Shown here one piece after another: positions 1 to 64,000 of a stretch of DNA of 64,000 bases. Made by a program: the position numbers and the translations under genes. The notes beneath the pieces are model-generated. The model made no database searches and was not told the DNA's origin. It was given only the letters and a program-made list of their open reading frames with translations. Each line of letters starts with the position of its first letter. Within the stretch, counting starts at the first letter, position 1. Location: the IMG/VR virus record IMGVR_UViG_3300032236_001613, positions 1-64,000 of that record, one strand, 5' to 3'.

Positions 1-350
1 AATTGGTTATACCGGTAGTATCGGATATTATGGGTCAATTGGTTATACCGGTAGTATCGGATATTATGGTTCAATTGGTTATTACGGATCGATCGGTTAT
101 ACCGGATCGGCAAGTAGTGTAATTGGTTACACTGGTAGCATCGGTTATTATGGTAGCAGAGGGTACTCTGGTAGTATTGGTTACACCGGATCAATTGGGT
201 ACTATGGTTCAATTGGTTATACTGGTTCGGCAAGTAGTGTAATTGGTTATACCGGTAGTATTGGCTATTATGGTTCAACTGGTTACACTGGTAGTATTGG
301 TTATACCGGATCAATTGGTTACTATGGTTCAATTGGTTATACTGGTAGTC
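1..350 (+). repeat. 18-bp-unit tandem coding repeat (GGT TAY ACY/TAY GGN TCN ATT)
   Basis: Directly visible hexapeptide repeat; related tracts at about 2020-2220, 2570-2740 and 5640-5890. Confidence 0.9.
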
Positions 351-736
351 AAGGGCCTGCCGGTAGTTTAGGTACAGCAACTTTTGCTGTTATAACTGGA
401 ACTAGTGCTAATGCTAACTATTACTTGATTTTTGCTAGTACAAATTCTGGTACAGTAGCATTAATGAGCGATCTTAGTAGTAGCTTATTTTACAATCCTA
501 ATTCTAGCATACTTACAGTTCCTAATATAACTGGAACAACTAGTATAGTTGTTACTGGTGCAACGTCTTCAACATCAACTACAACCGGTTCTCTTCAGGT
601 TAAAGGCGGAGCTGGCATAGGAGACAGTGTTTACGTAGGCAACAGAGTAGGTTGGGTCAATCCCTCAACAAACGTTAGTGCATTCTACACTTATTATAAT
701 TCAGTAACTAATAGTTTAGATACTATATTTGGATAA
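2..736 (+). CDS. tail fibre protein with collagen-like (G-Y-x-G-S-x)n repeats, 5'-truncated by window edge
   Basis: Frame open from base 2 (IGYTGSIGYYGS...), continuous with track ORF 425..736; C-terminus (TTTGSLQVKGGAGIG...TNSLDTIFG) paralogous to 1704..3794. Confidence 0.8.
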   Translation: MGYTGSIGYYGSIGYTGSIGYYGSIGYYGSIGYTGSASSVIGYTGSIGYYGSRGYSGSIGYTGSIGYYGSIGYTGSASSVIGYTGSIGYYGSTGYTGSIGYTGSIGYYGSIGYTGSQGPAGSLGTATFAVITGTSANANYYLIFASTNSGTVALMSDLSSSLFYNPNSSILTVPNITGTTSIVVTGATSSTSTTTGSLQVKGGAGIGDSVYVGNRVGWVNPSTNVSAFYTYYNSVTNSLDTIFG

Positions 737-739
737 CAA

Positions 740-1684
740 ATGGGTACAGCTACTAGATTAACAAATACCGGAACATTATTCATAAGTGGTAAACTCGATG
801 AAGTGACCGGAATGACAGTTAGCTCAGGTCTATTATTAAACTTAGATGCTTCTCAAGTAGCCGGCATTCCTAAAAATACCTTAACTTGGACCGACATTGG
901 TCCTAAAAGATATGATCTATCTTTTACCACTAGTACTCAATATTCAACTACAAATTCAGGATACTATACATTTAATGGATCAAGTTATGCAAATGCTAGT
1001 GTAGACTTTGCCGATAATCCTAGTGAAATAACAGTAGCAGGGTGGATCTACACTGCAAATATTGGAGTCGCTGAAGTTATTGCAGCAAAATGTCCGAATT
1101 TAGATAACGGAACTGGGTGGGCATTATTTTTCTTTAACCCGACTGCAGGTACAACAAACAATCCTAATGCAAATCAACCTAGTTTTTTTACTCAACAAGG
1201 TACCACTGCTTATAACCAATATTTTGGTATATCCCCTACAGTAACCGCTAACGTATGGCATTATGTTGCTGCAACGTTAACTGGTGGATTAAATGGAACA
1301 ATAACATTATACCTCGATGGCGTGTCTATGACTCTATCTAATGGTAGTCTAGGAACTGTAACGTCTGCTTCTACTAGTACTAAAGTTACTGTAGGTGGTA
1401 TACTTACACAACCACAATATACATTCCTCGGTAATATTGCTGATGTACAAATCTACAATCGCGCACTTTCCGCTGCAGAAATTCTAAACAATTACAATGC
1501 TAAAGCCTCTCTCTTTGGGCTAACTCCTACGAAGACTACGCCTATAATGCGTGCCAGTACTAATACCTTATATATAAACAGATTAGATGAAAGAAGCTTA
1601 ATTGGTAACAGTACCGGTACAGTGCAGAGATTATTATCCACCGGAACACTTCAAGTAAGAAGGTTAGTAGAAACTACCTTATAA
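740..1684 (+). CDS. LamG/concanavalin A-like lectin domain tail-associated protein
   Basis: LLLNLDAS, ITVAGWIY, WHYVAATL..LYLDG, GNIADVQIYNRALSAAEILNNYNA are LamG_3 signatures. Confidence 0.85.
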   Translation: MGTATRLTNTGTLFISGKLDEVTGMTVSSGLLLNLDASQVAGIPKNTLTWTDIGPKRYDLSFTTSTQYSTTNSGYYTFNGSSYANASVDFADNPSEITVAGWIYTANIGVAEVIAAKCPNLDNGTGWALFFFNPTAGTTNNPNANQPSFFTQQGTTAYNQYFGISPTVTANVWHYVAATLTGGLNGTITLYLDGVSMTLSNGSLGTVTSASTSTKVTVGGILTQPQYTFLGNIADVQIYNRALSAAEILNNYNAKASLFGLTPTKTTPIMRASTNTLYINRLDERSLIGNSTGTVQRLLSTGTLQVRRLVETTL

Positions 1685-1703
1685 CATGGTATAAATATAG
1701 AAT

Positions 1704-3794
1704 ATGGCATATTTAAGCGACAACACAATAGTTTACGGTTCGGCAACAATATTAGGAAGCCTTGTAGTAAACGGCTCAGGAATTTTACCAGTTGATTCTG
1801 CTGGTAGTGTTCAAATTAGCAGCTCTGCAAGCACTACCTCTACCAACTCCGGTGCGTTAACTATTGTAGGCGGAGTAGGTATTGGCGGAGGATTATATGT
1901 TGGTGGAGTTATTACTGCTAGCAATATTGTTGTAACTCTTAATCCTGATAATGTTAATACTACTTGGGCAGTATACTACAATCCTACAACAAAAGCATTA
2001 ACTACCGCTAGTACATTTGTCGGATATTATGGTTCGGTTGGTTATATCGGCAGCAGAGGTTATACCGGCTCAATTGGATATACAGGTAGTATTGGTTATT
2101 ACGGTTCAATTGGATATACAGGTAGTATTGGTTATTACGGTTCAATTGGTTACACTGGTTCGGCAAGTACTGTAACTGGGTATACTGGATCAAGTGGCTA
2201 TATAGGTAGCCAAGGTGATAAAGGTGGTATGAGATATTCGTTTGATACCACGCTCGGCGGCACTCCTACTAACGGTTATATTAGATTTAGTGCAAATTCA
2301 AATCCAGGAATGCAACCGGGAATTATCTATATTAGTGCAGTTGATGTTAATGGACTTAGTTACACCGGAGTTATTCCCACCTGGGGATTAAGAACACAAT
2401 TATTACTTAAAAGTAATTCGAACTTATCGACTACAACAGTAGTACTTTCTATACAGAGCGGTATAACAACAGTAGGATCTACTCATTATACTGCAACTGT
2501 ATCTCTTTTATCAGGCGCTGTTCCGTCAACTAATGAACAACTTGTAGTTGATTATTACTTAGGTGGATTAATTGGCTATACTGGAAGTATTGGATACACT
2601 GGATCGATTGGTTATACTGGCAGTATTGGCTATTATGGATCAATTGGTTATACCGGTAGTATCGGATATTATGGGTCAATTGGTTATACCGGCAGTGTCG
2701 GATATTATGGTTCGATTGGTTATGTTGGTAGTCAAGGTCCTGCTGGAAGTTTAGGAACCTCTACATTTGCTATTATAACCGGAACTAGTGCTAATGCTAG
2801 TTATTCCATAATTTTTGCTAGTACAAGTTCTGGTACAGTAGCGTTAATGGGTGACAATGGTAATAATATAACTTACAATCCTTCCACCGATACACTTACT
2901 GTTCCTAATATAACCAGCACAAGTAGTATAGTTATTACAGGCATTGGTACATCAAATAGTACCAATACTGGCGCATTACAAGTTACCGGCGGTACAGGTA
3001 TCGGTGGTAACTTATATGTAGGCGGAAATATTGTTCAACCACTAAGCAATTCATATATTGCTTTTGGTACTACAATTAATGCACAGGCTGGTGCCAACTC
3101 ACAAGGATCTACCACAGTACCTAACTCAGTTGTACAATATACAACAGTCAGTGCTAGTTCTGCTACAACTCTTCCGATTGCAAATACCGGAACTTTAATA
3201 TTCATTGCAAACGATAATACTACTAATGCAATATCAGTATATCCTCCTTCCGGAGGAATTATTGATCAAGGTGCTGCAAATGCCGCAATATCTGTTCCGG
3301 CATTAGGAATGTGGGCAGGTGTAGCGTTAAGCACCATAAATTGGACTTCGTTTGTACCTTCACTGCAAGGAACTACAAATCAGCTTATTGTAACACAAGG
3401 AAACGGTGTAACAACGTTTAGTTTATCCCCGACTATTAGCACAACTGGTACAATTAGTATAACAAGCACTGCGAGTTCAATATCGAGTACAACAGGTGCT
3501 CTAGTTGTCACAGGAGGAGTAGGTATTGGCGGTAGTGTAAATATCGCAGGCACGTTAACTGTAGGGTCTAGTAACATTTTACTACAAGACCAAACTGGTA
3601 ATGTTAAAGTTACTGGTACAACTAATTCTACAAACACCACAACCGGTGCATTACAGGTAGTTGGCGGTGCCGGAATTGGTGGCAACATTTATACCGGCGG
3701 TCGTGTAGGATTTGTTAATCCTACTACTAATGCCAGCGCGGTATATATGAATTATAATACTGCTACTAATAGTTTAGACTTTTTATTCGGATAA
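1704..3794 (+). CDS. tail fibre protein with collagen-like repeats and TGAL(Q/V)VxGGxGIGG modules
   Basis: Two GYTGSI tracts, four STxTGALxVxGGVGIGG repeats, late promoter TATAAATA at 1690. Confidence 0.8.
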   Translation: MAYLSDNTIVYGSATILGSLVVNGSGILPVDSAGSVQISSSASTTSTNSGALTIVGGVGIGGGLYVGGVITASNIVVTLNPDNVNTTWAVYYNPTTKALTTASTFVGYYGSVGYIGSRGYTGSIGYTGSIGYYGSIGYTGSIGYYGSIGYTGSASTVTGYTGSSGYIGSQGDKGGMRYSFDTTLGGTPTNGYIRFSANSNPGMQPGIIYISAVDVNGLSYTGVIPTWGLRTQLLLKSNSNLSTTTVVLSIQSGITTVGSTHYTATVSLLSGAVPSTNEQLVVDYYLGGLIGYTGSIGYTGSIGYTGSIGYYGSIGYTGSIGYYGSIGYTGSVGYYGSIGYVGSQGPAGSLGTSTFAIITGTSANASYSIIFASTSSGTVALMGDNGNNITYNPSTDTLTVPNITSTSSIVITGIGTSNSTNTGALQVTGGTGIGGNLYVGGNIVQPLSNSYIAFGTTINAQAGANSQGSTTVPNSVVQYTTVSASSATTLPIANTGTLIFIANDNTTNAISVYPPSGGIIDQGAANAAISVPALGMWAGVALSTINWTSFVPSLQGTTNQLIVTQGNGVTTFSLSPTISTTGTISITSTASSISSTTGALVVTGGVGIGGSVNIAGTLTVGSSNILLQDQTGNVKVTGTTNSTNTTTGALQVVGGAGIGGNIYTGGRVGFVNPTTNASAVYMNYNTATNSLDFLFG

Positions 3795-3809
3795 TAGGAT
3801 TAATATATA

Positions 3810-5447
3810 ATGCCAGCAGTTGTTTTTACTAGCGTTTCGACTACATCGTGGACAGTACCTAATAATGTTTCTTCAATTACTATCGAAGCAATAGGCGGTG
3901 GCGGCGGTGGCGGAAATTGTACTTGCAACGGTCAAGGTGGTATTGGCGGAAATTACGCTAAAACTACTCTATCAGTTACCCCGGGATCGACCGTTTACAT
4001 CAAAGCCGGAAATAGTGCAAACCCTCAATCATCAGCTGGGGGTACTGCTGCTACTTCTGGAAACGATTCTTGGGCAAATACTGCAACTAGTACGCCGCCT
4101 ACTACTAGCACTACCGGTGTTTTAGCAAGAGGTGGCGGTAGCGTCAGCTCTTCTATTTACAAATGTATTACTTATTCAGGCGGAATTGGAGGATCTGCGA
4201 GCAGCTGCACCGGAGGTGGCGGTGGTGGAGCTGCAGGCCCTTTAGGTCCAGGAGGAAACGCTTGTAACACTAATCATGCCGGCGGAGGCGGCGGTAATGG
4301 TATTACAGGAGGTGGTGGCGCTAGCGGAATATCAGGAAGTACTGTTCCTTATTCTCCCTGGGGAGCATCTTACGGTCCGGGTAGTGGTGGTGGTGGAAAT
4401 GGTGGAAATGGAGGATTATACGGCGGCGGTGGCGCTAATCAAGCAACTGGTGCTCAAGGTATTGTTGTTATTTCCTATACTGGTATTTTAGGTAGATTAA
4501 CCAATACCGGAACATTATTGGTCAACGGTAGTTTTGATGAAATTACTAAAACTTCTACCAGCATGGATAGCACTACAATTTACGCCCCGAATACCGGAGG
4601 GTTTGACGAAGTTAGCGGAATGATCCTCAACGATAATAATTTATTATTAGATTTGAATGCTAATATTAATAGATACTACGTATCTAAAGATGCTACAACT
4701 ATATGGAATGATATTAGCAATAATCATTATAATTATACACCGTCGGCAGGTAATCCGCAATTTACTACTACTGGATCCATTGGTTATTATACATATAACG
4801 GAACTACCCAATATCATACAGTTAATAAGAATTTTGCTGACAATTTATCTAATATGACTGTAAGTGCGTGGGTTAGAAACAATCTTGGTGCAGCACAATT
4901 TAAAGTAATTGTAGGTAAAGGGTGGAACGGCACTCCTGGTACTGCGGGTTGGTTTTTAGGTGGAAATACCGGAAATATTGGTGGAACAACTGGAAATCCA
5001 AATTTCTATTTTCTTGTGCAAGATGCCGGAGGAGTACATTATAATCTAATAGCATCGCCTATTTTACCTAATTTTTCTGCATCAACATGGAGTCATGTAG
5101 TAGCTACACTCAGTGGCAGCGCAACCGGCACAATAGCATTATATTATAACGGGTTGCCGGTCGCTTCTGCTTTTGATGGATCCTCTAACAAAAATCTAAT
5201 AACTAGCTATAGCACAGGTAGTTTTGTTAGTGTCGCAAACGATAATTTATCAGAATTTTGGACAGGTGATATATCACAAGTTCAAATTTATAATCGTACA
5301 CTTAGTGCTACAGAAATTTTAACTAATTATAATTTTGATGCTGCAAAATATGGATTATCCCCTGTATCTACAGCAACTAGCTTAAGACTAACAACTTCAA
5401 CTACTTACATTGGTAATATATTTGATGAGGTTACAGGAGCTGTTTAA
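3810..5447 (+). CDS. Gly-rich adhesin N-domain fused to LamG domain
   Basis: WTVP..V.SITIEAIGGGGGGG...GAQGIVVISY glycine-rich domain, followed by LamG motifs (WSHVVATL, GDISQVQIYNRTLSATEI). Confidence 0.8.
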   Translation: MPAVVFTSVSTTSWTVPNNVSSITIEAIGGGGGGGNCTCNGQGGIGGNYAKTTLSVTPGSTVYIKAGNSANPQSSAGGTAATSGNDSWANTATSTPPTTSTTGVLARGGGSVSSSIYKCITYSGGIGGSASSCTGGGGGGAAGPLGPGGNACNTNHAGGGGGNGITGGGGASGISGSTVPYSPWGASYGPGSGGGGNGGNGGLYGGGGANQATGAQGIVVISYTGILGRLTNTGTLLVNGSFDEITKTSTSMDSTTIYAPNTGGFDEVSGMILNDNNLLLDLNANINRYYVSKDATTIWNDISNNHYNYTPSAGNPQFTTTGSIGYYTYNGTTQYHTVNKNFADNLSNMTVSAWVRNNLGAAQFKVIVGKGWNGTPGTAGWFLGGNTGNIGGTTGNPNFYFLVQDAGGVHYNLIASPILPNFSASTWSHVVATLSGSATGTIALYYNGLPVASAFDGSSNKNLITSYSTGSFVSVANDNLSEFWTGDISQVQIYNRTLSATEILTNYNFDAAKYGLSPVSTATSLRLTTSTTYIGNIFDEVTGAV

Positions 5448-5467
5448 ACTAGGATAAATATTAAACT

Positions 5468-8245
5468 ATGGCAAAACTACTCGGCGGAACAACAATTTAC
5501 GGTACAGCAACAGTTCAATCAACACTGTATGCCTCTGGAACTACATCGGCTACTAGCACATTAACCGGTGCACTAGTAGTCACAGGCGGCGTTGGTATTG
5601 GCGGAAATTTATATGTTGGCGGCAATATTGTAGGTAACGTTGTTGGGTATGCCGGTAGTATTGGGTATGTTGGTTCTAGAGGTTATACTGGTTCAGTAGG
5701 TTATACTGGTTCAGTAGGTTATACTGGATCAATTGGTTACACTGGTAGTGCAAGTACTGTTATAGGATATACTGGATCAGTAGGTTATACTGGTTCAGTA
5801 GGTTATACTGGTTCAGTAGGTTATACTGGATCAATTGGTTACACTGGTAGTGCAAGTACTGTTATAGGATATACTGGTAGTGCAGGTAGCAACGTAGCAA
5901 CAACAACCGCAACATATGTTATCATTACTGGTACTAATGTTAATGCTAATTTAAATTTATTACTTGCTAGTACTTCATCAGGAACTGTACTTGTAGTAGC
6001 AGACTCTAATAGTGGTATTACATATAACCCTAGTACTCGTCAATTATTAGTTACAAATATTGCAGCACCGTCTGCGACATCAGGGAACGGCAGTACTATT
6101 TCTATTGTTGCAGGCGCAGGCGCTACCGGTGCTAATCGAGGCGGTACCGCTACAATTGCCGGTGGTACTGCAGGATCAACTGGTATTGGTGGTGATCTTA
6201 TTCTACGTGGAGGTGGCGGTTCGAATGCCAATTCCGGAGGGTTGATAAGATTACAATTGGCTACAGCAACAAATACATTCTTTTCTTTCATGGAAGCCAC
6301 CGGCGGCACTTCGTTTACTGCCGTGCAAATGCTTAATAATAGCTTTTTTTCACTTACTCCGGCAGTTATCAGTGCAGCAGGAACTACAATAGGCACAGCA
6401 GCATTAATGCCTGGACAGTATGTTATCGTAAATTCTTCAACAGTTGGAACAAGTGTTGGAGTTCTATTGCCAAATCTTGGTTACAACGGTGCAATGTTTA
6501 CGATTTTTAATAAAAGTTCTAATGCTATTTCTATATTTCCTCCTGGGGCCGGGATACAAATCGATTCGTTAGGTGCAGGAAACCCACTTTCTCTCGCAGC
6601 TGGGGCTCAATTACTAATTGGAACCTCAGATAATGCAAACCAATATTATTCTATCTATAATAGCGGGGTTGGCAGTCCTGCATCATTAACTATAAACAGT
6701 AGTGCCATCAGCGGCGGAACATCTGGAAGATTACTATACGACAACGCCGGCACAGCAGGCGAAACAATCGGATTAGTTTGGTCTACATCAACTGGAGTTC
6801 AAAACTTAACATTAGGTTCTTCTAGTACAGATAGATCTAATATAATAGGAATTAGTACTCTTACTGTTAGCGTTACCAATACCGGCGCCTTAATATTAGG
6901 TAACTCTGTCTCGACTAATTTGGTCGGATCATCGGTGTATATTTACGGACAGCCTACAGGCGGTGGTGGTGCTGCCGGCAGCGTTACTATACAAGCCGGA
7001 ACGTCAGTTGTCGGTGCTGGTGGCATTTTAAACTTTGCTGCTGCTGGACCGACTTCAAGTGGCGGTGGTGGGTTTTATCTTAGTATGCCTTACGGAGCTA
7101 CTAGTAGTACCGTACAAATACTTGGTGGTATTGCAGGAAACACTGGAAATATTTACTTAACTGGGTTTAATTCTACCGTCGGCGCCCAACCGCCGGGATC
7201 GATATTCCTTACCGGTGGTAATCAACTAGCTGGTGGTGCTAACGGCGGATCTATTACTCTTACCGGTGGTAATCAACTAGCTGGTGGTGCTAACGGCGGA
7301 TCTATTACTCTTGTAGGTGGTGTTAGTACTGCATCTAATGCTGGCGGATCTATTAATTTTAACGTTGCATCAACAGCAAACTCCGCAGTAGTTCAAACTA
7401 AGATGACGGTGTCGCCTGCTATTAATGGAGTACAACTACAAAATAACGCATTATTATACTTTACTAATAATACAAACATTACTGCTACTGGTACTACACT
7501 AGCCACAGCATTTACATTAACTAATCAATATAATATTGTTACTTTCACATATCCGGGTGGTTCTGGTGTGTCGTTACCAACACCGGGAGCAGCTGGAACA
7601 GATATTACTATTATTAATAAAGGTACTAACAGCCTTAGTGTTTATCCAAACTCCGCTAGCGCATCAATAGATAGCGGTGCAGCAGGTGCTGCAATTACAT
7701 TAACAGCAGGAAGCCAATTAATAGTTGTATCATCATCTACTTCGCAATGGAGTACAGTTCTCAACACTGGTAACTTAGGCGGTGGTACACCTACACAGGT
7801 AAATGCTACTTCTGCAACTACAACAGGTACTTACTATATTCTTGGTGCTAGTACTTGGGGCACTGCAGCAACTATTACTATCACTACTACTTCTAAAGCA
7901 GTATCTTTCAACCCTGCAAACGGAATAGTTCAAGCAATTGACTTTATTGCAACATCGGATGCAAGATACAAGGATGTTACTGGCAAGTTAGAAAATGCTG
8001 TTAATTCTATTAAAAAACTTAACGGTGTTAAGTATCTTTGGAACGATCTAGCTAGACAGCGCAAAGGGGTATCCACTAGCGAAAGCCAAGTAGGTCTCAT
8101 TGCACAAGATGTGCAAATAGTATTACCAGAAGCAGTCGGTGGCGAACCTGATGACCTAGGAGTTAAATACGATAAAATAGTTCCGTTATTAGTTGAGGCT
8201 ATCAAGGAACTAGCAGAACGTATAGACAGGTTAGAAAAGAGATGA
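5468..8245 (+). CDS. long tail fibre with C-terminal peptidase S74 intramolecular chaperone
   Basis: C-terminal TSDARYKD...LNGVKYLWN...GLIAQDVQ.VLPEAV...VKYDKIVPLLVEAIKEL is the S74 autocleaving chaperone pattern. Confidence 0.88.
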   Translation: MAKLLGGTTIYGTATVQSTLYASGTTSATSTLTGALVVTGGVGIGGNLYVGGNIVGNVVGYAGSIGYVGSRGYTGSVGYTGSVGYTGSIGYTGSASTVIGYTGSVGYTGSVGYTGSVGYTGSIGYTGSASTVIGYTGSAGSNVATTTATYVIITGTNVNANLNLLLASTSSGTVLVVADSNSGITYNPSTRQLLVTNIAAPSATSGNGSTISIVAGAGATGANRGGTATIAGGTAGSTGIGGDLILRGGGGSNANSGGLIRLQLATATNTFFSFMEATGGTSFTAVQMLNNSFFSLTPAVISAAGTTIGTAALMPGQYVIVNSSTVGTSVGVLLPNLGYNGAMFTIFNKSSNAISIFPPGAGIQIDSLGAGNPLSLAAGAQLLIGTSDNANQYYSIYNSGVGSPASLTINSSAISGGTSGRLLYDNAGTAGETIGLVWSTSTGVQNLTLGSSSTDRSNIIGISTLTVSVTNTGALILGNSVSTNLVGSSVYIYGQPTGGGGAAGSVTIQAGTSVVGAGGILNFAAAGPTSSGGGGFYLSMPYGATSSTVQILGGIAGNTGNIYLTGFNSTVGAQPPGSIFLTGGNQLAGGANGGSITLTGGNQLAGGANGGSITLVGGVSTASNAGGSINFNVASTANSAVVQTKMTVSPAINGVQLQNNALLYFTNNTNITATGTTLATAFTLTNQYNIVTFTYPGGSGVSLPTPGAAGTDITIINKGTNSLSVYPNSASASIDSGAAGAAITLTAGSQLIVVSSSTSQWSTVLNTGNLGGGTPTQVNATSATTTGTYYILGASTWGTAATITITTTSKAVSFNPANGIVQAIDFIATSDARYKDVTGKLENAVNSIKKLNGVKYLWNDLARQRKGVSTSESQVGLIAQDVQIVLPEAVGGEPDDLGVKYDKIVPLLVEAIKELAERIDRLEKR
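7208..7312 (+). repeat. exact 51-bp in-frame tandem duplication (LTGGNQLAGGANGGSIT x2)
   Basis: Identical sequence at 7208-7258 and 7259-7309. Confidence 0.95.
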
Positions 8246-9051
8246 CAATTTCAACAACCTCTGTATCTTTACTTGCAATACAAGCGGAGTTTGGAGTATT
8301 TGGTGCAACTTCCGCTAGCAACCTATTAGCATATCAGAGATCCGCAACTACAGCATCTGGATTTTATGTAGGACCCACTCCTTATACTACTCCAATATCA
8401 ACAACTGGTCCTTTATCATTGTTTAGTTTTGGTGGAACCAGTAATAATGCTAGTACTCCTTGGGCTACAACAGCTACATCTACTGGTACCGGTACAGTTA
8501 TTATTCCTCCAGAAACTCGGTCTATTGTTATAGAAGTATGGGGAGGCGGTGGTGCGGGAGGACGAGCAAGGCTTGTTGCACCGGCTGGTTCAGGCGGTGG
8601 TGGTGGCGGTGCGGGAGCATACGCAGTGTATACTGCCACAATACCAACTCCATACTATAATTATTGGGGACAGACATTTAGCTACACAGTAGGTACAGGA
8701 GGATCAAATAGTACTACTCCTACCTCAGGCACAACATCTTCTGTTAGCTCAGGAACATACATTTCTTTCATTAAATTAAACGCCGGCGGAGGCGGGGTCG
8801 GATGTGGTGGCACTACATGTTGCACCCCAGGCGGAGCAGGTGGAACATTCAGTGGTGGCCCTGCAGGTAGTACAGGAACTGTCGGTGGACCCGGTGGGTG
8901 TGGTCGACCAGGAGTTGCCGGTGCAGCAGGTGCAAGTAGTCCGGCATTATCACCAACAGTAGCGTTTGGTGGAGCAGGTGCTCCAGCGTCTCCAATTGGA
9001 GGGTTTGGTGGCCTAGGACAAAACGGAGCAGTAAGATTTACCTGGAAATAA
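8242..9051 (+). CDS. glycine-rich receptor-binding adhesin (gp38-like role)
   Basis: IQAEFG N-motif, IEVWGGGGAGG, G-rich loops, C-terminal GAVRFTWK; overlaps fibre stop. Confidence 0.7.
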   Translation: MTISTTSVSLLAIQAEFGVFGATSASNLLAYQRSATTASGFYVGPTPYTTPISTTGPLSLFSFGGTSNNASTPWATTATSTGTGTVIIPPETRSIVIEVWGGGGAGGRARLVAPAGSGGGGGGAGAYAVYTATIPTPYYNYWGQTFSYTVGTGGSNSTTPTSGTTSSVSSGTYISFIKLNAGGGGVGCGGTTCCTPGGAGGTFSGGPAGSTGTVGGPGGCGRPGVAGAAGASSPALSPTVAFGGAGAPASPIGGFGGLGQNGAVRFTWK

Positions 9052-9070
9052 TCAAAATATTTTCCACCTC

Positions 9071-9100
9071 TTGACTTAATCTTAAATACCTCTGTATAAT
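9071..9100 (+). promoter_or_regulatory. sigma70-type promoter with embedded late TAAATA
   Basis: TTGACT-18-TATAAT upstream of oxygenase genes. Confidence 0.65.
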
Positions 9101-9113
9101 AGATGTAAGGGGA

Positions 9114-9815
9114 ATGTTAATGAAACAAGAAACTGCCACAATCATTGGTGATGATCAAACGCAAGAAGAATTGCCAGCATTAGCTGAAATGGCTTACTTT
9201 CCATCGATGATTTATACCATGATGGCTGAAAACTTTTTAGATTCGGTATCTACAGTATCTGAAGAATATATTACCAAGGTTAAAGAAACTCGAGATTTAA
9301 ATGAAGTATATCCGGTATATATGACCGATAATTTTGCCGGCGACGAAAGAATAATTAATTTTGTACAATTTATTTCCCAAGTTGCTTGGGATATTTTAAA
9401 TCGACAAGGTTATGCAATGTCACAATATAATACTGTAACACACGAACTATGGTGTCAAGATCATCATAAATTTTCTGGAATGGATCAACATATTCACGGC
9501 AGTGGATGTCAAATATCAGGATTTTATTTTTTAAAATGTTACGAAGATGGTCCGAGAGTTGTAATTCATGATCCACGTGCAGCTAAAATGTATGCTGACT
9601 TGCCTGAACAAAATCCTTCCCTAGCTACAGTAGCTAGCCAAGCTATTAATTTTATGCCAGTTCCTGGGCAATTAATGTTTACAAATTCTTGGCTTCCTCA
9701 CTCATTTTCAAAAAATTCCTTAGAAGAATCTTTTAGATTTATACATTTTAATATTTCTCTTGTCTACAACCCTAATTATCAACCCTGCTCTTTTGAAGAA
9801 CCTACTATTATATGA
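9114..9815 (+). CDS. 2OG-Fe(II) oxygenase (TIGR02466-like)
   Basis: HxH (DQHIHG), ISGFYFL, DPR, LMFTNSWLPH, FIHFNI. Confidence 0.8.
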   Translation: MLMKQETATIIGDDQTQEELPALAEMAYFPSMIYTMMAENFLDSVSTVSEEYITKVKETRDLNEVYPVYMTDNFAGDERIINFVQFISQVAWDILNRQGYAMSQYNTVTHELWCQDHHKFSGMDQHIHGSGCQISGFYFLKCYEDGPRVVIHDPRAAKMYADLPEQNPSLATVASQAINFMPVPGQLMFTNSWLPHSFSKNSLEESFRFIHFNISLVYNPNYQPCSFEEPTII

Positions 9816-10060
9816 ACAAATATCTAATAAGATTTAATAAAACTAGAGGAAAGCCTGGTAGAGGATCTCCGGACCATGTCTGGAGAGTGTTTGAAAATGG
9901 AAAGGAATTTTTGTTTAAACACTTAAAAATTTCTGTACCCTGTTATGATGAAGTTAGTAAAGACGGCAATGGAAACGACGATTGGAATATCGGGTGTGAG
10001 GGATATATGACGATAGATCGCGAGACCTCTACGGCTATAATTACCGACTATAAGGAATAA
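9812..10060 (+). CDS. hypothetical protein
   Basis: Coupled ORF between the two oxygenases. Confidence 0.6.
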   Translation: MNKYLIRFNKTRGKPGRGSPDHVWRVFENGKEFLFKHLKISVPCYDEVSKDGNGNDDWNIGCEGYMTIDRETSTAIITDYKE

Positions 10061-10062
10061 AA

Positions 10063-10656
10063 ATGTCTATGTATCCATTCCCTCCAGCACCAGATTTAGC
10101 CTGTAACGAAGCTAGTTATGCGTATCAGCATAAAGCATTCAACGATGGAGAAATTGCTAGAATAATTGAGTTAGGTGAAAAATTTTATGAGCTAGGTGAA
10201 GCTGCCGTTGGTGGTAATGTTAAAAATAACGAAATTAGGCAATCACAAGTTTCGTGGATTCCTTTAAATGGGGACACGCAGTGGATTTATGATAGAATAA
10301 GAGATATAGTTGTACCTATTAACGGACAATATTTTCAATTTGATCTTTTTGGATTTGTAGAACATCTGCAATACACTGTTTATAGCGATAAGGATTCTCA
10401 TTATACGTGGCATATCGATAAAGGTCGAATGCAGACATCACCTAGAAAACTCTCTGTTGTAATACAATTAAGCGATCCTAGCGAGTATGATGGCGGCAAT
10501 TTGCAATTTATGACCGGTAATGAACCGGAAAATGCCAAAAAAGAAAAAGGCATGTTGTACGCATTTCCTAGCTGGGTCTTGCATCGTGTTACTCCAGTAA
10601 GTACAGGTACTAGACGAAGTCTAGTAGTTTGGTTATCAGGTCCTAAATTTAAATGA
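10063..10656 (+). CDS. PKHD-type 2OG-Fe(II) hydroxylase
   Basis: YTWHID, RKLSVVIQLSDPSEYDGG, FPSWVLHRVTPV..GTRRSLVVW. Confidence 0.9.
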   Translation: MSMYPFPPAPDLACNEASYAYQHKAFNDGEIARIIELGEKFYELGEAAVGGNVKNNEIRQSQVSWIPLNGDTQWIYDRIRDIVVPINGQYFQFDLFGFVEHLQYTVYSDKDSHYTWHIDKGRMQTSPRKLSVVIQLSDPSEYDGGNLQFMTGNEPENAKKEKGMLYAFPSWVLHRVTPVSTGTRRSLVVWLSGPKFK

Positions 10657-10686
10657 GGTAAATATTAGGATAATCCGGAGTAGTTA

Positions 10687-11481
10687 ATGACGGTTCCTAG
10701 TTCTCCTTATGTTAAATTAACTGATGTAATCACAGAGTTTGGTCCAACTGGTCCTGCTCCAGCAGCAAGATTTTTAGGATCATACAAAAAATCTCCCACT
10801 GGGCCTTATGTAGGAGTAACACCCGGTACTACAACTATTCCTAGTACTAACCCGGTGTACTTACACAGTTTCGGTGGCGAAGCTAAAGGAAATCCAGGCA
10901 CGTTTAGCTCGTCTACTGCCGGCTCCGGTACAGTTCCTATTCCTTCCGGAACTGTTAGTTTTATTGTTGAAGTTTGGGGTGGCGGTGGTGGTGGTGGATC
11001 GGGAAGTCAAATAAGATGTTTAAATAATGGATGTTTTATACAACAAGGTGGCGGAGGTGGAGGTGCTGGTGGTTACGCTAGAACGCCGGTCTCGATAAAA
11101 TCGAGTAACTGGGGTCAAACATTTAATTACACAGTCGGTGATGCAGGAGTCGGCGCTAATCATCCCGGAACGGTTGACGGGGGTACTAGCACAGTTAGCA
11201 TTGGTACATTTAATAGTCCATTTACTAATATAACAGCCTACGGCGGAAAACATGGCACAATTGCCAATTTCGGAGCAGGTGGAACCGCTGTAGGAGGAGT
11301 ATTTACCGCTACTGGACCTGTAGGGTGTGTAGGTGGGTGTAACACTGCAGGGTGTGGCGGTTGCGCATATGTTGGAGGAATATCGTCGCCAATAGGCGGG
11401 TACGGCGGGCCTAGTGGCATAGGTGTAGGGTCTTTCGGAGCACCGGGTACAGCAGGTTTAGTTAGATTTACTTGGACTTAA
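10687..11481 (+). CDS. glycine-rich receptor-binding adhesin, paralog of 8242..9051
   Basis: VITEFG, IVEVWGGGGGGG, WGQTFNYTVG, C-terminal GLVRFTWT. Confidence 0.7.
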   Translation: MTVPSSPYVKLTDVITEFGPTGPAPAARFLGSYKKSPTGPYVGVTPGTTTIPSTNPVYLHSFGGEAKGNPGTFSSSTAGSGTVPIPSGTVSFIVEVWGGGGGGGSGSQIRCLNNGCFIQQGGGGGGAGGYARTPVSIKSSNWGQTFNYTVGDAGVGANHPGTVDGGTSTVSIGTFNSPFTNITAYGGKHGTIANFGAGGTAVGGVFTATGPVGCVGGCNTAGCGGCAYVGGISSPIGGYGGPSGIGVGSFGAPGTAGLVRFTWT

Positions 11482-11505
11482 GTAAATAGTAAAAAGGTAT
11501 AAAAA

Positions 11506-12633
11506 ATGTTTGTAACCCCAACTGGAACTGTTTATTTAGGTACTGCAACTACTATAGCGCAAGTTACCCAACCGTTAAATTATTCAGCTACACTAACTGT
11601 AGCCGGCCAAGCATATTCAAGTGGATTTATAGACTATGGATTTGGATATTTTTTAGGCAGCGGAAATAGTTATCAATTATCCACACACGGTAACATAAGT
11701 CCTAATTTAATATATCCCGGCTTGGTTATAATGTACTTTGTTGACGAATGGACATCAGGCGGAGTGGCATCGGGTAGCACCATTTACCTCAAAGGATTTA
11801 CTAGCGACCCTGGACAGTCTTTTTTTACTTCTGTTACAGCTAATGGTGTTACTTTAACTTCAGCAAGTGCCACATATACATATTTTCCCACAACCGGCAC
11901 AGCTACTAGAGGAATAGCTTCATGGAGTTGGTTAGGACAATTTGGGTTAAAAAATATTTCTTCTACTACAATAACAATAAACGGATTAACACAAAACTTT
12001 AACCAATCTATAGAAGCAGAGCTTTCTGGCTATTACCCTACACAAGGAGTAATACATCTAAACACGAGTTCGGTTAGAAGACTTGGGCAGCATTCTACTG
12101 GAACAATTAGATTAAGTGATTTACGTAATCGTGCTATAACTAATATGACTGATCGGTATATCTATGCTTATACTTACAGTCTTGCTAACTATCCTACTAC
12201 AGCAAGTTATACTGTTAATCTTGCAACAGGAGCAGTAACCGGGCAGGCACAAGTTAATGGATATTCTGCAGAAGGATATCCTATAACGTATCCACAGCAA
12301 TTATGGCAAGGGACTTTAACCGATATTAGTTTATATTCCGTGCAAGCAGTATATAATACATCGACCTCAGGAACACTAACTCCTACATCCGGTGCGTTAA
12401 ACACATGGCATCAGTTTACCTCTACTGGCGCAACTACTGCATGGGCATTAACTTCAGGTGCGGTTGCTACTAATAGTAATATTACTCTTAAAATACAAAT
12501 TAAAGAAAATTCATCGTCGTTAATTGTGGATAGCTGTTTAGTTACATTAGCAAATTATAGTGCGGTAGCACCTAGCGGTGGAGGCGGCGGCGGTGGAGGC
12601 GGCGGTGGAGGCGGAAACCTTAAGCCGTTCTAA
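11506..12633 (+). CDS. putative adhesin/tail tip protein with poly-Gly C-terminus
   Basis: Thr/Ser/Gly-rich beta-type sequence; QSIEAEL...LNTSSVRRL...GTIRLSDL segment; G13 tract at C-terminus. Confidence 0.55.
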   Translation: MFVTPTGTVYLGTATTIAQVTQPLNYSATLTVAGQAYSSGFIDYGFGYFLGSGNSYQLSTHGNISPNLIYPGLVIMYFVDEWTSGGVASGSTIYLKGFTSDPGQSFFTSVTANGVTLTSASATYTYFPTTGTATRGIASWSWLGQFGLKNISSTTITINGLTQNFNQSIEAELSGYYPTQGVIHLNTSSVRRLGQHSTGTIRLSDLRNRAITNMTDRYIYAYTYSLANYPTTASYTVNLATGAVTGQAQVNGYSAEGYPITYPQQLWQGTLTDISLYSVQAVYNTSTSGTLTPTSGALNTWHQFTSTGATTAWALTSGAVATNSNITLKIQIKENSSSLIVDSCLVTLANYSAVAPSGGGGGGGGGGGGGNLKPF

Positions 12634-13055
12634 ATAAGTTCAACTAAAATTTCTAATTTAGTTCTTATAATTTTATTTGAAAGGCTTTTCCTAACACCTC
12701 TATGTAAAGGCTTCGGCCATGCTCCTAAGTCAACCCATGAATACCCGTTATGTTCTGAATTAAGAGTAGGAATAAATTCTTTTTCAACCAACAATACATA
12801 TGTATTGTATTGAAATTTTTGATCTGCACTAACAAAAAGTTCTAAAGGAACTACTTTTTTAACTGTTGGAGTTTTCCCAACCTCTTCTGATACTTCTCTC
12901 ATAAGAGTATTGTAGGGAGTAAGATCTCCGGGCTCTTCTTTTCCACCAACTAATCCCCAGGTGCCTAATGTCTTGGGTTGTGTTCTTAATAAAAATAAAA
13001 ATCTTTTTGTATCTTTAGCTAAAAATAATCCACCAGAACAGATTACTTCACTCAC
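12630..13055 (-). CDS. NUDIX hydrolase
   Basis: WGLVGGKEEPGD...MREVSEEVG Nudix box; likely GTG start at 13055 overlapping gp15 stop, with GGAG SD. Confidence 0.85.
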   Translation of the reverse strand: MSEVICSGGLFLAKDTKRFLFLLRTQPKTLGTWGLVGGKEEPGDLTPYNTLMREVSEEVGKTPTVKKVVPLELFVSADQKFQYNTYVLLVEKEFIPTLNSEHNGYSWVDLGAWPKPLHRGVRKSLSNKIIRTKLEILVELI

Positions 13056-14497
13056 AGAATCATTCTCCAATTGGTGTTTTCATATATACCTTCAAAAGAT
13101 TTGGACCATTGTATGCCATCCCATTTGTACTGTATACCTGTATATGCATTAGTTATGTAAGTGGTCGATTTAGTTGTTGTTGAATTGAATAAAATAGACC
13201 ATTGATATCCATCCCATTGAATAATATCATTAGCATGCGCTATAGACGGACCAACGTAACCACTACTTCCGGTATACCCTGCCCATGCTACTGGCGCATA
13301 TGATCCTTCATTAATTGCAATATCTTCTAAAATTAAATATCTTCGATCAATATTTTGCCCAGCAACAGAGTTAGGATTAAAAGTATGAGGATTAATAATC
13401 GCATCAACAGTTCCTCTACTGTACGCATTAGTTCGATCGGTTAATATAGTATTTGCTGGGACAGTATCTATATCAACACTTAAATTCATAATTGCGTCAT
13501 TAAGAGGATTCAATGTCATGTAAGCAACAATTTCATTTCCACCGGGTTTTCCTAATCTTAATTGACTCAATCCTGGTCGAAATCCACCTGGATATAAGTC
13601 TAAGACATTTAGCCAAATAGGTCTATTAGCTGGTACTTGTTCTACATTTACCCAACTATCGCTAACTTCAGAATGGTCTTTAGGAACAAGAGCTGCCATA
13701 TTATTAAGAACTAACAAGCTAAAATCACCTGGTGTTACTACTATTCTGCCGCTTGGTGTTTTATCTCTAAATATGTCAGCTCCGAAAAATGCATCTTCAT
13801 ACGCACCGGATTTCCCTGATCCAGTTGGCTCGGCAAAAACATTTGAAATAATTTTTGTTATGATTCCCAACTTTTTAACTTTTGCCGGAGGTGTGATCCA
13901 AATAGGAGCAGTAAACTGTAACGTTGCTACACTAATATCATTATTAGTTCCTTGAGGAATCGCTCTTGATTCAAATACCGAATTCTCTGTTAATTCTAAA
14001 ACACTTAAACTAGTCCAGTCGATGTAATTATCGGTAGTTTGCAATTCCATACTAGGATTAAACAGTACAGTAATCTGTTCCCATAATTGAAATTTTTGGT
14101 CTGTATTAGTAGTCCAGATATCTGCATTAAATGTAATAGCGTAAGGAGTAGGCATTAATCTTTCGATAGTATAATTAGCACCTTGAATATTTAAATATTC
14201 ATTACCTACTGCATCAAACTCTCTTTCTCTAATATTAAGTTTGTTTACGTAAGTTGGGTCTTGAACTCGAGATCTATCATATTTTAGATCTTTTATATAA
14301 CAACTAATAAAAGGCGCAGTCTGCATAATGTTTTCACTATTCTTACTGATTATAGCAGCAGCCTGTCTGCTCATATCCCCATAACGAACAGGTACTTGTT
14401 TAACATTTCCTGATCCATCTTGTACATAAAAACTGCTCATTAATCTCATAAACTGAGTGAGATAACGTTTTATCTGAGCATCGTAAAAAAATTGCAT
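13052..14497 (-). CDS. tail sheath stabiliser/completion protein (T4 gp15-like)
   Basis: FFYDxQIKRY..QF, VPVRYG, MPTPY...ADIWT...EQI.VLFNPS; next to neck genes. Confidence 0.75.
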   Translation of the reverse strand: MQFFYDAQIKRYLTQFMRLMSSFYVQDGSGNVKQVPVRYGDMSRQAAAIISKNSENIMQTAPFISCYIKDLKYDRSRVQDPTYVNKLNIREREFDAVGNEYLNIQGANYTIERLMPTPYAITFNADIWTTNTDQKFQLWEQITVLFNPSMELQTTDNYIDWTSLSVLELTENSVFESRAIPQGTNNDISVATLQFTAPIWITPPAKVKKLGIITKIISNVFAEPTGSGKSGAYEDAFFGADIFRDKTPSGRIVVTPGDFSLLVLNNMAALVPKDHSEVSDSWVNVEQVPANRPIWLNVLDLYPGGFRPGLSQLRLGKPGGNEIVAYMTLNPLNDAIMNLSVDIDTVPANTILTDRTNAYSRGTVDAIINPHTFNPNSVAGQNIDRRYLILEDIAINEGSYAPVAWAGYTGSSGYVGPSIAHANDIIQWDGYQWSILFNSTTTKSTTYITNAYTGIQYKWDGIQWSKSFEGIYENTNWRMIL

Positions 14498-14498
14498 A

Positions 14499-15674
14499 TT
14501 AATTATCTGCCTTAGGAATTAAAATTTTGCTTAGTGCCTGACGCTCAGGAACCACTGCACCGTGTATTGTAGCTGTAGTAGTATTATTAATAAAGCTAGT
14601 TTTTTGTGTTTGTCTAGTAGAATTATTAGTTAATGTCATTCTTACATTTTCTTCATACACAGTCCAATGTTTTCCATTCCAGCGAAATAGTCTATTAGGA
14701 AAATAATCTGTTCTTAAATGGAACTGTCCGATTGCACCAGGAGTAGGAAATTCTAACCCTTGTGTGAAAGGTGCACCATTTGGTGGGACACCGTCGCCAG
14801 TAAGATATCCTACATAAAAATTTCTTTTTGGAGAATTTAATATAATGCTAGCATCTAGTGCTGCAGTTTCGCTATCAACAGTATTGATTACATCACTAGC
14901 ATCTTCAACATCTACAAGTCCTGAATCTCTCGTAGGTATTACGTAATAACTCTTTGTGTTATATCCACTTAACGGAGCATCGGCTTCGGCTTGTGCTATA
15001 ACAGCATTATTAATAGCAATACTTTGATTATATGTACTTAAAATATCTTTTAATGTAGATCCATCACCATTGCCGCTGTCTAATGCAAGTATCTCTGCAA
15101 ATTCTTGGCTATCTACCATTGGAACACATTTAGCTCTAAGTAAATGAGGATACCATGTTTGACTAAATCCTGTACTAGGACGAGTAACTTCTGTAATTAC
15201 ATAATAGCGTTTTAATGCTACCATTACGTTAGGCTCGTCGAGTGCATATTCGTCTTTAAGGTGAGGTAACTCTATGACATCTCCAGTCATAACTTTTCTA
15301 CCTAACGATTCAACTGTTCCTCTTAGATGGAAATGTATTAGTATTTCTTCGTTGTTTAAAAATAAACCGAACTGGCTAAGATTAAACACAGTGTCAATCA
15401 TAGTATAAACACCACGCAATCTATATACGTTTGGTTCATAATGACGATCCCTGTTTTCCATTAATAATAAATCCTGTATTCCTAATTCAGGAACAGGATT
15501 AGTATTAATTGGCATCGACGGAGTAGCTGTACTAGTTGATGCTGGATTAACAGGACCTAGGTACTTATGGATCATGCAATCCGTACCTCCAACCTGAAAT
15601 TGTTCGTTTATTAAACGATCAATCATCTTAAAATCATTACCTTTTTCTGGTCTATATAAACTTAGGCGGGGCAT
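14499..15674 (-). CDS. neck/head-closure protein (T4 gp14-like)
   Basis: EQFQVGG, LSQFGL, GDVIELPH; synteny with gp13 and gp15. Confidence 0.65.
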   Translation of the reverse strand: MPRLSLYRPEKGNDFKMIDRLINEQFQVGGTDCMIHKYLGPVNPASTSTATPSMPINTNPVPELGIQDLLLMENRDRHYEPNVYRLRGVYTMIDTVFNLSQFGLFLNNEEILIHFHLRGTVESLGRKVMTGDVIELPHLKDEYALDEPNVMVALKRYYVITEVTRPSTGFSQTWYPHLLRAKCVPMVDSQEFAEILALDSGNGDGSTLKDILSTYNQSIAINNAVIAQAEADAPLSGYNTKSYYVIPTRDSGLVDVEDASDVINTVDSETAALDASIILNSPKRNFYVGYLTGDGVPPNGAPFTQGLEFPTPGAIGQFHLRTDYFPNRLFRWNGKHWTVYEENVRMTLTNNSTRQTQKTSFINNTTTATIHGAVVPERQALSKILIPKADN

Positions 15675-15703
15675 AGTACTGTTATTTATTGATAAATATC
15701 AGC

Positions 15704-16462
15704 ATGAACGAACTAGAAAATCTACGACAAGAAGTTATCGACTATGTTAAAACCTTTTTGGGCGCCGGCATGGTGGACGTGGAATTAGATCCAATCCATT
15801 ATAATACTGCGATTGATAAAGCGTTAATGCGTTACAGACAACGAAGCCAAAATTCCACCGAAGAAAGTTTTGGATTTATTACACTTCAAGTAGATAAAAA
15901 CGAATATTTCATGCCTAAAGAAGTTATGCATGTTAGACAACTTTTTCGTCGAAGCATTGGATCACGTTCTGGTGGCGGCGATGGCGGTAGCTTATTTGAG
16001 CCGTTTAACCTAGCATATACTAATACTTACTTGTTAAGTAGTAGTAATATGGGCGGACTTGGAACATATTTTGCGTTTGCTAGTTACCAAAATCTAGTTG
16101 GTAAAATGTTTGGTAGTTTTATTAATTTTGATTTTAATCCTACAACTAAAAAATTACGTGTTGCACAACGCCCGCAAACTGAAGAAAATGTTCTAGTTTG
16201 GATGTATAATTATCGTCCGGATTTTAATTTATTCCAAGATCCATATGCAGGTGTTTGGATTAAAGATTATTCCCTAGCAATGTCTAAAATTATGCTAGGT
16301 GAAGCACGCGAAAAGTTTGCGCAAATTGCAGGCCCACAAGGCGGAACTAGCCTTAATGGTGCTGCACTTAAAAGCGAAGGCGTAGCAATGGCCGAAAAAC
16401 TCGATGAAGAACTTAAGAACTATCAAGATGGCGGACAGCCTCTTACATTTGTAATAGGTTAA
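15704..16462 (+). CDS. neck protein (T4 gp13-like)
   Basis: LG..MVDVELD, WIKDYSLA..K.MLG..REKF..IAGPQGG..LNG; ATG at 15704 after TAAATA. Confidence 0.8.
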   Translation: MNELENLRQEVIDYVKTFLGAGMVDVELDPIHYNTAIDKALMRYRQRSQNSTEESFGFITLQVDKNEYFMPKEVMHVRQLFRRSIGSRSGGGDGGSLFEPFNLAYTNTYLLSSSNMGGLGTYFAFASYQNLVGKMFGSFINFDFNPTTKKLRVAQRPQTEENVLVWMYNYRPDFNLFQDPYAGVWIKDYSLAMSKIMLGEAREKFAQIAGPQGGTSLNGAALKSEGVAMAEKLDEELKNYQDGGQPLTFVIG

Positions 16463-16492
16463 CCTTCATAGTAGGGTAAGATAAATAAAAGT

Positions 16493-17368
16493 ATGAAAAA
16501 CATACTTTTAGAAATTATTAATAACGATACTTCCTGTAATAAATCATCCACACGTTACCTAAGTAAATCTCACCCAGAATTATGGAAAGACATTTTAGAC
16601 AAAACTGATTTTTTACCTGATACAGCTAAACCTAAACAAAGAATCTGGCATATTTTAAACGATATTTGGGAAATTCCAAAGTGCCCTGTTACAGGATTAG
16701 AAGTTAAATGGTGGGAAAATAGATATCTTGAAACTGCTAACAGATCTGCTAAAACTACTTTAATGAATAAGAATGGAAAATTAAATAATCGAACTTCTGA
16801 AATAAACGAAAAACGTAGATTAGGAAATTTAAAAGCGGTTGCTAATGGAAGAAAATATCGTTCTAAGGAAACATATACAGAAGAGCAAAAAAACAAAACA
16901 AAGAAAACATGCCTTAAAAGATACGGTGTTGATAATCCTTTTTATAGTTCTGTAATTATAGAAAAAATTAAAGAGAAAAATTTGGAAAAATGGGGAGTAG
17001 AATGGGCTATACAACATCCGTTAGTACGTAAAAAGTTAAGTGACACATTAATTAACAAAGGTGCCACTCCGTTAAATCTGCGTAGCGAATTTAGGAAATA
17101 TAGAGATGAAGTTAAGAGGTTAACGGAAATATCTTATAATCAAAATAAAATTATAATTAATCCAGGTAATCTTTCTAGGAAAGAATTTAATATAGATCAT
17201 ATATATTCAATTTCAGATGGATTTAAAAATTCAATACCATTAGAGATTATAAGTCATTGGACAAATTTAAGAATGTTACTTGCTAAAGATAATCAAATTA
17301 AAAATAAAAGATCTGACAAAACTAAAGAACAATTATTTGAAGACTATAAAAACTCTAAAAAAAATTGA
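16493..17368 (+). CDS. putative free-standing HNH homing endonuclease
   Basis: Lys-rich, AT-rich; KTCLKRYGVDNPF/KNLEKWGVE repeats; C-terminal IDHIYS...NLRML...DNQIKN HNH-like motif. Confidence 0.65.
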   Translation: MKNILLEIINNDTSCNKSSTRYLSKSHPELWKDILDKTDFLPDTAKPKQRIWHILNDIWEIPKCPVTGLEVKWWENRYLETANRSAKTTLMNKNGKLNNRTSEINEKRRLGNLKAVANGRKYRSKETYTEEQKNKTKKTCLKRYGVDNPFYSSVIIEKIKEKNLEKWGVEWAIQHPLVRKKLSDTLINKGATPLNLRSEFRKYRDEVKRLTEISYNQNKIIINPGNLSRKEFNIDHIYSISDGFKNSIPLEIISHWTNLRMLLAKDNQIKNKRSDKTKEQLFEDYKNSKKN

Positions 17369-17416
17369 CATTTGTAATTGGTTAAAATATAATAATTACT
17401 TATTAGGAGTTGTTTT

Positions 17417-18094
17417 ATGATCGTGGGAATTATCGGGTTTATTGGTTCTGGTAAAGATACTGCAGCAGATTACCTAGTAAATCATCACGATTTTGTAAGA
17501 GAAAGCTTTGCTAGCAATCTTAAAGACTCCGTTGCTGCTATTTTTGGATGGGATCGCACCCTCCTTGAAGGATTAACTGAAGAAGCTAGAATTTGGAGAG
17601 AACAGGTAGATACCTGGTGGGCTTCTAGATTAAACATGCCTACACTTACTCCTCGTTGGGTACTACAGCATTGGGGTACAGAAGTTTGTCGGCAAGGATT
17701 TCATGATGATATTTGGATTGCTAGTTTAGAAAACCGTCTTAAAAATACCAATCAGAATATTGTTATTTCGGATTGCCGTTTTCCAAATGAATTAACTTCT
17801 ATTAAAAATAGCGGCGGTATTTTAATTAGAGTCTGTAGAGGTGACGATCCTGAATGGTATGATCTTGCATTAAACAGCAAAGAATTAATGCCAATAGTTT
17901 ATCCTGATGTTCATACTAGTGAATGGGCTTGGATTGGAACTGACTTTGATTATGTTGTTGAAAATAACGGAAGTAAACAAGACTTGTTTAGTCAACTTAA
18001 TTCAATAATTAAAAATCCGGAGTTAGATCCCCTTGACGCCAAGGTAAATGTTGCGTATGAAGTAGCCGTTGGCAATTGGCACAGATTGACTTAA
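17417..18094 (+). CDS. deoxynucleoside monophosphate kinase (T4 gp1-like)
   Basis: GFIGSGKDT P-loop, TPRWVLQHWGTE, ISDCRFPNE, HTSE; sigma70 promoter TTGACA-17-TATAAT upstream. Confidence 0.9.
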   Translation: MIVGIIGFIGSGKDTAADYLVNHHDFVRESFASNLKDSVAAIFGWDRTLLEGLTEEARIWREQVDTWWASRLNMPTLTPRWVLQHWGTEVCRQGFHDDIWIASLENRLKNTNQNIVISDCRFPNELTSIKNSGGILIRVCRGDDPEWYDLALNSKELMPIVYPDVHTSEWAWIGTDFDYVVENNGSKQDLFSQLNSIIKNPELDPLDAKVNVAYEVAVGNWHRLT

Positions 18095-18344
18095 GATTAT
18101 CATAACGACAATTGTTTAAGTTTCCGTCAATATGGAATACGTTAAACTGCTCAGGCCACTTGCTAGAATACCCACATTTGTCACATTTCAATTTCTTTTT
18201 GTAACCTGCTTTAGCCCATTTTGGTATTCCGTCATGGCTAACTCTTGAGCAGTGATCACACTTAGATCTATAATGAATTTTATTATTCTTACGATAATTT
18301 ATTCCTACAGGTCGTTGACCGCAGGATTTGCATAGTTTTCTCAT
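18009..18344 (-). CDS. small Zn-binding HNH endonuclease-like protein
   Basis: CxxC pairs; FHIDGNLNNC..DNL.SICANC; probable start MRKLCKSC. Confidence 0.65.
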   Translation of the reverse strand: MRKLCKSCGQRPVGINYRKNNKIHYRSKCDHCSRVSHDGIPKWAKAGYKKKLKCDKCGYSSKWPEQFNVFHIDGNLNNCRYDNLKSICANCQRLLHTQHLPWRQGDLTPDF

Positions 18345-18445
18345 AAAAACAATCCCTTTAATGCGCCCTTTGTAAAGGTATTTAACCTTGAAAAAACCAA
18401 GATAGTTGCTAAATAAAACTAGCAATCCTTTGAGGAGATCGATAA

Positions 18446-21400
18446 ATGGCAACACTTAATTCCCCTGGCGTATCAGTAGAAGTAATTAACGAAAGTTTTT
18501 ATACTCCTGCCGCCCCAGGAACAATCCCACTAATTTTTGTAGCTTCTGCTAGCAATAAATCAAATAGCAGCGGAACAGGCACTGCAGCCGGTACATTAGA
18601 ATCTAATGCAGGTAAAGTTTGGACAATCACTAGTCAACGAGACTTAGCCGATACCTTCGGAACCCCGTACTTTGAAACTGATTCCAGTAATAACCCAGTT
18701 AATGGTGGGGAGTTAAACGAATACGGATTACAAGCAGCTTATAGTTTACTTGGCGTAAGTAGTCAAGCATATATTACTAGAGCCGATGTTGATCTAAGTC
18801 AGTTAATTCCTGAAATTGATCCTCCAGGCGGATTACCAGTTTCCGGTACTTATTGGGTTGATACTAGTAATACACTATATGGCGTTAGCGAATGGGATGC
18901 TACTAACAAAGTTTTTGTTAATGTAACGCCATTAATTATCGACGATTCAAACGCTAGTACAGCCGCTAATTTAGTTGATATGGAATATGAGCCAAAATCA
19001 AGTTTTGGAACTGTTGGCAGTTATGTTATGGTTGTTACAAGTCAAGATACTAATACATTATGGTATAAGAATTCCGATAATGTATGGGTTAGAGTTGGAT
19101 CGAACTATGAGACAAACTTCCAGACTACAAATTCATTTACAAGTACAGCTTGGCAAACTAGTTATCCTGTAGTAACAGGAGGAACATTTGCGTCACCTGC
19201 TAACGGCGACTCTTTTACTATTAATAATGTACCAGTTACCTTAGGAGCAACAGTAACACCTGCTGGTGTTGCTGCAACAATTAATAGTGCAATGAGTTCT
19301 CATGGTGTTAATGCTAGAGTTCTTAGCACAGGAGTACTTGCTCTTGTTGCTGATGCTAGCGCGAAATCAAATGGAACAACATCCGACGGCGGAATTACAT
19401 TAACAGATACAACAGTAGGCAAATTAGCTAAGGTTGGATTAACTGCTGGAACTTATGGTGCTGTTGCACTAGCCGTACAACCGCATACGCAAGTTCCGAG
19501 ATTTTCTGCTAACAAAAATGCTAGCGGCAGTGTTTACATTAAAACTACTGCTCCTAACGTTGGTGCTAATTGGTCTGTTAAATATTACAACGGGTCGACA
19601 CAAAACTGGGGTAACGTTTCAGCTCCAATTTATGCATCCTCGGACGCTGCAATATACGCACTAGATAAAGCTGGAGGAAATAAGATCCCAGTCGGTACTT
19701 TGTATATCGAAAGTAACTTTGAACACGGCACTGGTGCAACCACTAGCACTCAGAAATTAGCACAATTTGCAGTACTACGTCGTGCTGCAGTATCTCCAAC
19801 TACTGTCTCTTATAGCTTGCCGACAGTATGGACAAACTTTGCAAGTGGTGGTACATTCCAAGTTTCGGAAACTTTACCGAATACTACCGGATTTTATAAT
19901 ACTGCAACTGTTACATTACTCAGTAATGCTACACTAGATAATTTTGTATCTTTAGTTAGTGCTGCTGGTCTTTCTTATGTTTCAGCTAACTATGATAATA
20001 ATTCTAGAGTAGTATCACTAAGTCACTCATTAGGTGGCGACTTTAAGTTACTCGATGGAACTAGCAGTCCTTTAACAGGTGGTGGATCCACTAAATTAGG
20101 ATTTAGTGCTTACAACATGAGTACAAAAACCGGTACAGCTAATTTATATGCAACCGGTATGTACGAAGCTGACGGGTTTACACTAAGAGCTTCTAACTGG
20201 AAACCGTTGGTATACGAAGCCAAAACAAGTGCTCCGATGACCACTCCTGCGGACGGGCAATTATGGTTTAGTCCTACAGTTGATGAAGTAGATATTCTAT
20301 ATCATAACGGCACAACTTGGGTCGGCTACCATGACGGTACTGCTTTCCCGAATACCAACCCAAATGGTCCAATTATTGCTGCAACTGCTCCTCCACAAAC
20401 CGGTGGTCAGAGTGATGGTACAGATTTAGTCAATGGTGACATCTGGATTAGCACAGCCGATATTGATAATTATGGAAAAAATGTTTATGTTTGGAATGGC
20501 GATAGTCTAAAATGGATCTTACAAGATACCACAGACCATGTAACCACTAACGGATGGCTATTTGCCGATGCACGTTGGGCTACATCAGGTAGTTCTGCAG
20601 ATGCAGCTTCTATCAAGTCGTTATTGTCAAGCAACTATTTAGATCCGGATGCTCCGGATCCTGCGTTGTATCCAGAAGGAACACGTTTATGGAATACACG
20701 TCGTAGTGGTTATAATGTTAAAAAATATGTACAAAATTATATTAACATTTATTCTAATAACGGAGTAAATCCTCGTTATAACAGTGATTCAATGGCTTCC
20801 TATAAAGTTAATCGTTGGGTAACTGCAAGTCCTAACGACGATTTTGGTGTAGGTTCTTTTGGACGACATGCACAACGAGCAATAGTTGTTGCTAGATTAA
20901 AAGAAGTTGTAGATACAAACACTGCAATCAGAGATACTGATAGATTAGTATTCAACTTAATTGCATGTCCTGGATATCCTGAGCTTACTCAGAATATGAT
21001 TGCATTTAACAACGATCGACGTCAAACTGCGTTTGTAGTTGCTGATACTCCATTCCGCTTACCGGCAAATGGTACATCATTATCCGAGTGGGGAACTAAT
21101 GTTAATGGCGCACTAGATAACAACGAAGTTGGCGCAGTAAGCTACGACAACTATATGGCAATGTATTATCCAAGCGGATATACAAATGACAATTTAGGAA
21201 ACTATATTGTTGTTCCACCAAGTCATATGGCACTACGTACTATTGCTAGAAGCGACAGTGTTAGCTATCCGTGGTTTGCACCAGCTGGACTAAGACGTGG
21301 TACAGTCGACAATGCTACAGCAGTAGGATATGTTGATTCTGTAACTGGTGAATTTGTACAAGCATCATTATACGAAAGTCTAAGAGATGTAATGGCAAAG

Positions 21401-21814
21401 AATGGACACATTAATCCAATCGCAACATTACCAGGTTCAGGGCTAACAGTTATGGGTGAATACACTCGTGCTAATGCTGCAAGCGCATTAGACAGAATTG
21501 GTGTAGCAAGATTAGTTTGCTACTTACGCAGACAGTTAGAAATTTTAAGCCGTCCATTCTTGTTTGAACCAAACGACAAGATCACTCGTGACGAAATCAA
21601 AGCTGCTGCAGAAAGTTTATTACTAGAACTAGTAGGTCAGCGTGCATTATATGACTTTATCGTAGTTTGCGATGAATCAAATAATACCTCTGCTAGAATC
21701 GATCGTAATGAACTATGGATGGATATTGCCATTGAACCAGTTAAGGCTGTAGAATTTATCTACATTCCATTAAGATTGGTTAATACTGGTGCTATCAAAG
21801 CAGGTAAGATTTAA
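18446..21814 (+). CDS. tail sheath protein (T4 gp18-like), enlarged to 1122 aa
   Basis: SPGVSVEVI, FGTP, YPWFAPAGLRRG, INPI, FEPND..TR, F.VVCDESNN...IDRNEL. Confidence 0.95.
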   Translation: MATLNSPGVSVEVINESFYTPAAPGTIPLIFVASASNKSNSSGTGTAAGTLESNAGKVWTITSQRDLADTFGTPYFETDSSNNPVNGGELNEYGLQAAYSLLGVSSQAYITRADVDLSQLIPEIDPPGGLPVSGTYWVDTSNTLYGVSEWDATNKVFVNVTPLIIDDSNASTAANLVDMEYEPKSSFGTVGSYVMVVTSQDTNTLWYKNSDNVWVRVGSNYETNFQTTNSFTSTAWQTSYPVVTGGTFASPANGDSFTINNVPVTLGATVTPAGVAATINSAMSSHGVNARVLSTGVLALVADASAKSNGTTSDGGITLTDTTVGKLAKVGLTAGTYGAVALAVQPHTQVPRFSANKNASGSVYIKTTAPNVGANWSVKYYNGSTQNWGNVSAPIYASSDAAIYALDKAGGNKIPVGTLYIESNFEHGTGATTSTQKLAQFAVLRRAAVSPTTVSYSLPTVWTNFASGGTFQVSETLPNTTGFYNTATVTLLSNATLDNFVSLVSAAGLSYVSANYDNNSRVVSLSHSLGGDFKLLDGTSSPLTGGGSTKLGFSAYNMSTKTGTANLYATGMYEADGFTLRASNWKPLVYEAKTSAPMTTPADGQLWFSPTVDEVDILYHNGTTWVGYHDGTAFPNTNPNGPIIAATAPPQTGGQSDGTDLVNGDIWISTADIDNYGKNVYVWNGDSLKWILQDTTDHVTTNGWLFADARWATSGSSADAASIKSLLSSNYLDPDAPDPALYPEGTRLWNTRRSGYNVKKYVQNYINIYSNNGVNPRYNSDSMASYKVNRWVTASPNDDFGVGSFGRHAQRAIVVARLKEVVDTNTAIRDTDRLVFNLIACPGYPELTQNMIAFNNDRRQTAFVVADTPFRLPANGTSLSEWGTNVNGALDNNEVGAVSYDNYMAMYYPSGYTNDNLGNYIVVPPSHMALRTIARSDSVSYPWFAPAGLRRGTVDNATAVGYVDSVTGEFVQASLYESLRDVMAKNGHINPIATLPGSGLTVMGEYTRANAASALDRIGVARLVCYLRRQLEILSRPFLFEPNDKITRDEIKAAAESLLLELVGQRALYDFIVVCDESNNTSARIDRNELWMDIAIEPVKAVEFIYIPLRLVNTGAIKAGKI

Positions 21815-21844
21815 AGGTAAATAAAAAGGATAAGGAGCACTTAG

Positions 21845-22471
21845 ATGGCAATTTCCAGTTTAAGTAAATTAGGAGTTCCGTTAAACGGAAACCAAAGCGC
21901 AAGCAACCAAGGCTTATTAATGCCTAAACTTGCTTATCGTTTTAGAGTATTATTTCAAAATTTTGGTGTAAGCAAGCCGACTACCGAACTAACTAAACAG
22001 GTTATTTCAGCTACTCGCCCACAACCAGAATTTGAACAGATTGTGCTAGATGTTTACAATAGTAGAATCAAACTAGCAGGCAAACCAAAATGGAACGCTA
22101 TTACAGTCGTAGTGCGTGACGATGTAAATGGATCAGTAAGTAAATTAGTTGGCGAGCAGTTACAGAAGCAATTCGATTTCTTTGAACAAGCTAGTGCCGC
22201 TAGTGGTATTGACTATAAGTTCACAACTCAAATCGAATTGCTCGACGGCGGTAATGGAGCATTCAGTCCTACTGTATTAGAAACATTTGAACTCGACGGA
22301 TGTTATATTACAAAAGCTGAATACAAAGGAACAGAGTATTCTAAGAGCGAAGCTTTAGACATTAATCTTAGTATCGATTACGACAATGCAATTCAAGTTA
22401 ACACTTCTGGTGTACCAAACGGTATTGGCGTTAATGTTGGTAGAACAATTCGTTCATTAGCTACAGGCTAA
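21845..22471 (+). CDS. tail tube protein (T4 gp19-like)
   Basis: YRFRV, RP..F, KLAGK..W..ITV..RDD, YDNA; follows sheath. Confidence 0.85.
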   Translation: MAISSLSKLGVPLNGNQSASNQGLLMPKLAYRFRVLFQNFGVSKPTTELTKQVISATRPQPEFEQIVLDVYNSRIKLAGKPKWNAITVVVRDDVNGSVSKLVGEQLQKQFDFFEQASAASGIDYKFTTQIELLDGGNGAFSPTVLETFELDGCYITKAEYKGTEYSKSEALDINLSIDYDNAIQVNTSGVPNGIGVNVGRTIRSLATG

Positions 22472-22489
22472 TAGGTAAAATAATACCGT

Positions 22490-22518
22490 AAAAAACCCGG
22501 AACCTTCCGGGTTTTTTT
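22490..22518 (+). terminator. intrinsic (bidirectional) terminator
   Basis: AAAAAACCCGGAA-CC-TTCCGGGTTTTTTT. Confidence 0.9.
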
Positions 22519-22534
22519 ATGACTAAATAATATT

Positions 22535-23704
22535 ATGTCTAACGCATTTGTAAACTTTTTAACTGGAGCAGCTGATGGGTCTGGTAATTTAAGATCTTAT
22601 CAACATGCAACAAGATTATACGTTGATAATAACTATCAACTTACTCCTAAAGCGGGGTGGATTTATTACATAAAAGTAAACATCAATCCCGATATTAAGA
22701 ATCTAATAACGGATACTAAATTAAAAAAAGAGTTTACTGAATGGCTTAATAGATATAAAGGTACTGTTGGATTACTAGCAAAAACTGTTGACCTTCCTAA
22801 ATTCTCAATTGAAACAGAAACTTTAAATCAATATAATCGTAAAACTGTTATACAGAAAAAAATTAATTACAATCCAATTACAATTGTATTTCACGACGAT
22901 ATGGCTAACGTTAGTTTAAATCTATGGAAAAGTTATTATCAATATTATTATGGTGATAGTTTAAATCCAACAGGTACTAGTCCTCAAGTGCTCTTTAAAT
23001 ATCAAGACAACAAATATGATAATCGTGTATTAGATGCTAATTATGGTTTAAATAACGGCGAGAGCGAACGTTTTATTAATTCTATAGACATATATCAACT
23101 ACACCAGAAAAAATTTACAAATATCAAACTTATTAATCCTATTATTAAAGAATGGTCATCAGACAATTTAGATCAAAGTCAAGGTAATAGGATGTTAACT
23201 AGTCGAATGACTGTTGAGTATGAAACTGTAATATATGATACTGCTGCAACTAATAGCATTACAAAAGATAATCCTGGCTTTAACAAAGATCATTACGATA
23301 ATACTCCAAGTCCATTAAGTATTGGTGGACAAGGTACAAATAGTGTATTCGGGCCTGGTGGGCTTGTTGCCGGTGCCTCGAGTATTTTTGGAACATTAAA
23401 TAATCCCGATGCCAGTCCTCTGGATATTTTAAACGCAGCGGTTCAAGGCAGAAATTTAATTAGGAATGCAGGTAACATTACTAAAGCAGGTCTTCTGCAG
23501 GAAGGGCAGGGTATTTTTAATAGTGTATTATCAGGAGTTTCATCATCTAACGGTGATATCACTAGCGGCGCTCTTAACGGATTAAATCAAGCAATCGCAC
23601 CTGCAGGAATTAGAGTACCGACAGGAACTCAAGCACCGGACCAAACTGTGGCAGTGCAGCGTGTGTTAGGAGCTACTCCTCCTCCACAAAATCTACAACT
23701 TTAA
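22535..23704 (+). CDS. tube-fold baseplate/tail tube initiator (gp48/gp54-like)
   Basis: K.VDLPKF.IETETLNQYNRK...Y.PI.I.FHDD, MTVEYE. Confidence 0.65.
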   Translation: MSNAFVNFLTGAADGSGNLRSYQHATRLYVDNNYQLTPKAGWIYYIKVNINPDIKNLITDTKLKKEFTEWLNRYKGTVGLLAKTVDLPKFSIETETLNQYNRKTVIQKKINYNPITIVFHDDMANVSLNLWKSYYQYYYGDSLNPTGTSPQVLFKYQDNKYDNRVLDANYGLNNGESERFINSIDIYQLHQKKFTNIKLINPIIKEWSSDNLDQSQGNRMLTSRMTVEYETVIYDTAATNSITKDNPGFNKDHYDNTPSPLSIGGQGTNSVFGPGGLVAGASSIFGTLNNPDASPLDILNAAVQGRNLIRNAGNITKAGLLQEGQGIFNSVLSGVSSSNGDITSGALNGLNQAIAPAGIRVPTGTQAPDQTVAVQRVLGATPPPQNLQL

Positions 23705-23721
23705 ACGCATAAAATTTTATT

Positions 23722-24099
23722 ATGACAACTACTTATACTAATATACCAATTCAAAAAACCCCCTCTAGCTCAGATCAAACTGTTGAAGTCTTTAATAATT
23801 ACTATAAACTTCCAGTAAGAATTAATAATAATGAATTAATTGCTATGACAGGATTTTTAGAAAGTAAAGGATTTGAACCTGTTAGTGCTGAATCAACTGC
23901 GATTACAATACTAACACAATCGTCTGCTGAAGGCTACAGTGCTATGCAAGTAATGGATACATTAAAGGGATTATCGTCGGTTGATATTAGCGGTGTAGTT
24001 GCCGAAATATTAAACTTTAATAGACTTAAAACTAGTTTATTAGGTATAAAACAAGACTTTAGTCCATCGGATACTATTGCCAGGAATGTTATTCCATGA
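23722..24099 (+). CDS. hypothetical structural protein
   Basis: ORF within morphogenesis operon. Confidence 0.55.
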   Translation: MTTTYTNIPIQKTPSSSDQTVEVFNNYYKLPVRINNNELIAMTGFLESKGFEPVSAESTAITILTQSSAEGYSAMQVMDTLKGLSSVDISGVVAEILNFNRLKTSLLGIKQDFSPSDTIARNVIP

Positions 24100-24536
24100 G
24101 TTTGAAATTTAGTCAAGGATCATACAAAGTAAAAAATCCTGACAAGTATATTGGCGTAGGCGCACCTAGATTTAGATCTAGCTGGGAATTAAGCGTAATG
24201 AAGATGTGCGACGAAAACCCAGCTATAGAACATTGGGCTAGCGAAAGTGTTAAGATACCATACAGAGATCCGTTAACAGGAAAAGCTACTATATATGTAC
24301 CAGATTTCCTTGTTGTGTTTGTTGATAAAAATGGAAAGAAAAAAGCTGAGTTATGGGAAATTAAACCTAGTAATCAAGCTATAAAAGAAAGTGTTGGTAA
24401 AAACAAATACAATCAAGCTCAATATATAAAGAATGTTGTTAAGTGGGAAGCTGCTAAAAATTGGTGCAAGCAAAACAATGTACAATTTAGAATAATAACA
24501 GAAAAGGATTTATACCATACAGGTAAAAAAATATGA
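24096..24536 (+). CDS. head completion nuclease (T4 gp4-like, PD-(D/E)xK)
   Basis: NPDKYIG...RSSWE, WASE...IPY, YVPDF, EIKP, KWEAA..WC, F.IITE. Confidence 0.9.
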   Translation: MSLKFSQGSYKVKNPDKYIGVGAPRFRSSWELSVMKMCDENPAIEHWASESVKIPYRDPLTGKATIYVPDFLVVFVDKNGKKKAELWEIKPSNQAIKESVGKNKYNQAQYIKNVVKWEAAKNWCKQNNVQFRIITEKDLYHTGKKI

Positions 24537-25006
24537 CACGTAAATTAGAAGAAGTATTAAATATCAAACCAAAAGATGAAACCATTGACCCGTCAGTAAG
24601 GAATGCTGAACCAGTGCCTGTAATTAATCTACAGGAAAAATTAGAGGAATTTGATAAAATTTCTGCAGCATTGCCTCGAGTAAAAGGACTTGGTGATATC
24701 AGCGATGCAGAGCTTGACGCACTAGCAACTAAAGCAGAGCAAGCATATGACGACTTAATGGACTTAGGTATGAATGTCGAAGCACGATATGGTGCACGCA
24801 TGTTTGAGGTCGCTGCTAATATGATGAATGCTGCTATACAAGCTAAAAGTGCTAAAATCGATAAAAAGTTAAAGATGGTTGATTTACAACTTAAAAAACT
24901 AGCTATAGATAAAAAGCACGGCGGTGAAAATAATGAAGTTGATGGTGAAGCATATATTATGACTGATCGCAACTCCATATTAGAAAAACTTAAGAATTTA
25001 AAATAA
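24533..25006 (+). CDS. coiled-coil protein, possible small terminase subunit
   Basis: Helical ~157 aa, R.FEVA...A, C-terminal DRNSILE; upstream of large terminase. Confidence 0.4.
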   Translation: MTRKLEEVLNIKPKDETIDPSVRNAEPVPVINLQEKLEEFDKISAALPRVKGLGDISDAELDALATKAEQAYDDLMDLGMNVEARYGARMFEVAANMMNAAIQAKSAKIDKKLKMVDLQLKKLAIDKKHGGENNEVDGEAYIMTDRNSILEKLKNLK

Positions 25007-25030
25007 ATAAAACATAGGACAAATACAACT

Positions 25031-25642
25031 ATGAAAAATTTTAAAAGATATTTTAACGAAGTTACTGGTGCTAAAAAGTGGGATTTCCGCATTAAAATTG
25101 CCGGAGATGTTACTACAGAACAAGCTAATTTAATAAAAGCACTACTTGATAAGTATCAAGTTTCAGAATTTAAAAAAGTAGGAACTACACCAATACAATC
25201 TCTTCCTTTGGATTTTCCAAAGATTAAGAATAGCGAAGTATCTATTTTTGAAACAGTACTAGATTACCCAACTACACAATTTGAATTGAGAGATTACCTA
25301 GCTAATAGCTTAGGTGTTCCAAAAGATAATATGGTTGTACGTCGCCCTGGCGAAGATTTGGAAGTTTACCAAGAACCACACGAATCAAGAGAAGGTGCTT
25401 TGTTAAACGATAACGAATACAAAGAATCAACTAATGCAAACTTTGATGACTATTATGGTGACAAATATAATACATCGTTTTTAAAAGAATTAAACGATCT
25501 ATTAAAATTGCAAAGAAAAGCACGTGGGGAAGAAGTTCCTACAGAAGGTGCTGCTCACTATAATGTCGACGAAGCACAGAACAATACAAGTCCCATTAAA
25601 CAGTCCGGGGACCCAAGAAAAAATACCTCTAAAGGAAAATAA
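25031..25642 (+). CDS. putative head-associated protein
   Basis: N-terminal MKNFKRYFNE resembles T4 capsid-targeting peptide; TAAATA upstream. Confidence 0.45.
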   Translation: MKNFKRYFNEVTGAKKWDFRIKIAGDVTTEQANLIKALLDKYQVSEFKKVGTTPIQSLPLDFPKIKNSEVSIFETVLDYPTTQFELRDYLANSLGVPKDNMVVRRPGEDLEVYQEPHESREGALLNDNEYKESTNANFDDYYGDKYNTSFLKELNDLLKLQRKARGEEVPTEGAAHYNVDEAQNNTSPIKQSGDPRKNTSKGK

Positions 25643-25643
25643 A

Positions 25644-26624
25644 ATGGAAGACTTAGATAAAAATACTTTACGCTACTTAGCAGGTGTAAAACAAAAAGTT
25701 GATGAATGTATGGGGGCTATGACTACACAAATTCCTCCTACTCCTGCCAGTATCAGTGTTACAGCAGGCAGCGGCGAAGAATTATCTGGCATGCTAAAAA
25801 GTCTAATGACTTTGGCAGGAGTATCTCCTGTAACACCATCTCATATGCCTGTTGACGACCCGTCAAAAGGTCCTAGTAAAGTTATTTCTGCTCCTCCGAT
25901 GTCGCAAAGTCCAGATATGAAAACATTATTAGCAGCAATGGACGAAAAAGATGTCGAAGAAGATAGCATGAATCCTGATGATCAACACGATTGGGACAAT
26001 AGCCCAAGCGAAGAAGGGAAAGCCGTAGGCGACTGGCCAATGGATGGCGACCAGGATAATAATCTATCAGCTAACAAAGACAAGGTAGTTGATAGACACA
26101 ATGTAACTGCGGAAGGTTTATTTGCTGCTTATGAAGATTTTGTAGCAGAATCAAAAAAATCAAAATGTTGTTGCAAAGAAAAGGGTAAAAAGAAATGCCC
26201 CGTACACAGTAAAGTAGATGAAGCGTTCCACCCGTTATTGCCAAAACAGAAGGCAGCACAGAAATCAGCTGATAAACAATCTGTAGCACAAAGCGGAAAA
26301 GTTGGTGCCGGTGCTGGGCCCGAAATGAAAGGTACAGGCCGTGTTCCTATGCAATCAAAAGAAAAAACGAAATATGTAAGAGACCGAGCAGCTAAATTTA
26401 GCGAAGAACTAGAGCAAACTGAAGAAACACTTAATGTAGAAGAAGCTAAGAAGTGGGTTAAGAAGGCTGTAAAAGGAATTAAAAAAGGCGCATTACGTAA
26501 GCAAGAAGGCAAGAAAAAAGGCGAAAAGTTTAGTAAAGGCGAATTAAAAGGTCTGGCTAAATCTGGCACACCAAAAGAAAAGAAACGTGCACAATTTGCA
26601 CTTAACATTTCTAAGAAAAAGTAA
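25644..26624 (+). CDS. putative prohead core/scaffold polyprotein with basic C-terminal peptides
   Basis: Start MEDLDK after AAGGA SD; acidic body, many VxE/xxEE sites, Lys-rich tail. Confidence 0.5.
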   Translation: MEDLDKNTLRYLAGVKQKVDECMGAMTTQIPPTPASISVTAGSGEELSGMLKSLMTLAGVSPVTPSHMPVDDPSKGPSKVISAPPMSQSPDMKTLLAAMDEKDVEEDSMNPDDQHDWDNSPSEEGKAVGDWPMDGDQDNNLSANKDKVVDRHNVTAEGLFAAYEDFVAESKKSKCCCKEKGKKKCPVHSKVDEAFHPLLPKQKAAQKSADKQSVAQSGKVGAGAGPEMKGTGRVPMQSKEKTKYVRDRAAKFSEELEQTEETLNVEEAKKWVKKAVKGIKKGALRKQEGKKKGEKFSKGELKGLAKSGTPKEKKRAQFALNISKKK

Positions 26625-26640
26625 TTTAATACTTTTACCA

Positions 26641-26667
26641 AATAGGCCTTTCGGGGCCTATTTTTTT
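26641..26667 (+). terminator. intrinsic terminator
   Basis: AATAGGCC-TTTCGG-GGCCTATT followed by T run. Confidence 0.85.
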
Positions 26668-26681
26668 GAGTAAATAATATT

Positions 26682-29258
26682 ATGGGCAGTAAAAATTTAG
26701 ACGGCACTCTTGTTAAAAAAGCGCATTCGAAACAAAAGTGGACTGAAAAAGACATCGGCGAGTTAATTGAATGTCAGCACGAAACTACCGGTCCTAGTTA
26801 CTTTTTAAATCATTTTTTTCACATACAACATCCTACACAAGGGAAACTACAGTACCAAGCATACGAGTACCAAACTCATCTGTTAGACAGTTATCACGAA
26901 CATCGATTCAGCATTAACATGCTAGGACGACAAATGGGTAAGGCATTAAGTTTAGAAACTCCTATATTAACACCAAATGGATTTGTCATTTTAAAAGATC
27001 TAAAGGTAGGTGATGTTATATATGGAAGAGATGGGAAACCCACTAATATTACCTTTATTACCGAAACAATGGAGAACCGACCATGTTATGAAATTATTTT
27101 CATGCACGGCGAAAAAATTATTGCCGATGCTGAACATCTTTGGAACATTGTATTACCTAAAACTAAGGAAGAAATAACTGTTAATACGTTAGAACTACTC
27201 TCTTATTTTAATAAATTTAAAAATACTTCACAAAGTTTACATATAAAAGCATCAAACTGCATTGATTTTGAATATAAAGAAGTTCCCATTGACCCTTATT
27301 ATCTAGGGTTATGGCTCGGCGACGGAGGTACCAAAGATCTCAGAATTACTTGTACTATGGAAGATTACATTGAATATAGTAGAATTTTTACAAATAAAGG
27401 GCTCGAGATTTCGCAATTTAAATTAGATAAAAGGAGTGATAAGACAGGTACTTTTTATATTAAAGGAGGAACTAAAAAGTTTAAGGAACTAGGTGTTTGG
27501 GGTAATAAACATATACCCGATTTATACATTTTTAATAGTAAAGAAATAAGATTAGAATTATTAAAAGGATTAATGGATTCTGACGGAACTTGTGAAAAAA
27601 CTGGGGTTTCAAGATTTTATCAGAGCAATGAAAAATTTATTGATAAAGTTAGAATATTGTTATCAACTTTAGGGATCAAATCAACTAAAGGCGAAATTCC
27701 AACTACACATAAAACTGCATACACACTTTGTTTTGCTGAAAAAAAATTAGAAATTTTTAATTTGTCGAGAAAGTTAGAACGTCAAAGAAATCTTTTAGAT
27801 CACCCAAAAAATAAAAGAGTATATATAAAAGAGATCTCTTTAATAAATTCGGTTCCTGTGAGATGTTTACAAGTTGATAACCATGATCATATGTTTTTAT
27901 GTGGCGAAACTCTAATCCCTACGCACAATACAACAACAGCAGTAGGATATTTGCTCTGGTACGCTATGTTTGTTCCTAACAGTACCATTCTAATTGCTGC
28001 ACACAAGTATACCGGCGCACAAGAAATCATGCAACGTATTCGTTATGCATATGAGCTTTGCCCTGATCATATACGCTGCGGGGCCACCAGTTATAATAAG
28101 CAAAGCTTAGAATTCGATAACGGTAGTAGAATTATTGCACAAACAACAACAGAAACTACCGGTCGTGGTATGTCGGTATCTTTATTATACTGCGATGAGT
28201 TTGCTTATGTTGCACCTACTATGGCAACAGAATTCTGGACCTCTATCAGTCCTACACTAGCAACTGGTGGTAAAGCTATTATTACTAGCACTCCAAACAG
28301 CGACGAAGATCAATTTGCACAGATTTGGAACGAAGCTTGTAAACGTTTTGATGAATATGGAAACGAAACTAAGTTAGGTAGAAATGGATTTTATTCATAT
28401 AAAGCAGTGTGGAGCGAGCATCCAGACCGTGGCGAGGAATGGGCTATCACCGAAAGATCTCGCGTAGGTGAAGAAAGATTTAGACGCGAACACGAATGTG
28501 AGTTCCTAGTATTTGATGAAACATTAATTAATAGCATTAGCTTATCTAATCTAGAAGGAAGCGATCCTATAACAAAAATGGGTCAAGCACGCTGGTATAA
28601 AAAAATTAACCCTCATTCAACATATATTTTCAGTTTAGATCCCAGTTTAGGAACCGGCGGCGATTATGCTGCTATTGAAGTTTTAGAGTTACCTAACATG
28701 GTACAAGTGGCTGAATGGCACCATAATCAAACTCCTATACAAATACAAGTGCGTATTTTAAGAGATATGATTAAGTACGTTGAGGATGAATGTACAAGGG
28801 GCGGTGCTAGTAGCAGTATCTATTATTCTGTTGAAAATAATACAGTAGGCGAAAGCGCATTAATGGCTATTACCGAAATCGGAGAAGATACTTTTCCTGG
28901 ATTATTTTTAAGTGAGCCTATTAAAAAAGGGCATCTTAGAAGATTTAGAAAAGGATTTAATACGACGCATGCTTCTAAAATATCAGCATGCTCTAAGCTA
29001 AAGCAATTAATTGAAAGTAAACAAATAAAAATACATAGTAAAACATTAATTAGCGAACTAAAGACGTTTGTAGCCACCGGAATAACGTTTAAAGCTAAAG
29101 TTGGTCAGCACGACGATTTAGTATCGAGTTTACTATTAGCAATACGAATGACACTAGTTTTACAAGAATGGGATCCAACAGTATACGAAAAGATGAGGGA
29201 TCAAACCGGATTAGAAGATTACGATCTTCCAATGCCCATATTTATAAACACATATTAA
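26682..29258 (+). CDS. terL: terminase large subunit (T4 gp17-like), intein-containing
   Basis: RQMGK|TT Walker A, LYCDEFA Walker B, ITSTPN, RFRREHECEF, DP..GTGGDY, HDDLV. Confidence 0.95.
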   Translation: MGSKNLDGTLVKKAHSKQKWTEKDIGELIECQHETTGPSYFLNHFFHIQHPTQGKLQYQAYEYQTHLLDSYHEHRFSINMLGRQMGKALSLETPILTPNGFVILKDLKVGDVIYGRDGKPTNITFITETMENRPCYEIIFMHGEKIIADAEHLWNIVLPKTKEEITVNTLELLSYFNKFKNTSQSLHIKASNCIDFEYKEVPIDPYYLGLWLGDGGTKDLRITCTMEDYIEYSRIFTNKGLEISQFKLDKRSDKTGTFYIKGGTKKFKELGVWGNKHIPDLYIFNSKEIRLELLKGLMDSDGTCEKTGVSRFYQSNEKFIDKVRILLSTLGIKSTKGEIPTTHKTAYTLCFAEKKLEIFNLSRKLERQRNLLDHPKNKRVYIKEISLINSVPVRCLQVDNHDHMFLCGETLIPTHNTTTAVGYLLWYAMFVPNSTILIAAHKYTGAQEIMQRIRYAYELCPDHIRCGATSYNKQSLEFDNGSRIIAQTTTETTGRGMSVSLLYCDEFAYVAPTMATEFWTSISPTLATGGKAIITSTPNSDEDQFAQIWNEACKRFDEYGNETKLGRNGFYSYKAVWSEHPDRGEEWAITERSRVGEERFRREHECEFLVFDETLINSISLSNLEGSDPITKMGQARWYKKINPHSTYIFSLDPSLGTGGDYAAIEVLELPNMVQVAEWHHNQTPIQIQVRILRDMIKYVEDECTRGGASSSIYYSVENNTVGESALMAITEIGEDTFPGLFLSEPIKKGHLRRFRKGFNTTHASKISACSKLKQLIESKQIKIHSKTLISELKTFVATGITFKAKVGQHDDLVSSLLLAIRMTLVLQEWDPTVYEKMRDQTGLEDYDLPMPIFINTY
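26943..27929 (+). mobile_element. class 3 intein (329 aa) with LAGLIDADG homing endonuclease
   Basis: Begins ALSLETPILTPNG, block B ADAEHLW, block F VRCLQV, ends PTHN|T; internal PYYLGLWLGDG and LLKGLMDSDG. Confidence 0.92.
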
Positions 29259-29273
29259 CATAAATATATTACT

Positions 29274-30944
29274 ATGGAAGCAATTGAATTAATATCCCAA
29301 GATGTTTTTGATAAAGTACGCAGTAGATTTGCAAATCTAGAACTAGGCGACGAAAACGGAAACGTTACTGTTGATCCTAGAAAAGCTCGATTCTTTGACT
29401 TTGATTTTACTGCAGAATCTCAAACATTAGGTAGAGTAAGTATAAGCCTTAATGAAAGAGGCAGCTTAAAAATATTTTATAGTCAAGGTATTTTAGAAAA
29501 CAGAGACCCAATGGACCAAGATACTTGGTTTAATTTTCTTAGAGAAATGAGAATGTTTGCTAAAAGAAGATTATTAAGATTTGATACTAGAGATATTACA
29601 AAGTCAAATCTTAATAAAGACGATTTTCAATACCTCGCTTCGACCGGATCCAAGGAACAAAATATGTCAGAAAACAAAATGTTTGGTAGCTCAAGAACTA
29701 GCTATCGCCCACTAGAAAGAACACGTTTAATTATTAGACACAACAAACCAGTCGACGAAACACAACGCGGATCGCGTAGCCGAAATATTCAAGCTTTATT
29801 TGTCGAAAATGCCGACGGCGAAAGATTTAAGTATCCTTTTATTCATCTGGCCGGCGCTAAGGCTATGCAACGTCACGTTGCTAACGGCGGAAGACCACAC
29901 GACGAATGTGGGCAAGCTATTATTAAAATGAGCGAGGAAATCGCCCAACTTAATGCATTTCAACGTCATGTCGGACGTCACGATAGTATGCAGACCGAAG
30001 CTAATCATATTATGGAAAAAACTTCTGCTAAACTCGAATCATTAAGACATCAAATTAATTCTTTAAGTAAACAAAGCCATTATGAATGTTGGAAGTCAGA
30101 TATTAAACCCCACGGCGACGATGAATTTATAATGGACCAAGCTACTATGGAAGATTATAAAAATAAATTCACTGTTTCAACATTTGCAGAAGATTTAACA
30201 CAATACTTTCCATTAATACATCGTATTATGCAAGAACACGGTGAAGTTGATCTTACTCAATTTACCGAATCGGCTAGCGAAGAAACTTGCGACGAATGCG
30301 GCATGCTCGAAAGTAGTTGCGAATGCGATCATGAAAAAGAAGTTAAAGAATTTGCCGAATTTGAAGATTGGGCAGATGATTTAACATCAGGTAACGCTTT
30401 ATCAGACGATGTTATTAATAAATTGAAAGATCTTTTATCAAACGATACCAAAGTTGGGCTCGACGGTACAAACGGAATACAATCTTTACGTGGGATAGGG
30501 CTAAGGGATCCTGATCTTGAAAAAATGGTAAGTTTAGCCGGAGCAGATGGTGATTTAAAGACAATCGTTACTATGTGGTTAAAGGAAAAAGGCGACGATG
30601 CTGTTATTAAACAATTAGAGTTAGATACAACACCAGCTCAAAACTCAGAAACTCCTGCAGATAGCGAGGATTATGAGAGAGGTAAAAACACACATAAAGA
30701 TATTAGTTTAGATGAAATAGCCGAAATGGTTCATAGCTTCTATGATTCAAAAACTGGTAAATTCCCTATCGGCGAACACGGTGTACTAACTAAAGTTAGA
30801 AAAGAACTTGGCGAAGAAGCAGGATCGTTAGCTGAAAAATTAATATCAAGATTAAGTCAGCGATATCAACAACATGCACCAGAACCTACTATGGATCAAA
30901 ATGCATTTGAAGATATATTAAGATTATCCGGCTTAAAAAAATAA
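29274..30944 (+). CDS. conserved late hypothetical protein, probably head-associated
   Basis: Late promoter; acidic C-half; ends FEDILRLSGLKK. Confidence 0.5.
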   Translation: MEAIELISQDVFDKVRSRFANLELGDENGNVTVDPRKARFFDFDFTAESQTLGRVSISLNERGSLKIFYSQGILENRDPMDQDTWFNFLREMRMFAKRRLLRFDTRDITKSNLNKDDFQYLASTGSKEQNMSENKMFGSSRTSYRPLERTRLIIRHNKPVDETQRGSRSRNIQALFVENADGERFKYPFIHLAGAKAMQRHVANGGRPHDECGQAIIKMSEEIAQLNAFQRHVGRHDSMQTEANHIMEKTSAKLESLRHQINSLSKQSHYECWKSDIKPHGDDEFIMDQATMEDYKNKFTVSTFAEDLTQYFPLIHRIMQEHGEVDLTQFTESASEETCDECGMLESSCECDHEKEVKEFAEFEDWADDLTSGNALSDDVINKLKDLLSNDTKVGLDGTNGIQSLRGIGLRDPDLEKMVSLAGADGDLKTIVTMWLKEKGDDAVIKQLELDTTPAQNSETPADSEDYERGKNTHKDISLDEIAEMVHSFYDSKTGKFPIGEHGVLTKVRKELGEEAGSLAEKLISRLSQRYQQHAPEPTMDQNAFEDILRLSGLKK

Positions 30945-30953
30945 TATAAAGTC

Positions 30954-31010
30954 TTGCGATTATAAATAGAAGTGTGTATATTAACTTATACACACTTTTT
31001 CTTTTTAAGT
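30954..31010 (+). promoter_or_regulatory. overlapping sigma70 and late promoters with 11-bp inverted repeat upstream of gp32
   Basis: TTGCGA-17-TATATT, TATAAATA at 30961, AAGTGTGTATA-6-TATACACACTT followed by T run. Confidence 0.65.
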
Positions 31011-31063
31011 AGTGGCTTAAGAAGAAGTGGCACATAATACATACATAAACAAGGAGAAACATT

Positions 31064-32104
31064 ATGGCAACATTGGCAGAAATTAGGGCAAAACTACAGG
31101 CAGAGAGTCAGAAGAAGACCGACGGAAAGCCGCGCACCGGCGGTGATAACGCAATTTTTGCGCATTGGAATGCACCAGACAACAGTACTACAACAGTACG
31201 TTTCCTTCCAGATGCAGATCCAACTAACACATATTTCTGGAGAGAGCGAGGCGTTATCAAAATGCCATTCTCTGGAATCGCCGGCGAAACTAACAGTAAG
31301 AAAGTTACAGTAGAAGTTCCGTGCATGGAAATGTACGGAGAAAAGGAAGTTTGCCCATTGCTTCAAGAAGCACGTGGCTTTTATAAGCTTGAAAAGATTG
31401 AAGCAGCTAAAGGTAATCTTGACAAGGCAAAGGAATATAACGCACTCGGAAGTCGCTATTGGAAAAAGAAGAGCTATCTTTTTCAAGGATTTGTTGTAGA
31501 AACGGCACTCAACGAAGATCGTGTTCCGGAGAATCCTATTCGTCGATTTGTTATCAGTCCTCAGATTTTTCCTTTGATTCCAAAGGCATTGATGGATAAA
31601 GACATTCCAAATCTAGTTACTGACTACGTAAATGGGCTTGATTTCAGAATTACAAAGACTACTAAGCCTGGCGGAGTATTTGCTGATTATAATACTAGCT
31701 CTTGGGCGCGACGTGAACGCACACTTAACGAGGCGGAAATGGCTGCGATCCAACAGTATGGATTGTACGATCTCAAGAACTTTCTCCCAAAGCGTCCTGG
31801 TGAAGTTGAGCTTAAGGTCGCAATGGAAATGCTCGAAGCATCGATCGCTGGCGAACCATTTGATATGGCACGCTGGGGTGATTATTACAAGCCAAAGGGA
31901 GCATTCGGCAATGGCGGTGGAGCAGCAACATCTGAATATGATGTTGACGAAGAACCCGTTGCTGTTGCGCCAAAGGCAGCACCAGCTCCTTCAATTAGCA
32001 ATGACGTAGCTGCTGCAATTGTTGCAACTGCTCCGGCTAGCGGTGATGCTGCTACTCGTGCACAAGACATTCTTGCAAAGATTCGCAGTCGTAATGCACA
32101 ATAA
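31064..32104 (+). CDS. single-stranded DNA-binding protein (T4 gp32-like)
   Basis: VRFLPD, PC.EM...CP, YWKKKSY, GLDFRITKT...ADY.TS.W. Confidence 0.9.
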   Translation: MATLAEIRAKLQAESQKKTDGKPRTGGDNAIFAHWNAPDNSTTTVRFLPDADPTNTYFWRERGVIKMPFSGIAGETNSKKVTVEVPCMEMYGEKEVCPLLQEARGFYKLEKIEAAKGNLDKAKEYNALGSRYWKKKSYLFQGFVVETALNEDRVPENPIRRFVISPQIFPLIPKALMDKDIPNLVTDYVNGLDFRITKTTKPGGVFADYNTSSWARRERTLNEAEMAAIQQYGLYDLKNFLPKRPGEVELKVAMEMLEASIAGEPFDMARWGDYYKPKGAFGNGGGAATSEYDVDEEPVAVAPKAAPAPSISNDVAAAIVATAPASGDAATRAQDILAKIRSRNAQ

Positions 32105-32118
32105 TTTAGGAGATCAAA

Positions 32119-33183
32119 ATGGCTAAGAATTTTGATATTTCTAAATTTAGAAAGAGTATTACTAAGTCTATTCCAGGTATGGGTGTCGGTTTCCGAGACC
32201 CTACTGATTGGATCTCAACTGGTAACTATGCATTAAATTATCTTATCTCAGGGGACTTCTTTCGAGGAGTCCCTCTGGGCAAGGTAACTTGTTTTGCTGG
32301 CGAATCTGGCTCAGGAAAGAGTTATATTTGTTCTGGTAACATTATTAAACATGCACAGGAACAAGGCATTTATGTTATTTTAATCGATAGCGAAAATGCT
32401 TTGGACGAATCGTGGCTACATAAGCTAGGTGTCGAAACTACCGAAGATAAGATGCTTAAACTTAATATGGCTATGCTTGATGATGTTGCTAAAACTATTA
32501 GCGAATTTATGGCAGAATACAAAACAATGCCTGAGGCAGACCGAGCAAAGGTATTATTTGTCATTGATAGCCTTGGATTCTTAATGACTCCAACTGAGGT
32601 AAATCAGTTTGAAGCCGGAGATATGAAAGGCGATATGGGTCGTAAAGCAAAAGCTCTAAAGGCTCTAGTTGCTAACTGTGTTAATATGTTCGGAGCGTAT
32701 AATGTAGGATTAGTAGCAACTAATCATACCTATGCTAGCCAAGACATGTTTAATCCAGATGATAAAATTTCCGGCGGTCAAGGTTTTATCTTCGCTAGTT
32801 CAATTGTAGTTTCGATGAAGAAACTTAAGTTGAAAGAGGACGAAGATGGCAACAAGGTATCTGATGTATTAGGTATACGTGCAGCATGCCAGGTTGTAAA
32901 AACACGTTACGCTAAACCTTTCGAAAGTGTACAAGTTAAAATTCCATATTCAACAGGTATGACTCCAACTTCGGGTCTACTAGACATGTTTGAGAAGATG
33001 GGTGTATTATTTAAAGTAGGTAATAAATTAGCTTATACAGACAGAGAAACTGGTGAGATCATTGCTGAGTTTCGCAAAAACTGGACTGAGGATAAGCTAA
33101 AGCTTATTATGGATCAGTGGGACGAATCGGTGATTAGAGCAGAAGAACCAGCGGAAAACGAAACGGAGGAAGACAATGGATGA
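32119..33183 (+). CDS. uvsX: RecA-like recombinase (UvsX)
   Basis: STGNYALN, GESGSGKS, IDSENA, VIDSLG, TNHTY, SGG. Confidence 0.95.
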   Translation: MAKNFDISKFRKSITKSIPGMGVGFRDPTDWISTGNYALNYLISGDFFRGVPLGKVTCFAGESGSGKSYICSGNIIKHAQEQGIYVILIDSENALDESWLHKLGVETTEDKMLKLNMAMLDDVAKTISEFMAEYKTMPEADRAKVLFVIDSLGFLMTPTEVNQFEAGDMKGDMGRKAKALKALVANCVNMFGAYNVGLVATNHTYASQDMFNPDDKISGGQGFIFASSIVVSMKKLKLKEDEDGNKVSDVLGIRAACQVVKTRYAKPFESVQVKIPYSTGMTPTSGLLDMFEKMGVLFKVGNKLAYTDRETGEIIAEFRKNWTEDKLKLIMDQWDESVIRAEEPAENETEEDNG

Positions 33184-33427
33184 TAGTTTGATTATGGAAA
33201 TTTGGGATACATTTAAAGAATATATTCCAGAAAAAAATAAAGACACTGCTGCAAAGCAATATGTTGATTACTTACTCGGAAAAGAGTTCAGAGCAAAGGA
33301 TCTTGAGGCATATATCGGATATGACCCTCACCTTGACGATGCTATAACTGAAGTAGTTGAGCATAGCGATGACGAGGATGAAGATCATTTTGAAGAGGAT
33401 TCCTTCGAAGACGACGAGGATTATTAA
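33176..33427 (+). CDS. small acidic hypothetical protein
   Basis: D/E-rich C-terminus; between uvsX and uvsY. Confidence 0.6.
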   Translation: MDDSLIMEIWDTFKEYIPEKNKDTAAKQYVDYLLGKEFRAKDLEAYIGYDPHLDDAITEVVEHSDDEDEDHFEEDSFEDDEDY

Positions 33428-33885
33428 TGCCTCTTTGGTACGCAAAGGTGAGTAAGGATATTACTCACCTTCCTGCTTGCATTGATCATTTTTATACAGA
33501 ACTGGAAACTGCGAAGAAAGAAGTTAAACTCCACGGAAACGTAGAGAGAGCTGCTTCGCAGCTTCCGGGTATCGTAGAACAAAGATTTAATCAATTGCAA
33601 GAAATTGAAGCTATACTAGAATATCTTAATATTGAACTTCGACGTACCCGAAGTAAAACTTTTAAAAAGTATCTCGAAAACTATCAAAGAGCATTGAGTT
33701 CAAGAGACGTTGAAAAATATGTTGACGGGGAAGCAGATGTAGTTGATATGGAAAAAATTATTAACGAATTTGCTTTACTACGTAACCAATGGCTAGGTAT
33801 AATAAAAGCCGTTGATCAGAAACAATGGCAAATAACTAACATTGTAAAACTAAGGGCAGCTGGATTAGAGGATGCATCTGTATGA
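33427..33885 (+). CDS. uvsY: recombination mediator (UvsY-like)
   Basis: Helical; DVEKYVDGE...K.WQI.NIVKLR; synteny with uvsX and uvsW. Confidence 0.8.
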   Translation: MPLWYAKVSKDITHLPACIDHFYTELETAKKEVKLHGNVERAASQLPGIVEQRFNQLQEIEAILEYLNIELRRTRSKTFKKYLENYQRALSSRDVEKYVDGEADVVDMEKIINEFALLRNQWLGIIKAVDQKQWQITNIVKLRAAGLEDASV

Positions 33886-35102
33886 CCGTTTATATCGAGG
33901 ACTTAATCGAAAGAATGGCCGGGTCTGGCAAGTATCTTTTTGATGCACCTATTGCATCATCGGCAACAGACCGAACACTGTTTTATAGTTTTTCAAATCA
34001 AATTATAAACTGTGGATTAACTGAAAAACAGAAAAAGTTATGTGTATCGATATTAAAAAAATACAGTAGCGCACTTTCAAAAGATCTTAACTTAGATGTC
34101 GAATACTCTATAAAAAATAATATCTGGAGAACTCCTAGTAGGAACTTATCTTCGATAAAAAAAATAGAAATCGTTAAAAAAAATGGAAAGAACTCCTATA
34201 TTAATTTCGTCTCACCGTACGATCCTAAGTTAATAGAGGTCATAAAGGCTTATAAAAAGTCTAACGAAAGTACGATAACAGGCGTATCGACTTGGAACTC
34301 TACAGATAAGACATGGACATTTCCTCTATCAGAAAACTCTATTAAGTTTTTTGCGACTACTGATATATTTGATTCTTTTGAAAAAGAACGAGAGTTACTC
34401 GAACTTTATCAAGATATTGAACATATTGAAAAAAATATAGAACAATATATACCTATGGTAAGCGAAACTCCTGATGGAGGTTTTGTTTATCTTAATGTTT
34501 CTAAAAATATTCCTCAACCAACATCGAGGAATATAATTAATGTTCTATTGCATGCAAGAAAATACGGTATCACTATATGGACCGATCGAGTAAACGAATT
34601 ATTAAAAAATTGCGATACTAATAAAATAGTTAAAAAATTTCTTGAAATTGATTACTCCGAAAAGTTGTGTCCTTCATCAGGAGAGTTTCTGCTCGACGAT
34701 TTCTCTTCAGTTATTGACGAATACGACAATATTTTATTTGTTATTCCAGTTAATCACGAGATTAAATTTATTAAAAAAACTAAAGAATATTTAATAAGGC
34801 AGGGATATAAAACAGAGCAGATGTCAGTGCTTTTTAGATTAGAAAGTATGGTTGACCTACACGGATTTAACCAATATGTTAGAGATTCTCAGTTAAACAA
34901 CGAATTATCAGATGAAATAAAATTTGTATTCGTTAGTAGTAAATTACCTAAACCACTAATGGAATCACGAAAAAAGTTTGATTTAGTAATTAATTTTGGG
35001 TTAAACTCGTCACACTATTCTTTACAAAACTTTTTAAAAGAACACCACAACGTTATTACAATGTATCCTACATCAGGAAAAGATAAACATGTCCAGCTGT
35101 AA
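33882..35102 (+). CDS. hypothetical protein (406 aa)
   Basis: Long coupled ORF in replication operon; no catalytic motif recognised. Confidence 0.6.
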   Translation: MTVYIEDLIERMAGSGKYLFDAPIASSATDRTLFYSFSNQIINCGLTEKQKKLCVSILKKYSSALSKDLNLDVEYSIKNNIWRTPSRNLSSIKKIEIVKKNGKNSYINFVSPYDPKLIEVIKAYKKSNESTITGVSTWNSTDKTWTFPLSENSIKFFATTDIFDSFEKERELLELYQDIEHIEKNIEQYIPMVSETPDGGFVYLNVSKNIPQPTSRNIINVLLHARKYGITIWTDRVNELLKNCDTNKIVKKFLEIDYSEKLCPSSGEFLLDDFSSVIDEYDNILFVIPVNHEIKFIKKTKEYLIRQGYKTEQMSVLFRLESMVDLHGFNQYVRDSQLNNELSDEIKFVFVSSKLPKPLMESRKKFDLVINFGLNSSHYSLQNFLKEHHNVITMYPTSGKDKHVQL

Positions 35103-36567
35103 AATTATTATCAAAGACGAAGTTAATGTTAAGATTGACGGGTTAGATCTAGATACACGCAAAGACTTAGTAAAGAAATTTAAAATGGTGGATCCTACCG
35201 CTAGATTTAGACCATCATACCGTCTTGGGCGTTGGGACGGAACTGTTAGTTTCTTTGGTATTGGCGGAACTACTTATCTAAACATGTTAGATAAAGTCTT
35301 AGTCGAACTAGAAAATAGAAATTATCACATCGAAGTAGAAGATCTAAGAGAAAGCCCTCAACTAGAATTTGATAAAATTAACGAAGAGTTTTGGGGCGAT
35401 AAGTGTTGGCCGGAAGGACATCGTTTTGCAGGCGAACCCATTAGATTGCGAGACGATCAAGTAGAAGTAGTGAATACATTCCTAGCCAATCCTCAGGCAT
35501 TGCAAGAAGTCGCTACCGGTGCTGGTAAAACTATTATGACAGCAACTCTATCAAAGATTTGCGAAAAATACGGGCGTACAATTACTATTGTTCCTAACAA
35601 AAGCCTTGTAGAACAAACCGAAGAAGACTTTGTTAACGTAGGATTAGACGTAGGAGTTTATTACGGAGACAGAAAAGATCTTGGTAAAACTCATACAATC
35701 TGTACTTGGCAAAGCCTAAACATCTTAGATAAAAAATCTAAAAACTTTGAAGAAAGCAATGAACTGTTAACTTTATCAGAATTTTTAGAAGGTGTAAGTA
35801 CTGTTATTGTTGACGAAGTACATATGGCCAAAGCTGATGTACTTAAAAAACTATTAACACATAATCTAAAAAATACACCTATACGTTGGGGGTTGACAGG
35901 AACTGTTCCTAAGGAAGAGATTAATTTTCAAAATATTAAAGTTAGTCTTGGCGAAGTTGTAGGTAGAGTTAGCGCACACGATCTTCAACAAAAAGGAATC
36001 CTTAGTGAATGTCATGTAAACATTGTCCAAACCGGAGAGTGGAAAGAGTTTGCTAATTATGCCGAAGAGCTAAGATATCTTGTTACAGATCCTAAACGAT
36101 TAGAATATATTTCAGAACTAATTTCTAAAATATCTACAACAGGAAATACTTTAATTCTGGTTGACAGAATCGACTGCGGTAATGTATTATCAACTAACTT
36201 AGCAAATTTAACTAATCAACCTGTGTCTTTTATTTCAGGTGCAGTTAAGACTAAAGATCGTAAAGAGGAATACAATGAAGTTGCTACTAGCAATGATAAG
36301 ATTATTGTGGCTACTTATGGTGTGGCTGCTGTTGGTATTAATATTCCCCGTATTTTTAATCTTGTACTGCTCGAACCCGGTAAGTCGTTTGTTCGAGTTA
36401 TTCAAAGCATTGGACGCGGTATTCGAAAAGCTGAAGACAAGGATTTTGTCCAAATTTGGGATATAACTGCTGCTAGCAAATATGCTAAACGGCATCTTAC
36501 AGAACGTAAGAAGTTTTATAAAGAAGCTAAGTATGATTTTTCTATAGAAAAGGTACAATATCAATGA
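35089..36567 (+). CDS. uvsW: SF2 DNA helicase (UvsW-like)
   Basis: WDG, LRDDQ, ATGAGKT, DEVH, GLTGT, QSIGRGIR. Confidence 0.92.
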   Translation: MSSCKIIIKDEVNVKIDGLDLDTRKDLVKKFKMVDPTARFRPSYRLGRWDGTVSFFGIGGTTYLNMLDKVLVELENRNYHIEVEDLRESPQLEFDKINEEFWGDKCWPEGHRFAGEPIRLRDDQVEVVNTFLANPQALQEVATGAGKTIMTATLSKICEKYGRTITIVPNKSLVEQTEEDFVNVGLDVGVYYGDRKDLGKTHTICTWQSLNILDKKSKNFEESNELLTLSEFLEGVSTVIVDEVHMAKADVLKKLLTHNLKNTPIRWGLTGTVPKEEINFQNIKVSLGEVVGRVSAHDLQQKGILSECHVNIVQTGEWKEFANYAEELRYLVTDPKRLEYISELISKISTTGNTLILVDRIDCGNVLSTNLANLTNQPVSFISGAVKTKDRKEEYNEVATSNDKIIVATYGVAAVGINIPRIFNLVLLEPGKSFVRVIQSIGRGIRKAEDKDFVQIWDITAASKYAKRHLTERKKFYKEAKYDFSIEKVQYQ

Positions 36568-37067
36568 GAATTTTGACACTTGAGAATAAAACGTTTTTTC
36601 TAAACGATTTACCCGATGAAGTAGACGATGGAATGCGTTTTAGCGTGCTAGATAATAGCGATCCAACTAATAGCGATTATTTTTTTATTCCTTTAATATT
36701 CCTTGAAAGTTTTACATCACCTGCTGCTGTATTACAAATTGGTCCTTACAATATTACTATGCCACTCGATTGGTGTACAGTAGTAGGTGACCCGGAAGGC
36801 CCCGAAATGGAAGTATTACCCTTAACAAGTCTTAATGATAGAGGATTTAAAACCTTTTGTTTCAACCCACTAAGCTCTTATAGACCAACTTTTTTTGATA
36901 TAGACATTGTCGATGTTTATCAAGATGTTAAATGGTATTTTCCAAAAATGAAACCTGGTCAGCTTTTAACTACTCCGTTACACGGAGGTGAGAAGCCTAT
37001 GTGTTCTTACTTTGTTAAGGAAGTTAGTCGTCAAAGCGAAATATTAGATTATACAAAGTGCTGGTAA
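36564..37067 (+). CDS. conserved hypothetical protein
   Basis: Coupled to uvsW (ATGA overlap). Confidence 0.6.
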   Translation: MRILTLENKTFFLNDLPDEVDDGMRFSVLDNSDPTNSDYFFIPLIFLESFTSPAAVLQIGPYNITMPLDWCTVVGDPEGPEMEVLPLTSLNDRGFKTFCFNPLSSYRPTFFDIDIVDVYQDVKWYFPKMKPGQLLTTPLHGGEKPMCSYFVKEVSRQSEILDYTKCW

Positions 37068-37071
37068 TAGT

Positions 37072-37311
37072 ATGGGCAATCTTACTCCAGGAGCAAAATA
37101 CATTTATGAAAACGATGGAGAGAAGATCTATGCTAGAGAAGAAGGCAGTAGTGAACGCACTATTATCGGGGAAACAAATACAGGTACACGATTAAGAGAA
37201 ACGCAATTGTGGAAAGATATTCTCGAAGCAGCAAAAACTAATACTGCTTTACAATTAGCACTCGATCGTGCTAAAGTAATATATTATTTGAGTAAAGATC
37301 ATGGCACTTGA
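37072..37311 (+). CDS. hypothetical protein
   Basis: Operon-embedded ORF. Confidence 0.55.
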   Translation: MGNLTPGAKYIYENDGEKIYAREEGSSERTIIGETNTGTRLRETQLWKDILEAAKTNTALQLALDRAKVIYYLSKDHGT

Positions 37312-37759
37312 TATTAAAAGAGAAATGGCAGCAGTTGATAATAGAGATTATAATTTCTACGATAAACTCACTGACGAAGAAAAGAAGTCTTTAACCCCAT
37401 ATGTATTGATGCGGTACACTAGTAATGTTGATTCAAACAATCAAGAATTACAAGAATGGTTTTTAGAAATGACCAATGAGATGGTAAACAAAGATCATTG
37501 GACTCTAAGTAAAAATCATAAACCACTATTATGGAAACTAATGGCAGGTGTCGGCATAGGAAGTAAATATTATCATCCCTACCTAGCTGCAGGTAAAAAG
37601 GAAAAAACTCTTAAAATTGCAAAACTAATTGCAGAATTAAATCCTGCAATGAAATTAGATGAAGTTAAAATGCTAGCTAGCATGATGACCAAAGAAGATA
37701 TTAAAAAATTATTTGATGACTTAGGTTTTGATAAAAAACAAAGAAAAGAGTATGAGTAA
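37301..37759 (+). CDS. putative clamp-loader small subunit (gp62-like)
   Basis: PYVLMRY.S...EMVN...K.LLW pattern; size and context. Confidence 0.5.
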   Translation: MALDIKREMAAVDNRDYNFYDKLTDEEKKSLTPYVLMRYTSNVDSNNQELQEWFLEMTNEMVNKDHWTLSKNHKPLLWKLMAGVGIGSKYYHPYLAAGKKEKTLKIAKLIAELNPAMKLDEVKMLASMMTKEDIKKLFDDLGFDKKQRKEYE

Positions 37760-37955
37760 AGTTGAAGATGTCTGCGAATGCTGGCAATGCATTGTTGATA
37801 ATGATATTAGAGAACCTTATAGTCAGTTTCCTTTATATCTTACTCGAGTGATAGTTTGTACGGAATGCGGAAATAAAAGATGTCCTCACGCTACTAATCA
37901 TAGACTTAAATGCACTGATAGTAACGAACCAGGCCAACCAGGAAGTAGATATTAG
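37752..37955 (+). CDS. small Cys-rich Zn-binding protein
   Basis: CECWQC...CTECGNKRCPHA.NH...C. Confidence 0.55.
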   Translation: MSKVEDVCECWQCIVDNDIREPYSQFPLYLTRVIVCTECGNKRCPHATNHRLKCTDSNEPGQPGSRY

Positions 37956-38381
37956 ATGTCAACTGATTCTTTATTTTATAAAATTTTTAACTTTGAAGGA
38001 AAAGAAGAAACTAAATTCTGTACTGATTGCAAAGAATGGTTACCTGTTTCAATGTTTGATAGAGATGGCGGAGCTAATTATCTTAGATATAATTGTAGAC
38101 CCTGCGCAAAAAAACATGCAAGAATTCTCAAAGAAATTAAGCGTACAGCTCCTAAGTTACCTGAAAATCACATTTGTCCAATATGTAAAAGAAGTGAAGA
38201 AGAAATTAAAAAAAATAATCCTACTAAAAAAGGTATTTGGTGTTGCGACCACGATCACGAAACTAGTAAATTTCGAGGGTGGATTTGCCAAAAATGTAAT
38301 TTAGCATTAGGCAATTTTAACGACGATCCGAACATTTTAGAAAATGGAAAACAATATCTTTTGCAATTTAAAAATAACTAG
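37956..38381 (+). CDS. endonuclease VII-family HNH protein
   Basis: CPIC...DHDH.T.KFRGWICQKCN.ALG.F.DD. Confidence 0.85.
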   Translation: MSTDSLFYKIFNFEGKEETKFCTDCKEWLPVSMFDRDGGANYLRYNCRPCAKKHARILKEIKRTAPKLPENHICPICKRSEEEIKKNNPTKKGIWCCDHDHETSKFRGWICQKCNLALGNFNDDPNILENGKQYLLQFKNN

Positions 38382-38390
38382 AGAGTATTA

Positions 38391-39086
38391 ATGGTAGACT
38401 TAGTAGAACAACCTTTTAATTGTGTACATTGTAATAAGAGTTTTATGAAAGAAAATACTCTTGTTGCGCATATGTGTGAAAATAAAAGACGTGCATTACA
38501 AAAAGACGAAAAACGTGTGCAAGTCGGTCTTATGGCCTACAATCGATTTTATCAAATAACTCAAAATTCAAGAAAAAATAAAACTTACGATGAATTTTGT
38601 AAAAGCTCATACTATAACGCATTTGTTAAATTTGGCAGTTTTATTAATAATGTTAATCCCCTTTATCCAGAAAAATTTATTGAGTATGTAATTAAAAGCG
38701 GAGTTAAATTAGATCACTGGAGCAGAGACGAGCTCTACGAAAAGTATCTTTATGAAACATTAAAAACAGAACCGGTTGAATCTGCAGTACAGAGATCTCT
38801 ACAAACTATGATGGAATGGGGTGATCGAAGCCAAGCACAGTATAACCACTATTTTAAATATGTTAATCATAATCGTGCGGTGCATGATATAAGGAATGGT
38901 AAAATATCACCATGGATCATATTAAATTGTAAGAGTGGAAAAACTATGATTGAGAACTTTAATGATGAACAGCTAAACTTAATTTCACCGGCATTTGATG
39001 TACCATACTGGATTAACCATTTTAAAAAACATCCAGCTGATATTGAGTTGGTTAAAGAAATTTGTCGTGAGGCAGATATTGAATGA
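38391..39086 (+). CDS. zinc-finger conserved hypothetical protein
   Basis: N-terminal CVHC.K.F..E.TL..H.C; GKISPW. Confidence 0.6.
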   Translation: MVDLVEQPFNCVHCNKSFMKENTLVAHMCENKRRALQKDEKRVQVGLMAYNRFYQITQNSRKNKTYDEFCKSSYYNAFVKFGSFINNVNPLYPEKFIEYVIKSGVKLDHWSRDELYEKYLYETLKTEPVESAVQRSLQTMMEWGDRSQAQYNHYFKYVNHNRAVHDIRNGKISPWIILNCKSGKTMIENFNDEQLNLISPAFDVPYWINHFKKHPADIELVKEICREADIE

Positions 39087-39661
39087 GTAATAGAGGTGAT
39101 ATAGATATCGATTTTGGAAATCGAGATGATTTGTTATCTCTAATTCCGCATGTTGCTGCTGCACGTTACGAGAGAGGAGAATTAAAAAAACATAACACTG
39201 GTGTGTATCTACAAAAGATCCCAGTAAATCCGATAAGTAATGTCGCAAGCATCGATTACGAAACCGCAGAAAAACGCGGCTATTTTAAACTAGATTTTTT
39301 GAATGTTAGTGTATACAAAGATGTTAAAAGTGAAGAGCATTTAATTAAATTAATGAACAAGGAGCCACTATGGAATCTTTTACTTCAAGACGAGTTTGTA
39401 AATCTGTTATTTCATTTAAAGGGGCACGGGGAGGTATTGAGAGCAACTTGCCCGAATTCAGTGGAACAATTAGCTGCAGTCCTTGCGATGATACGCCCCG
39501 CGAAACGCTATCTGATTGGGAAAGATTGGACTACGGTGATGAAAGAGATTTGGGTGAAACCGGATAACGACGAATATTATTTCAAAAAAGCACACAGTAT
39601 TTCTTACGCAATGCTAATTGTCGTTCAAATGAACTTAATATGTGAGCAATTGGAAGTTTAA
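39083..39661 (+). CDS. miniature DNA polymerase III alpha (C-family palm)-like protein
   Basis: DIDIDF, KHNTGV, KLDFL, LAAVLAMIRP, FKKAHSISYA correspond in order to DnaE motifs. Confidence 0.75.
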   Translation: MSNRGDIDIDFGNRDDLLSLIPHVAAARYERGELKKHNTGVYLQKIPVNPISNVASIDYETAEKRGYFKLDFLNVSVYKDVKSEEHLIKLMNKEPLWNLLLQDEFVNLLFHLKGHGEVLRATCPNSVEQLAAVLAMIRPAKRYLIGKDWTTVMKEIWVKPDNDEYYFKKAHSISYAMLIVVQMNLICEQLEV

Positions 39662-39662
39662 A

Positions 39663-40052
39663 TTATTTTACTTTTTTAATGTTTCGAACTAGCTGGATTG
39701 ATTTTCTTTTGACTCTCTTTTCAGCTATTTCGCTTAAATTAACTATAGGCCCAAACAATATTTCTATATCTTTAGCATTAAATGTTTTAATATAGTCCCT
39801 AAAATAAATCATATCTCTTTTAAGAAAAATGCTAATAGGAATTTTTCTATTACTTTCCCACCACCAAATATCGCCTAATTCGAGTATTCTTTGTCGTTCT
39901 AAATCGTTGCGTAAACTAGAATAGTCGTACATGCTTAACACAGAATCGTCAGAATTGATAATAATACCTAAATATTCAATATCTCTGGATCTTACGCATG
40001 TAATAAATGGAAAATTTGTTTGGAATTGCTCTTTCAATATAGTCATGTACAA
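39663..40052 (-). CDS. conserved hypothetical protein
   Basis: FPFIT...EY.GII, WWWESNR.IPI. Confidence 0.6.
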   Translation of the reverse strand: MYMTILKEQFQTNFPFITCVRSRDIEYLGIIINSDDSVLSMYDYSSLRNDLERQRILELGDIWWWESNRKIPISIFLKRDMIYFRDYIKTFNAKDIEILFGPIVNLSEIAEKRVKRKSIQLVRNIKKVK

Positions 40053-40064
40053 TAAATATGTAAT

Positions 40065-40934
40065 ATGAAATTACCAGTCTATTTATATCCAAATCGTTTC
40101 GAAGTAATATTAGATTTGGATAATAACAACAGGATCATCCAAGTTATGTATCAACGCGAACTCAAATTACAAAAAGGTATTAAGAATACCATTCAATTAC
40201 AATTTAAAAATAGCGATCAAAAGCTCTTAAACGTTAGTACCTCTAACTTTGTAGTAACTCTATTTGATACCGTTAATAATCGTAACTTAATAGAAAAAGA
40301 TGTAACAATACTCGACGATGGTGTAACTCTTTCTTTGAGAGGATTAGCGTCGTTGGTATTCACTGAAAGCGATTTGGACGCTTGCGAAAGTACATACTAT
40401 AAACTAGGAATTAAAACTTTAGATAGCACCGGAAGTTATGTTCCTGCATACGCAGATACTTACTACGGCATGGCCGGAACAGTAGAAGTAAAGCACGACT
40501 TATATCCTACATTAATTCCAAGTATCGAAGTTAACGCCAATCAGTTTCAAATGTTTCCTAACTACGATATTAATGTACAACAGTACGAATATTACTCAGG
40601 AAACCTAGATGCTACTCCCCAGTTTAAATCAAATGTGGCGTTACATACTGCAGCTATCTATATGACAAACTATACCGGGCGAGTTTTACTCGAAGGAACT
40701 TTAGAAAACGACCCTAGTAGTTTCGGTAACTATGCATTAATTAGCAATACTACTTACACCGGTTTTACCGGAATTGATTACAAAAACTTTAACGGAATAT
40801 TTTCAAAAATAAGAATTAGATATATCCCAGCTAAAAACCCAGTCACAATGACTAATAGTTTATACAGCGGGCCAGATGCTGCCGCTAATCGTGCTTACGC
40901 CGGAACAGTTGACAAGGTACTATATAGAAGCTAA
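40065..40934 (+). CDS. late, probably structural beta-rich protein
   Basis: Late promoter TAAATA at 40053; KGIKN.IQ.QFKNSDQK. Confidence 0.5.
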   Translation: MKLPVYLYPNRFEVILDLDNNNRIIQVMYQRELKLQKGIKNTIQLQFKNSDQKLLNVSTSNFVVTLFDTVNNRNLIEKDVTILDDGVTLSLRGLASLVFTESDLDACESTYYKLGIKTLDSTGSYVPAYADTYYGMAGTVEVKHDLYPTLIPSIEVNANQFQMFPNYDINVQQYEYYSGNLDATPQFKSNVALHTAAIYMTNYTGRVLLEGTLENDPSSFGNYALISNTTYTGFTGIDYKNFNGIFSKIRIRYIPAKNPVTMTNSLYSGPDAAANRAYAGTVDKVLYRS

Positions 40935-40943
40935 AATAACTGT

Positions 40944-41933
40944 ATGAATCTCATACAGTCTACACTTCAGATGGTTTTGCCATCTAAACGAAAAAACACC
41001 AGTGGAGGGTGGGTTTCGTTTAATTCCCCATGCTGCGTTAACCGTGGAGAAACTCGAGATACAAAATTAAGAGGTGGAGTTCTTTTTGAGAGTGACGGGT
41101 TTATCTATCATTGTTTTAATTGTGGGTTTAAAGCAGGGTGGAAGCCCGGTAAAAAACTAAGTAAGAACGCTAAAAATTTATTTAAATGGTGCGGAGTATC
41201 TGATGATGATGTAAATGCTTTGAGCTTTGAAGCATTCCGCAATATTAACAACGACGGAGAACCAATTAAAGAATTGGATCTTACATTAAAAGAAAGATCT
41301 TTACCCAAAGATACTTACTCTTTTGATGTATGGAATAGTTACGGATGTCAAGATGAAAATTTCATAGCTTGTAAGCAATACGTACTTGATAGGGGACTAG
41401 GGCTAGCAGATTATAAATGGCATTGGACGCCCGAACCTGGGTATCAAGATCGTGTTATAATACCCTTCTACCATGATAAGAAAATTGTTGGATATACTGG
41501 TAGAAAGATTTATCCAGGGAAGCCTAAGTATCTATCAGATAGCCAATCGGGGTATGTGTTCAATTTGGATGCTCAAACTTATGACAGAGAATTTGTTATT
41601 GTTGTAGAAGGGCAGATCGACGCAATTGCAATTAGCGGTTGCGCCATTATGACTAACGAACCTAATGAAATACAATGTATGAGAATTAACTCATTAGGTA
41701 AAAAAGTTATTGTGGTGCCTGATAGAGATAAAGCTGGAGCAAAGTTATTAGCTGCTGCAATACAAAATAACTGGGGAATGAGTTTACCTCCGTGGGATGA
41801 AGATATTAAAGACGTTGCAGATGCTGTAAAAAGGTACGGTAAGATTTATACACTTGCCACGATTGTGCACTATCAAGAAGATAATAAGATAAAAATAGAG
41901 TTACAAAAAAAGAAACTGGAGAAACTAACATAA
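40944..41933 (+). CDS. DNA primase (T4 gp61-like)
   Basis: Zn finger (PCC...YHCFNCG), RVIIPF, GR...PKY, TOPRIM VEG.IDA, PDRD.AG; sigma70 promoter TTGACA-17-TAAAAT just upstream. Confidence 0.9.
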   Translation: MNLIQSTLQMVLPSKRKNTSGGWVSFNSPCCVNRGETRDTKLRGGVLFESDGFIYHCFNCGFKAGWKPGKKLSKNAKNLFKWCGVSDDDVNALSFEAFRNINNDGEPIKELDLTLKERSLPKDTYSFDVWNSYGCQDENFIACKQYVLDRGLGLADYKWHWTPEPGYQDRVIIPFYHDKKIVGYTGRKIYPGKPKYLSDSQSGYVFNLDAQTYDREFVIVVEGQIDAIAISGCAIMTNEPNEIQCMRINSLGKKVIVVPDRDKAGAKLLAAAIQNNWGMSLPPWDEDIKDVADAVKRYGKIYTLATIVHYQEDNKIKIELQKKKLEKLT

Positions 41934-43387
41934 TGGATAAAACTGACTACAGCTATACTGTACAACGTTTATACTTAGAACTATTTCTAAGCGATGCGGA
42001 AACTTTTATTCGATGCCAAAATATCTTTGATCCAAAAAACTTTGATCAACGATTGAGAGCAACTGCGACTTTTATAAACGAATATGTAGACAAGTATAAA
42101 GTCATGCCCGAATCACAGATTGTTAATGCTAACTGCAAATCAGATCTGCAACCTATGGAAGTTCCAAAAGAAAACTATGAATGGTTAATGAATGACTTTG
42201 AAAATTTTAGTAGACATAAGGCTCTCGAACGAGCTATTAATGAAAGCGGCGAACTACTTATGTCCGGCGATTATGGCCCAGTAGAAAAGCTAATTAGAGA
42301 TGCTATTCAGATTAGTTTGAGCCGCGATATGGGTACAGACTATTGGTATGATCCGCGTGCTCGCTTAATGAAGCTAAAAGAAAACAATGGACAAATTTCT
42401 ACTGGTTGGCCTACTATGGATAAGAAGCTTTATGGCGGATTTAAGCGTGGTGAATTAGATATCTTTTGTGCAGGATCTGGTGGCGGTAAGAGTTTATTCT
42501 TAGCAAACCTTGCAGTAAACTTTGCAATACAAGGTCTTAATTGTATCTACTTTACTTTCGAGCTAAGTGAAGAACTTGTAGGCATGCGTATCGATAGTAT
42601 GGTTACAGGAACTAGTACTAAGGACATTTTCCGTAACTTAGATGACATCGAAATGAAGGTTCGTATGCTAGGTAAGAAGTCAGGAGGAATTCGTATAAAA
42701 TACCTCCCTTCTGGTAAGAATTGTAACGATTTGAGATCCTTTTTGAAGGAATATCAAGTCAAAACAGGCCATAAACCAGACATTATTTTAGTGGACTACT
42801 TAGACCTTATGATGCCTCTGTCGATCAAGGTAAGTCCAAGCGATCTTTTCGTTAAAGACAAATATGTCAGCGAAGAACTGCGTAATTTAGCTATGGAAAC
42901 ACAAACTGTAGTAGTTACAGCAAGTCAGTTAAATCGAGCAGCAGTTGAAGAAATTGAGTTTGATCATAGTCATATTTCCGGTGGATTAAGTAAGATTATG
43001 ACAGCAGATAACGTTATTGGTATCTTTACAAGCCGGGCTATGAGAGAACGGGGAAGCTATCAAATTCAGTTTATGAAAACACGTAGTAGTAGCGGCGTAG
43101 GCCAAAAGGTTGATTTAGAGTTTAATATCGAAACATTGCGTATTACTGATCCAGGCGAGGACGTTGAATCAAGCTTTAACCAACAACGATCAAATTCTAG
43201 CACTAGTAACATTGTAGAAAAATTTAAAAAGACTAGTACACTTAAGGATAATAATTTTGATAAAGAAACCGGCGAGGTACGAAACCCTGACCCTACTGCT
43301 GGAGTTCCTGTTGGTAAAATAAAAGCTACAACCGATAGCTCTCGTATTAGAGCAATGCTAGCAAATATCAATTCAGAAAAAGATTAA
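41933..43387 (+). CDS. replicative DnaB-family helicase (T4 gp41-like)
   Basis: STGW..D, GSGGGKS, TFELSE, VDYLDL, TASQLNR, K.R. Confidence 0.93.
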   Translation: MDKTDYSYTVQRLYLELFLSDAETFIRCQNIFDPKNFDQRLRATATFINEYVDKYKVMPESQIVNANCKSDLQPMEVPKENYEWLMNDFENFSRHKALERAINESGELLMSGDYGPVEKLIRDAIQISLSRDMGTDYWYDPRARLMKLKENNGQISTGWPTMDKKLYGGFKRGELDIFCAGSGGGKSLFLANLAVNFAIQGLNCIYFTFELSEELVGMRIDSMVTGTSTKDIFRNLDDIEMKVRMLGKKSGGIRIKYLPSGKNCNDLRSFLKEYQVKTGHKPDIILVDYLDLMMPLSIKVSPSDLFVKDKYVSEELRNLAMETQTVVVTASQLNRAAVEEIEFDHSHISGGLSKIMTADNVIGIFTSRAMRERGSYQIQFMKTRSSSGVGQKVDLEFNIETLRITDPGEDVESSFNQQRSNSSTSNIVEKFKKTSTLKDNNFDKETGEVRNPDPTAGVPVGKIKATTDSSRIRAMLANINSEKD

Positions 43388-43396
43388 ATATGTAAT

Positions 43397-44080
43397 ATGT
43401 CAAAATTTGTAACTCCTATAGTAATACATAAAAATCTTAATCTTGCAATTTGGGATAACGATCAATTGCGCCCAGACGTTAGAAAAGCACTACTGCGTAT
43501 TGCTAAGGAGTTCTACAAATTTTTAAAAGTATCCGCACCTATACAGGATATTGTTATATACGGAAGTCAAGCTAATTATAATTTTACATCTAAATCAGAT
43601 CTTGACTTACATATTGTTTTCGATTATAATGCTATTAAATGTGATGAACCAATAGATGCTTTATTCGATACTAAAAGGAAACTTTGGAAAGAACAACACG
43701 ATATTACTATTTACGGAGTTCCAATTGAGTTATATGCAGAAGATATTCGCGTTAAACCCGTAAGTGCAAGCTATAGTGTTTTAAGAAATTCCTGGATAAA
43801 ACATCCTAATATCGATAACATTGAATGGAACAAAAACGAAGTTAAATCATCGGTAAATTTTTGGCAACAACTTATTAATTCAACAATTAAGATACAAGAC
43901 TATCACGTAGCAGAAAAACTGTTAGCTGTTTTAGTAAAGTTTAGAAAGGTTGGCCTTAAACGTAACGGTGAGTTTGGACCAGAGAACTTAACTTTTAAAA
44001 GTTTGAGAAACTCTGGCGACATTGAAAAATTAAATGTTTTTATTAACAAAGTAAAAGATCAAAATTTAAGTTTAGACTAA
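43397..44080 (+). CDS. Pol-beta-superfamily nucleotidyltransferase
   Basis: hGS..NY....SDLDLH motif, IELY; late promoter. Confidence 0.75.
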   Translation: MSKFVTPIVIHKNLNLAIWDNDQLRPDVRKALLRIAKEFYKFLKVSAPIQDIVIYGSQANYNFTSKSDLDLHIVFDYNAIKCDEPIDALFDTKRKLWKEQHDITIYGVPIELYAEDIRVKPVSASYSVLRNSWIKHPNIDNIEWNKNEVKSSVNFWQQLINSTIKIQDYHVAEKLLAVLVKFRKVGLKRNGEFGPENLTFKSLRNSGDIEKLNVFINKVKDQNLSLD

Positions 44081-44088
44081 GGTGTAAT

Positions 44089-44601
44089 GTGAACAAAAGA
44101 ATTTATTTGGATATGGACGGTGTACTAGCTGATTGGAACACCGGAGTTGAAGGTATTCTGGGCTATAGGCGTAAAGATGCAAATGCTCATTACGATCCTA
44201 AAGATTGGGCAAAGGTTAGACAACATCAACGAATGTATCGAGATTTACCTGTAATGCCAGACGCCGAAAGGTTAGCCGATACAGCAAGAAAGTTTAGGGA
44301 TCAGTTAGGATGGGAGTTACTGATACTAACTGCTGTTCCTAAGGATAATGATTTTAAATGGGCATTCTGGGACAAGTTTGTATGGGCAAACAAATACTTT
44401 CCGGATATTCCTGTACACTTTGGGCCATATTCAAAAGATAAACAAAAACATTGTAAGCCCGGTGATATTCTAATTGACGATCGTAAAAGCAACTGCGATG
44501 AGTGGGAAGCAAAAGGCGGTGTTGCAATTAGAGTTACTAACGAACGTGTTGATCTAGCTATCGATGAATTAGAAGCAATGTTTAAAGAGTTAAACCTTTA
44601 G
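44089..44601 (+). CDS. HAD-family 5'(3')-deoxyribonucleotidase
   Basis: LDMDGVLAD, ILTA, K..W, LIDD. Confidence 0.88.
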   Translation: MNKRIYLDMDGVLADWNTGVEGILGYRRKDANAHYDPKDWAKVRQHQRMYRDLPVMPDAERLADTARKFRDQLGWELLILTAVPKDNDFKWAFWDKFVWANKYFPDIPVHFGPYSKDKQKHCKPGDILIDDRKSNCDEWEAKGGVAIRVTNERVDLAIDELEAMFKELNL

Positions 44602-44800
44602 ACAGATCGTTAATCGTTTGAATAGCATCAACGCAGCTGACATGATCAGGATAAATTCCTGTTCCTGTAATACCAGATGGGGACTGCCATCTTAAAAACC
44701 AGGAGTCCCCTATCTCAGCTACTGCAATTAGCCAACCATATTTGTTTAAAATTGGTCCTATACGAAGATGTGGTACTTTTTGAAAATCGTGATCAAACAT
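44582..44800 (-). CDS. hypothetical protein
   Basis: Last ORF of minus-strand operon. Confidence 0.5.
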   Translation of the reverse strand: MFDHDFQKVPHLRIGPILNKYGWLIAVAEIGDSWFLRWQSPSGITGTGIYPDHVSCVDAIQTINDLSKGLTL

Positions 44801-44806
44801 TAATCT

Positions 44807-46168
44807 TTATGACTCGTCGTTAGGTGTTTCCGTTTCTTCTTCATTTGATTCGCCGTCGCTAGCAGGACGTTTCTTTTTAGTCATCCACCCTGCATCTATA
44901 AATTTCTGTAATTTTTTAATTTCTTCGTCAACATCATAAGTTTTTATTTTTGTATCTGAAGTTTGCAATGTAGGATCTTCGGAATTAGTTTTCATATACT
45001 CTTCAATTTCCGATTTTTGATTTTTTAATCCAGTGACTAAATCATAATAAAGGTAAGGATATTTTTCTTTGATCATTTCTTTATTAGGAGGCACATCGGC
45101 GATGTTCATAAAGTATGGTCCGCCTGCATCAAACTGATATCTTTCTTTTCCAACAATCTCTCTATCAACTCCAGCTTTTTTAATATTTTCTTCTGAAGGG
45201 TCGTAAGGATTTAATTGGAAAATCATTGCTCTAGAAGAATAATTATCAAAGTGCCCAGCATAGCTACTATTTGCTGTGCACCATGTTGTACCTAATCCCA
45301 TAGCAACATTAGCAGCTCGATTAAGTGTAGTATATATTTTATAATCGTTATTATCAACAATAATAAAAGCACGTACTGAACGTCTCATCGCAAGCACACG
45401 CATTTTTTCGTTATAGTCTTTTAATATCTGTTCATAATGGTATACTAAGTAAAATCCTAAATCTCTTATACTATCAAATTTTCCTAAATCTGTATGATTA
45501 GCATCAAGCATATTTCTATTTTTTAAGAAGTACCATTTGCTAAGATTCATATTTAACGTACCGGTTATGTCTTCCCAGTTGTGAGCACCTTTGATATATT
45601 TTTCAACAATCCATTTGCTATTAACACCATCTCGAGAATAAGGATTACCTTCGTAGCCAGTCTGTTCAATACGATCGAGATTTGATAAAAACCAATGCGC
45701 AATTTCTTGATCAGTAGCTTTAGGAATCGCTACAGTTGTTGATGGTAATGTTCGAGGAATGTTAGCTTCCTCATGCTTAGTTTTCAAGTTTTCAAATTCA
45801 GGTAGTTTCTTTAGATCATTTTCAACTTGATTAGGTTTTAATCTAAATTGTAGTCCTATTTTATCAAACTTTACTCCACTAGCATATAAGTCAGCCATTT
45901 GCTTCAAACGTTCGGCCTGTGTGTTAGCGACCTTAATTGGACGATCGATCTTTTTTGATTGCGCAGGCGGAGGAGTGTATCCGTTTACTTTTTTTATAAA
46001 ATCTGAAGGAAATGATACGGGATTGTTTTTAATATCTAATCTTACAGCATCGGCTAACTTTTGAACGAGGTTTTTATTACTAAAAACATATTGGCTCCCC
46101 TTTGTAAGAGGAGCAAACTCTTCTGTTAAAAAACTTTCTACTAAATCAATAAGATACCGTATATTCAT
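44807..46168 (-). CDS. putative virion-packaged protein with GTxWCT domain
   Basis: MNIRYLIDLVESFLTEE N-tag; GLGTTWCTA...F..Y...RYQF motif. Confidence 0.55.
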   Translation of the reverse strand: MNIRYLIDLVESFLTEEFAPLTKGSQYVFSNKNLVQKLADAVRLDIKNNPVSFPSDFIKKVNGYTPPPAQSKKIDRPIKVANTQAERLKQMADLYASGVKFDKIGLQFRLKPNQVENDLKKLPEFENLKTKHEEANIPRTLPSTTVAIPKATDQEIAHWFLSNLDRIEQTGYEGNPYSRDGVNSKWIVEKYIKGAHNWEDITGTLNMNLSKWYFLKNRNMLDANHTDLGKFDSIRDLGFYLVYHYEQILKDYNEKMRVLAMRRSVRAFIIVDNNDYKIYTTLNRAANVAMGLGTTWCTANSSYAGHFDNYSSRAMIFQLNPYDPSEENIKKAGVDREIVGKERYQFDAGGPYFMNIADVPPNKEMIKEKYPYLYYDLVTGLKNQKSEIEEYMKTNSEDPTLQTSDTKIKTYDVDEEIKKLQKFIDAGWMTKKKRPASDGESNEEETETPNDES

Positions 46169-46173
46169 AGATA

Positions 46174-48240
46174 TTAATACTGGCTAGGATTTAATAAAGA
46201 ACTTCTAATAGCATCTAATATAGGTTTAAGTCCGGTTGCACTTCCTTTAGCAAGATCATACATGAATTCTGCTTTTTCTTGATCGTTCATACCTGACATA
46301 GCCGAATTAAACGCTCTATCCACAATTAATCTTAACGGACTATTATAGGAGGATACATCAAGATCACTAGTAGTGTTTAGTGCCGCTATAAATTTTTTAA
46401 TTTTTGCACCGAGTGAAGAAGCTGTCTGTGCATCATCGTAATTCTGTGCAGCATTAGCTCTATGAATTCTTGCGTTAACAACACTAATAGCATTATGACC
46501 TAATTTTGTAAGAACTGGGCGTATTCTATTAATTACAGCTGCTTTGTCTCGATCGAGATTGAGATTTTTACTAACATCAGGACGTCGTGAAGACATTTTT
46601 TCTCTGTCAACTGCACCTCTAGCAATCCACATCTGTTCTAAAGTACCTAATTGTTCTCTTAAAAGATCGAATGTATTTGGTGCACGAGGATCTGGTCTAT
46701 TTGGAATTCCCATTCTTGCTCTCATTACGCGAGGATCAACATCTCTATCAACTTCGTCGTCGTCACCGGAAAGTCTAAACAACTCAGGGTTAACTTCCTC
46801 ACCACCTTTATAAGCAAGAATCTGGAAAGGCATAGTATTGTCTCTAGCTGGATTGTATTCTTCTCTTCTTTGTGCAGCAGCCTTTGACATACGTTCGATA
46901 TGTTTCTTATCTGGTTTAACTGCAGCCATTCCGTCTCTATAGACTAAAATAACGAAATTGTCAGGATTTGATTTAAATTCCTGATTCATTAATCGTAAGC
47001 TAATGTTGTGCTTTTCGTATGGTGCTTCAGCACTAAGTTTATTACGACGGTGTAAGAAACGAATTAGATACTGACCACTTTTTCTTTGTGTTTGGCTAAG
47101 TCCAGTTTCGGGATCGCCTAGCATTTGAGTTAAAGTACTGGATTCATTAATCATAATCGATTCGATTAATTCTTCGTTCCATACTTTAAATGCTTCTTGT
47201 TCAATGCTTTCGAAAACTTGTTCTTTAGCATATTTGACTTTAAAATTCTTAAACTGCTCTGTTAAGTAGCTGGAGTTTTTCATTTTCATTTCGGTTGACT
47301 CTCTTCTTGGTAATCTTGGGCGGTCTTGGCCAATAGATCTATTGTCGTTGCCACCTCTGTTATTATTTCTACTATCCGCTTCGGGCCATGCGTAAATGTA
47401 ATAGCCCATTAAGTTATTATCCATAAAATCACGTACAACGTGGAATCGTATTCCCATTGCAGAGTATTCTCTTATTTCTGCTCTATATCCAGGGATGTTA
47501 GGATGTTCTACACCCGGATCACCTAGACGCTGTGCATTGTTTTCTAACCATCGACCAACTTGTTGCATTTCAGCCATTGATGTAAAGTTATCAGCACCTG
47601 CTCCTGGTCCTTGTGGATTAAACCCACCAGGTCCACCACGATGCCCAATCATCTGCTGCATACCGGGCTGATTGAGATGCGCAATCACTGTAATATCTTC
47701 AATTGGTGTTCTTGTTAACTGTCCAAAATGCTGGCGTCCAATAACACGCACTGCATTTTTCATATATCCAGGTAGATTTCTAACCTGATGCCATTCGATT
47801 TCACCGCCAGGTACAGTAACTTCTCTGTGTAGTATGTCTGGTAAAGTATTTGGCTCTACAGGTACTTCAGGCTCACCATACCCAGGATCATTAGCTCTAG
47901 GAGCTAACTCTGCATCGGGAATCTCGTCCTGCCCTACATCTAGCTGATCAATACGGCCAAGGTAATCACGCATTTGATCGTTAGGGTTTAGTCTTACATT
48001 GCGTGTACGTTCAGCACTGGCACGATTTAACTCAGCACGACCTCCTGCAGGAGCATCCTTTTTAGCAGGTTCCGAAGCTGCGGGCTCTGATTTCGCCGGG
48101 GCATTTTTAACGCCACCTACAACATCATTAAAATCATCAAACTCGGGAAACGGATTTATTTTTACCCGAGGTTTTTCAGCAGTAGGTTTAGCAGATGTGC
48201 TATCCGGTGCTTTCTTCTTTTTGTCATCATTATCAGGCAT
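46174..48240 (-). CDS. large multi-segment late protein, probably virion internal
   Basis: Late promoter upstream; Pro/Asp-rich N-part; central YLTE/ESIE/LIES/MINE cluster. Confidence 0.5.
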   Translation of the reverse strand: MPDNDDKKKKAPDSTSAKPTAEKPRVKINPFPEFDDFNDVVGGVKNAPAKSEPAASEPAKKDAPAGGRAELNRASAERTRNVRLNPNDQMRDYLGRIDQLDVGQDEIPDAELAPRANDPGYGEPEVPVEPNTLPDILHREVTVPGGEIEWHQVRNLPGYMKNAVRVIGRQHFGQLTRTPIEDITVIAHLNQPGMQQMIGHRGGPGGFNPQGPGAGADNFTSMAEMQQVGRWLENNAQRLGDPGVEHPNIPGYRAEIREYSAMGIRFHVVRDFMDNNLMGYYIYAWPEADSRNNNRGGNDNRSIGQDRPRLPRRESTEMKMKNSSYLTEQFKNFKVKYAKEQVFESIEQEAFKVWNEELIESIMINESSTLTQMLGDPETGLSQTQRKSGQYLIRFLHRRNKLSAEAPYEKHNISLRLMNQEFKSNPDNFVILVYRDGMAAVKPDKKHIERMSKAAAQRREEYNPARDNTMPFQILAYKGGEEVNPELFRLSGDDDEVDRDVDPRVMRARMGIPNRPDPRAPNTFDLLREQLGTLEQMWIARGAVDREKMSSRRPDVSKNLNLDRDKAAVINRIRPVLTKLGHNAISVVNARIHRANAAQNYDDAQTASSLGAKIKKFIAALNTTSDLDVSSYNSPLRLIVDRAFNSAMSGMNDQEKAEFMYDLAKGSATGLKPILDAIRSSLLNPSQY

Positions 48241-48299
48241 TAAAAACCCCTAAAATGTTTTATTAATTATTTATCAAGGTCGTTCTAATAAATATTACT

Positions 48300-48755
48300 A
48301 TGCAAATACAAGAACTGCTATTAGAACTTGCTGATCAACCCTACGACTATCGATTAATCTTCCAAGATCAAACCTTGCACAAATATCGATTTTATAACGA
48401 AAAAAAGTTAATGTATTATGTATTTGTTGATAGATTACAAGAAAATCAAGTACCATACCTAGCAGTAATGTTTCAACAAGTAGATCCTAACGATTTGTGG
48501 TACTCGGGGGATAAAGTTACCGGAACAGGCGATGCTTATCGAGTATTTGCTACTGTAGCTAAAATTATTAACGATGATATAGCCAAGTACGGAGCCGAAG
48601 GACAAATGATATTTGCAGGAGAGGGCGAAAGTAGAAATAAACTCTACGATCGCATAGCTAAAAACCTAAGCCGTTATGTACCTATGTATCAACTAGATCA
48701 TGTTGAAACCGAAGGACCTACTCATGTCTACCACTTTAACAAAATCAATAAATGA
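48300..48755 (+). CDS. putative virion-packaged protein
   Basis: MQIQELLLE N-tag; TGTGDA.RVFATV...SR.KLY.R motif. Confidence 0.55.
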   Translation: MQIQELLLELADQPYDYRLIFQDQTLHKYRFYNEKKLMYYVFVDRLQENQVPYLAVMFQQVDPNDLWYSGDKVTGTGDAYRVFATVAKIINDDIAKYGAEGQMIFAGEGESRNKLYDRIAKNLSRYVPMYQLDHVETEGPTHVYHFNKINK

Positions 48756-48969
48756 TCTCAAAATCGGCCAATTAGCAATAATCAAATATTCCTCTAACGT
48801 ATCATTAAACGAATTAGGATTCTTATCAGGTGAACATGTAAAAGTTATAGCTAGAGCTGCCTTTAATGGTCCTACCGCTGTTAGAGTCGGTACTAGCGTA
48901 TTTGCTTTACGTAAAGAAGAAGCTGAGACAATTAGAGTCTATAACGTCCTACACGATAAACGTTCTTAG
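48724..48969 (+). CDS. feoA: FeoA-family SH3-like protein
   Basis: LKIGQ.A.I...L.ELGFLSGE.VKVI.RA.F.GP..VRV....FALRKEEA..I.V. Confidence 0.8.
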   Translation: MSTTLTKSINDLKIGQLAIIKYSSNVSLNELGFLSGEHVKVIARAAFNGPTAVRVGTSVFALRKEEAETIRVYNVLHDKRS

Positions 48970-49165
48970 CACCCTTTATCGGACTACCTGTAGAAATAGC
49001 ACGACCTACGTCGTTAAAGTCTACTCCTTTCTTTGTACACCAGTCTTGTAAATCGTTAATAATATACTGCTTAACAGTTTTCGTAGGATTTTTAGAATTA
49101 CAGACTTTGATCAAATACGGTAATGTGCGATCAGCATCTTCAATAAGCTTAATATATTCTCTCAT
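48932..49165 (-). CDS. small protein, stand-alone copy of C-terminal module of 49175..49972
   Basis: Shared KQY...DL..W...KGVD......TG....GAKNVYRVGRYRL. Confidence 0.7.
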   Translation of the reverse strand: MREYIKLIEDADRTLPYLIKVCNSKNPTKTVKQYIINDLQDWCTKKGVDFNDVGRAISTGSPIKGAKNVYRVGRYRL

Positions 49166-49174
49166 AACAATTCC

Positions 49175-49972
49175 TTATAATCTATAACGTCCTACACGAT
49201 AAACATTCTTAGCACCACGAACAGTTTCTCCTGTTCCTAATGCTCTTATTGCAGCTTGTAAGTCTACACCCTTGCTGTTAGCCCAGGCTTCTAAATCCTG
49301 CACTACATACTGTTTACCGCTTAATCGAGAAGTATTACGAGGATTGCAGATCTGTATAAGATACCCATTATGTCCTCGATCAACGACCTTATACTCTTTA
49401 ATACTTGAACCTTTCAATTTTCGATAATCATCAGCACCCCAACTTACTTCACTATCATCGTGAGGAGTTTGATCAACTTTTACTGGGATGTTTAATTTTC
49501 GGCATTGAGACTGAAATCTTTTTAAATGTCCTCGTAATCCTCGAGTATTCCAATCCTCTTGTTTTATCCAAACTTCTTTAACGCAGCTTAATGGTATATC
49601 TCCCATGGCTCTTTCTTCTTCTTCGGAGCTATGACCGCCGGGGGCTATCTGTAGATTGTCAGGATCGTAATCACTTAATACTTCCCAGTTGAACGGTAGT
49701 ATTTTAACACGATGCCTTAATTTATTTTGATCTATAACAAAGGTAACATGTGCTGTACTTTTATCGGCCCAAAGATTAACTGCGTTCCAGTTTATATTAC
49801 TAAACCATAATCGAGGATTTCTAGTTAAACTGACACTGGTATGCGCTATAACACCGTCGTTTGAAAATGCTTTTATAAAACCAGATTTTAGTATTTCAAA
49901 AGCATTGTTTAAAGTAGTGCCATGATATAAATCTTGACGATTGTTTTCTAATAATAATTCATTTAGACGCAT
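49175..49972 (-). CDS. putative ADP-ribosyltransferase-fold protein
   Basis: LYHGT...I..SG, VSLTR, EEEE: H-S-E ART-like motif order; MRLNELLLE N-tag. Confidence 0.6.
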   Translation of the reverse strand: MRLNELLLENNRQDLYHGTTLNNAFEILKSGFIKAFSNDGVIAHTSVSLTRNPRLWFSNINWNAVNLWADKSTAHVTFVIDQNKLRHRVKILPFNWEVLSDYDPDNLQIAPGGHSSEEEERAMGDIPLSCVKEVWIKQEDWNTRGLRGHLKRFQSQCRKLNIPVKVDQTPHDDSEVSWGADDYRKLKGSSIKEYKVVDRGHNGYLIQICNPRNTSRLSGKQYVVQDLEAWANSKGVDLQAAIRALGTGETVRGAKNVYRVGRYRL

Positions 49973-49984
49973 AATAGATATTTA

Positions 49985-51025
49985 TTAATTGCGTCTGCCT
50001 ACACGCTCTACAGCGTTTTCAATATACTCTTCAATATCCTGATCACTATAACCTAATAACTGCCCGGCTCGTCGATGCGCCTGCTGCCAAAGACGACTAG
50101 TAGGATTATAAGTTCTATAGACATTACTAGATGTTATCTCTAAAAACTCTTTAACATCAGCTTCATGCCCGGGTAATGCTACAATAAAACGCATAAACCC
50201 ATTGAGAAGATACTGATGTATGATCCAACCGGAGTTCTGTACTAGTTCAGCAATACGCCGTCTATGCGGGGCAAACTCCTGAACGTCAAACCAAGCTAAG
50301 GGCTTTTCTCCTGCTAGCATTAACCGAAACTCTTTACCCACATGAGGCCCTATGGTTTCGTTGACACTAGATCTAAATCCTGTATAAGCATACGGATCGT
50401 TGATCACAGGCACATTACCTCTCCATAAGAGATTACCACCTATATAGTCAAAATCATCACAACTGTGCTGGCTACAAACTAACTGCTCAGTTTCAAAGAA
50501 CTTATCCCACATAGATCCAAATGGCTCAGATAGTGCAATCACTTGCTCAAGCTTCTTTCTTAAAGGCGCTTCCTTACCTAAACTCTTTAAGTGTATTTTC
50601 ATCTTGTCAATAATGGATATCTTATCACCTGAATTAACATATCTGTCCGATGGAGACTCCTGTTCAGCATAATCAGCCATAAAGTTTAGAGCACGCTTTA
50701 ATCCACGCTGCTCGGGCAGCTCATCTAACTGTTCGGTAGGTAGCCCTATATACTCTTGCCCATCTACTGTAAACTTACGCGGTGTACCAAATCTGGGTAC
50801 ATAAGGATTATTAATACGCTTGGCTACGCGATAAAATTCTAAAGGATCAAAGGTTAATCTACTGGAAAACTCTATACCAGGATATCTAGTACCATAAACT
50901 TTGAATAACCCACCATGCGGACTAAGAAAAACTGCAGCATAGCTACCCTCACCTACATAGGTATAACCGCGAGAAGTTAGAAATTCTTTAAGCTGATCTC
51001 TAGTGATTACTTCATATATACGCAT
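49985..51025 (-). CDS. protein-kinase-like domain fused to second domain
   Basis: VGEGSYAAVF, FKV, P.F, E.L, D...GNL, V.NDP; after SVNE a second domain ending GQLLGYSDQDIEEY. Confidence 0.6.
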   Translation of the reverse strand: MRIYEVITRDQLKEFLTSRGYTYVGEGSYAAVFLSPHGGLFKVYGTRYPGIEFSSRLTFDPLEFYRVAKRINNPYVPRFGTPRKFTVDGQEYIGLPTEQLDELPEQRGLKRALNFMADYAEQESPSDRYVNSGDKISIIDKMKIHLKSLGKEAPLRKKLEQVIALSEPFGSMWDKFFETEQLVCSQHSCDDFDYIGGNLLWRGNVPVINDPYAYTGFRSSVNETIGPHVGKEFRLMLAGEKPLAWFDVQEFAPHRRRIAELVQNSGWIIHQYLLNGFMRFIVALPGHEADVKEFLEITSSNVYRTYNPTSRLWQQAHRRAGQLLGYSDQDIEEYIENAVERVGRRN

Positions 51026-51028
51026 ATA

Positions 51029-51397
51029 TTATTCGGGCAGCATCTTTTCCGCTACACGTTTAATTAATTGACGCTGGCTAACAGTTAACTCTAATACTTG
51101 TTTAGCTACATGCGTTTTAGTTGACGAGTTAACTGTAATATACCCTTCTTGATCAACTTCGCCTACCGGCTGCTGTATACTAGGTACTGTTTGATCAGGC
51201 GAACCCGTTTCGAGACTAACTGTATAACGATACTCGGGATTACCTAGATAAGGATAAAGCGCAACATAGAATCTATACTTATTAGGATCTAGACGTCCAA
51301 CTAATAAATGCCCAATACCAGATTTAATAGCTAAGTCAGTAAAATCATGACGTACAATAGCAGAGACATTTTCTCGTAATAATTCTGTTACTCTCAT
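51029..51397 (-). CDS. putative virion-packaged protein
   Basis: MRVTELLRE N-tag. Confidence 0.55.
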   Translation of the reverse strand: MRVTELLRENVSAIVRHDFTDLAIKSGIGHLLVGRLDPNKYRFYVALYPYLGNPEYRYTVSLETGSPDQTVPSIQQPVGEVDQEGYITVNSSTKTHVAKQVLELTVSQRQLIKRVAEKMLPE

Positions 51398-52281
51398 TGT
51401 TTATGCTTCTTACTGTGCACAGCATCCTTCTCTGGCTCACTGTCTACGTCAAAATCAAATCCATGTTTGTCATCAGATCGATCAGGTAATGCTAAGGGTT
51501 CTTCTTCAGTGTCTAAATCAGCTAATCGATTACGCATAGCTTTTACTTGATCAGGACTCATTTGATCAGTCTCTGACTTATCCGATACTCCGGATAATGC
51601 TTTGACTCCTGCTAACTGTGCTAATCTATCTAACCCAAACTCTGCAGCACTGTGCGCTGCTGCCTTTGTAGCAATATCAGCAGCTTGAGGTTCTTGACTA
51701 TCTTTAGGTTCGTCATCTAGTGTACCTGCAACTCTTTGATCTACATAAGATCCTACATCGGTTTCGTCAACTATATTTCCTTCTTCATCTGCGGTAGAAT
51801 CTACGCCATATGTTTGCGGATCGTACTCAAGACTTACAGATTCGAATTTTTTGGTGTTAGGATCTTGATAAGTTAATAAAGCTTCATAGGGATTTTCATC
51901 ACCAAACGATGTGTGTAACCACGGTACTCCACCTTCGCTGACTCCCGTTTCAAAATGTGAACCCCAGGGCATAGTTCCATGCGGCCCGTTACCAATCTCG
52001 GTTACATCATTTACACCAGGTTGCCATTCTTCAAACTCGGGTGCTTCACTATAACTAGAATCCAAATAAAGCGTACCCATATTCTTTACAGTCCAACTAG
52101 TAGCTGCAGCTACTAGTCCATCGATCATTGAACCGGCTTCAACTGCTGAAGCAGCAGCCGCTGTAGCAGCCACAGGCTCCGCAGCAGTACCTACAGGCAA
52201 CTTAGCACCTGTGGCCGCAGCTATTCCTGCTGCTCCTAGACCTTTGAGAAAATCTCTACGGGAAATTTCATATATACGCAT
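51394..52281 (-). CDS. acidic protein with twin-arginine (Tat)-like signal
   Basis: MRIYE-ISRRDFLKGLGAAGIAAA; late promoter. Confidence 0.6.
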   Translation of the reverse strand: MRIYEISRRDFLKGLGAAGIAAATGAKLPVGTAAEPVAATAAAASAVEAGSMIDGLVAAATSWTVKNMGTLYLDSSYSEAPEFEEWQPGVNDVTEIGNGPHGTMPWGSHFETGVSEGGVPWLHTSFGDENPYEALLTYQDPNTKKFESVSLEYDPQTYGVDSTADEEGNIVDETDVGSYVDQRVAGTLDDEPKDSQEPQAADIATKAAAHSAAEFGLDRLAQLAGVKALSGVSDKSETDQMSPDQVKAMRNRLADLDTEEEPLALPDRSDDKHGFDFDVDSEPEKDAVHSKKHKQ

Positions 52282-52366
52282 AATGTTTTATTTACCGGCA
52301 ACACAGACCTTTTCGCGCGAAGCGCCGAGCGCAGATTTTTTTATAACCCCGATAAATACCCAGACA

Positions 52367-52714
52367 ATGCATATCAAAGAACTGGTTACCTTAGACGAAC
52401 ACTGGCTACAAACAGCAGCTCAACAACTACAACCCGAACAACTACGTCAACGTTTACAAAACCTTGAACAATGGTTCTCCGACGAAGGCTCAGCTGCTGC
52501 AGATATGATCGAAACTTATAACGAATGGATACAGGGCACGGCAGATCCAGAATCAGTCCAAATGGCTAATCAACAACTGGTACGCTTGCTAAAATACTTG
52601 GGACTGGCCGGAATCGCTGTACTACCAGGTAGCACTTTCTTACTACCAGTCTTGATTAAAATAGCTCAACATTACGGCATAAAACTAATACCCGACCCTA
52701 TTAAACCACACTAA
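52367..52714 (+). CDS. small protein with hydrophobic C-terminal segment
   Basis: Start MHIKELVTLDE after TAAATA; LGLAGIAVLPG..LLPVLIK. Confidence 0.55.
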   Translation: MHIKELVTLDEHWLQTAAQQLQPEQLRQRLQNLEQWFSDEGSAAADMIETYNEWIQGTADPESVQMANQQLVRLLKYLGLAGIAVLPGSTFLLPVLIKIAQHYGIKLIPDPIKPH

Positions 52715-52758
52715 AATTTGATTGACAATCTTGATTATATTATAGTATATTACAATAT

Positions 52759-52956
52759 ATGATAATACGATATCTGGAAAATCCACATACTGGACTACTT
52801 ACACTGGTACGACACAACGATTTAGATTTAAAATGGGCTAGAAGATTAACTACATTGATTATACACGAGTTTGAACAAAATAGCCCAGAACATACTATGT
52901 TCTTACTACGCAACTTTAATCGACTACATAACAACGACATCGAAGATTGGACTTGA
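52759..52956 (+). CDS. hypothetical protein
   Basis: TTGACA promoter directly upstream. Confidence 0.45.
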   Translation: MIIRYLENPHTGLLTLVRHNDLDLKWARRLTTLIIHEFEQNSPEHTMFLLRNFNRLHNNDIEDWT

Positions 52957-52958
52957 TA

Positions 52959-53237
52959 CTAAAAACTAATACCATTGTCAACAAAATACCCTTCAACAAT
53001 GTTTCGAACTAATTGCGGGTGACAATGCACATACTCACTGCGTACCGTAAACCTGTCCTTTATTATGCTTAATATCCTGCTTTCATGCAACCGATCAGGT
53101 ATACTATACGTTTTTAAAAAATAACAACTGGGGTTGGCTGTCTTATATGCTCTTAGCCTACTACTGGGATTGCCTGTGATTCCTAACTTACAACGGTGCG
53201 GCTTGTCTGGATCTACCATGATATAATAATAAAGCAT
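52959..53237 (-). CDS. GIY-YIG/T5orf172-like protein
   Basis: YYIM...KLGIT.NP..RL..Y.TANP...E..I...EY. Confidence 0.7.
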   Translation of the reverse strand: MLYYYIMVDPDKPHRCKLGITGNPSSRLRAYKTANPSCYFLKTYSIPDRLHESRILSIIKDRFTVRSEYVHCHPQLVRNIVEGYFVDNGISF

Positions 53238-53297
53238 ACGGCTTATTTAATACTAGAATCACTATAACTACCCAAAAAAATTACTGCGCAAAATTTT

Positions 53298-53594
53298 TTA
53301 TGGTGGGAAATTTTTGAATGAGGCAGTTTTGACCCATGCATCAGGCACCATACGATGCTTGCTGACAAATAAATCATGCAATTGATCACCTGTGACATTA
53401 TAACGACGACAGACTTTTTGCATGATTTGATCAATTATGTCATAGTTAAACTTGAGCCCTTGACTGTGTCTGACCCTTAATGCACGCTCTAAAGCAGCTA
53501 CAGCTTTACTGGGATGAGGGGTTCCTGAAACATGTGCAGGCTTCATGGACTGTTGAGAATCAAATAGGTCGATTAAAGATCTTAAGGAACGCAT
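53298..53594 (-). CDS. small late protein
   Basis: TATAAATA-5-ATG; LHDLFVSKH...PD.W. Confidence 0.55.
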   Translation of the reverse strand: MRSLRSLIDLFDSQQSMKPAHVSGTPHPSKAVAALERALRVRHSQGLKFNYDIIDQIMQKVCRRYNVTGDQLHDLFVSKHRMVPDAWVKTASFKNFPP

Positions 53595-53947
53595 ACGAAT
53601 ATTTATATACATTGTAGAGAGGCCTATAGTACACGCAAAAAATTGCGCTGCAAAAAATAAAGACCACGCAGATCTCGGGGCCTGGTGGTTTTACGACCCC
53701 GGGGTATGGTTAGCAAGCCCCAACAGCAGCACAGCACGCAGCTGAGCACTATATACCTCCCGTGGGGTCTATATGCCTCCCACCTGAGCCGGCCGGCACA
53801 GCTGCCCCGGAAAATTTTTTCTTTTAGTTTTCCGAGAAAAAGATAGCTTATTGTGCCGTTGGGAGAGCCTCGCAATAAAAAAGCACGGGCTAGGGTTTTT
53901 GTAATTAGATAATAGTACAGTTGTGCTATATTATATACGCTGTTAGT

Positions 53948-54033
53948 AACCTGTGCATAGTAATATAACTGTAACGCAAATGCTAAGTTATTGTTTTTGT
54001 TAGCATTTTTTTAATTGCGTTACTACACAGGTT
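53948..54033 (+). other. long nested inverted repeat (hairpin/cruciform or structured RNA)
   Basis: AACCTGTG/CACAGGTT, GTAACGCAA/TTGCGTTAC, AAATGCTAA/TTAGCATTT. Confidence 0.7.
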
Positions 54034-54426
54034 CCCGTTAATTAAAAAAGCGCAGTGCAGTTTGTGTGCACGGGGTAGTCCCCGTGTTAATAAAAATACA
54101 CAGTTGCAGTACCTGCAGCAACGCAGTGGGAGGTGCCCCTCGATTACATCAGCTGCTGTGCAGATTTTTTAGTGGGGTCTGGTTGACAGAGTTAACTTAA
54201 CTGTTAAACTTAACATATGCAAACAGCAGCACATACAACACGCAGTCAACAACAGCAGGAGCAGGGTGTGTGCGTGCGCTGCTGGGAGGTCTCTCGCAAA
54301 GCAGTCTTTAAACTGCGCTGTGCGTTACTGGGAGAATCCCGTGTTTGCAAAAGCAGCGCACACGTTTGTGCAATTGGGAGAATCCCTAGTTTGTTGCTGC
54401 TGCACGCAAAAGTGCACCAGTGGGAA

Positions 54427-54515
54427 GATTACAAAAACTTAATCTAATAGTGCTTGCAACTGCTGTTGCCGGCGCTATACTACATAACGTAGCAATAGTG
54501 CTACAGCACGCACAA
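54427..54515 (+). promoter_or_regulatory. early promoter cassette, copy 1
   Basis: GATTACAAAAACTTAAT-10-TTGCAA-16-TATACT-GTAGC/GCTAC hairpin-AGCACGCAC. Confidence 0.75.
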
Positions 54516-54528
54516 TAGGAATCTGTAT

Positions 54529-54816
54529 ATGCCCTCGTATCGTATTCGTTTGCTTGCCAATGGCGAAGTTGAGATTGCTGTCAACAGCCGCCGCGCACGT
54601 GGTCGTGTAGTAGCTGAAAAGACTGTTGAGGTTGAAGAGCCCGCAGCAGCAAAGCGTCAGACCAAAGCAGCGCAAGTGCGCGACAAGATCCGTCAAGTCA
54701 AGCCTGTAATGGGTGATGCTGGGCGCCGCGTTGTTAGCGCATGGGCACGCACAAAGTTGGGTATGAATCCTAGCATGGCTGCTACTTATGTGAAAAACAA
54801 CTGGACCTGCTGCTAG
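54529..54816 (+). CDS. basic early hypothetical protein
   Basis: AGGA SD after cassette; C-terminal LGM...A.TY..N. Confidence 0.7.
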   Translation: MPSYRIRLLANGEVEIAVNSRRARGRVVAEKTVEVEEPAAAKRQTKAAQVRDKIRQVKPVMGDAGRRVVSAWARTKLGMNPSMAATYVKNNWTCC

Positions 54817-55016
54817 TTTACAGCAGAAGAGAGCAGTAGCATTAGTGCTGCTGCTCTCACCAGTTGTATTCTAAGAGTTGGGTTTGGGCCGGCGGGGTTT
54901 GACCCCATAGCAGTTTCTGCAATGCTAAGGCCTTTAGCGGGGTATTCAAGAATAAAGGTTGATCTGTAGATAACTACTGTTATACTAACAGCGTTAAGCA
55001 CGCTAAGGAGTTTGTT

Positions 55017-55127
55017 ATGGCTCGTGTTAAGAAGAATGGGTGCCTAATGGCACGTAAGACCCGACAAGTTAAACATGCCGGATATAAGTGCGCTGCAACT
55101 GGGCGCTGGCGCCGAGGGTTCAAATAA
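55017..55127 (+). CDS. 36-aa Arg/Lys-rich peptide
   Basis: MARVKKNGCLMARKTRQVKHAGYKCAATGRWRRGFK; TAAGGAG SD and promoter upstream. Confidence 0.6.
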   Translation: MARVKKNGCLMARKTRQVKHAGYKCAATGRWRRGFK

Positions 55128-55225
55128 TGGCTAAGGTACGGCGTCCTCGTAATCAACAGCGTGTGTTGCAGCAGCGAATTGCCTGCAGCCGTGTGGGCGG
55201 ATGTCGTCCAAAACGGAGCCGCTAA
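55127..55225 (+). CDS. 32-aa Arg-rich peptide
   Basis: MAKVRRPRNQQRVLQQRIACSRVGGCRPKRSR; TAATG coupling. Confidence 0.55.
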   Translation: MAKVRRPRNQQRVLQQRIACSRVGGCRPKRSR

Positions 55226-55362
55226 TGTTAATCGACGATGAATCCGAAGACTATTACGAGCGTCGTGTGGCTCGTGCTGATGCTGCTTTCGATCTCTTTA
55301 TTGATTGGACTAGTGTTGCAGCCATGATTGGGATCGTGTTATATTTGTTGCTGCGTTGTTAA
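55225..55362 (+). CDS. 45-aa peptide with C-terminal TM helix
   Basis: MLIDDESEDYYERR...VAAMIGIVLYLLLRC; TAATG coupling, GGAG SD. Confidence 0.55.
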   Translation: MLIDDESEDYYERRVARADAAFDLFIDWTSVAAMIGIVLYLLLRC

Positions 55363-55389
55363 ACGTTTTCCTGTGTGTTGTGCATGGTT

Positions 55390-55418
55390 GGGCGGAGTTC
55401 GCATCCGCCCTTTTTTTT
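55390..55418 (+). terminator. intrinsic terminator
   Basis: GGGCGGA-7-TCCGCCC T8. Confidence 0.9.
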
Positions 55419-55540
55419 AGCTGGCTGCGGTCTCGGGGTTCCTCCCACTAACAGCGTTTTGGTATAATACTCCTGCTGCAGTATGTGTTGGGAGGCGCCC
55501 CAGTGTTTAAAATGTTTGTGCGCTATTTTCTTATTGGGAT

Positions 55541-55637
55541 GATTACAAAAGCTTAATGTTAAAGTGCTTGCTTTATTTTTGTGTGTGCTTATAATAGCAA
55601 TTGTAGCAATAAAGCTACGCATAAAATAAGCACGCAC
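55541..55637 (+). promoter_or_regulatory. early promoter cassette, copy 2
   Basis: GATTACAAAAGCTTAAT-10-TTGCTT-16-TATAAT-GTAGC/GCTAC-AGCACGCAC. Confidence 0.7.
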
Positions 55638-55638
55638 T

Positions 55639-55875
55639 ATGTACACATTGGAAGTTAGCTATCCGTTGACGCTGTATTGGAACAGCATTAACGTAGATCG
55701 GGAGATCTCTGAAGCTGTTAATGCTACGAGCACAGGCAGCGGAGCGGGATTTGGGCAACGTGATCTCACGTTCCGCTTTACAACTGCAGAGGCTGCTAAT
55801 GCTGCTGCAGAGCGAGCACGACGTATACACGCTAGCATCTCGTGCAACGTGTCTGCTGACGCTTACTACGCTTAA
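55639..55875 (+). CDS. early hypothetical protein
   Basis: Follows cassette 2; GSGAGFGQRDL.F.F. Confidence 0.65.
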   Translation: MYTLEVSYPLTLYWNSINVDREISEAVNATSTGSGAGFGQRDLTFRFTTAEAANAAAERARRIHASISCNVSADAYYA

Positions 55876-56020
55876 ACAACTGCCTCGTTACGCACAGCTG
55901 AAAATGCTGTGCGTGCAGGCGGGGTCAGAATCCCAGGAAGAAAAAATTGCAAAGCTCGATGCAGGGGTGGGGTCAGATCCCGTGCAAACTTTTACGCAAA
56001 CTTTTGCAAGACAGTGAGAT

Positions 56021-56110
56021 GATTACAAAAACTTAATGCAAAAACAGGTTGCAACTGCTACTAGACTTGCTATGCTACATAACGTAGCGATACTGCTACA
56101 GCACGCACAA
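56021..56110 (+). promoter_or_regulatory. early promoter cassette, copy 3
   Basis: GATTACAAAAACTTAAT-11-TTGCAA-16-TATGCT-ACATAACGTAGC..GCTACAGCACGCACAA. Confidence 0.75.
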
Positions 56111-56120
56111 AGGGTTAGAT

Positions 56121-56423
56121 ATGAACGAGATTGCTAAAGCCCTAATCACACTCGCTAGCGAGATTAAGGAGCAGGCGGGCCCTGTCTCACTGATCTTCCA
56201 TGCAGCAGGAAGTCAGGGCGACTTTGAGACCGCGTTGTACATCTTCAACGACAAGAGTCTCTTCAACGCTACTTACTTCACTGAAGAAGAGCTTGAGAAG
56301 TTTAACCTCATCATGCCCGCTATTGCAGATGGGCTCAACAAGTTGCAGAAGTTTGACGAGCAAATTGCTGCATTAGATGCCGCTAAGTACCACTCAGCAG
56401 ACTATCTCAAAGCAGTTAACTGA
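56121..56423 (+). CDS. early hypothetical protein
   Basis: Follows cassette 3; terminator at about 56435-56466. Confidence 0.7.
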   Translation: MNEIAKALITLASEIKEQAGPVSLIFHAAGSQGDFETALYIFNDKSLFNATYFTEEELEKFNLIMPAIADGLNKLQKFDEQIAALDAAKYHSADYLKAVN

Positions 56424-56631
56424 CACATAGCCGGCGCATAGTAGGGAACTGCTATGCGCTTTTTTGTTGCCGTTAAGAACCCCGCAGAAGGTTTTTACGC
56501 ACATGTATATAAAGTCTCGGGGTAGCCCCAAGGACTGCAGCCGCAAACGTGAACGAGGTCTAGCGGGGTATTTAAAAAGGTTGACGGGCTGTAGTTGTGT
56601 CTGTATGCTTGTGCTGCTAAAGGAGCACGCA

Positions 56632-56739
56632 ATGAACTTTAAGTACTTCGCACCATGGCTTTTTGCATTCATCTTATTACTGTTGGGACACTTTACTGCT
56701 GCTATCTGCATTGCCGTGTTGATCTTGCTCTGCAGCTGA
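56632..56739 (+). CDS. 35-aa hydrophobic membrane peptide
   Basis: MNFKYFAPWLFAFILLLLGHFTAAICIAVLILLCS; TTGACG-17-TATGCT promoter, AAGGAG SD. Confidence 0.6.
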   Translation: MNFKYFAPWLFAFILLLLGHFTAAICIAVLILLCS

Positions 56740-56820
56740 AAAATCTTTGTGAGGCAGAGTTGACAGCGTTGTTGCAACGTGTAAACTACTAATGTAGAAC
56801 TAATAACAAGGATCTCATTT

Positions 56821-57024
56821 ATGCACGCTAAGTTCAAAATTGTAGATCGTAAGACTGGAGTTGTACTCTACGACCAAGTGCACGGAGTCGGTCGCGCCAC
56901 GCACTTGCTGTATGGTGCTCGTGCAAGTAATACGCGAGTGTTCAAGACTGATGAGCGAGGCTCGCGTGAAATTACTCTCAACTTTAATATTTGGCAGCTG
57001 GAAAACGGCTTACGGGAGGCTTAA
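56821..57024 (+). CDS. early hypothetical protein
   Basis: TTGACA promoter at 56761, AAGGA SD. Confidence 0.65.
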   Translation: MHAKFKIVDRKTGVVLYDQVHGVGRATHLLYGARASNTRVFKTDERGSREITLNFNIWQLENGLREA

Positions 57025-57203
57025 TGGCTATGCTACAGCGTTACCGTTGCTCGGGCATTGACGGTATGGACAAGGACCATCAGGGAGATTGGGTTCGTTA
57101 CGAAGACTATCTCTCACTGTTACAGAAGTTGGATGAAATCCGCATAAATCTTCTCCAGCTTCGCGATCCACGTTATCGGGACATCCAAAAGGAATTCAAA
57201 TGA
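57024..57203 (+). CDS. early hypothetical protein
   Basis: TAATG coupling, GGAGG SD; G.WVRYED motif. Confidence 0.6.
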   Translation: MAMLQRYRCSGIDGMDKDHQGDWVRYEDYLSLLQKLDEIRINLLQLRDPRYRDIQKEFK

Positions 57204-57445
57204 AAACCAATGACATTAAGAAAGGTCAGCGTATCCAGCAACGTAATGGCTGGTACGGGACTATGTTTGATGACAAGAAGGGCAACATCCGTTGCGTTGA
57301 AGTTGAAGGTGACTTCAAAGAGATTGGGAGTGTTTACGCACACGAGATTATTCGTGCGCAGGATGCTAACGGTGTTTGGCACACAGTCGAACACACCGAA
57401 GCTCAGATGAAACTTAAGTCCAAGTTGGGTGCCATGGGGTGGTAA
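57200..57445 (+). CDS. early hypothetical protein (SH3-like beta)
   Basis: ATGA overlap, AAGGA SD; IKKG.R...GSVY.H.I. Confidence 0.65.
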   Translation: MKTNDIKKGQRIQQRNGWYGTMFDDKKGNIRCVEVEGDFKEIGSVYAHEIIRAQDANGVWHTVEHTEAQMKLKSKLGAMGW

Positions 57446-57539
57446 CACCTTTGTACAGGTACTGTTGATCTTCACAGTAGACAAAAGGTTGGCGAACTCT
57501 TTATAATAGAGGAGTTCGCTAATCCTATGGAGATCAGAG

Positions 57540-57638
57540 ATGTTTGGTCGTCGAAAGGCTACTGTGCGAAAGGTTCGTTCAACGCCTCGTTCGCGTGCTG
57601 CTTACGGTTCTACTACGACTCGCCGCCGTAAGCGTTAA
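57540..57638 (+). CDS. 32-aa protamine-like Arg-rich peptide
   Basis: MFGRRKATVRKVRSTPRSRAAYGSTTTRRRKR; own promoter, GGAG SD and terminator. Confidence 0.6.
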   Translation: MFGRRKATVRKVRSTPRSRAAYGSTTTRRRKR

Positions 57639-57673
57639 TGATTTTGCGTGCTGCCGCAATGATGCGGCACTTT

Positions 57674-57711
57674 GGGCAATCGTGTTTAGCACCTCGATTG
57701 CCCTTTTTTTT
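57674..57711 (+). terminator. intrinsic terminator
   Basis: GGGCAATCG-12-CGATTGCCC T8. Confidence 0.85.
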
Positions 57712-57856
57712 ATCTGTTGATTCTGCTGCGGGGTATTCCCACTGGCTAAACAATCTACCTATATATACCAGTGCACTATAAGTGAGAACAAGAGCTTAGA
57801 CTGATCTTAATCTACATAAGCCTTACACACCGACGATTTCGTAGTTTTTGGCTTTG

Positions 57857-57993
57857 TAAGTCATTGATTCTAAACACTGCCCCGACATCTAGTAGAGTAG
57901 TTCTGCATACAGCAAACACCGACTCGGGGCAGTTTCGCTACAAGCCGCTGTAGACTATACAGATGAAAACCACTAGGGGTTAAGTCATTGATT
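57857..57993 (-). promoter_or_regulatory. two IHF-consensus sites flanking a 10-bp inverted repeat
   Basis: TAAGTCATTGATT at 57857 and 57981 (reverse complement AATCAATGACTTA = WATCAAN4TTR); ACTGCCCCGA/TCGGGGCAGT between. Confidence 0.6.
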
Positions 57994-58202
57994 TCATTAG
58001 AGTGGAACTACCGATCAAATAGATTAAAAAGATTAGATGATGAAAGAGTTGGTCTTAGTTTTCCGGCCGGGGTTGCCCCGTGATCTAATAATAGCACGGT
58101 TTGGTCGAGATCTGTTTACATTCTTTAAAGACGGGGCCAGGTTGACAGATTTAACTTAACGCATTAATATTGGCGTTGTAAACAATAATTGGAGCAGCTG
58201 AG

Positions 58203-58349
58203 ATGCTGGTTTATGTAGAATTGGCTTTAGTTGTGGCTTATATTGCATGGGTCGCACGGTTGTCGCTGAATGCAATGAAAACGGATGCCAGGGACGAACT
58301 GCGTAAGAGCTTTAAGGAGTTCCGCCGAGCGTTTGAAGATCTGCACTAG
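58203..58349 (+). CDS. 48-aa single-pass membrane peptide
   Basis: MLVYVELALVVAYIAWVARL...; TTGACA promoter, GGAG SD. Confidence 0.55.
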   Translation: MLVYVELALVVAYIAWVARLSLNAMKTDARDELRKSFKEFRRAFEDLH

Positions 58350-58470
58350 TACAGCCGGTGGGGTGGTTCTCACAGACTGATGCGCTGCATCAAAAAGTCT
58401 GTGAGAACCGGTTGACAACTGCTCTGCAGCGTTTATAATAGAATACACACGCAACCACCATAGGTGATTT

Positions 58471-58761
58471 ATGGCTACTACGAATGTGATCCGCATTGCT
58501 TTAGACGAGCGTATTGTTGAACGCTTGAAGAAGCCAATCCTCAAGGTTTGGCAGCAGGTCAGTCACGATGTCATGCGAGATGCTGAAGATATGGGCGAAC
58601 GCATTGACAATGAGAGCGCCATAGAGTGCTGCATTGATGCAGATCGTTTGCGCTATGAGGCTAACGATCGCGCTGCAGACGACTTTTTTAATATGATTTG
58701 CACCGAGCACGGCTATCCAGCTGTTCTCACGTTCCTTTCCAAAAAGATACGATTGGTTTAA
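58471..58761 (+). CDS. early hypothetical protein
   Basis: TTGACA-17-TATAAT promoter, AGGTG SD. Confidence 0.7.
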   Translation: MATTNVIRIALDERIVERLKKPILKVWQQVSHDVMRDAEDMGERIDNESAIECCIDADRLRYEANDRAADDFFNMICTEHGYPAVLTFLSKKIRLV

Positions 58762-58956
58762 TGAGATGATCATAGAAGTTATTAAAGCTGTCTACAACAG
58801 CCGAACGGGACAGCTGAATGTTACACTCAGCGACGGTGCCCGCCAGGTTGTGGTAGAAGGTGTAGAAAACATCGAGCGGGATTACCTGCTACGCGAGTTT
58901 TACAGTCTCGCACGTTGGTCTGCTGCAAACGTGAACAAGGTCTAGCGGGGTATTAT

Positions 58957-59118
58957 ATGGATATAGAACGAGAACAACTGCACGCACGTATACAACAACT
59001 GAAAACTCGTGCAGCAGCCGCAGAAGCATTACTGCTGAAGATCGAAGTCACCCTATGGGATCGTTCGGAAGCTAAAGACATTCAAGATCTCATACACAAC
59101 TATTTCAAGAGGGACTAG
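58957..59118 (+). CDS. small coiled-coil hypothetical protein
   Basis: Probable start MDIEREQL. Confidence 0.5.
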   Translation: MDIEREQLHARIQQLKTRAAAAEALLLKIEVTLWDRSEAKDIQDLIHNYFKRD

Positions 59119-59119
59119 T

Positions 59120-59422
59120 ATGCGCTACCGTCCAAGTCAAGAAACTATTGATGCTATTCTAAAGAAACAAATGACTGATGAGGATATTGCTCGCTACCGA
59201 CGTGCCTCACGCTTATACAAGATCTCGGGTGTTGTTGCTATTACTATCTGGCTGGGATGGATCGTAACTGGCTTCTTACACTTCAACAAAGCCAACGATA
59301 TCTTGTTTGAAGGCTTGTGGGCATCGTTGTTCTTTTGGGGTTACAGCATTTGGTTCGGTAACTGCGATCTACATCGTATGGATTACGTAGATCGTTTAGA
59401 TCGCAAAAAGCGTTCTCAGTAA
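59120..59422 (+). CDS. two-TM membrane protein
   Basis: Two hydrophobic segments; GAGG SD. Confidence 0.65.
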   Translation: MRYRPSQETIDAILKKQMTDEDIARYRRASRLYKISGVVAITIWLGWIVTGFLHFNKANDILFEGLWASLFFWGYSIWFGNCDLHRMDYVDRLDRKKRSQ

Positions 59423-59661
59423 TGCAAACGAAAGCTGGACGTAACCGGCCGTGGGGCTAATCCCAAGACTACAAACGCGAAGCTGGAGACAGGTTCTTGG
59501 GAAAATAGCACGACCGTACTATAAAACGACCGTGCTAATAGCACGACCGTTTGATCCCATGACTACAAACTTGCGCAAGCTCTTTGACCTAGTGGGAGAG
59601 GTTGACAACCCGTTTGCAGCCTCTTATAATGTATTTGTAGAGTTAACATAAGGCGGTTGAT

Positions 59662-59931
59662 ATGATTAAATTCAACAAGCACTTTGTCTCGAATGGCACT
59701 TTGCGTGCTCGTTGCTGGTATACTGTGGACAATCGTATTGATGGACGTCGATGCGTCTCAATATACGCTAAAGACTACGGACACCAATTGGCTCAGGTTA
59801 TTACCACTGCAGAGTACAAGAACGATACAGACATCTCAACGGATTACTTTGAAAAAGGTAAGATTGTTTTGTTTGATGATCATCCTCTGTACTCAGAAGC
59901 GCGAAAGCGTGCCTTAGCCAACGAACGCTAA
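59662..59931 (+). CDS. early hypothetical protein (D-x5-DYF motif)
   Basis: TTGACA-17-TATAAT promoter; terminator at 59940-59970. Confidence 0.7.
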   Translation: MIKFNKHFVSNGTLRARCWYTVDNRIDGRRCVSIYAKDYGHQLAQVITTAEYKNDTDISTDYFEKGKIVLFDDHPLYSEARKRALANER

Positions 59932-60398
59932 GTCGTTCTAATACGCAGGCTCAAGTCCTGCGTATTTTTTAACAATTGGAAACCCCAGTGAACTACGTGC
60001 ACGCACGTGATTGCCCGTGGGGTAGCCCCAAGATCTGGTTCTTTGGCCATAGAAGAAGGTTTTTTTACTGTCTTGGGGTTGCCCCACTTTTAGCCGCTGC
60101 AGGCTGCCGTATTTGATAGCGGGGTATTTAAAATCCCACTATAAAAGAGCTACAGCTGGCAACAGGATCTTGTGGTCACAACACTTTTTTAATATTATCA
60201 AAAATATTTTTAAGATTATGTTGACTTCTCGATAGATTGTGTTAAATTAGTACACAGAGCCGAACAGGGCGGCTTAACTTAACTAGGGGAGTTCCATTGA
60301 TGTTACTGCAATCTAAAACTCTCACCACCAGAAACTGGGCAAAAGCTCAGCATCCGGTGGGAACTGCTCTCAGTCGTTGTCGAAACTAAAACCATAAA

Positions 60399-60944
60399 CT
60401 AGACTGGGATGTAAAGCAACTCCTCGCCGGGTGGGACTACTAAATCCCTGGCCCTCCTCACCAAATCAGGATCCGCTAGCGTGAGAACATCCAACAACGC
60501 AGTCTTCTCCTCAAGGTAAACACGAGCAAACTTCGGATCATACCTTGTGATTGTGGCAGAATTGGAAATCATGTCCGCAACTTTGATCGTCTGCGCCGCC
60601 GCAGGCGCTCGACTCAAATGCTCACGATCAATGGCTTTACGTGCACGTCGATTACCGTCCGTGGGCCTAGATACATCTGTAAGCCAATGCACAAGGTTAG
60701 CCACCGCCTCTCCAAACTCCTCATAAAGCACATCATAGGTGACACTAGTGTCTTCCAAAACATCATGCAACCAAGCTGCTGCCAACATTTCATCCGTGTG
60801 CTCAACTGATTGCACAATACCCACAACTTCTGCTGGATGCACAATATAAGGCTCGTTTGTGTACTTACGACGCTGCCCAACAGCAGCATGAGCAGCAGTA
60901 GCAAAGATACGAGCATGATTCACCAATGGGTTTGTTTTGTTCAT
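60399..60944 (-). CDS. HD-domain small alarmone hydrolase (SpoT-HD/Mesh1-like)
   Basis: AH..Q.RK...EPYIVHP..V, AAWLHDVLEDT, IKVAD..SN; TTGACG-17-TATAAT-6-ATG. Confidence 0.85.
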   Translation of the reverse strand: MNKTNPLVNHARIFATAAHAAVGQRRKYTNEPYIVHPAEVVGIVQSVEHTDEMLAAAWLHDVLEDTSVTYDVLYEEFGEAVANLVHWLTDVSRPTDGNRRARKAIDREHLSRAPAAAQTIKVADMISNSATITRYDPKFARVYLEEKTALLDVLTLADPDLVRRARDLVVPPGEELLYIPV

Positions 60945-61095
60945 GAGCACATTATAACAGCAAATCCACGACCCGTCAATCAATCGATAGCGGGGTATTT
61001 AAAGACCCCACTACTACTGGGGCATATATAGCTAGGCCGATAGCGGGGTATTTAAAAGGAATAGCTGTGCACCCAAAGAGTGCACAGCATATCTA

Positions 61096-61512
61096 TCAAA
61101 CAATTACTTGGTAGGGCTTCCGCCAACTGCCTACGTGAATGCTGCAGTAGTATGCAGTATCAAAGTAGTCGATCTCACTGCGAGTATTGTCGTACCATTC
61201 AGCTGACTTGAGAGCTGCTAACAACTCTTCCAACGCCGTACGAGCAACACCTTCATAGTGGTCATGAATCCAATAGACGTTAACATCCTCATAGCCACTA
61301 GTATTGGGCCGAAAACCATGCATCTGATAACGCTGGTTCTGCCCACAGAACTCATTGCTGTTGCCGATAAAGTCGATAGGTCCCGAAGTCAACTTCAACT
61401 GAATAGTGCTGTGATTGCCAACACTGAGAGAACCCTTGAGCCCATACTTCTTCAACACGGGCTTGACAGCTGCTGCGATAACAGCTTTCTTCTCTTGATT
61501 CATATAAGCCAT
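61096..61512 (-). CDS. early conserved phage protein (possibly LPD29-like)
   Basis: K.SLSV.NHSTI...WYDNTRSEIDYFDTAYY; AGGAG SD. Confidence 0.6.
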   Translation of the reverse strand: MAYMNQEKKAVIAAAVKPVLKKYGLKGSLSVGNHSTIQLKLTSGPIDFIGNSNEFCGQNQRYQMHGFRPNTSGYEDVNVYWIHDHYEGVARTALEELLAALKSAEWYDNTRSEIDYFDTAYYCSIHVGSWRKPYQVIV

Positions 61513-61566
61513 TGCATGCTCCTAAACAAAGGGCGACAGCACTATTGCTGCCGCCCATGCAATATA

Positions 61567-61794
61567 CTACTCTTCCCAACCGTAGTCGATCTCGCTAGTG
61601 GTATCAAAAGTCCACTGCAAACGATCACGGAAGTTAACAGAACGCACACGATCACGCTCACGATCCTGCAACTCAATGTCTGCAGCATCTTCCTCGTCAT
61701 CGGTGATATCAGCTTCGAGCTCAGCATCATCTGGCAACTCGATATCCATACGCTCATCAGCGTCCAAAACATCAGCAATGGTAAAACGGCTCAT
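61567..61794 (-). CDS. highly acidic 75-aa protein
   Basis: About one third D/E; AAGGAG SD and TTGACC promoter. Confidence 0.65.
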   Translation of the reverse strand: MSRFTIADVLDADERMDIELPDDAELEADITDDEEDAADIELQDRERDRVRSVNFRDRLQWTFDTTSEIDYGWEE

Positions 61795-61916
61795 CTCAAG
61801 TGCTCCTTTGCACTAACTCTACAGCTCTAAGTATACGCTCTGCGTACTATAGGTCAACCGTTTTTAAAAAGAAAAGTTGGGCAGTTTTGAGTGTTGCCCA
61901 GCACCGGAGCAGCCTG

Positions 61917-62132
61917 TTAAACTGGCAGCTTGATCTCAAGGATCTGAGCCTGCTCGCTCACAAAGTTATTGCGAACGATGCCCGTCCAAAACGCAGTCTC
62001 AGTGATGTGATAACGCAAACCGCCCGAGGCAGTGCCATTGCCCGAAAGCATACGAGCTACAGCACGCACACTCTTGAACGTGCGGCGCTCGCCCGAAGGA
62101 AAAGTAACGTCAATCTTGATTGCCTTGTTCAT
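61917..62132 (-). CDS. small putative DNA-binding protein (NUMOD1-like)
   Basis: RTFKSVRAVARML; AGGAG SD; TTGACA promoter. Confidence 0.55.
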   Translation of the reverse strand: MNKAIKIDVTFPSGERRTFKSVRAVARMLSGNGTASGGLRYHITETAFWTGIVRNNFVSEQAQILEIKLPV

Positions 62133-62239
62133 GTCATTTGCTCCTGTTTGTGATGACATTTACTAACTCAACGCATGTAGTCTACAGTCTTTTATCCAAC
62201 CTGTCAACTACTTTTTACCAACTTTCTTCAAACAATTTT

Positions 62240-62314
62240 TGGTAGGACCGGAGAGATTCGAACTCTCGACCAACGGATTAAAAGTCCGCTGCTCTACCGC
62301 TGAGCTACGATCCC
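62240..62314 (-). tRNA. tRNA-Lys (UUU), CCA encoded
   Basis: GGGATCGTAGCTCAGCGGTAGAGCAGCGGA-CTTTTAA-TCCGTTGGTCGAGAGTTCGAATCTCTCCGGTCCTACCA folds as a cloverleaf. Confidence 0.95.
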
Positions 62315-62336
62315 ATTCGAAACTAGTGTATACTAC

Positions 62337-62504
62337 TTAATAAGCGTCTGTAACCTCGCGGTCCGTACGCCAGTTGTAGCGCAATTCCCGCTCATGGTCC
62401 TTGGCACTCTTGTGTGTACGAGGACGGTTAAATGTGTTAAGATTGCGGGCTACAGGATTGCTCTTGCGGCGCCGGTTCTTGTCCAAATAGTTGTGATCGT
62501 TCAC
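62337..62504 (-). CDS. 55-aa basic peptide (missed by ORF track)
   Basis: GTG start, AGGAG SD, TTGACC-17-TATACT; MNDHNYLDKNRRRKSNPVARNLNTFNRPRTHKSAKDHER... Confidence 0.6.
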   Translation of the reverse strand: MNDHNYLDKNRRRKSNPVARNLNTFNRPRTHKSAKDHERELRYNWRTDREVTDAY

Positions 62505-62967
62505 TGTCTGCTCCTGGCAGCGTTTAGTGTCTATACAGTATACGCAGCCCGTGGGGTAAGGTCAACCACTCCCCAAGAAATATTTTTTTAAGCTTGAACT
62601 AGGTCGTGGGGCAGGATCCCAAGATTTGGATCTCATGATTCTTGACATCTTGTGGGGCAAAATCATATAATATAGGCTGAAATTTGTGGCAAAAGTGCCA
62701 CAAAATCGGAGGTTCTCTTGACCATTTCTTGAGATTTTGAGAGGAAAAGTTTAGAAAATTTTGGGCAAAATTGAGGTTGACCTCCTCGGGGATGAGAGGC
62801 TATGCTAGAATACTTCTCTCACCTTTCGCCATCATTCTGGCCATTTTTTCGTCATTATTTCAGATGTTTTGGCCATTTTTTCTCATTGTTCTCATCAGAA
62901 TTTCTACACACGGAGAGTGTGTATAGATTCAGAGTTTTATCGTTGTTAGTCGATGATGAGTCTACTG

Positions 62968-63201
62968 TTAATCAAAGTTACCAATGGATAGAGTCACGCT
63001 TGAACGGATTACGCGAGCCAAGAGTAGGATTGCAGCAGTATGTTGGATATCAAGCTGTTGAGTAGTCCAATGATAGTAGTTAACCACAGCCCAGTTCCAT
63101 AGTTGACTAACCAGTACAGCAGCGAATAGTACAGCTACGATTGTTAGAGCTGTGCGTAAGAACAGTTCGTTCCAGGAGGGTAGTTTGTTTGTGTCTAACA
63201 T
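62968..63201 (-). CDS. small membrane protein
   Basis: Two hydrophobic stretches; TTGACA-17-TACAAT promoter, AAGGA SD. Confidence 0.6.
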   Translation of the reverse strand: MLDTNKLPSWNELFLRTALTIVAVLFAAVLVSQLWNWAVVNYYHWTTQQLDIQHTAAILLLARVIRSSVTLSIGNFD

Positions 63202-63330
63202 AGTGATCGGATCCTTATGTGTTAGTGTGTAGAGAGTATTGTACGAGGGTTAGTTGGAGATGTCAAGTGTTAGTAAAAAATCTGCGCGATACGCTAGTGC
63301 GTAGTATTCTACAGCGGGGTATTATGGTCG

Positions 63331-63603
63331 TTAGGCAAAAGTATGTATCCAACGCCAGTCGCTGTACTTAAGTAGCAATAGAGTGTATTCTGGTGGAGTG
63401 TGTATAGTTAGCAGTTCGATATCGCCTCTTTCTATTAGAGGAGCTGCCACTTTGTATTCGCGTCGTCCAGGAGGGAGTTCTTTAACACAGTAGTGGGCAA
63501 ATGTCAGTTGATGATAGCCGCCCACTTCCTGTATGTAACATAACAAGTGATCGATTTTAAAGTATCTAGGCCAATTAGTTGCGATCATCGCGAGATAGTG
63601 CAA
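63331..63603 (-). CDS. hypothetical protein
   Basis: Overlaps upstream ORF; ends TLLLLKYS. Confidence 0.45.
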   Translation of the reverse strand: MHYLAMIATNWPRYFKIDHLLCYIQEVGGYHQLTFAHYCVKELPPGRREYKVAAPLIERGDIELLTIHTPPEYTLLLLKYSDWRWIHTFA

Positions 63604-63766
63604 ACAAGCGGTAGATATTGTAGACAGTAATCACTGCTGCTGCTGTAAAAATGATCTTCAGTAGGACTGCGCCCGCAGGTGGGTAGAGGTAAGCCACTAC
63701 GAAAACTGCAAAAATAGTAGCCAATAACAGGGCTGTCTTAGCAGCCGCAACCATATCGATATTCAT
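63575..63766 (-). CDS. small two-TM membrane protein
   Basis: AGGAG SD; TTGACA-17-TATAAT promoter at about 63797-63825. Confidence 0.6.
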   Translation of the reverse strand: MNIDMVAAAKTALLLATIFAVFVVAYLYPPAGAVLLKIIFTAAAVITVYNIYRLFALSRDDRN

Positions 63767-64000
63767 AATCTTCTGCTCCTTTTTAAAGTGTGTACATTAT
63801 ACTAGAGTTAGAGTCGGCTGTCAACGACGCTGCAGCAGCTCGGTCAAGCAGCGGGCCAAGTAGTAGTCTTCGTGCTCAATAGCACGTACAGCCAAACTTT
63901 TGACATTAGCCCAAAGATCGGGTTGACTGTCCTCTGCAGCGTAGTGTTCTTCGACCTGCACACCACGAGTCTTCAACTGCTCAATCAACTCTGGATAGGC

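What the first reader, a model, noticed from the sequence alone, without database searches (positions are those of the whole stretch)
1690..53605. Late transcription is largely leaderless: TAAATA, 5-8 nt, ATG at 16 genes
Seen: TAAATA lies 5-8 nt before the ATG, with no SD, at genes starting 1704, 5468, 15674(-), 15704, 16493, 22535, 26682, 29274, 40065, 43397, 48300, 49972(-), 52281(-), 52367, 53237(-) and 53594(-). High-copy sheath and tube genes instead have TAAATA plus a leader with GGAG. Some sigma70 promoters show the same geometry (40944, 60944). Established: T4 gp55 late promoters are TATAAATA with the TSS about 6-7 nt downstream. Inference: the phage sets protein stoichiometry through leaderless versus SD-led mRNAs, and may be insensitive to, or exploit, shut-off of canonical initiation.
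Basis: partly seen in the sequence, partly recalled or inferred. Interest (0 to 1): 0.6.

Follow-up and report, generated by a model that had tools for sequence, protein, structure and literature searches.

The report
Leaderless late genes in jumbo phage
In this uncultivated 328-kb freshwater phage and its relatives, about half of the T4-style late promoters, and some ordinary promoters, sit so close to the start codon that the mRNA must begin at or within about three bases of the AUG; each gene keeps its arrangement across the clade, whereas T4, RaK2 and XaC1 lack it and PA5oct has one case.

Summary
All 16 sites have TAAATA, 5-8 nt, then the first ATG of an ORF. Across the 328-kb genome, 38 genes have the motif 4-8 nt before the start (about 3 expected). 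Another 42 have it 15-31 nt upstream with a Shine-Dalgarno (SD) leader, and few fall between. The close-spaced genes lack an SD, start with ATG only, and have a pyrimidine at -1 in 37 of 38.

The phage encodes a gp55-family late sigma. Sigma70-type promoters show the same geometry at their own canonical spacing (6 nt), which independently calibrates the start site.

Orthologues in about 140 related contigs keep the arrangement gene by gene. The adaptor gene has it in 59 of 60, and TerL in 54 of 56, directly after a covarying terminator. Sheath, tube, capsid, scaffold and protease genes stay SD-led.

T4, RaK2 and XaC1 have no such sites and PA5oct has one.

Best reading: gp55-type late promoters producing leaderless or nearly leaderless mRNAs for low-copy virion and packaging genes. 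No 5' ends could be mapped, because no RNA runs exist.

The ATAAATA late promoter was already predicted in relatives; the leaderless geometry appears unreported.

The parts
1692..1706 (+). TAAATA, 6 nt, ATG of a 696-aa tail-fibre-like protein (full TATAAATA at 1690)
5455..5470 (+). TAAATA, 7 nt, ATG of a 925-aa tail fibre protein
15672..15706 (.). Back-to-back late promoters in a 29-nt divergent intergenic region. The minus strand has TAAATA, 8 nt, ATG at 15674 (virion structural protein). The plus strand has TAAATA, 5 nt, ATG at 15704 (head-tail adaptor Ad2).
   Evidence: conserved in 59 of 60 (plus gene) and 55 of 60 (minus gene) unique orthologous regions
16482..16495 (+). TAAATA, 5 nt, ATG of a 291-aa homing-endonuclease-like/DUF7487 protein
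22490..22537 (+). Hairpin plus T-run, then CTAAATA, 5 nt, ATG of a 389-aa second tube-like protein
   Evidence: 36 of 37 unique orthologous upstream regions keep terminator, CTAAATA and the 5-nt spacing
26640..26684 (+). Intrinsic terminator (26640-26663 plus T-run), 3 nt, TAAATA (26671-26676), 5 nt, ATG of the large terminase
   Evidence: hairpin covariation
29261..29276 (+). TAAATA, 7 nt, ATG of a 556-aa virion structural protein; the motif lies at the end of TerL
   Evidence: orthologues have spacings of 4-7 nt in 39 of 40
40053..40067 (+). TAAATA, 6 nt, ATG of a 289-aa virion structural protein, in an 18-nt divergent intergenic region
   Evidence: its position-matched (syntenic) gene in PA5oct is that phage's only site of this kind
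43385..43399 (+). TAAATA, 6 nt, ATG of a 227-aa protein (phrog_36119)
48289..48302 (+). TAAATA, 5 nt, ATG of a 151-aa DUF6934 protein with N-terminus MQIQELLLE
49970..49984 (-). TAAATA, 6 nt, ATG of a 265-aa protein (MRLNELLLE...; weak PARP-like match)
52279..52294 (-). TAAATA, 7 nt, ATG of a 295-aa protein with a Tat signal peptide
52353..52369 (+). TAAATA, 8 nt, ATG of a 115-aa ORF. This is the weakest of the 16: the base at -1 is A, and the ORF could also start at a GTG at 52211 that overlaps the divergent gene.
53235..53249 (-). TAAATA, 6 nt, ATG of a 92-aa protein
53592..53607 (-). Full TATAAATA, 5 nt, ATG at 53594 (98 aa). An upstream in-frame ATG at 53612 overlaps the motif.
18410..18448 (+). 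SD-led late promoter: TAAATA, 30-nt leader with GAGGAG, ATG of the tail sheath gene
   Evidence: 15 of 15 unique orthologues are leadered with GGAG
21818..21847 (+). SD-led late promoter: TAAATA, 21-nt leader with AAGGAGC, ATG of the tail tube gene
10659..10689 (+). SD-led: TAAATA, 22-nt leader with GGAG, ATG of a 264-aa protein
11483..11508 (+). SD-led: TAAATA, 17-nt leader with AAGG, ATG of a 375-aa protein
48238..48273 (-). SD-led: TAAATA, 27-nt leader with AGGGG, ATG at 48240 of a 688-aa protein; divergent partner of 48300
40909..40946 (+). Sigma70-type leaderless geometry: TTGACA, 17 nt, TAAAAT, 6 nt, ATG of the gene syntenic with the PA5oct primase
60942..60979 (-). Sigma70-type leaderless geometry: TTGACG, 17 nt, TATAAT, 6 nt, ATG at 60944
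54183..54219 (+). Sigma70-type leaderless geometry: TTGACA, 16 nt, TAAACT, 6 nt, ATG at 54217

Best explanation
(A)TAAATA is the -10-type box of a T4-style late promoter. Host RNA polymerase reads it when carrying the phage's gp55-family sigma (305 aa, encoded outside the window at genome position 295185-296102). As in T4, the box needs no -35 element and directs initiation about 6 nt downstream. At roughly half of these promoters the 6th to 9th base after the box is the A of an ATG. Those mRNAs therefore start with, or within about 3 nt of, their AUG and carry no Shine-Dalgarno sequence; ribosomes must initiate on the 5'-terminal AUG. The other half have 11-26-nt leaders with a GGAG-type SD. 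Which class a gene belongs to is fixed gene by gene across the clade. Fibres, adaptor, a second tube-like protein, terminase and minor virion proteins are leaderless. Sheath, tube, capsid, scaffold and protease are SD-led. The likely role is to set low versus high translational yield. Shown here: the motif, its spacing, the lack of SD, the ATG-only rule, the pyrimidine at -1, conservation, the gp55 gene and the absence of the trait from isolates. Inferred: the promoter function, the exact start site, late timing, the translation mode and the stoichiometric role.
For: Geometry: the spacing histogram is bimodal, 38 genes at 4-8 nt and 42 at 15-31 nt with a near-empty zone at 9-14 nt. A model in which leaders must be about 0-3 nt or long enough to hold an SD predicts this zone. 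Start codons: ATG in 40 cases, TTG in 1, GTG in 0. Base -1 is T or C in 37 of 38, against 47% elsewhere, which is the preferred pyrimidine-purine start-site pair. SD cores are present in 16%, against 58-71%. Both spacing classes share the same flanks: A before the motif, no G after it, nothing at -35. The motif is directional: 70:5, 59:7 and 45:1 sense to antisense in three genomes. Sigma: a gp55 homologue matches phrog_12791 at 8e-86 and the T4 gp55 family at 4e-24. The T4 review places the late TATA box about one helical turn upstream of the start, at the -10 position, with no -35 element. Independent calibration: sigma70-type promoters peak at exactly 6 nt before an ATG in G000, G001 and G002 (8, 8 and 6 genes). 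No room for a leader: TerL has a covarying terminator ending 3 nt before TAAATA in 54 of 56 unique relatives. The adaptor gene and its divergent neighbour share a 24-30-nt intergenic region holding both motifs. Twelve of the 38 genes are in divergent pairs. Gene starts are firm: an in-frame stop lies 3-108 nt upstream, only 4 of 38 have a downstream SD-preceded alternative, and adaptor alignments in most of the 80 related loci run from residue 1 or 2. Conservation by gene: G000 leaderless-late genes stay so in 8 of 11 (G001) and 6 of 7 (G002) orthologues, and none became leadered. Rare natural swaps to TAAATA plus an SD leader, or to an SD alone, occur in L272 and L048. Functions are structural or packaging.
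Against: No transcript 5' end has been mapped, because no RNA run holds this phage. The host is unknown, so its ability to translate leaderless mRNA is unverified. The T4 co-activator gp33 and clamp gp45 were not detected, so the initiation mechanism, and possibly start-site placement, may differ from T4. With 6-8-nt spacings the transcript may carry 1-3 extra bases. With 4-nt spacing the start would have to shift by one. 'Late' timing rests on analogy and on gene function only. Some close-spaced genes look metabolic rather than structural by their N-terminal sequence (for example at 176394 and 182625, not family-scanned). The stoichiometry idea rests on a handful of genes of known copy number.
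Confidence: 0.75

Rival explanations
1. TAAATA next to the ATG is not a promoter here. It is an A/U-rich, SD-independent ribosome-loading element (for example S1-dependent) on longer polycistronic late mRNAs that start further upstream.
For: Twenty-six of the 38 genes follow a co-directional gene at short distance, so read-through transcripts are conceivable. A/U-rich leaders are known translational enhancers (own knowledge).
Against: The same motif sits 15-31 nt upstream of SD-led genes, where it cannot be a ribosome site. It follows covarying terminators by 3 nt. It occurs in 18-38-nt divergent intergenic regions. Sigma70-type -10 boxes show the same abutting geometry at their own spacing. 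The pyrimidine at -1 and the ATG-only rule fit a start site. A gp55 sigma is encoded.
Confidence: 0.07
2. Artefact: chance matches in AT-rich intergenic DNA, TAA stop codons of upstream genes, or wrongly called starts whose true start is a downstream SD-led codon.
For: TAAATA contains a stop codon and the genome is 37% G+C. The full octamer TATAAATA is not enriched. Two of the 16 sites (52367, 53594) have alternative upstream starts.
Against: 38 observed against about 3 expected. None occur in T4, or in the RaK2 and XaC1 regions examined, and one occurs in PA5oct, all of similar composition. Spacing stays fixed while the intervening bases vary across 50-60 orthologues. Only 4 of 38 have a downstream SD-led alternative start.
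Confidence: 0.02
3. One reading: leaderless late mRNAs let the phage escape or exploit a phage-induced shut-off of SD-dependent initiation (specialised or remodelled ribosomes).
For: The phage encodes a ribosomal protein bS21 homologue next to a ClpX-like ATPase. Ribosome variants that favour leaderless mRNA are described in E. coli (own knowledge).
Against: Sheath, tube, capsid, scaffold and protease, the proteins needed in the highest copy number late in infection, are SD-led. bS21 is present in PA5oct, which has one such site, and absent from G001, which has 24. No IF3 was found. Early-type sigma70 promoters also show the geometry, which suggests that unmodified host ribosomes already cope.
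Confidence: 0.08

Closest known systems
Bacteriophage T4 late transcription (TATAAATA box, gp55 sigma, gp33 co-activator, gp45 sliding clamp)
   Same: A gp55-family sigma is encoded. There is an A/T -10-type box with core TAAATA, no -35 element, A/T-rich DNA downstream, and a position in front of virion genes.
   Different: T4 has no gene start 4-8 nt after TAAATA, against 24 at 15-31 nt. The octamer is relaxed to (A)TAAATA. The sigma is 305 aa, with about 150 extra N-terminal residues. gp33 and gp45 homologues were not found.
Predicted ATAAATA late promoter of RaK2-like jumbo phages (CBB, GAP32; PMC5259590) and the related PA5oct and XaC1
   Same: Same motif, same gp55-like sigma without detectable gp33 or gp45, a syntenic structural module, and TerL and adaptor 42-52% identical.
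   Different: In RaK2 and XaC1 every TAAATA examined has a 20-54-nt SD leader. PA5oct has one close-spaced site in 394 genes. Three of four PA5oct orthologues of G000 leaderless genes are leadered. The CBB paper does not mention leaderless transcripts.
Bacterial leaderless genes with a -10 box adjacent to the ORF (Deinococcus-Thermus, PMC12340547; in-silico survey PMC3160421; GeneMarkS-2 leaderless model)
   Same: A -10-like box ending about 6 nt before an ATG, no SD, and the same in-silico signature. The sigma70-type cases here match this exactly.
   Different: Most cases here use a phage sigma's box rather than the host's. They coexist with strong GGAG-type SD genes in a genome whose promoters look proteobacterial. 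The host is unknown.
Thermus phages phiYS40 and P23-45, whose middle and late transcripts are largely leaderless (own knowledge, not read here); lambda cI mRNA from PRM
   Same: Phage genes expressed from promoters that abut the AUG.
   Different: Those phages use the host sigma in a host phylum where leaderless mRNA is the norm. They are unrelated to the T4 superfamily and have no gp55-type promoter.

Membership tests
T4-type (gp55-dependent) late promoter system | Phage encodes a gp55-family late sigma | tested here: met
   Genome position 295185-296102 (+), 305 aa. It matches T4 gp55 at 1.3e-8, phrog_12791 at 8e-86 and phrog_234 at 4e-24. Orthologues are present in G001-G003 and PA5oct.
T4-type (gp55-dependent) late promoter system | TATAAATA-like -10 box without a -35 element, A/T-rich downstream, upstream of virion genes and directional | tested here: met
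   The core is (A)TAAATA, with no conservation at -35. Sense to antisense is 70:5. The motif sits in front of fibre, adaptor, sheath, tube and terminase genes. The strict octamer is not enriched.
T4-type (gp55-dependent) late promoter system | gp33 co-activator | tested here: not met
   phrog_254 gives no hit in G000, G001 or PA5oct, while T4 rings at 1.6e-33. The marginal phmmer hit (E 0.015) is methyltransferase-like.
T4-type (gp55-dependent) late promoter system | gp45 sliding-clamp activator | tested here: not met
   There is no match to the T4 gp45 protein or to phrog_223. A divergent clamp cannot be excluded.
T4-type (gp55-dependent) late promoter system | Transcription starts about 6 nt after the box, late in infection and dependent on gp55 | not testable with these tools
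   No RNA runs hold the phage.
Leaderless mRNA genes | -10 box ending about 5-8 nt before the start codon | tested here: met
   38 genes with TAAATA at 4-8 nt and 8 with a sigma70-type -10 box at 5-8 nt (six of them at 6 nt).
Leaderless mRNA genes | No Shine-Dalgarno sequence | tested here: met
   16% have a 4-nt SD core, against 58-71% in the other classes.
Leaderless mRNA genes | AUG, not GUG or UUG, as start codon | tested here: met
   ATG 40, TTG 1, GTG 0.
Leaderless mRNA genes | Mapped 5' end at the A of the AUG, and translation from it | not testable with these tools
   No RNA data and no cultured member of the clade. The best adaptor match among isolates is 44% identical.

The most novel reading that the evidence does not exclude
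A large clade of freshwater jumbo phages has rebuilt the T4 late programme into two translational channels. SD-led mRNAs serve the bulk virion proteins. True 5'-AUG leaderless mRNAs serve dozens of low-copy proteins. This would be happening in a host that otherwise uses strong GGAG-type SDs, so efficient leaderless initiation would need a phage-encoded aid (for example its bS21 homologue or an unrecognised factor) or initiation coupled directly to the gp55 polymerase.
Probability: 0.12. Interest if true: 0.8.

Novelty: new variant of a known kind. Interest (0 to 1): 0.6.

Why it matters
T4-type late promoters and leaderless mRNAs are each well known. Their systematic combination, at 19-38 genes per genome and conserved gene by gene across more than 100 environmental contigs, was not found in the paper searches made here. 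It is absent from the cultured relatives T4, RaK2 and XaC1, and PA5oct has a single site.

Practical consequences:
- Gene callers and promoter scans should expect starts without an SD in these phages.
- The clade offers natural matched pairs of the same gene with and without a leader (adaptor in L272, TerL in L048, the 25031 orthologues). These could be used to measure what a leader is worth.
- The geometry hints that the unknown host translates leaderless mRNA readily, which narrows the host search.

Tried and rejected
RNA evidence: the look-up of sequencing runs returned only DNA holders, from two studies.

5' structure: the folding energy of the first 40 nt is weaker in close-spaced genes than in the genome at large. 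It does not differ from SD-led late genes (p = 0.15) and tracks G+C content, so it is not informative.

Translation factors:
- The phage bS21 does not correlate with the trait.
- No IF3 was found.
- No second sigma70-type sigma was found (11.6 bits, below the cut-off).

gp33: the marginal phmmer hit at 194530 is methyltransferase-like.

Host:
- ClpX relatives in bacterial genomes are only about 50% identical. They are mostly Gammaproteobacteria mixed with other phyla, so the result is inconclusive.
- No pmoC was found, so nothing links these phages to the methanotroph phages.

Correction of my own first guess: the gene at 32119 is UvsX, not the capsid protein. The capsid gene lies at genome position 309219.

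Literature: six full-text searches found no paper that connects gp55-type promoters with leaderless mRNAs. The PA5oct paper does not mention leaderless transcripts.

Full report
**What the window is.** The window is the first 64 kb of a 328-kb virus record that is 92% complete and came from a metagenome. Related DNA occurs in a freshwater metagenome. It is a jumbo myovirus. Its structural module is syntenic with Pseudomonas phage PA5oct, and its large terminase is 52% identical to PA5oct's and 43% identical to those of RaK2-like phages. No isolate is closer than about 44% identity for the adaptor protein. IMG/VR, however, holds hundreds of related contigs.

**The observation.**
- I called ORFs without reference to the motif: greedy longest ORFs, taking the first ATG.
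- Across the whole genome the distance from TAAATA to the start is sharply bimodal. There are 38 genes at 4-8 nt (mode 5), 4 at 9-14 nt and 42 at 15-31 nt. About 3 are expected in the first bin (Poisson 7e-28).
- TAAATA is the single most frequent hexamer in the position where an SD normally sits.
- The close-spaced genes rarely have an SD core: 16%, against 71% of long-spaced genes and 58% of the rest.
- They start with ATG almost without exception: 40 ATG, 1 TTG, 0 GTG.
- They have T or C at -1 in 37 of 38 cases, against 47% elsewhere. That is the pyrimidine(-1)/purine(+1) pair that RNA polymerase prefers at start sites (own knowledge).
- Start calls are firm. In-frame stops lie 3-108 nt upstream, and only 4 of 38 genes have a downstream SD-preceded alternative.

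**Is the motif a promoter?**
- Both spacing classes share the same flanks: A before the motif, almost no G after it, and nothing conserved at -35.
- In regions between co-directional genes the motif points with the genes: 70:5, 59:7 and 45:1 in three clade genomes.
- The genome encodes a gp55-family sigma at 295185-296102. It matches phrog_12791 at 8e-86 and the T4 gp55 family at 4e-24. Its own promoter is sigma70-like and has an SD leader.
- The T4 review places the late TATA box about one helical turn upstream of the start, at the -10 position, with A/T-rich DNA downstream and no -35 element.
- With T4's box at -13 to -6 (own knowledge), a 5-nt spacing after TAAATA puts +1 on the A of the ATG.
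- gp33 and gp45 were not found. The same was reported for CBB.

**An independent calibration.**
- Sigma70-type promoters (TTGACN, 16-18 nt, TANNNT) have a well-established start-site distance.
- In G000, G001 and G002 they show a spike at exactly 6 nt before an ATG: 8, 8 and 6 genes at 5-9 nt.
- Two unrelated promoter types therefore each abut an ATG at their own canonical distance. Selection on start-site position explains this; a sequence-specific ribosome site does not.

**No room for leaders.**
- TerL is preceded, in 54 of 56 non-identical orthologous regions, by a 10-bp hairpin plus T-run, then 3 nt, TAAATA, 5 nt (4 nt in one) and ATG.
- Three stem pairs show compensatory double changes in 33 cells. 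None of 500 shuffles reaches the observed score, and slid controls collapse.
- The adaptor gene and its divergent neighbour are separated by only 24-30 nt in most relatives, and that stretch holds both motifs back to back.
- The adaptor has a spacing of exactly 5 nt in 59 of 60 unique regions, while the five bases themselves vary.
- The second tube-like gene keeps terminator, CTAAATA and the 5-nt spacing in 36 of 37 regions, at 38-55% protein identity.

**Which genes fall in each class.**
- Leaderless-type genes in the window are tail fibres, a virion protein, the Ad2 adaptor, a tube-like protein, the terminase and further virion proteins, plus small unknowns.
- Sheath and tube are SD-led here and in every relative examined.
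- The capsid, scaffold and protease genes elsewhere in the genome are also SD-led.
- Reciprocal-best-hit orthologues keep their class: 8 of 11 in G001 and 6 of 7 in G002 remain leaderless-late, and none became leadered.
- Rare swaps exist. The adaptor in L272 has TAAATA plus a 16-nt AAGGAGA leader. TerL in L048 is SD-led. Orthologues of 25031 split between 5/7-nt and 17-24-nt spacings.
- This pattern fits selection on expression level. It does not prove it.

**How widespread the trait is.**

| Genome or region | Gene starts with TAAATA at 4-8 nt | At 15-31 nt |
|---|---|---|
| G000 | 38 | 42 |
| G001 | 24 | 38 |
| G002 | 19 | 33 |
| PA5oct | 1 | 38 |
| T4 | 0 | 24 |
| RaK2, 42-kb region | 0 | (leaders 20-45 nt) |
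| XaC1, 41-kb region | 0 | (leaders 27-54 nt) |

 Three of four PA5oct orthologues of G000 leaderless genes carry the late motif with a leader. The trait therefore arose within, or on the branch to, the uncultivated freshwater clade.

**What is known and what is new.**
- The ATAAATA late promoter was already predicted for CBB and GAP32.
- Leaderless genes with a -10 box beside the ORF are known in bacteria and in Thermus phages (own knowledge).
- I found no paper that links gp55-type promoters to leaderless mRNAs.

**Limits.**
- No 5' ends are available.
- The host is unknown. ClpX relatives are uninformative and pmoC is absent.
Bulk virion proteins need an SD, and the phage bS21 gene is present in PA5oct and absent from G001, so it does not track the trait.

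Noticed in passing
window 48300(+), 49972(-), 51025(-), 51397(-), 52281(-); also genome 80-89 kb and elsewhere: Twenty-five otherwise unrelated proteins in G000 (6.5% of genes, against 0.26% at internal methionines) begin with M-[RKQ]-[ILV]-x-E-[LF], for example MRIQELLLE. G001 has 13 and G002 has 7. The tag resembles the T4 N-termini MKTYQEFIAE at 65718(-) and 66415(-) and MAKINELLRE at 107323(+). From memory these are the internal-protein capsid-targeting sequence and the cleaved N-terminus of gp24; I did not check the T4 annotation. That would suggest a large set of capsid-packaged proteins cleaved by the prohead protease. Half of the tagged proteins are in the leaderless class.
   Followed up: partly
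window 26682-29258 (+): The large terminase is 858 aa here, against about 529 aa in most relatives. The extra segment holds a LAGLIDADG domain (residues 290-359), placed before most of the Terminase_6N match (420-616). It is probably an intein with a homing endonuclease. RaK2-like TerL genes are similarly long.
   Followed up: partly
genome 150578-152012 (+), outside the window (locus L140): A ClpX-like ATPase with a zinc finger (414 aa) overlaps the start of a ribosomal protein bS21 homologue (68 aa; 58 bits). bS21 is also present in G002 and PA5oct, but not in G001 or T4.
   Followed up: partly
window 51394-52281 (-): A leaderless-class 295-aa protein carries a twin-arginine (Tat) signal peptide (SRRDFLK; Pfam TAT_signal, 4e-7). 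This is a phage protein probably exported to the periplasm.
   Followed up: no
window 49175-49972 (-): A 265-aa protein with the N-terminal tag has a weak, sub-threshold match to the PARP catalytic domain around LYHGT (E 0.003). Similar 'YHGT' N-termini occur in two G001 proteins. It may be a packaged ADP-ribosyltransferase, in the manner of T4 Alt.
   Followed up: no
window 30961-31005 (+): A perfect TATAAATA is followed at once by a 13-bp hairpin and a T-rich tail, about 95 nt before the ATG at 31064. The gene at 31064 precedes UvsX and is possibly the SSB gene. This is either a late promoter with a structured leader or a bidirectional terminator that overlaps the box.
   Followed up: no
window 25004-25033 (+) and orthologues in L009-L088: Orthologues of gene 25031 alternate between TAAATA plus 5 or 7 nt and TAAATA plus a 17-24-nt leader containing AGGA. 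The difference looks like a 16-nt insertion or deletion, giving a natural leaderless/leadered polymorphism.
   Followed up: partly
genome 295185-296102 (+), outside the window: The gp55 homologue is 305 aa. About 150 N-terminal residues are absent from T4 gp55 (185 aa). gp33 and gp45 homologues are undetectable, so late-promoter activation may work differently from T4.
   Followed up: partly
window 62240-62314 (-): A tRNA-Lys (UUU) gene, the only tRNA in the window.
   Followed up: no

What the first reader, a model, noticed from the sequence alone, without database searches (positions are those of the whole stretch)
39083..39661. 192-aa miniature Pol III alpha-like protein keeping the catalytic aspartate motifs
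Seen: DIDIDF, KHNTGVY, KLDFL, LAMIRP and FKKAHSISYA appear in DnaE order but within 192 aa; DnaE is about 1100+ aa. PHP, OB and clamp-binding regions are absent. The ORF has clean start and stop and is coupled to a Zn-finger gene, in a T4-type replisome neighbourhood where a family B polymerase is expected. Inference: a minimal C-family nucleotidyltransferase repurposed for priming, repair, base modification or signalling, perhaps with 38391..39086 as a subunit, rather than a decayed pseudogene.
Basis: partly seen in the sequence, partly recalled or inferred. Interest (0 to 1): 0.65.

Follow-up and report, generated by a model that had tools for sequence, protein, structure and literature searches.

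The report
Half of a split mini-polymerase
This 192-residue gene of an uncultured jumbo phage is the second half of a two-gene, stripped-down relative of the bacterial replicative DNA polymerase (Pol III alpha); the family was described by computation in 2021, so it is a real but known curiosity that nobody has yet tested at the bench.

Summary
It is not a self-contained miniature polymerase. It is the C-terminal half of the "minimal, split DNA polymerase III alpha" that Iyer et al. (2021, PMC7824862) described in Rak2/PA5oct/Atu_ph07-type jumbo phages.

- **Missing half.** The other half (177 aa, with the GRGS nucleotide-binding loop) lies 192 kb away in the same 328-kb phage genome, at G000:C1:230701-231234.
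- **Split point.** It falls inside the catalytic Pol-beta-type fold, between E. coli residues L392 and M399. It is the same in 80 loci fetched with the C half and 80 further loci fetched with the N half.
- **Assembly.** A co-fold of the two halves scores 0.91 against 0.01 for the best control. One natural 375-aa fusion exists.
- **Conservation.** The three carboxylates (E. coli D401, D403, D555) are kept in at least 138 of 140 divergent family representatives. dN/dS is about 0.13.
- **What is absent.** The ORF lacks the thumb and about half of the fingers region it spans. Pfam's PHP, fingers and clamp-binding (HHH_6) models find nothing in the genome.
- **Zn-finger neighbour.** It is a syntenic core gene, but nothing marks it as a subunit.

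Polymerase activity is inferred, not shown.

The parts
39083..39661 (+). C-terminal half (192 aa) of the split minimal Pol III alpha. It carries the metal-binding carboxylates D6/D8 and D71 (E. coli D401/D403 and D555), plus K69, R138-P139, and H171/Y175 (E. coli H760/Y764).
   Evidence: (phrog_11778, E 3e-71).
39069..39086 (+). Translation start region: GAGG about 10 nt upstream, and an ATGA overlap of the start codon with the stop of the upstream gene.
   Evidence: read directly from the sequence. The coupling itself is inferred.
38391..39086 (+). Context, not shown to be a part. A 231-aa protein with an N-terminal Zn knuckle (invariant C11, C14, H27, C29) and an all-helical body. It is a conserved upstream neighbour of unknown function.
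   Evidence: (phrog_11058).
39663..40052 (-). Context. A 129-aa protein on the opposite strand that converges on the C half. It is seen beside the C half in 76 of the 80 fetched loci (most of the others end before it) and next to the one fused gene. Function unknown.
   Evidence: (phrog_11637).
35089..36567 (+). Context. A UvsW-type SF2 helicase at the head of the conserved replication module.
40944..43387 (+). Context. A DnaG-type primase (40944-41933) and a DnaB-like helicase (41933-43387) downstream in the same module.

Best explanation
The ORF encodes the C-terminal subunit of a two-gene, minimal C-family (DnaE-type) polymerase core found in Rak2/PA5oct/Atu_ph07-like jumbo phages.

This subunit supplies the beta-strand with the DxD metal ligands, the strand with the third aspartate, and a shortened fingers helix bundle. 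The 177-aa N-terminal subunit is encoded 192 kb away, at G000:C1:230701-231234, outside the window. It supplies the preceding strand and the GRGS triphosphate-binding loop of the same Pol-beta-type fold.

Neither half can form the active site alone. The two associate non-covalently: the IVWGV strand of the N half pairs with the DIDIDF strand of the C half. Together they rebuild a catalytic core of about 370 aa without a thumb, and the genome shows no PHP, full fingers or clamp-binding (HHH_6) domain.

The most likely activity (inferred, about even odds) is short-range, DNA-templated dNTP addition. That would fit gap filling, repair, or a specialised step beside the phage's T4-like family B replicase.

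Shown here: identity, the split, conservation, selection, and a model-supported interface. Inferred: actual binding, catalysis, substrate and biological role.
For: - **Family.** phrog_11778 'DNA polymerase', E 3e-71. The protein is found in 96 phage records, all of this jumbo-phage clade. The published description is in PMC7824862, section 3.4.1.
- **Other half.** A PF07733 match of 45.5-47.6 bits lies in a 177-aa ORF of the same genome. It is found in 93 phage records with the same host distribution, and in 4 of 5 large contigs that carry one or other half; the one without it is only 42% complete.
- **Split point.** The N half ends at EFLK/R and the C half starts at (P)DIDIDF in 80 C-half loci and 80 further N-half loci. 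This corresponds to E. coli L392 | M399.
- **Structure.** pLDDT 90.3. All 13 top matches are C-family polymerases, with Z up to 9.8.
- **Assembly.** ipSAE 0.91 against a best control of 0.01. That mark was reached by 58 of 80 solved complexes and 2 of 110 mismatched pairs. The runs share at least 93% of contacts and the partner's pLDDT is at least 85. The closest contacts are C-half residues 9-11 with N-half residues 136-138.
- **Natural fusion.** P0070 (375 aa) joins both halves in the right order through an 8-aa linker.
- **Conservation in 150 representatives of 50%-identity clusters.** D6 127/127, D8 127/127, K69 140/140, D71 138/140, H171 112/116.
- **Selection.** Median dN/dS 0.127, maximum 0.25, over 64 pairs.
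- **Main replicase.** A family B polymerase is present in a 906-aa ORF.
Against: - No biochemical or genetic data exist for any member in the papers I could search.
- The co-fold may score high from memory of intact DnaE structures, so it shows likeness rather than binding (caveat printed).
- The E. coli segment 642-751 aligns to only about 22 residues here. From memory, that segment holds finger residues that contact the incoming nucleotide. The thumb region, within E. coli 421-538, is reduced to about 31 residues. Primer-template grip and normal dNTP positioning may therefore be lost.
- The Pfam RNase_T model finds no DnaQ-type exonuclease in this genome.
- Only one fused form was seen, on a 2.4-kb contig, and it has no close relatives in IMG/VR.
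Confidence: 0.75

Rival explanations
1. The reconstituted two-piece enzyme is a nucleotidyltransferase but not a templated DNA polymerase. It could be a terminal transferase, a primer-extending or priming enzyme, or a maker of a nucleotide signal or of modified DNA ends, used in counter-defence.
For: - The thumb is lost, about half of the fingers region spanned is gone, and Pfam models find no clamp-binding (HHH_6) or PHP domain in the genome.
- The E. coli segment 642-751 is nearly absent.
- The phage already has a complete family B polymerase.
- Another Pol-beta-superfamily nucleotidyltransferase sits 3.7 kb downstream, so such enzymes are in use here.
Against: - The retained finger motif FxKxH...Y (E. 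coli F756-Y764) is nearly invariant. From memory, H760 is the residue that excludes ribonucleotides in Pol III alpha, which would point to dNTP use on DNA.
- The gene sits in a helicase-primase module that keeps its order across the clade.
Confidence: 0.2
2. One reading: the 192-aa protein is a self-sufficient miniature nucleotidyltransferase, perhaps with the Zn-finger protein at 38391-39086 as its subunit.
For: - The start of this ORF overlaps the stop of the Zn-finger gene.
- The Zn-finger gene lies upstream of the C half in 77 of the 80 loci (the other three start too close to the gene to show it) and in distant phages.
Against: - The ORF lacks the GRGS loop and its strand, which are encoded elsewhere and predicted to pair with it.
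- The fused natural form joins the N and C halves, not the Zn-finger protein and the C half.
- The Zn-finger gene is separated from the C half by up to 2.2 kb in IMG/VR loci, and by 3.6-10 kb in phages SCTP-2 and Xoo-sp13.
- Its model (pLDDT 92.6) has no significant structural match, with a best Z of 4.5.
- I did not co-fold the Zn-finger protein with the C half, because only one such job was allowed.
Confidence: 0.04
3. The gene is a decaying remnant of a captured dnaE gene, with no function.
For: Large parts of DnaE are missing, and the gene is in two pieces.
Against: - dN/dS is about 0.13.
- The family has 543 clusters at 50% identity, nearly all of them 185-215 aa long.
- The catalytic residues are conserved.
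- Both halves are kept together in phages infecting alpha- and gammaproteobacteria.
Confidence: 0.01
4. The two halves are joined covalently after translation by a split intein, as in cyanobacterial DnaE.
For: Cyanobacterial dnaE is also encoded in two distant pieces (from general knowledge).
Against: - There is no room for intein fragments. The N half ends 0-5 residues after EFLK, and the C half starts 0-7 residues before DIDIDF.
- The natural fusion needs only an 8-residue linker.
Confidence: 0.01

Closest known systems
Minimal split DNA polymerase III alpha of group 2.2 jumbo phages (Iyer, Anantharaman, Krishnan, Burroughs and Aravind 2021, Viruses 13:63; PHROG 11778; for example PA5oct EST35_0220 with EST35_0288, and Atu_ph07 gp316 for the N half)
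   Same: - Same family (E 3e-71, 40-55% identity to isolates).
- Same two-gene architecture with distant genes.
- Same companion family B polymerase.
- Same replication-module synteny.
   Different: Nothing essential differs. This copy comes from an uncultured 328-kb phage (an IMG/VR record). New here, beyond the paper's text as I read it:
- the exact split point and how constant it is;
- the model-supported interface;
- one natural fusion;
- the family's size;
- the dN/dS estimate.
Bacterial Pol III alpha, DnaE (E. coli, Taq, M. tuberculosis DnaE1) and PolC
   Same: - Pol-beta-type palm with D401/D403/D555 equivalents.
- K553, R639-P640 and the FNKSH...Y (756-764) motif are kept.
- Structural match with Z 8.7-9.8 over about 190 residues.
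   Different: - About 370 aa in two chains, against 1160 aa in one.
- No thumb; Pfam's PHP, full-fingers and HHH_6 models find nothing.
- E. coli 421-538, 562-596 and 642-751 are largely deleted.
- Pfam's PF07733 model sees only the N half.
Cyanobacterial split DnaE joined by a split intein
   Same: A C-family polymerase encoded by two genes far apart in the genome.
   Different: - The split site differs. Here it lies inside the palm between the GS loop and the DxD strand.
- There are no intein fragments.
- Assembly must be non-covalent.

Membership tests
C-family DNA polymerase catalytic core (Pol III alpha / DnaE) | Three catalytic carboxylates on the Pol-beta-type palm (E. coli D401, D403, D555). 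| tested here: met
   D6, D8 and D71 align to D401, D403 and D555. They are invariant in 37 sequences and kept in 127/127, 127/127 and 138/140 cluster representatives.
C-family DNA polymerase catalytic core (Pol III alpha / DnaE) | The GS (GRGS) triphosphate-binding loop in the same polypeptide. | tested here: not met
   It is absent from the 192-aa ORF. It is present in the separate 177-aa protein P0002 (G140-S143, equal to E. coli G361-S364), encoded 192 kb away.
C-family DNA polymerase catalytic core (Pol III alpha / DnaE) | PHP domain, thumb, full fingers, and beta-clamp-binding/HhH and OB domains. | tested here: not met
   Pfam PHP, DNA_pol3_finger and HHH_6 find nothing in the genome. 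The model covers E. coli 397-781 with only 190 residues. The thumb-containing segment 421-538 is reduced to about 31 residues. An OB domain was not searched for in the genome.
C-family DNA polymerase catalytic core (Pol III alpha / DnaE) | Template-directed DNA synthesis. | not testable with these tools
   No experimental report was found.
Split minimal Pol III alpha of group 2.2 jumbo phages (Iyer et al. 2021; PHROG 11778) | A protein of about 190 aa that begins at the DxDxDF strand and matches the family profile. | tested here: met
   phrog_11778, E 3e-71, covering 3-189 of 192 residues. All 45 non-redundant relatives start within 8 residues of DIDIDF.
Split minimal Pol III alpha of group 2.2 jumbo phages (Iyer et al. 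2021; PHROG 11778) | A separate N-terminal, NTP-binding half encoded at a distant locus of the same genome. | tested here: met
   G000:C1:230701-231234, PF07733 at 45.5-47.6 bits.
Split minimal Pol III alpha of group 2.2 jumbo phages (Iyer et al. 2021; PHROG 11778) | It accompanies a classic family B polymerase in a T4-related jumbo phage. | tested here: met
   PF00136 at 122 bits in a 906-aa ORF at 248 kb. The genome is 328 kb. A UvsW-like helicase, endonuclease VII, a DnaG primase and DnaB are in the window.
Split minimal Pol III alpha of group 2.2 jumbo phages (Iyer et al. 2021; PHROG 11778) | The two halves assemble into one enzyme. | tested here: inconclusive
   The co-fold scores 0.91 against a best control of 0.01, and a natural fusion exists. 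Both support assembly, but neither is a binding measurement.
Split-intein DnaE | Intein N- and C-fragments at the split ends. | tested here: not met
   No extra residues at either end. The fusion has an 8-aa linker.

The most novel reading that the evidence does not exclude
The pair is a working DNA polymerase of only about 370 residues whose single catalytic beta-sheet is assembled from two polypeptides made from separate genome modules. That would make it the smallest C-family polymerase core known. Because activity needs both halves, the split could also act as a switch that limits activity to the time or place where both are present. The alternative held by Iyer et al., that it preserves the ancestral form of Pol III, is not excluded either.
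Probability: 0.3. Interest if true: 0.7.

Novelty: new member of a known kind. Interest (0 to 1): 0.4.

Why it matters
C-family polymerases replicate all bacterial chromosomes. Their origin is unresolved, and no version this small has been studied. A two-piece core of about 370 aa would define the minimum needed for catalysis in this family. It would also give a compact model for structure and engineering work, and might show what a second polymerase does beside the T4-type replicase in a widespread clade of jumbo phages (543 sequence clusters at 50% identity).

For this scan the practical message is smaller. The finding is a correct spot of a family already described, and the reading 'stand-alone miniature enzyme' should be replaced by 'one half of a split enzyme'.

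Tried and rejected
- **Pfam on the C half:** no hit. Only PHROGs and structure comparison identify it.
- **Megablast of 36-42 kb against phages:** no match.
- **Profile against PDB sequences:** only weak hits (E 0.008), though collinear.
- **Foldseek alone:** E 2e-3. VIA-align was needed for clear Z-scores.
- **Zn-finger protein as a missing DnaE domain or a gp59-like loader:**
  - Foldseek gave nothing significant; T4 gp59 came at rank 6 with TM 0.28.
  - The wide search gave a best Z of 4.5.
  - I dropped the idea as unsupported.
- **DnaQ-type proofreader in the genome (Pfam RNase_T model):** none.
- **Split-intein idea:** rejected on lengths.
- **More fused forms:** P0070 has no close relative in IMG/VR. 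None of 80 further N-half loci has a C half within 1.5 kb. Six apparent C-terminal extensions were tblastn read-through into the next gene.
- **Expression evidence:**
  - The main text of the PA5oct transcriptome paper does not name these genes, and its supplements are not held.
- **PaBG and Sharanji papers:** these mention only other Pol III subunits or bare annotation.
- **A slip of my own:** a first residue-conservation count was mis-registered because of trimming. I redid it correctly.
- **Not used:** The search for homologous proteins, because its length window would have missed fused forms and the family scans had already settled the identity.

Full report
**1. The observation**

The ORF at window 39083-39661 (+) translates to 192 residues with an ATG start and a TGA stop.

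The start codon overlaps the stop of the upstream gene (ATGA), and a GAGG lies about 10 nt upstream. The flanking genes are replication genes:
- a UvsW-type helicase at 35089-36567;
- endonuclease VII at 37956-38381;
- a DnaG-type primase at 40944-41933;
- a DnaB-like helicase at 41933-43387.

The window is the first 64 kb of a 328,068-bp virus record that is estimated 92% complete.

**2. What the protein is**

Pfam does not recognise the protein. PHROGs does: phrog_11778 'DNA polymerase', E 3e-71 over residues 3-189, plus a weak hit to the middle of a 1190-position polymerase profile.

tblastn finds it in 96 phage records at 40-55% identity. All are Rak2, GAP32, 121Q, PA5oct, Atu_ph07, Phosso, SCTP-2 or Xanthomonas-type jumbo phages. 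Some records annotate it as 'DnaE-like DNA polymerase III alpha'.

A 37-sequence alignment from IMG/VR loci (A1) shows these invariant residues: D6, D8, D10, K69, D71, R138, P139, K141, H171 and Y175. As a profile it aligns collinearly to M. tuberculosis DnaE1 and to E. coli DnaE:

| This protein | E. coli DnaE |
|---|---|
| D6 / D8 / D10 | D401 / D403 / D405 |
| K69 / D71 | K553 / D555 |
| R138-P139 | R639-P640 |
| F167...H171...Y175 | F756...H760...Y764 |

The AlphaFold model is confident (pLDDT 90.3, pTM 0.77). In Foldseek the first 16 matches are all Pol III alpha or PolC chains (E from 2e-3). With VIA-align, 190 of the 192 residues superpose on several C-family structures:
- Taq Pol III alpha 458-838: Z 9.8, rmsd 3.6 A.
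- M. tuberculosis DnaE1 416-808: Z 9.2.
- E. coli alpha 399-781: Z 8.7.
- The best unrelated chain scores Z 3.0.

So the protein spans about 385 residues of DnaE with half as many of its own. E. coli 421-538 (which contains the thumb), 562-596 and 642-751 are mostly deleted.

**3. It is only half of the catalytic fold**

The protein begins right at the DxD strand. In the Pol-beta-type fold this strand pairs with a preceding strand that leads into the GS triphosphate-binding loop, and that element is not in the ORF.

A search of the phage's own genome with Pfam PF07733 found one match (45.5 bits, above the cut-off) at 230989-231228. It lies in a 177-aa ORF, G000:C1:230701-231234 (+). That ORF ends ...IVWGVGRGSSVSSYCLYLIGVHKIDSLKYGLDINEFLKGEKDG. 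Its profile aligns to E. coli DnaE 320-392, with GRGS equal to G361-S364.

The gene is therefore cut between E. coli L392 and M399, inside the palm, and the two pieces lie 192 kb apart. Searches with the Pfam PHP, DNA_pol3_finger, HHH_6 and RNase_T models found nothing in the genome. A family B polymerase lies in a 906-aa ORF at 248 kb.

**4. This is a published family**

Iyer et al. 2021 (PMC7824862, sections 3.4.1 and 3.5) describe this arrangement in group 2.2 jumbo phages. [quoted passage not shown]

The Atu_ph07 genome paper had already annotated the N half as a Pol III alpha subunit. I found no experimental work on either half.

**5. Tests added here**

- **Constancy of the split.**
  - In 80 IMG/VR loci fetched with the C half, the ORF starts within a few residues of (P)DIDIDF.
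  - In 21 loci and 80 further loci fetched with the N half, the ORF stops 0-9 residues after EFLK/R.
  - None of those 80 further N-half loci has a C half within 1.5 kb.
- **Co-occurrence.**
  - The C half is in 96 phage records and the N half in 93, with the same host distribution.
  - The N half is found in 4 of 5 large metagenomic contigs that carry one or other half. The exception is only 42% complete.
- **Assembly.**
  - A co-fold of the two alignments scores 0.91 in all three runs, against 0.01 for the best of three controls.
  - That mark was reached by 58 of 80 solved complexes and by 2 of 110 mismatched pairs.
  - The runs share at least 93% of contacts, and the partner's pLDDT is at least 85.
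  - The tightest contacts are C-half residues 9-11 with N-half residues 136-138, which is the expected strand pairing.
  - The tool warns that such a pass can come from memory of intact DnaE, so it shows likeness rather than binding.
- **A natural fusion.**
  - A profile search of 1.84 billion cluster representatives found 543 clusters at E <= 1e-3 and 149 at E <= 1e-30. Of the 150 listed, 96 are at least 180 aa long (median 192); the shorter ones look like fragments.
  - One listed protein, P0070, is 375 aa. Residues 15-185 are an N half (32% identity to P0002, E 1e-22), followed by an 8-residue linker and a C half starting DFDID.
  - It is one uninterrupted ORF on a 2.4-kb metagenome contig. 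Its downstream neighbour is a homologue of the window's 39663-40052 gene.
  - I saw it only once.
- **Catalytic residues in divergent members (150 representatives).**
  - D6 127/127, D8 127/127, D10 122/127.
  - K69 140/140, D71 138/140.
  - R138 118/122, H171 112/116.
- **Selection.** Nei-Gojobori dN/dS over 64 pairs at 70-98% amino-acid identity has a median of 0.127 and a maximum of 0.25. Against its three closest relatives the window gene scores 0.11-0.14.

**6. The Zn-finger neighbour**

The 231-aa protein at 38391-39086 has a C2H2-type knuckle (Pfam zf-C2H2_jaz, E 3.6e-5) with invariant C11, C14, H27 and C29.

It lies upstream of the C half in 77 of the 80 IMG/VR loci; the other three start too close to the gene to show it. 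The gap varies from overlap to 2.2 kb there. In isolates it is adjacent in PA5oct, 1.1 kb away in Phosso, 3.6 kb in SCTP-2 and about 10 kb in Xoo-sp13.

It is a core gene of the clade (94 records), as are both polymerase halves, so co-occurrence says nothing specific. Its model is confident (pLDDT 92.6) but has no significant structural relative. I could not co-fold it with the C half because only one such job was allowed. A role as a subunit is neither supported nor excluded.

**7. How it most likely works**

Shown:
- the ORF is one of two conserved, selected pieces of a C-family palm plus a partial fingers domain;
- the cut lies within the catalytic sheet;
- the pieces are predicted to pair, and they occur fused once.

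Inferred:
- the two proteins assemble non-covalently into one active site;
- that site uses two metals on D6/D8/D71, with the triphosphate held by the GRGS loop of the partner;
- the enzyme adds dNTPs to a primer on DNA.

The near-invariant FxKxH...Y motif argues for DNA-type chemistry. From memory, not tested here, E. coli H760 is the residue that excludes ribonucleotides.

Without a thumb, and with no clamp-binding domain or proofreader detected in the genome, the enzyme should be distributive and error-prone. That fits gap filling, repair or a specialised priming-extension step better than bulk replication, which the family B enzyme presumably performs. Iyer et al. also suggest synthesis of one strand, or repair. 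A non-polymerase nucleotidyl-transfer role cannot be excluded, since E. coli 642-751 is almost wholly missing.

**8. Verdict**

The system is already in the literature as a computational prediction, so this copy is a new member of a known kind. What remains interesting is that nobody has tested the enzyme.

Noticed in passing
window 38391-39086 (+): A 231-aa protein with an N-terminal Zn knuckle (invariant C11, C14, H27, C29) and a confident all-helical model (pLDDT 92.6) that has no significant match in the PDB. It is a core gene of the Rak2/PA5oct/Atu_ph07 clade (94 phage records) and is always upstream of the polymerase C half. Its function is unknown.
   Followed up: partly
window 39663-40052 (-): A 129-aa protein (phrog_11637, unknown function) that converges on the C half in 76 of the 80 related loci (most of the others end before it), and also next to the single fused N+C gene on contig L106 (33% identity, E 4e-4). 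This is tighter linkage than for the Zn-finger gene.
   Followed up: partly
window 40065-40934 (+): A 289-aa protein inside the replication module that matches a PHROG of virion structural proteins (E 2e-12). The gene at the same position in PA5oct (EST35_0222) is annotated as a structural protein found by mass spectrometry. It is an odd place for a virion protein.
   Followed up: no
window 43397-44080 (+) and 44089-44601 (+): Directly after the DnaB-like helicase lie a 227-aa Pol-beta-superfamily nucleotidyltransferase (PF18765 E 1e-5; PF01909 above its cut-off) and a 170-aa NT5C-type deoxyribonucleotidase (E 7e-7). The first is a second, unrelated small nucleotidyltransferase in the same module.
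   Followed up: partly
L003:1739-2753 (G000:C1:231227-232241), outside the window: The N half of the polymerase is followed by a conserved protein of about 88 aa, a Cpn10/GroES-like co-chaperonin (E 6e-8) and a MazG/PRA-PH-type pyrophosphohydrolase (E 2e-10). The small protein also follows the N half in other IMG/VR loci, and PA5oct has a small gene and then a chaperonin at the same position.
   Followed up: partly
window 52700-64000: GC content rises to 45-48%, against about 35% in the replication module. The stretch has only short ORFs (few of 150 aa or more) and one tRNA-Lys(UUU) at 62240-62314 (-). No other Rfam family matches anywhere in the window.
   Followed up: no
L106:1066-2193 (ENA metagenome contig, 2415 bp): A single 375-aa ORF (P0070) in which the N and C halves of the mini Pol III alpha are fused through an 8-residue linker. 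It is the only fused form among the 150 best cluster representatives, and it has no close relative in IMG/VR.
   Followed up: yes

What the first reader, a model, noticed from the sequence alone, without database searches (positions are those of the whole stretch)
44807..53594. Array of about 10 unrelated late genes sharing a capsid-targeting-like N-terminal tag: a candidate virion-loaded effector arsenal
Seen: otherwise dissimilar ORFs start MNIRYLIDLVE, MQIQELLLE, MREYIKLIE, MRLNELLLE, MRIYEVITRDQLKE, MRVTELLRE, MRIYE, MHIKELVTLDE and MRSLRSLIDLFD; outside the array, 25031 starts MKNFKRYFNE. Most operons here sit behind TAAATA late promoters. Established: T4 internal proteins carry a 10-aa capsid-targeting sequence (MKTYQEFIAE) removed after Glu by the gp21 prohead protease, and are ejected with the DNA. 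Inference: this is a modular tag-plus-payload locus. Its payloads (ART fold, kinase fold, Tat-signal protein, GTxWCT domain) are packaged and injected to act before phage transcription, possibly as anti-defence or host-takeover factors. It directly adjoins the early region.
Basis: partly seen in the sequence, partly recalled or inferred. Interest (0 to 1): 0.85.

Follow-up and report, generated by a model that had tools for sequence, protein, structure and literature searches.

The report
T4-style capsid-targeting tags in jumbo phage
An uncultivated 328-kb relative of the RaK2 jumbo phages has a variable late-gene cluster in which unrelated proteins start with a 9-11-residue peptide much like the tag phage T4 uses to load proteins into its head, so these are probably injected proteins, but this has not been shown.

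Summary
All nine quoted N-termini are at the stated positions. Six of 12 cluster genes fit M-[RKQHN]-[ILV]-x-[ED]-[LIV], against 0 of 76 other window ORFs (Fisher p = 1.7e-6). Apart from one shared C-terminal module, the proteins are unrelated.

The window is the first 64 kb of IMGVR_UViG_3300032236_001613, a distant RaK2-like jumbo phage.

The tag has the same hydrophobic/acidic pattern as T4 IPII/IPIII (MKTYQEFIAE) and T4 Alt (MELITELFDE). In relatives, which encode the T4-type Peptidase_S77 prohead protease, the capsid protein, the protease and a small head-module protein carry the same N-terminal hydrophobic-x-Glu signature in 92-100% of cases. Background is 20%.

The tag is portable. Two payload domains occur in metagenomes both with and without it. 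The cluster varies between relatives and shares a TAAATA start-proximal motif with structural genes.

Caveats:
- MREYIKLIE is part of a domain, not a tag.
- MRIYE on the Tat-signal protein is ambiguous.
- The 453-aa protein belongs to a conserved clade-wide family.
- There are no proteomics data and no cultured relative carries these genes.

Verdict: probably a new member of the T4 capsid-targeting/internal-protein kind. Packaging, cleavage and injection are inferred.

The parts
44582..44800 (-). 72-aa ORF with no tag, last gene of the 688/453/72 operon
   Evidence: Conserved in L084, L085 and L163 just downstream of the 453-aa homologue.
44807..46168 (-). 453-aa protein starting MNIRYLIDLVE|S (type-B tag, R-x-L-I-x-L-V-E-S). 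Member of a large conserved family with no known domain.
   Evidence: At least 182 homologues. 98% carry hydrophobic-x-Glu within residues 2-14, usually followed by Ser or Ala. No Pfam or PHROG hit.
46174..48240 (-). 688-aa untagged protein (MPDNDDKKKK...), the conserved partner of the 453-aa gene
   Evidence: Adjacent to the 453-aa homologue in L084, L085, L163 and L172. 32% identity over its full length to the 1057-aa protein of L172.
48268..48294 (.). Divergent intergenic region with TAAATA on both strands (48273-48268 minus, 48289-48294 plus)
   Evidence: Read from the sequence. TAAATA is associated with gene starts.
48300..48755 (+). 151-aa DUF6934 protein with tag MQIQELLLE and TAAATA 5 nt upstream
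   Evidence: Pfam DUF6934 E = 9.8e-8, covering residues 17-133, so the tag lies outside the domain. Promoter motif.
48724..48969 (+). FeoA-domain protein with no tag (start may be 48700 or 48724)
   Evidence: Pfam FeoA E = 7e-14. Conserved next to the cluster in L163, L164 and L166.
48932..49165 (-). 77-aa stand-alone copy of the mobile ~70-aa module ending YRVGRYRL. Its start MREYIKLIE is part of the domain, not a separate tag.
   Evidence: E = 3e-21 to the C-terminus of the 265-aa protein. Aligns with internal IKEYKVVDRGHNG. The same module is in P0002-P0004.
49175..49972 (-). 265-aa protein: tag MRLNELLLE, then an ADP-ribosyltransferase-like domain (about residues 10-175), then the YRVGRYRL module. 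TAAATA upstream.
   Evidence: Pfam PARP E = 0.0033 (below threshold), PDB Arr-2 E = 0.076, DarT-like structural neighbours TM 0.52. The 84%-identical orthologue P0001 starts MLIQELLVE.
49985..51025 (-). 346-aa two-domain protein: tag MRIYEVIT, a protein-kinase-like domain (about 10-215) and a C-terminal IGPH...LLGY domain (220-343)
   Evidence: AlphaFold2 pLDDT 86.5, with residues 1-7 below 50. Foldseek top hits are aminoglycoside phosphotransferases and Ser/Thr kinases. 119 homologues.
51029..51397 (-). 122-aa protein with tag MRVTELLRE
   Evidence: Top score with the head-module-trained matrix. The L166 orthologue starts MRIQEVILE.
51394..52281 (-). 295-aa protein with a twin-arginine (Tat) signal, MRIYEISRRDFLKGLG. 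TAAATA upstream. Tag status is ambiguous.
   Evidence: Pfam TAT_signal 30.1 bits, above the 22.7 cut-off. The L163 orthologue starts MRLYEITRRGFLKG.
52367..52714 (+). 115-aa protein with tag MHIKELVTLDE and TAAATA 9 nt upstream
52759..52956 (+). 65-aa conserved ORF (MIIRYLENP) behind a sigma-70-like promoter
   Evidence: 52% identity to the 91-aa ORF of L163. Promoter at 52722-52751, 11 of 12 matches.
52959..53237 (-). 92-aa T5orf172/GIY-YIG-like protein with no tag
   Evidence: Pfam T5orf172 E = 1e-4. Conserved in L166.
53298..53594 (-). 98-aa protein with type-B tag MRSLRSLIDLFD (Asp where Glu is expected) and TAAATA 6 nt upstream
   Evidence: Orthologues start MHSLRPLIDLCE (L163) and MHSLRTLIDLCN (L166).
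25031..25642 (+). 203-aa protein outside the cluster, between the tail tube and terminase genes, starting MKNFKRYFNE (like T4 IPI)
   Evidence: Weak PHROG 'virion structural protein' hit, E = 0.0011. Relative L169 has tagged genes (MISFKQFITE, MITFKQFLAE, MKIKDLFEN) at the same position.

Best explanation
The cluster is the counterpart, in an uncultivated RaK2-like jumbo phage, of the T4 internal-protein/Alt system.

Proposed mechanism:
1. Late in infection the genes are expressed from TAAATA-type promoters, together with the structural genes.
2. A short N-terminal amphipathic peptide (M-basic-hydrophobic-x-E-hydrophobic-hydrophobic-x-E, or the variant R-x-L-I-x-L-V-E) docks each protein onto the scaffolding core of the assembling prohead.
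3. The Peptidase_S77 (T4 gp21-type) prohead protease removes the tag after hydrophobic-x-Glu.
4. The mature proteins stay in the head and leave with the DNA at the next infection, where they act before phage genes are expressed.

Likely cargo: a kinase-like enzyme, an ADP-ribosyltransferase-like enzyme, a DUF6934 protein and several small proteins.

Shown: the tag and its enrichment, its portability, its match to the T4 pattern and to head-module proteins of relatives, the promoter motif, and the variability of the locus.

Inferred: docking, cleavage, packaging, ejection and any host-directed function.
For: 1. **Pattern match to tags verified in T4.** IPII/IPIII start MKTYQEFIAE|A, IPI starts MKTFKEFTST, Alt starts MELITELFDE. 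In T4, residues 4 and 7 target and residues 8 and 10 direct processing (PMC9026906). These correspond to the hydrophobic positions 3, 6 and 7 and to Glu 9 of MRLNELLLE and MRVTELLRE.
2. **The lineage has the protease.** RaK2 gp21 and an environmental relative are Peptidase_S77 (E = 3e-24 and 3e-27). 77 gp21-homologous ORFs were found across the 80 capsid loci fetched; some are fragments and none is from this contig.
3. **Head-module proteins of relatives share the signature.** Hydrophobic-x-Glu occurs within residues 2-14 in 100% of capsid proteins (MTQALLE|S...ALLE|G), 92% of proteases and 100% of the 75-aa protein between portal and protease. Other ORFs show 20%. A matrix trained on that 75-aa family ranks cluster genes 1-4 in the window.
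4. **Portability.** 86% of 49 kinase-like homologues (50%-identity representatives) carry hydrophobic-x-Glu in residues 2-14, and 61% the fuller two-hydrophobic form, e.g. MRAQEFLAE and MRANEFITE. This holds whether the kinase domain is N-terminal or internal. The C-terminal domain occurs with the tag fused directly (MKIQELILE-TIGPH, MRSNEFISE-TIGPHEG) and without it (MAGIVGPHEG).
5. **The tag is outside the fold.** pLDDT is below 50 for residues 1-7 of the 346-aa model, and DUF6934 begins at residue 17.
6. **Orthologues keep the pattern more than the sequence.** 5 of 9 tag residues are identical against 84% overall.
7. **Promoter context.** The TAAATA motif is shared with tail and terminase genes, and tags also occur on operon-internal genes that lack it.
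8. **Variable content.** Content differs among close relatives (L084, L085, L163, L166), and the cluster is absent from all seven of the more distant relatives whose loci were read gene by gene (L087, L088, L091, L104, L126, L139, L150); no homologue of its genes was found in the other gp41 loci. T4 internal-protein genes are likewise poorly conserved among T4 relatives (PMC9026906).
9. **Similar arrays elsewhere.** L167 has five tagged genes in a row, one a GNAT acetyltransferase. L169 and L171 also have arrays.
10. **Internal head protein in the group.** The phAPEC6 paper states that the RaK2-like coliphage 121Q shows the characteristic bubblegram otherwise described only in phiKZ-like phages, where it marks proteins embedded in the packaged DNA (PMC7247149).
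Against: - No virion proteomics exist and no cultured phage carries these genes.
- This genome's own protease, scaffold and capsid genes lie outside the window and could not be fetched.
- RaK2 proteins detected in virions by mass spectrometry do not clearly carry the tag.
- The Tat-signal protein looks destined for export, not for the head.
- One 'tag' is part of a domain (77-aa protein).
- The nucleotidyltransferase next to gp41 in relatives starts M-x-I-x-E-F although it looks like a metabolic enzyme.
- The 453-aa family is conserved and lies among replication genes.
- Residues after the putative cleavage Glu are mixed in the kinase family.
Confidence: 0.55

Rival explanations
1. The N-terminal helix is a functional, portable signal for a destination other than the capsid. 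Candidates are another late assembly, a phage chaperone, or the phage-encoded Clp machinery (ClpS, ClpP and ClpA-like genes occur in this clade), or membrane association.
For: The tag is on a Tat-signal protein and on nucleotidyltransferase homologues. ClpS and ClpP lie next to the 453-aa homologue in L172, and RaK2 has a ClpA-like protease. RaK2 virion proteins lack a clear tag.
Against: The pattern matches the experimentally defined T4 capsid-targeting sequence and the Alt N-terminus position by position. It also matches capsid, protease and core-protein N-termini of relatives. No known Clp, chaperone or membrane signal has this form.
Confidence: 0.2
2. The shared start is a by-product with no targeting role. 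It could come from repeated recombination or duplication at a common 5' cassette, or from a constraint on the first codons of late mRNAs whose promoter nearly abuts the ATG.
For: TAAATA lies only 4-10 nt from the ATG. The two MRIYE genes share an identical first 15 nt. Modular shuffling through regulatory cassettes is described in T4-type phages (PMC2839356, abstract seen).
Against: Codons differ among tags. Ten other TAAATA-driven genes lack the tag, while operon-internal genes without TAAATA have it. The hydrophobic/acidic spacing is kept across dozens of 50%-identity clusters from unrelated samples. Untagged versions of the same domains exist.
Confidence: 0.13
3. There is no single tag. The list mixes a domain strand (77 aa), the n-region of a Tat signal (295 aa), a conserved family-specific helix (453 and 98 aa) and a few chance amphipathic starts.
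For: 77 aa; Tat; the 453-aa family's helix runs straight into its conserved ALTKGSQ block. Hydrophobic-x-Glu alone occurs in 20% of ORFs.
Against: Six genes fit a strict pattern found in 0 of 76 other window ORFs. An independently trained matrix picks them out. The same tag is on homologues and on unrelated proteins in other contigs.
Confidence: 0.1

Closest known systems
T4 capsid-targeting sequence system (internal proteins IPI, IPII, IPIII and the ADP-ribosyltransferase Alt, processed by gp21)
   Same: A short N-terminal propeptide with the same hydrophobic/acidic pattern ending in (L/I)-x-E. Unrelated cargo share the tag. One cargo is ADP-ribosyltransferase-like. The locus varies between relatives. 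The lineage has a Peptidase_S77 protease. Late-type promoter.
   Different: No sequence homology to IPI-III or Alt. The host phage is a distant RaK2-like jumbo phage (terminase 42% identical to RaK2). Most cargo are larger enzymes rather than small basic proteins. Packaging and cleavage are untested.
Ejection and inner-body proteins of phiKZ, 201phi2-1 and SPN3US
   Same: Jumbo phages that load many proteins into the head and process them after Glu with a T4-related protease. Paralogues have conserved N-termini (PMC5694885).
   Different: Most of those propeptides are over 100 residues and are cut at A/S/G-x-E. Here the tags are 9-11 residues with hydrophobic-x-E, the T4 style.
Polyvalent proteins of phages and conjugative elements (Iyer et al. 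2017, PMC5512222)
   Same: The domain repertoire overlaps: a weak Kinase-PolyVal hit in a homologue, an ART-like domain, GNAT in L167, and ParB_N fused to the C-terminal domain in P0023. The same idea of effectors delivered with the DNA.
   Different: Polyvalent proteins are single polypeptides of 2-15 domains. Here each domain is a separate gene with its own tag. All matches to polyvalent-protein families are below threshold.
P1 Dar (defence against restriction) head-incorporated proteins
   Same: Anti-defence proteins loaded into the head and ejected with the DNA (PMC12810830 and PMC9024508, seen).
   Different: No homology, and the loading hierarchy is different. These papers were not read beyond their abstracts.

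Membership tests
T4-type capsid-targeted internal proteins (IP/Alt class) | N-terminal 10-20-residue propeptide with the capsid-targeting pattern, ending in (L/I)-x-E | tested here: met
   Met clearly for the 151-, 265-, 122-, 115- and 453-aa proteins. Partly met for 346 aa (first 8 residues) and 98 aa (Asp in place of Glu). Not met for 77 aa. Ambiguous for 295 aa.
T4-type capsid-targeted internal proteins (IP/Alt class) | The genome encodes a gp21-type (Peptidase_S77) prohead protease | tested here: inconclusive
   Not in the 64-kb window, and the rest of the contig could not be fetched. 77 gp21-homologous ORFs were found across the 80 capsid loci of relatives, and Pfam confirms S77 for two of them.
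T4-type capsid-targeted internal proteins (IP/Alt class) | Protein present in the virion, with the propeptide removed after Glu | not testable with these tools
   The phage is uncultivated and there are no proteomics data.
T4-type capsid-targeted internal proteins (IP/Alt class) | Co-expression with head genes | tested here: inconclusive
   Only a shared TAAATA start-proximal motif with structural genes. No transcript data.
T4-type capsid-targeted internal proteins (IP/Alt class) | Sequence homology of the mature part to IPI, IPII, IPIII or Alt | tested here: not met
   No PHROG or Pfam hit to these families. This defines the individual T4 families, not the mechanism.
Polyvalent proteins | Two to 15 effector domains in one polypeptide | tested here: not met
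   The genes are separate, with one or two domains each.
phiKZ-type ejection proteins | Long propeptide cleaved at A/S/G-x-E | tested here: not met
   The tags are 9-11 residues with a hydrophobic residue two positions before the Glu.
Protein-kinase-like fold (346-aa protein, N-terminal domain) | Bilobal kinase fold with a conserved D-x-x-G-G-N and a downstream N-D-P segment | tested here: met
   AlphaFold2 pLDDT 86.5. Foldseek top 50 hits are all kinases or aminoglycoside phosphotransferases, probability 0.9-1.0 for most, E down to 6e-4, TM low because the model has two domains. The motif was read from the homologues. Activity is untested.
ADP-ribosyltransferase superfamily (265-aa protein) | H-Y-E or R-S-E catalytic triad on the ART fold | tested here: inconclusive
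   Pfam PARP E = 0.0033, below its cut-off. Arr-2 E = 0.076. DarT-like neighbours TM 0.52. The single-sequence AlphaFold2 model was unusable (pLDDT 41).
Tat-exported proteins (295-aa protein) | Twin-arginine S/T-R-R-x-F-L-K motif followed by a hydrophobic stretch | tested here: met
   Pfam TAT_signal 30.1 bits, above the 22.7 cut-off. Conserved in L163.

The most novel reading that the evidence does not exclude
A very large clade of uncultivated RaK2-like jumbo phages uses a portable 9-residue encapsidation tag to load single-domain enzymes into the head. The cargo would include kinase-like, ADP-ribosyltransferase-like and GNAT enzymes, and perhaps a Tat-signal protein that the next host re-exports to its periplasm. 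This would be a 'disaggregated polyvalent protein' arsenal. The tag alone would then predict injected effectors in metagenomic phage genomes.
Probability: 0.35. Interest if true: 0.75.

Novelty: new member of a known kind. Interest (0 to 1): 0.55.

Why it matters
If the tag works as in T4, a simple N-terminal motif would identify the proteins that uncultivated jumbo phages inject with their DNA. These first-acting factors are otherwise invisible in sequence data and are prime candidates for host takeover and counter-defence.

It would also extend the T4 capsid-targeting principle, so far shown experimentally only in T4, to a distant and environmentally abundant jumbo-phage clade. And it would give a consensus tag that could be tested for loading foreign proteins into large capsids. 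The literature searches here found no description of such tags in RaK2-like phages.

Tried and rejected
- **DNA search in GenBank phages:** megablast of 44-54 kb found nothing.
- **Protein searches in GenBank phages:** tblastn of the 453-aa, 688-aa and 346-aa proteins, P0016 and an L167 protein found nothing, or only a weak hit to the C-terminal domain.
- **T4 late-promoter octamer:** TATAAATA is not enriched; only the TAAATA core is.
- **RaK2 as a proxy with mass-spectrometry data:** in the first 124 kb, virion-annotated proteins do not clearly carry the tag, so I stopped fetching the genome.
- **203-aa protein versus RaK2 ORF110:** no homology.
- **265-aa structure:** the single-sequence AlphaFold2 model was too poor for a fold search.
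- **ESM Atlas leads:** PcfJ for the 453-aa protein and LPD3/PBECR3 for the 688-aa protein score at chance level, so I set them aside.
- **Head-module 75-aa family:** it matches phrog_13986, which has no annotated function, so calling it a prohead core protein rests on position only.
- **Rejected:** treating MREYIKLIE as a tag, and counting the second LKE of the 346-aa protein as part of its tag.

Full report
**Source and context.** The window is the first 64 kb of IMGVR_UViG_3300032236_001613, a 328,068-bp contig. Its large terminase is 42-43% identical to those of the RaK2-like jumbo phages (RaK2, K64-1 and Escherichia relatives). The window encodes tail fibres, a 1122-aa sheath, tube, terminase, gp32-like SSB, UvsX, helicases, primase (gp61) and a DnaB-like gp41. 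After gp41 come a nucleotidyltransferase and a 5'-nucleotidase. The flagged cluster follows at 44.6-53.6 kb, mostly on the opposite strand. Beyond it lies a region of higher GC (0.45-0.48) with small ORFs and enriched sigma-70-like promoters: 35 against 18.3 +/- 4.5 in shuffles, four of them perfect.

**The observation.** All quoted N-termini are present. With the first 12 residues removed, the only significant similarity among the 14 proteins tested is between the C-terminus of the 265-aa protein and the 77-aa protein. The pattern ^M[RKQHN][ILV].[ED][LIV] fits 6 of 12 cluster genes, 0 of 76 other window ORFs (Fisher p = 1.7e-6), and 21 of 2692 ORFs in relatives' loci. Codon choice differs between tags, so what is conserved is the peptide. 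There are two flavours. Type A is M-basic-hydrophobic-x-E-hydrophobic-hydrophobic-x-E (151, 265, 122 and 115 aa, and the first 8 residues of 346 aa). Type B is R-x-L-I-x-L-[VF]-[ED]-S (453 and 98 aa).

**Promoter motif.** TAAATA lies 4-10 nt before an ATG that opens an ORF of at least 50 aa at 16 of 56 sites (29%). Unrelated hexamers of the same composition give 0-4%. The 16 genes include two tail fibres, tube, terminase, a head-tail adaptor homologue and six genes in the interval, five tagged and one untagged. Ten TAAATA-driven genes have no tag. Operon-internal tagged genes (346, 122 and 453 aa) have no TAAATA. The tag is therefore not a side effect of the promoter. The full T4 octamer is not enriched.

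**Comparison with T4.**
- From the T4 record, IPII and IPIII start MKTYQEFIAE|A, IPI starts MKTFKEFTST and Alt starts MELITELFDE.
- The Kuhn and Thomas review (PMC9026906) states that the 10-19-residue propeptides target internal proteins to the prohead core. Residues 4 and 7 matter for targeting and residues 8 and 10 for processing. Asp at position 10 blocks cleavage but not targeting. The review suggests this sequence may be a general way for T4-like phages to load diverse proteins.
- Shifted by one residue, MRLNELLLE and MRVTELLRE place hydrophobic residues and Glu at exactly those positions. VTELLRE differs from Alt's ITELFDE only conservatively.

**Link to the head module of this lineage.**
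- RaK2 has the order portal, ORF090, ORF091, gp21, ORF093, gp23.
- Its gp21, and that of an environmental relative, are Peptidase_S77.
- I fetched eighty environmental capsid loci. Capsid proteins start MTQALLE|SRWGETKEALLE|GL. The 75-aa ORF090 family starts M-x-[ILV]-x-[ED]-[LIM]-[FLY]. Scaffold proteins start MTKLEKLLKE or MAKKIDEILSE.
- Hydrophobic-x-Glu within residues 2-14 occurs in 100% of capsid proteins, 92% of proteases, 100% of the ORF090 family and 44% of scaffolds. In 2068 other ORFs it occurs in 20%.
- A position matrix trained only on the ORF090 family ranks cluster genes 1-4 of about 88 window ORFs, and 8 of the top 16 (Mann-Whitney p = 0.001).
- That the ORF090 family is a prohead core protein is inferred from its position. 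It matches phrog_13986, which has no annotated function.

**Portability.** The 346-aa protein has two domains.

For the kinase-like N-terminal domain, an exhaustive phmmer search of 1.84 billion representatives gave 119 hits. Of 49 homologues of this domain, 86% carry hydrophobic-x-Glu in residues 2-14 and 61% the fuller two-hydrophobic form (MRAQEFLAE, MRANEFITE, MKIKELLSE and so on). This includes proteins in which the kinase domain starts beyond residue 100.

For the C-terminal domain, some stand-alone homologues have the tag fused directly to the domain start (MKIQELILE-TIGPH, MRSNEFISE-TIGPHEG, MRAHEFITE-GEIGPHEG). Many have none (MAGIVGPHEG, MSGTIGPHTD).

In the AlphaFold2 model (pLDDT 86.5), residues 1-7 are below 50 while the next helix is above 90. 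DUF6934 begins at residue 17 of the 151-aa protein. The tag therefore behaves as an add-on module.

**Variability.** Using gp41 as an anchor, I fetched 80 loci at 67-81% identity. Only L084 and L085 had homologues of cluster genes (688, 453, 72 and 77 aa). L084 has a different tagged gene (MHIRDILLE). All seven of the more distant loci that I read gene by gene (L087, L088, L091, L104, L126, L139, L150) run from gp41 and the nucleotidyltransferase (with the 5'-nucleotidase in some) into other genes or the early region.

Two closer relatives were found through protein look-ups. L163 and L166 keep the cluster but with different content:
- L163 has a carbamoyltransferase, a new 432-aa MRSREFIVE gene and a split DUF6934.
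- L166 has extra MKIQELILE, MLIKDLLE and MNYFRKYIDIID genes.

Orthologues conserve the pattern more than the letters (MRLNELLLE against MLIQELLVE, with 84% overall identity). Arrays of tagged genes also occur in other contigs:
- L167 has five in a row, one a GNAT.
- L169 is a relative with the same terminase and tube families, and its tagged genes lie between tube and terminase. That is where this window has MKNFKRYFNE.
- L171 has three tagged genes (MKISEIITE, MRARDFLKE, MNLHDLFE) in a 94-kb contig.

**Payloads.**
- *Kinase-like fold:* supported. All top Foldseek hits are kinases or aminoglycoside phosphotransferases, and one homologue gives a weak Kinase-PolyVal hit.
- *ADP-ribosyltransferase-like:* three weak leads agree, but there is no usable model.
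- *Tat signal:* above the Pfam threshold.
- *453-aa protein:* belongs to a large conserved family (at least 182 homologues, about 50% identity over two thirds of its length), always next to a 688-aa-type gene. One example is a 359-kb NCBI contig, where the pair lies among ligase, RNase T and ClpP genes. The family's N-terminal helix L-I-E-[AS]-F-L-x-E is nearly universal and runs straight into a conserved ALTKGSQ block.
- *Mobile module:* a ~70-aa module ending YRVGRYRL is attached to the ART-like protein, stands alone (77 aa), follows the kinase-like protein in another phage (P0004) and leads P0002/P0003.

- MREYIKLIE aligns with an internal strand of that module, so it is not a tag.
- MRIYE on the Tat protein has only the first half of the pattern.
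- The 98-aa protein has Asp where Glu is expected. By the T4 rule that would allow targeting without cleavage, but this is speculation.

**What argues against packaging.**
- There are no proteomics data, and no cultured phage carries these genes.
- RaK2 virion proteins do not clearly carry the tag.
- Nucleotidyltransferase homologues in relatives begin M-x-I-x-E-F.
- A Tat signal implies export.
- The phAPEC6 paper notes a bubblegram in the RaK2-like phage 121Q (PMC7247149). That is only circumstantial support for internal proteins in this group.

**Verdict.** The sequence feature is real, non-random and portable. The best explanation, at about 0.55, is a T4-type capsid-targeting propeptide system. 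That makes the cluster a new member of a known kind, not a new mechanism. The literature searches found the concept well described for T4 and, with long propeptides, for phiKZ-like phages. They found nothing on it for RaK2-like phages.

Noticed in passing
window 1-53650 (e.g. 1691-1696, 26667-26672, 48289-48294, 53607-53602): TAAATA sits only 4-10 nt upstream of the ATG of 16 genes, with no Shine-Dalgarno sequence between. This suggests late transcripts that are leaderless or nearly so.
   Followed up: partly
window 53600-64000: The region has GC 0.45-0.48, against 0.33-0.43 (mostly 0.33-0.41) in the rest of the window. It has only small ORFs, enriched sigma-70-like promoters, at least eight copies of TAGCGGGGTATTTAAA and a 42-nt element repeated at 54474 and 56069. 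A similar GC-rich, ORF-poor stretch follows the cluster in L084.
   Followed up: partly
window 48932-49165 and 49175-49390; P0002-P0004: A ~70-aa module ending YRVGRYRL moves between the ART-like protein, the kinase-like protein (in another phage), a stand-alone gene and the N-terminus of a 304-aa protein. It may be a shared binding domain of these putative effectors.
   Followed up: partly
window 44807-48240; L084, L085, L163, L172: The 688-aa and 453-aa genes form a conserved adjacent pair across a large jumbo-phage clade, including a 359-kb NCBI contig (JAWVGW010000006.1). Function unknown.
   Followed up: partly
window 51394-52281: A late phage gene with a bona fide twin-arginine export signal, conserved in L163. 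The mature part is acidic and has no known domain.
   Followed up: no
window 48700-48969: A FeoA-domain gene is embedded in the cluster. It overlaps the end of the DUF6934 gene in another frame and is conserved in L163, L164 and L166.
   Followed up: no
L163:2796-4358: A carbamoyltransferase gene is inserted on the opposite strand inside the syntenic cluster of a close relative. The DUF6934 gene there is split into 53-aa and 85-aa pieces.
   Followed up: no
L087-L150, gene after gp41 (e.g. L092:8847-9536, L150:8304-9005): The Pol-beta-type nucleotidyltransferase next to gp41 starts with a tag-like M-x-I-x-E-F in many relatives (MRILELDLGFEQH, MQILEFQSP). In this window it starts MSKFVTPIVIH.
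   Followed up: no
L169:11655-13979: In this relative the large terminase seems to be split into two ORFs. The 511-aa ORF matches only the C-terminal half of the RaK2-type terminase profile.
   Followed up: no
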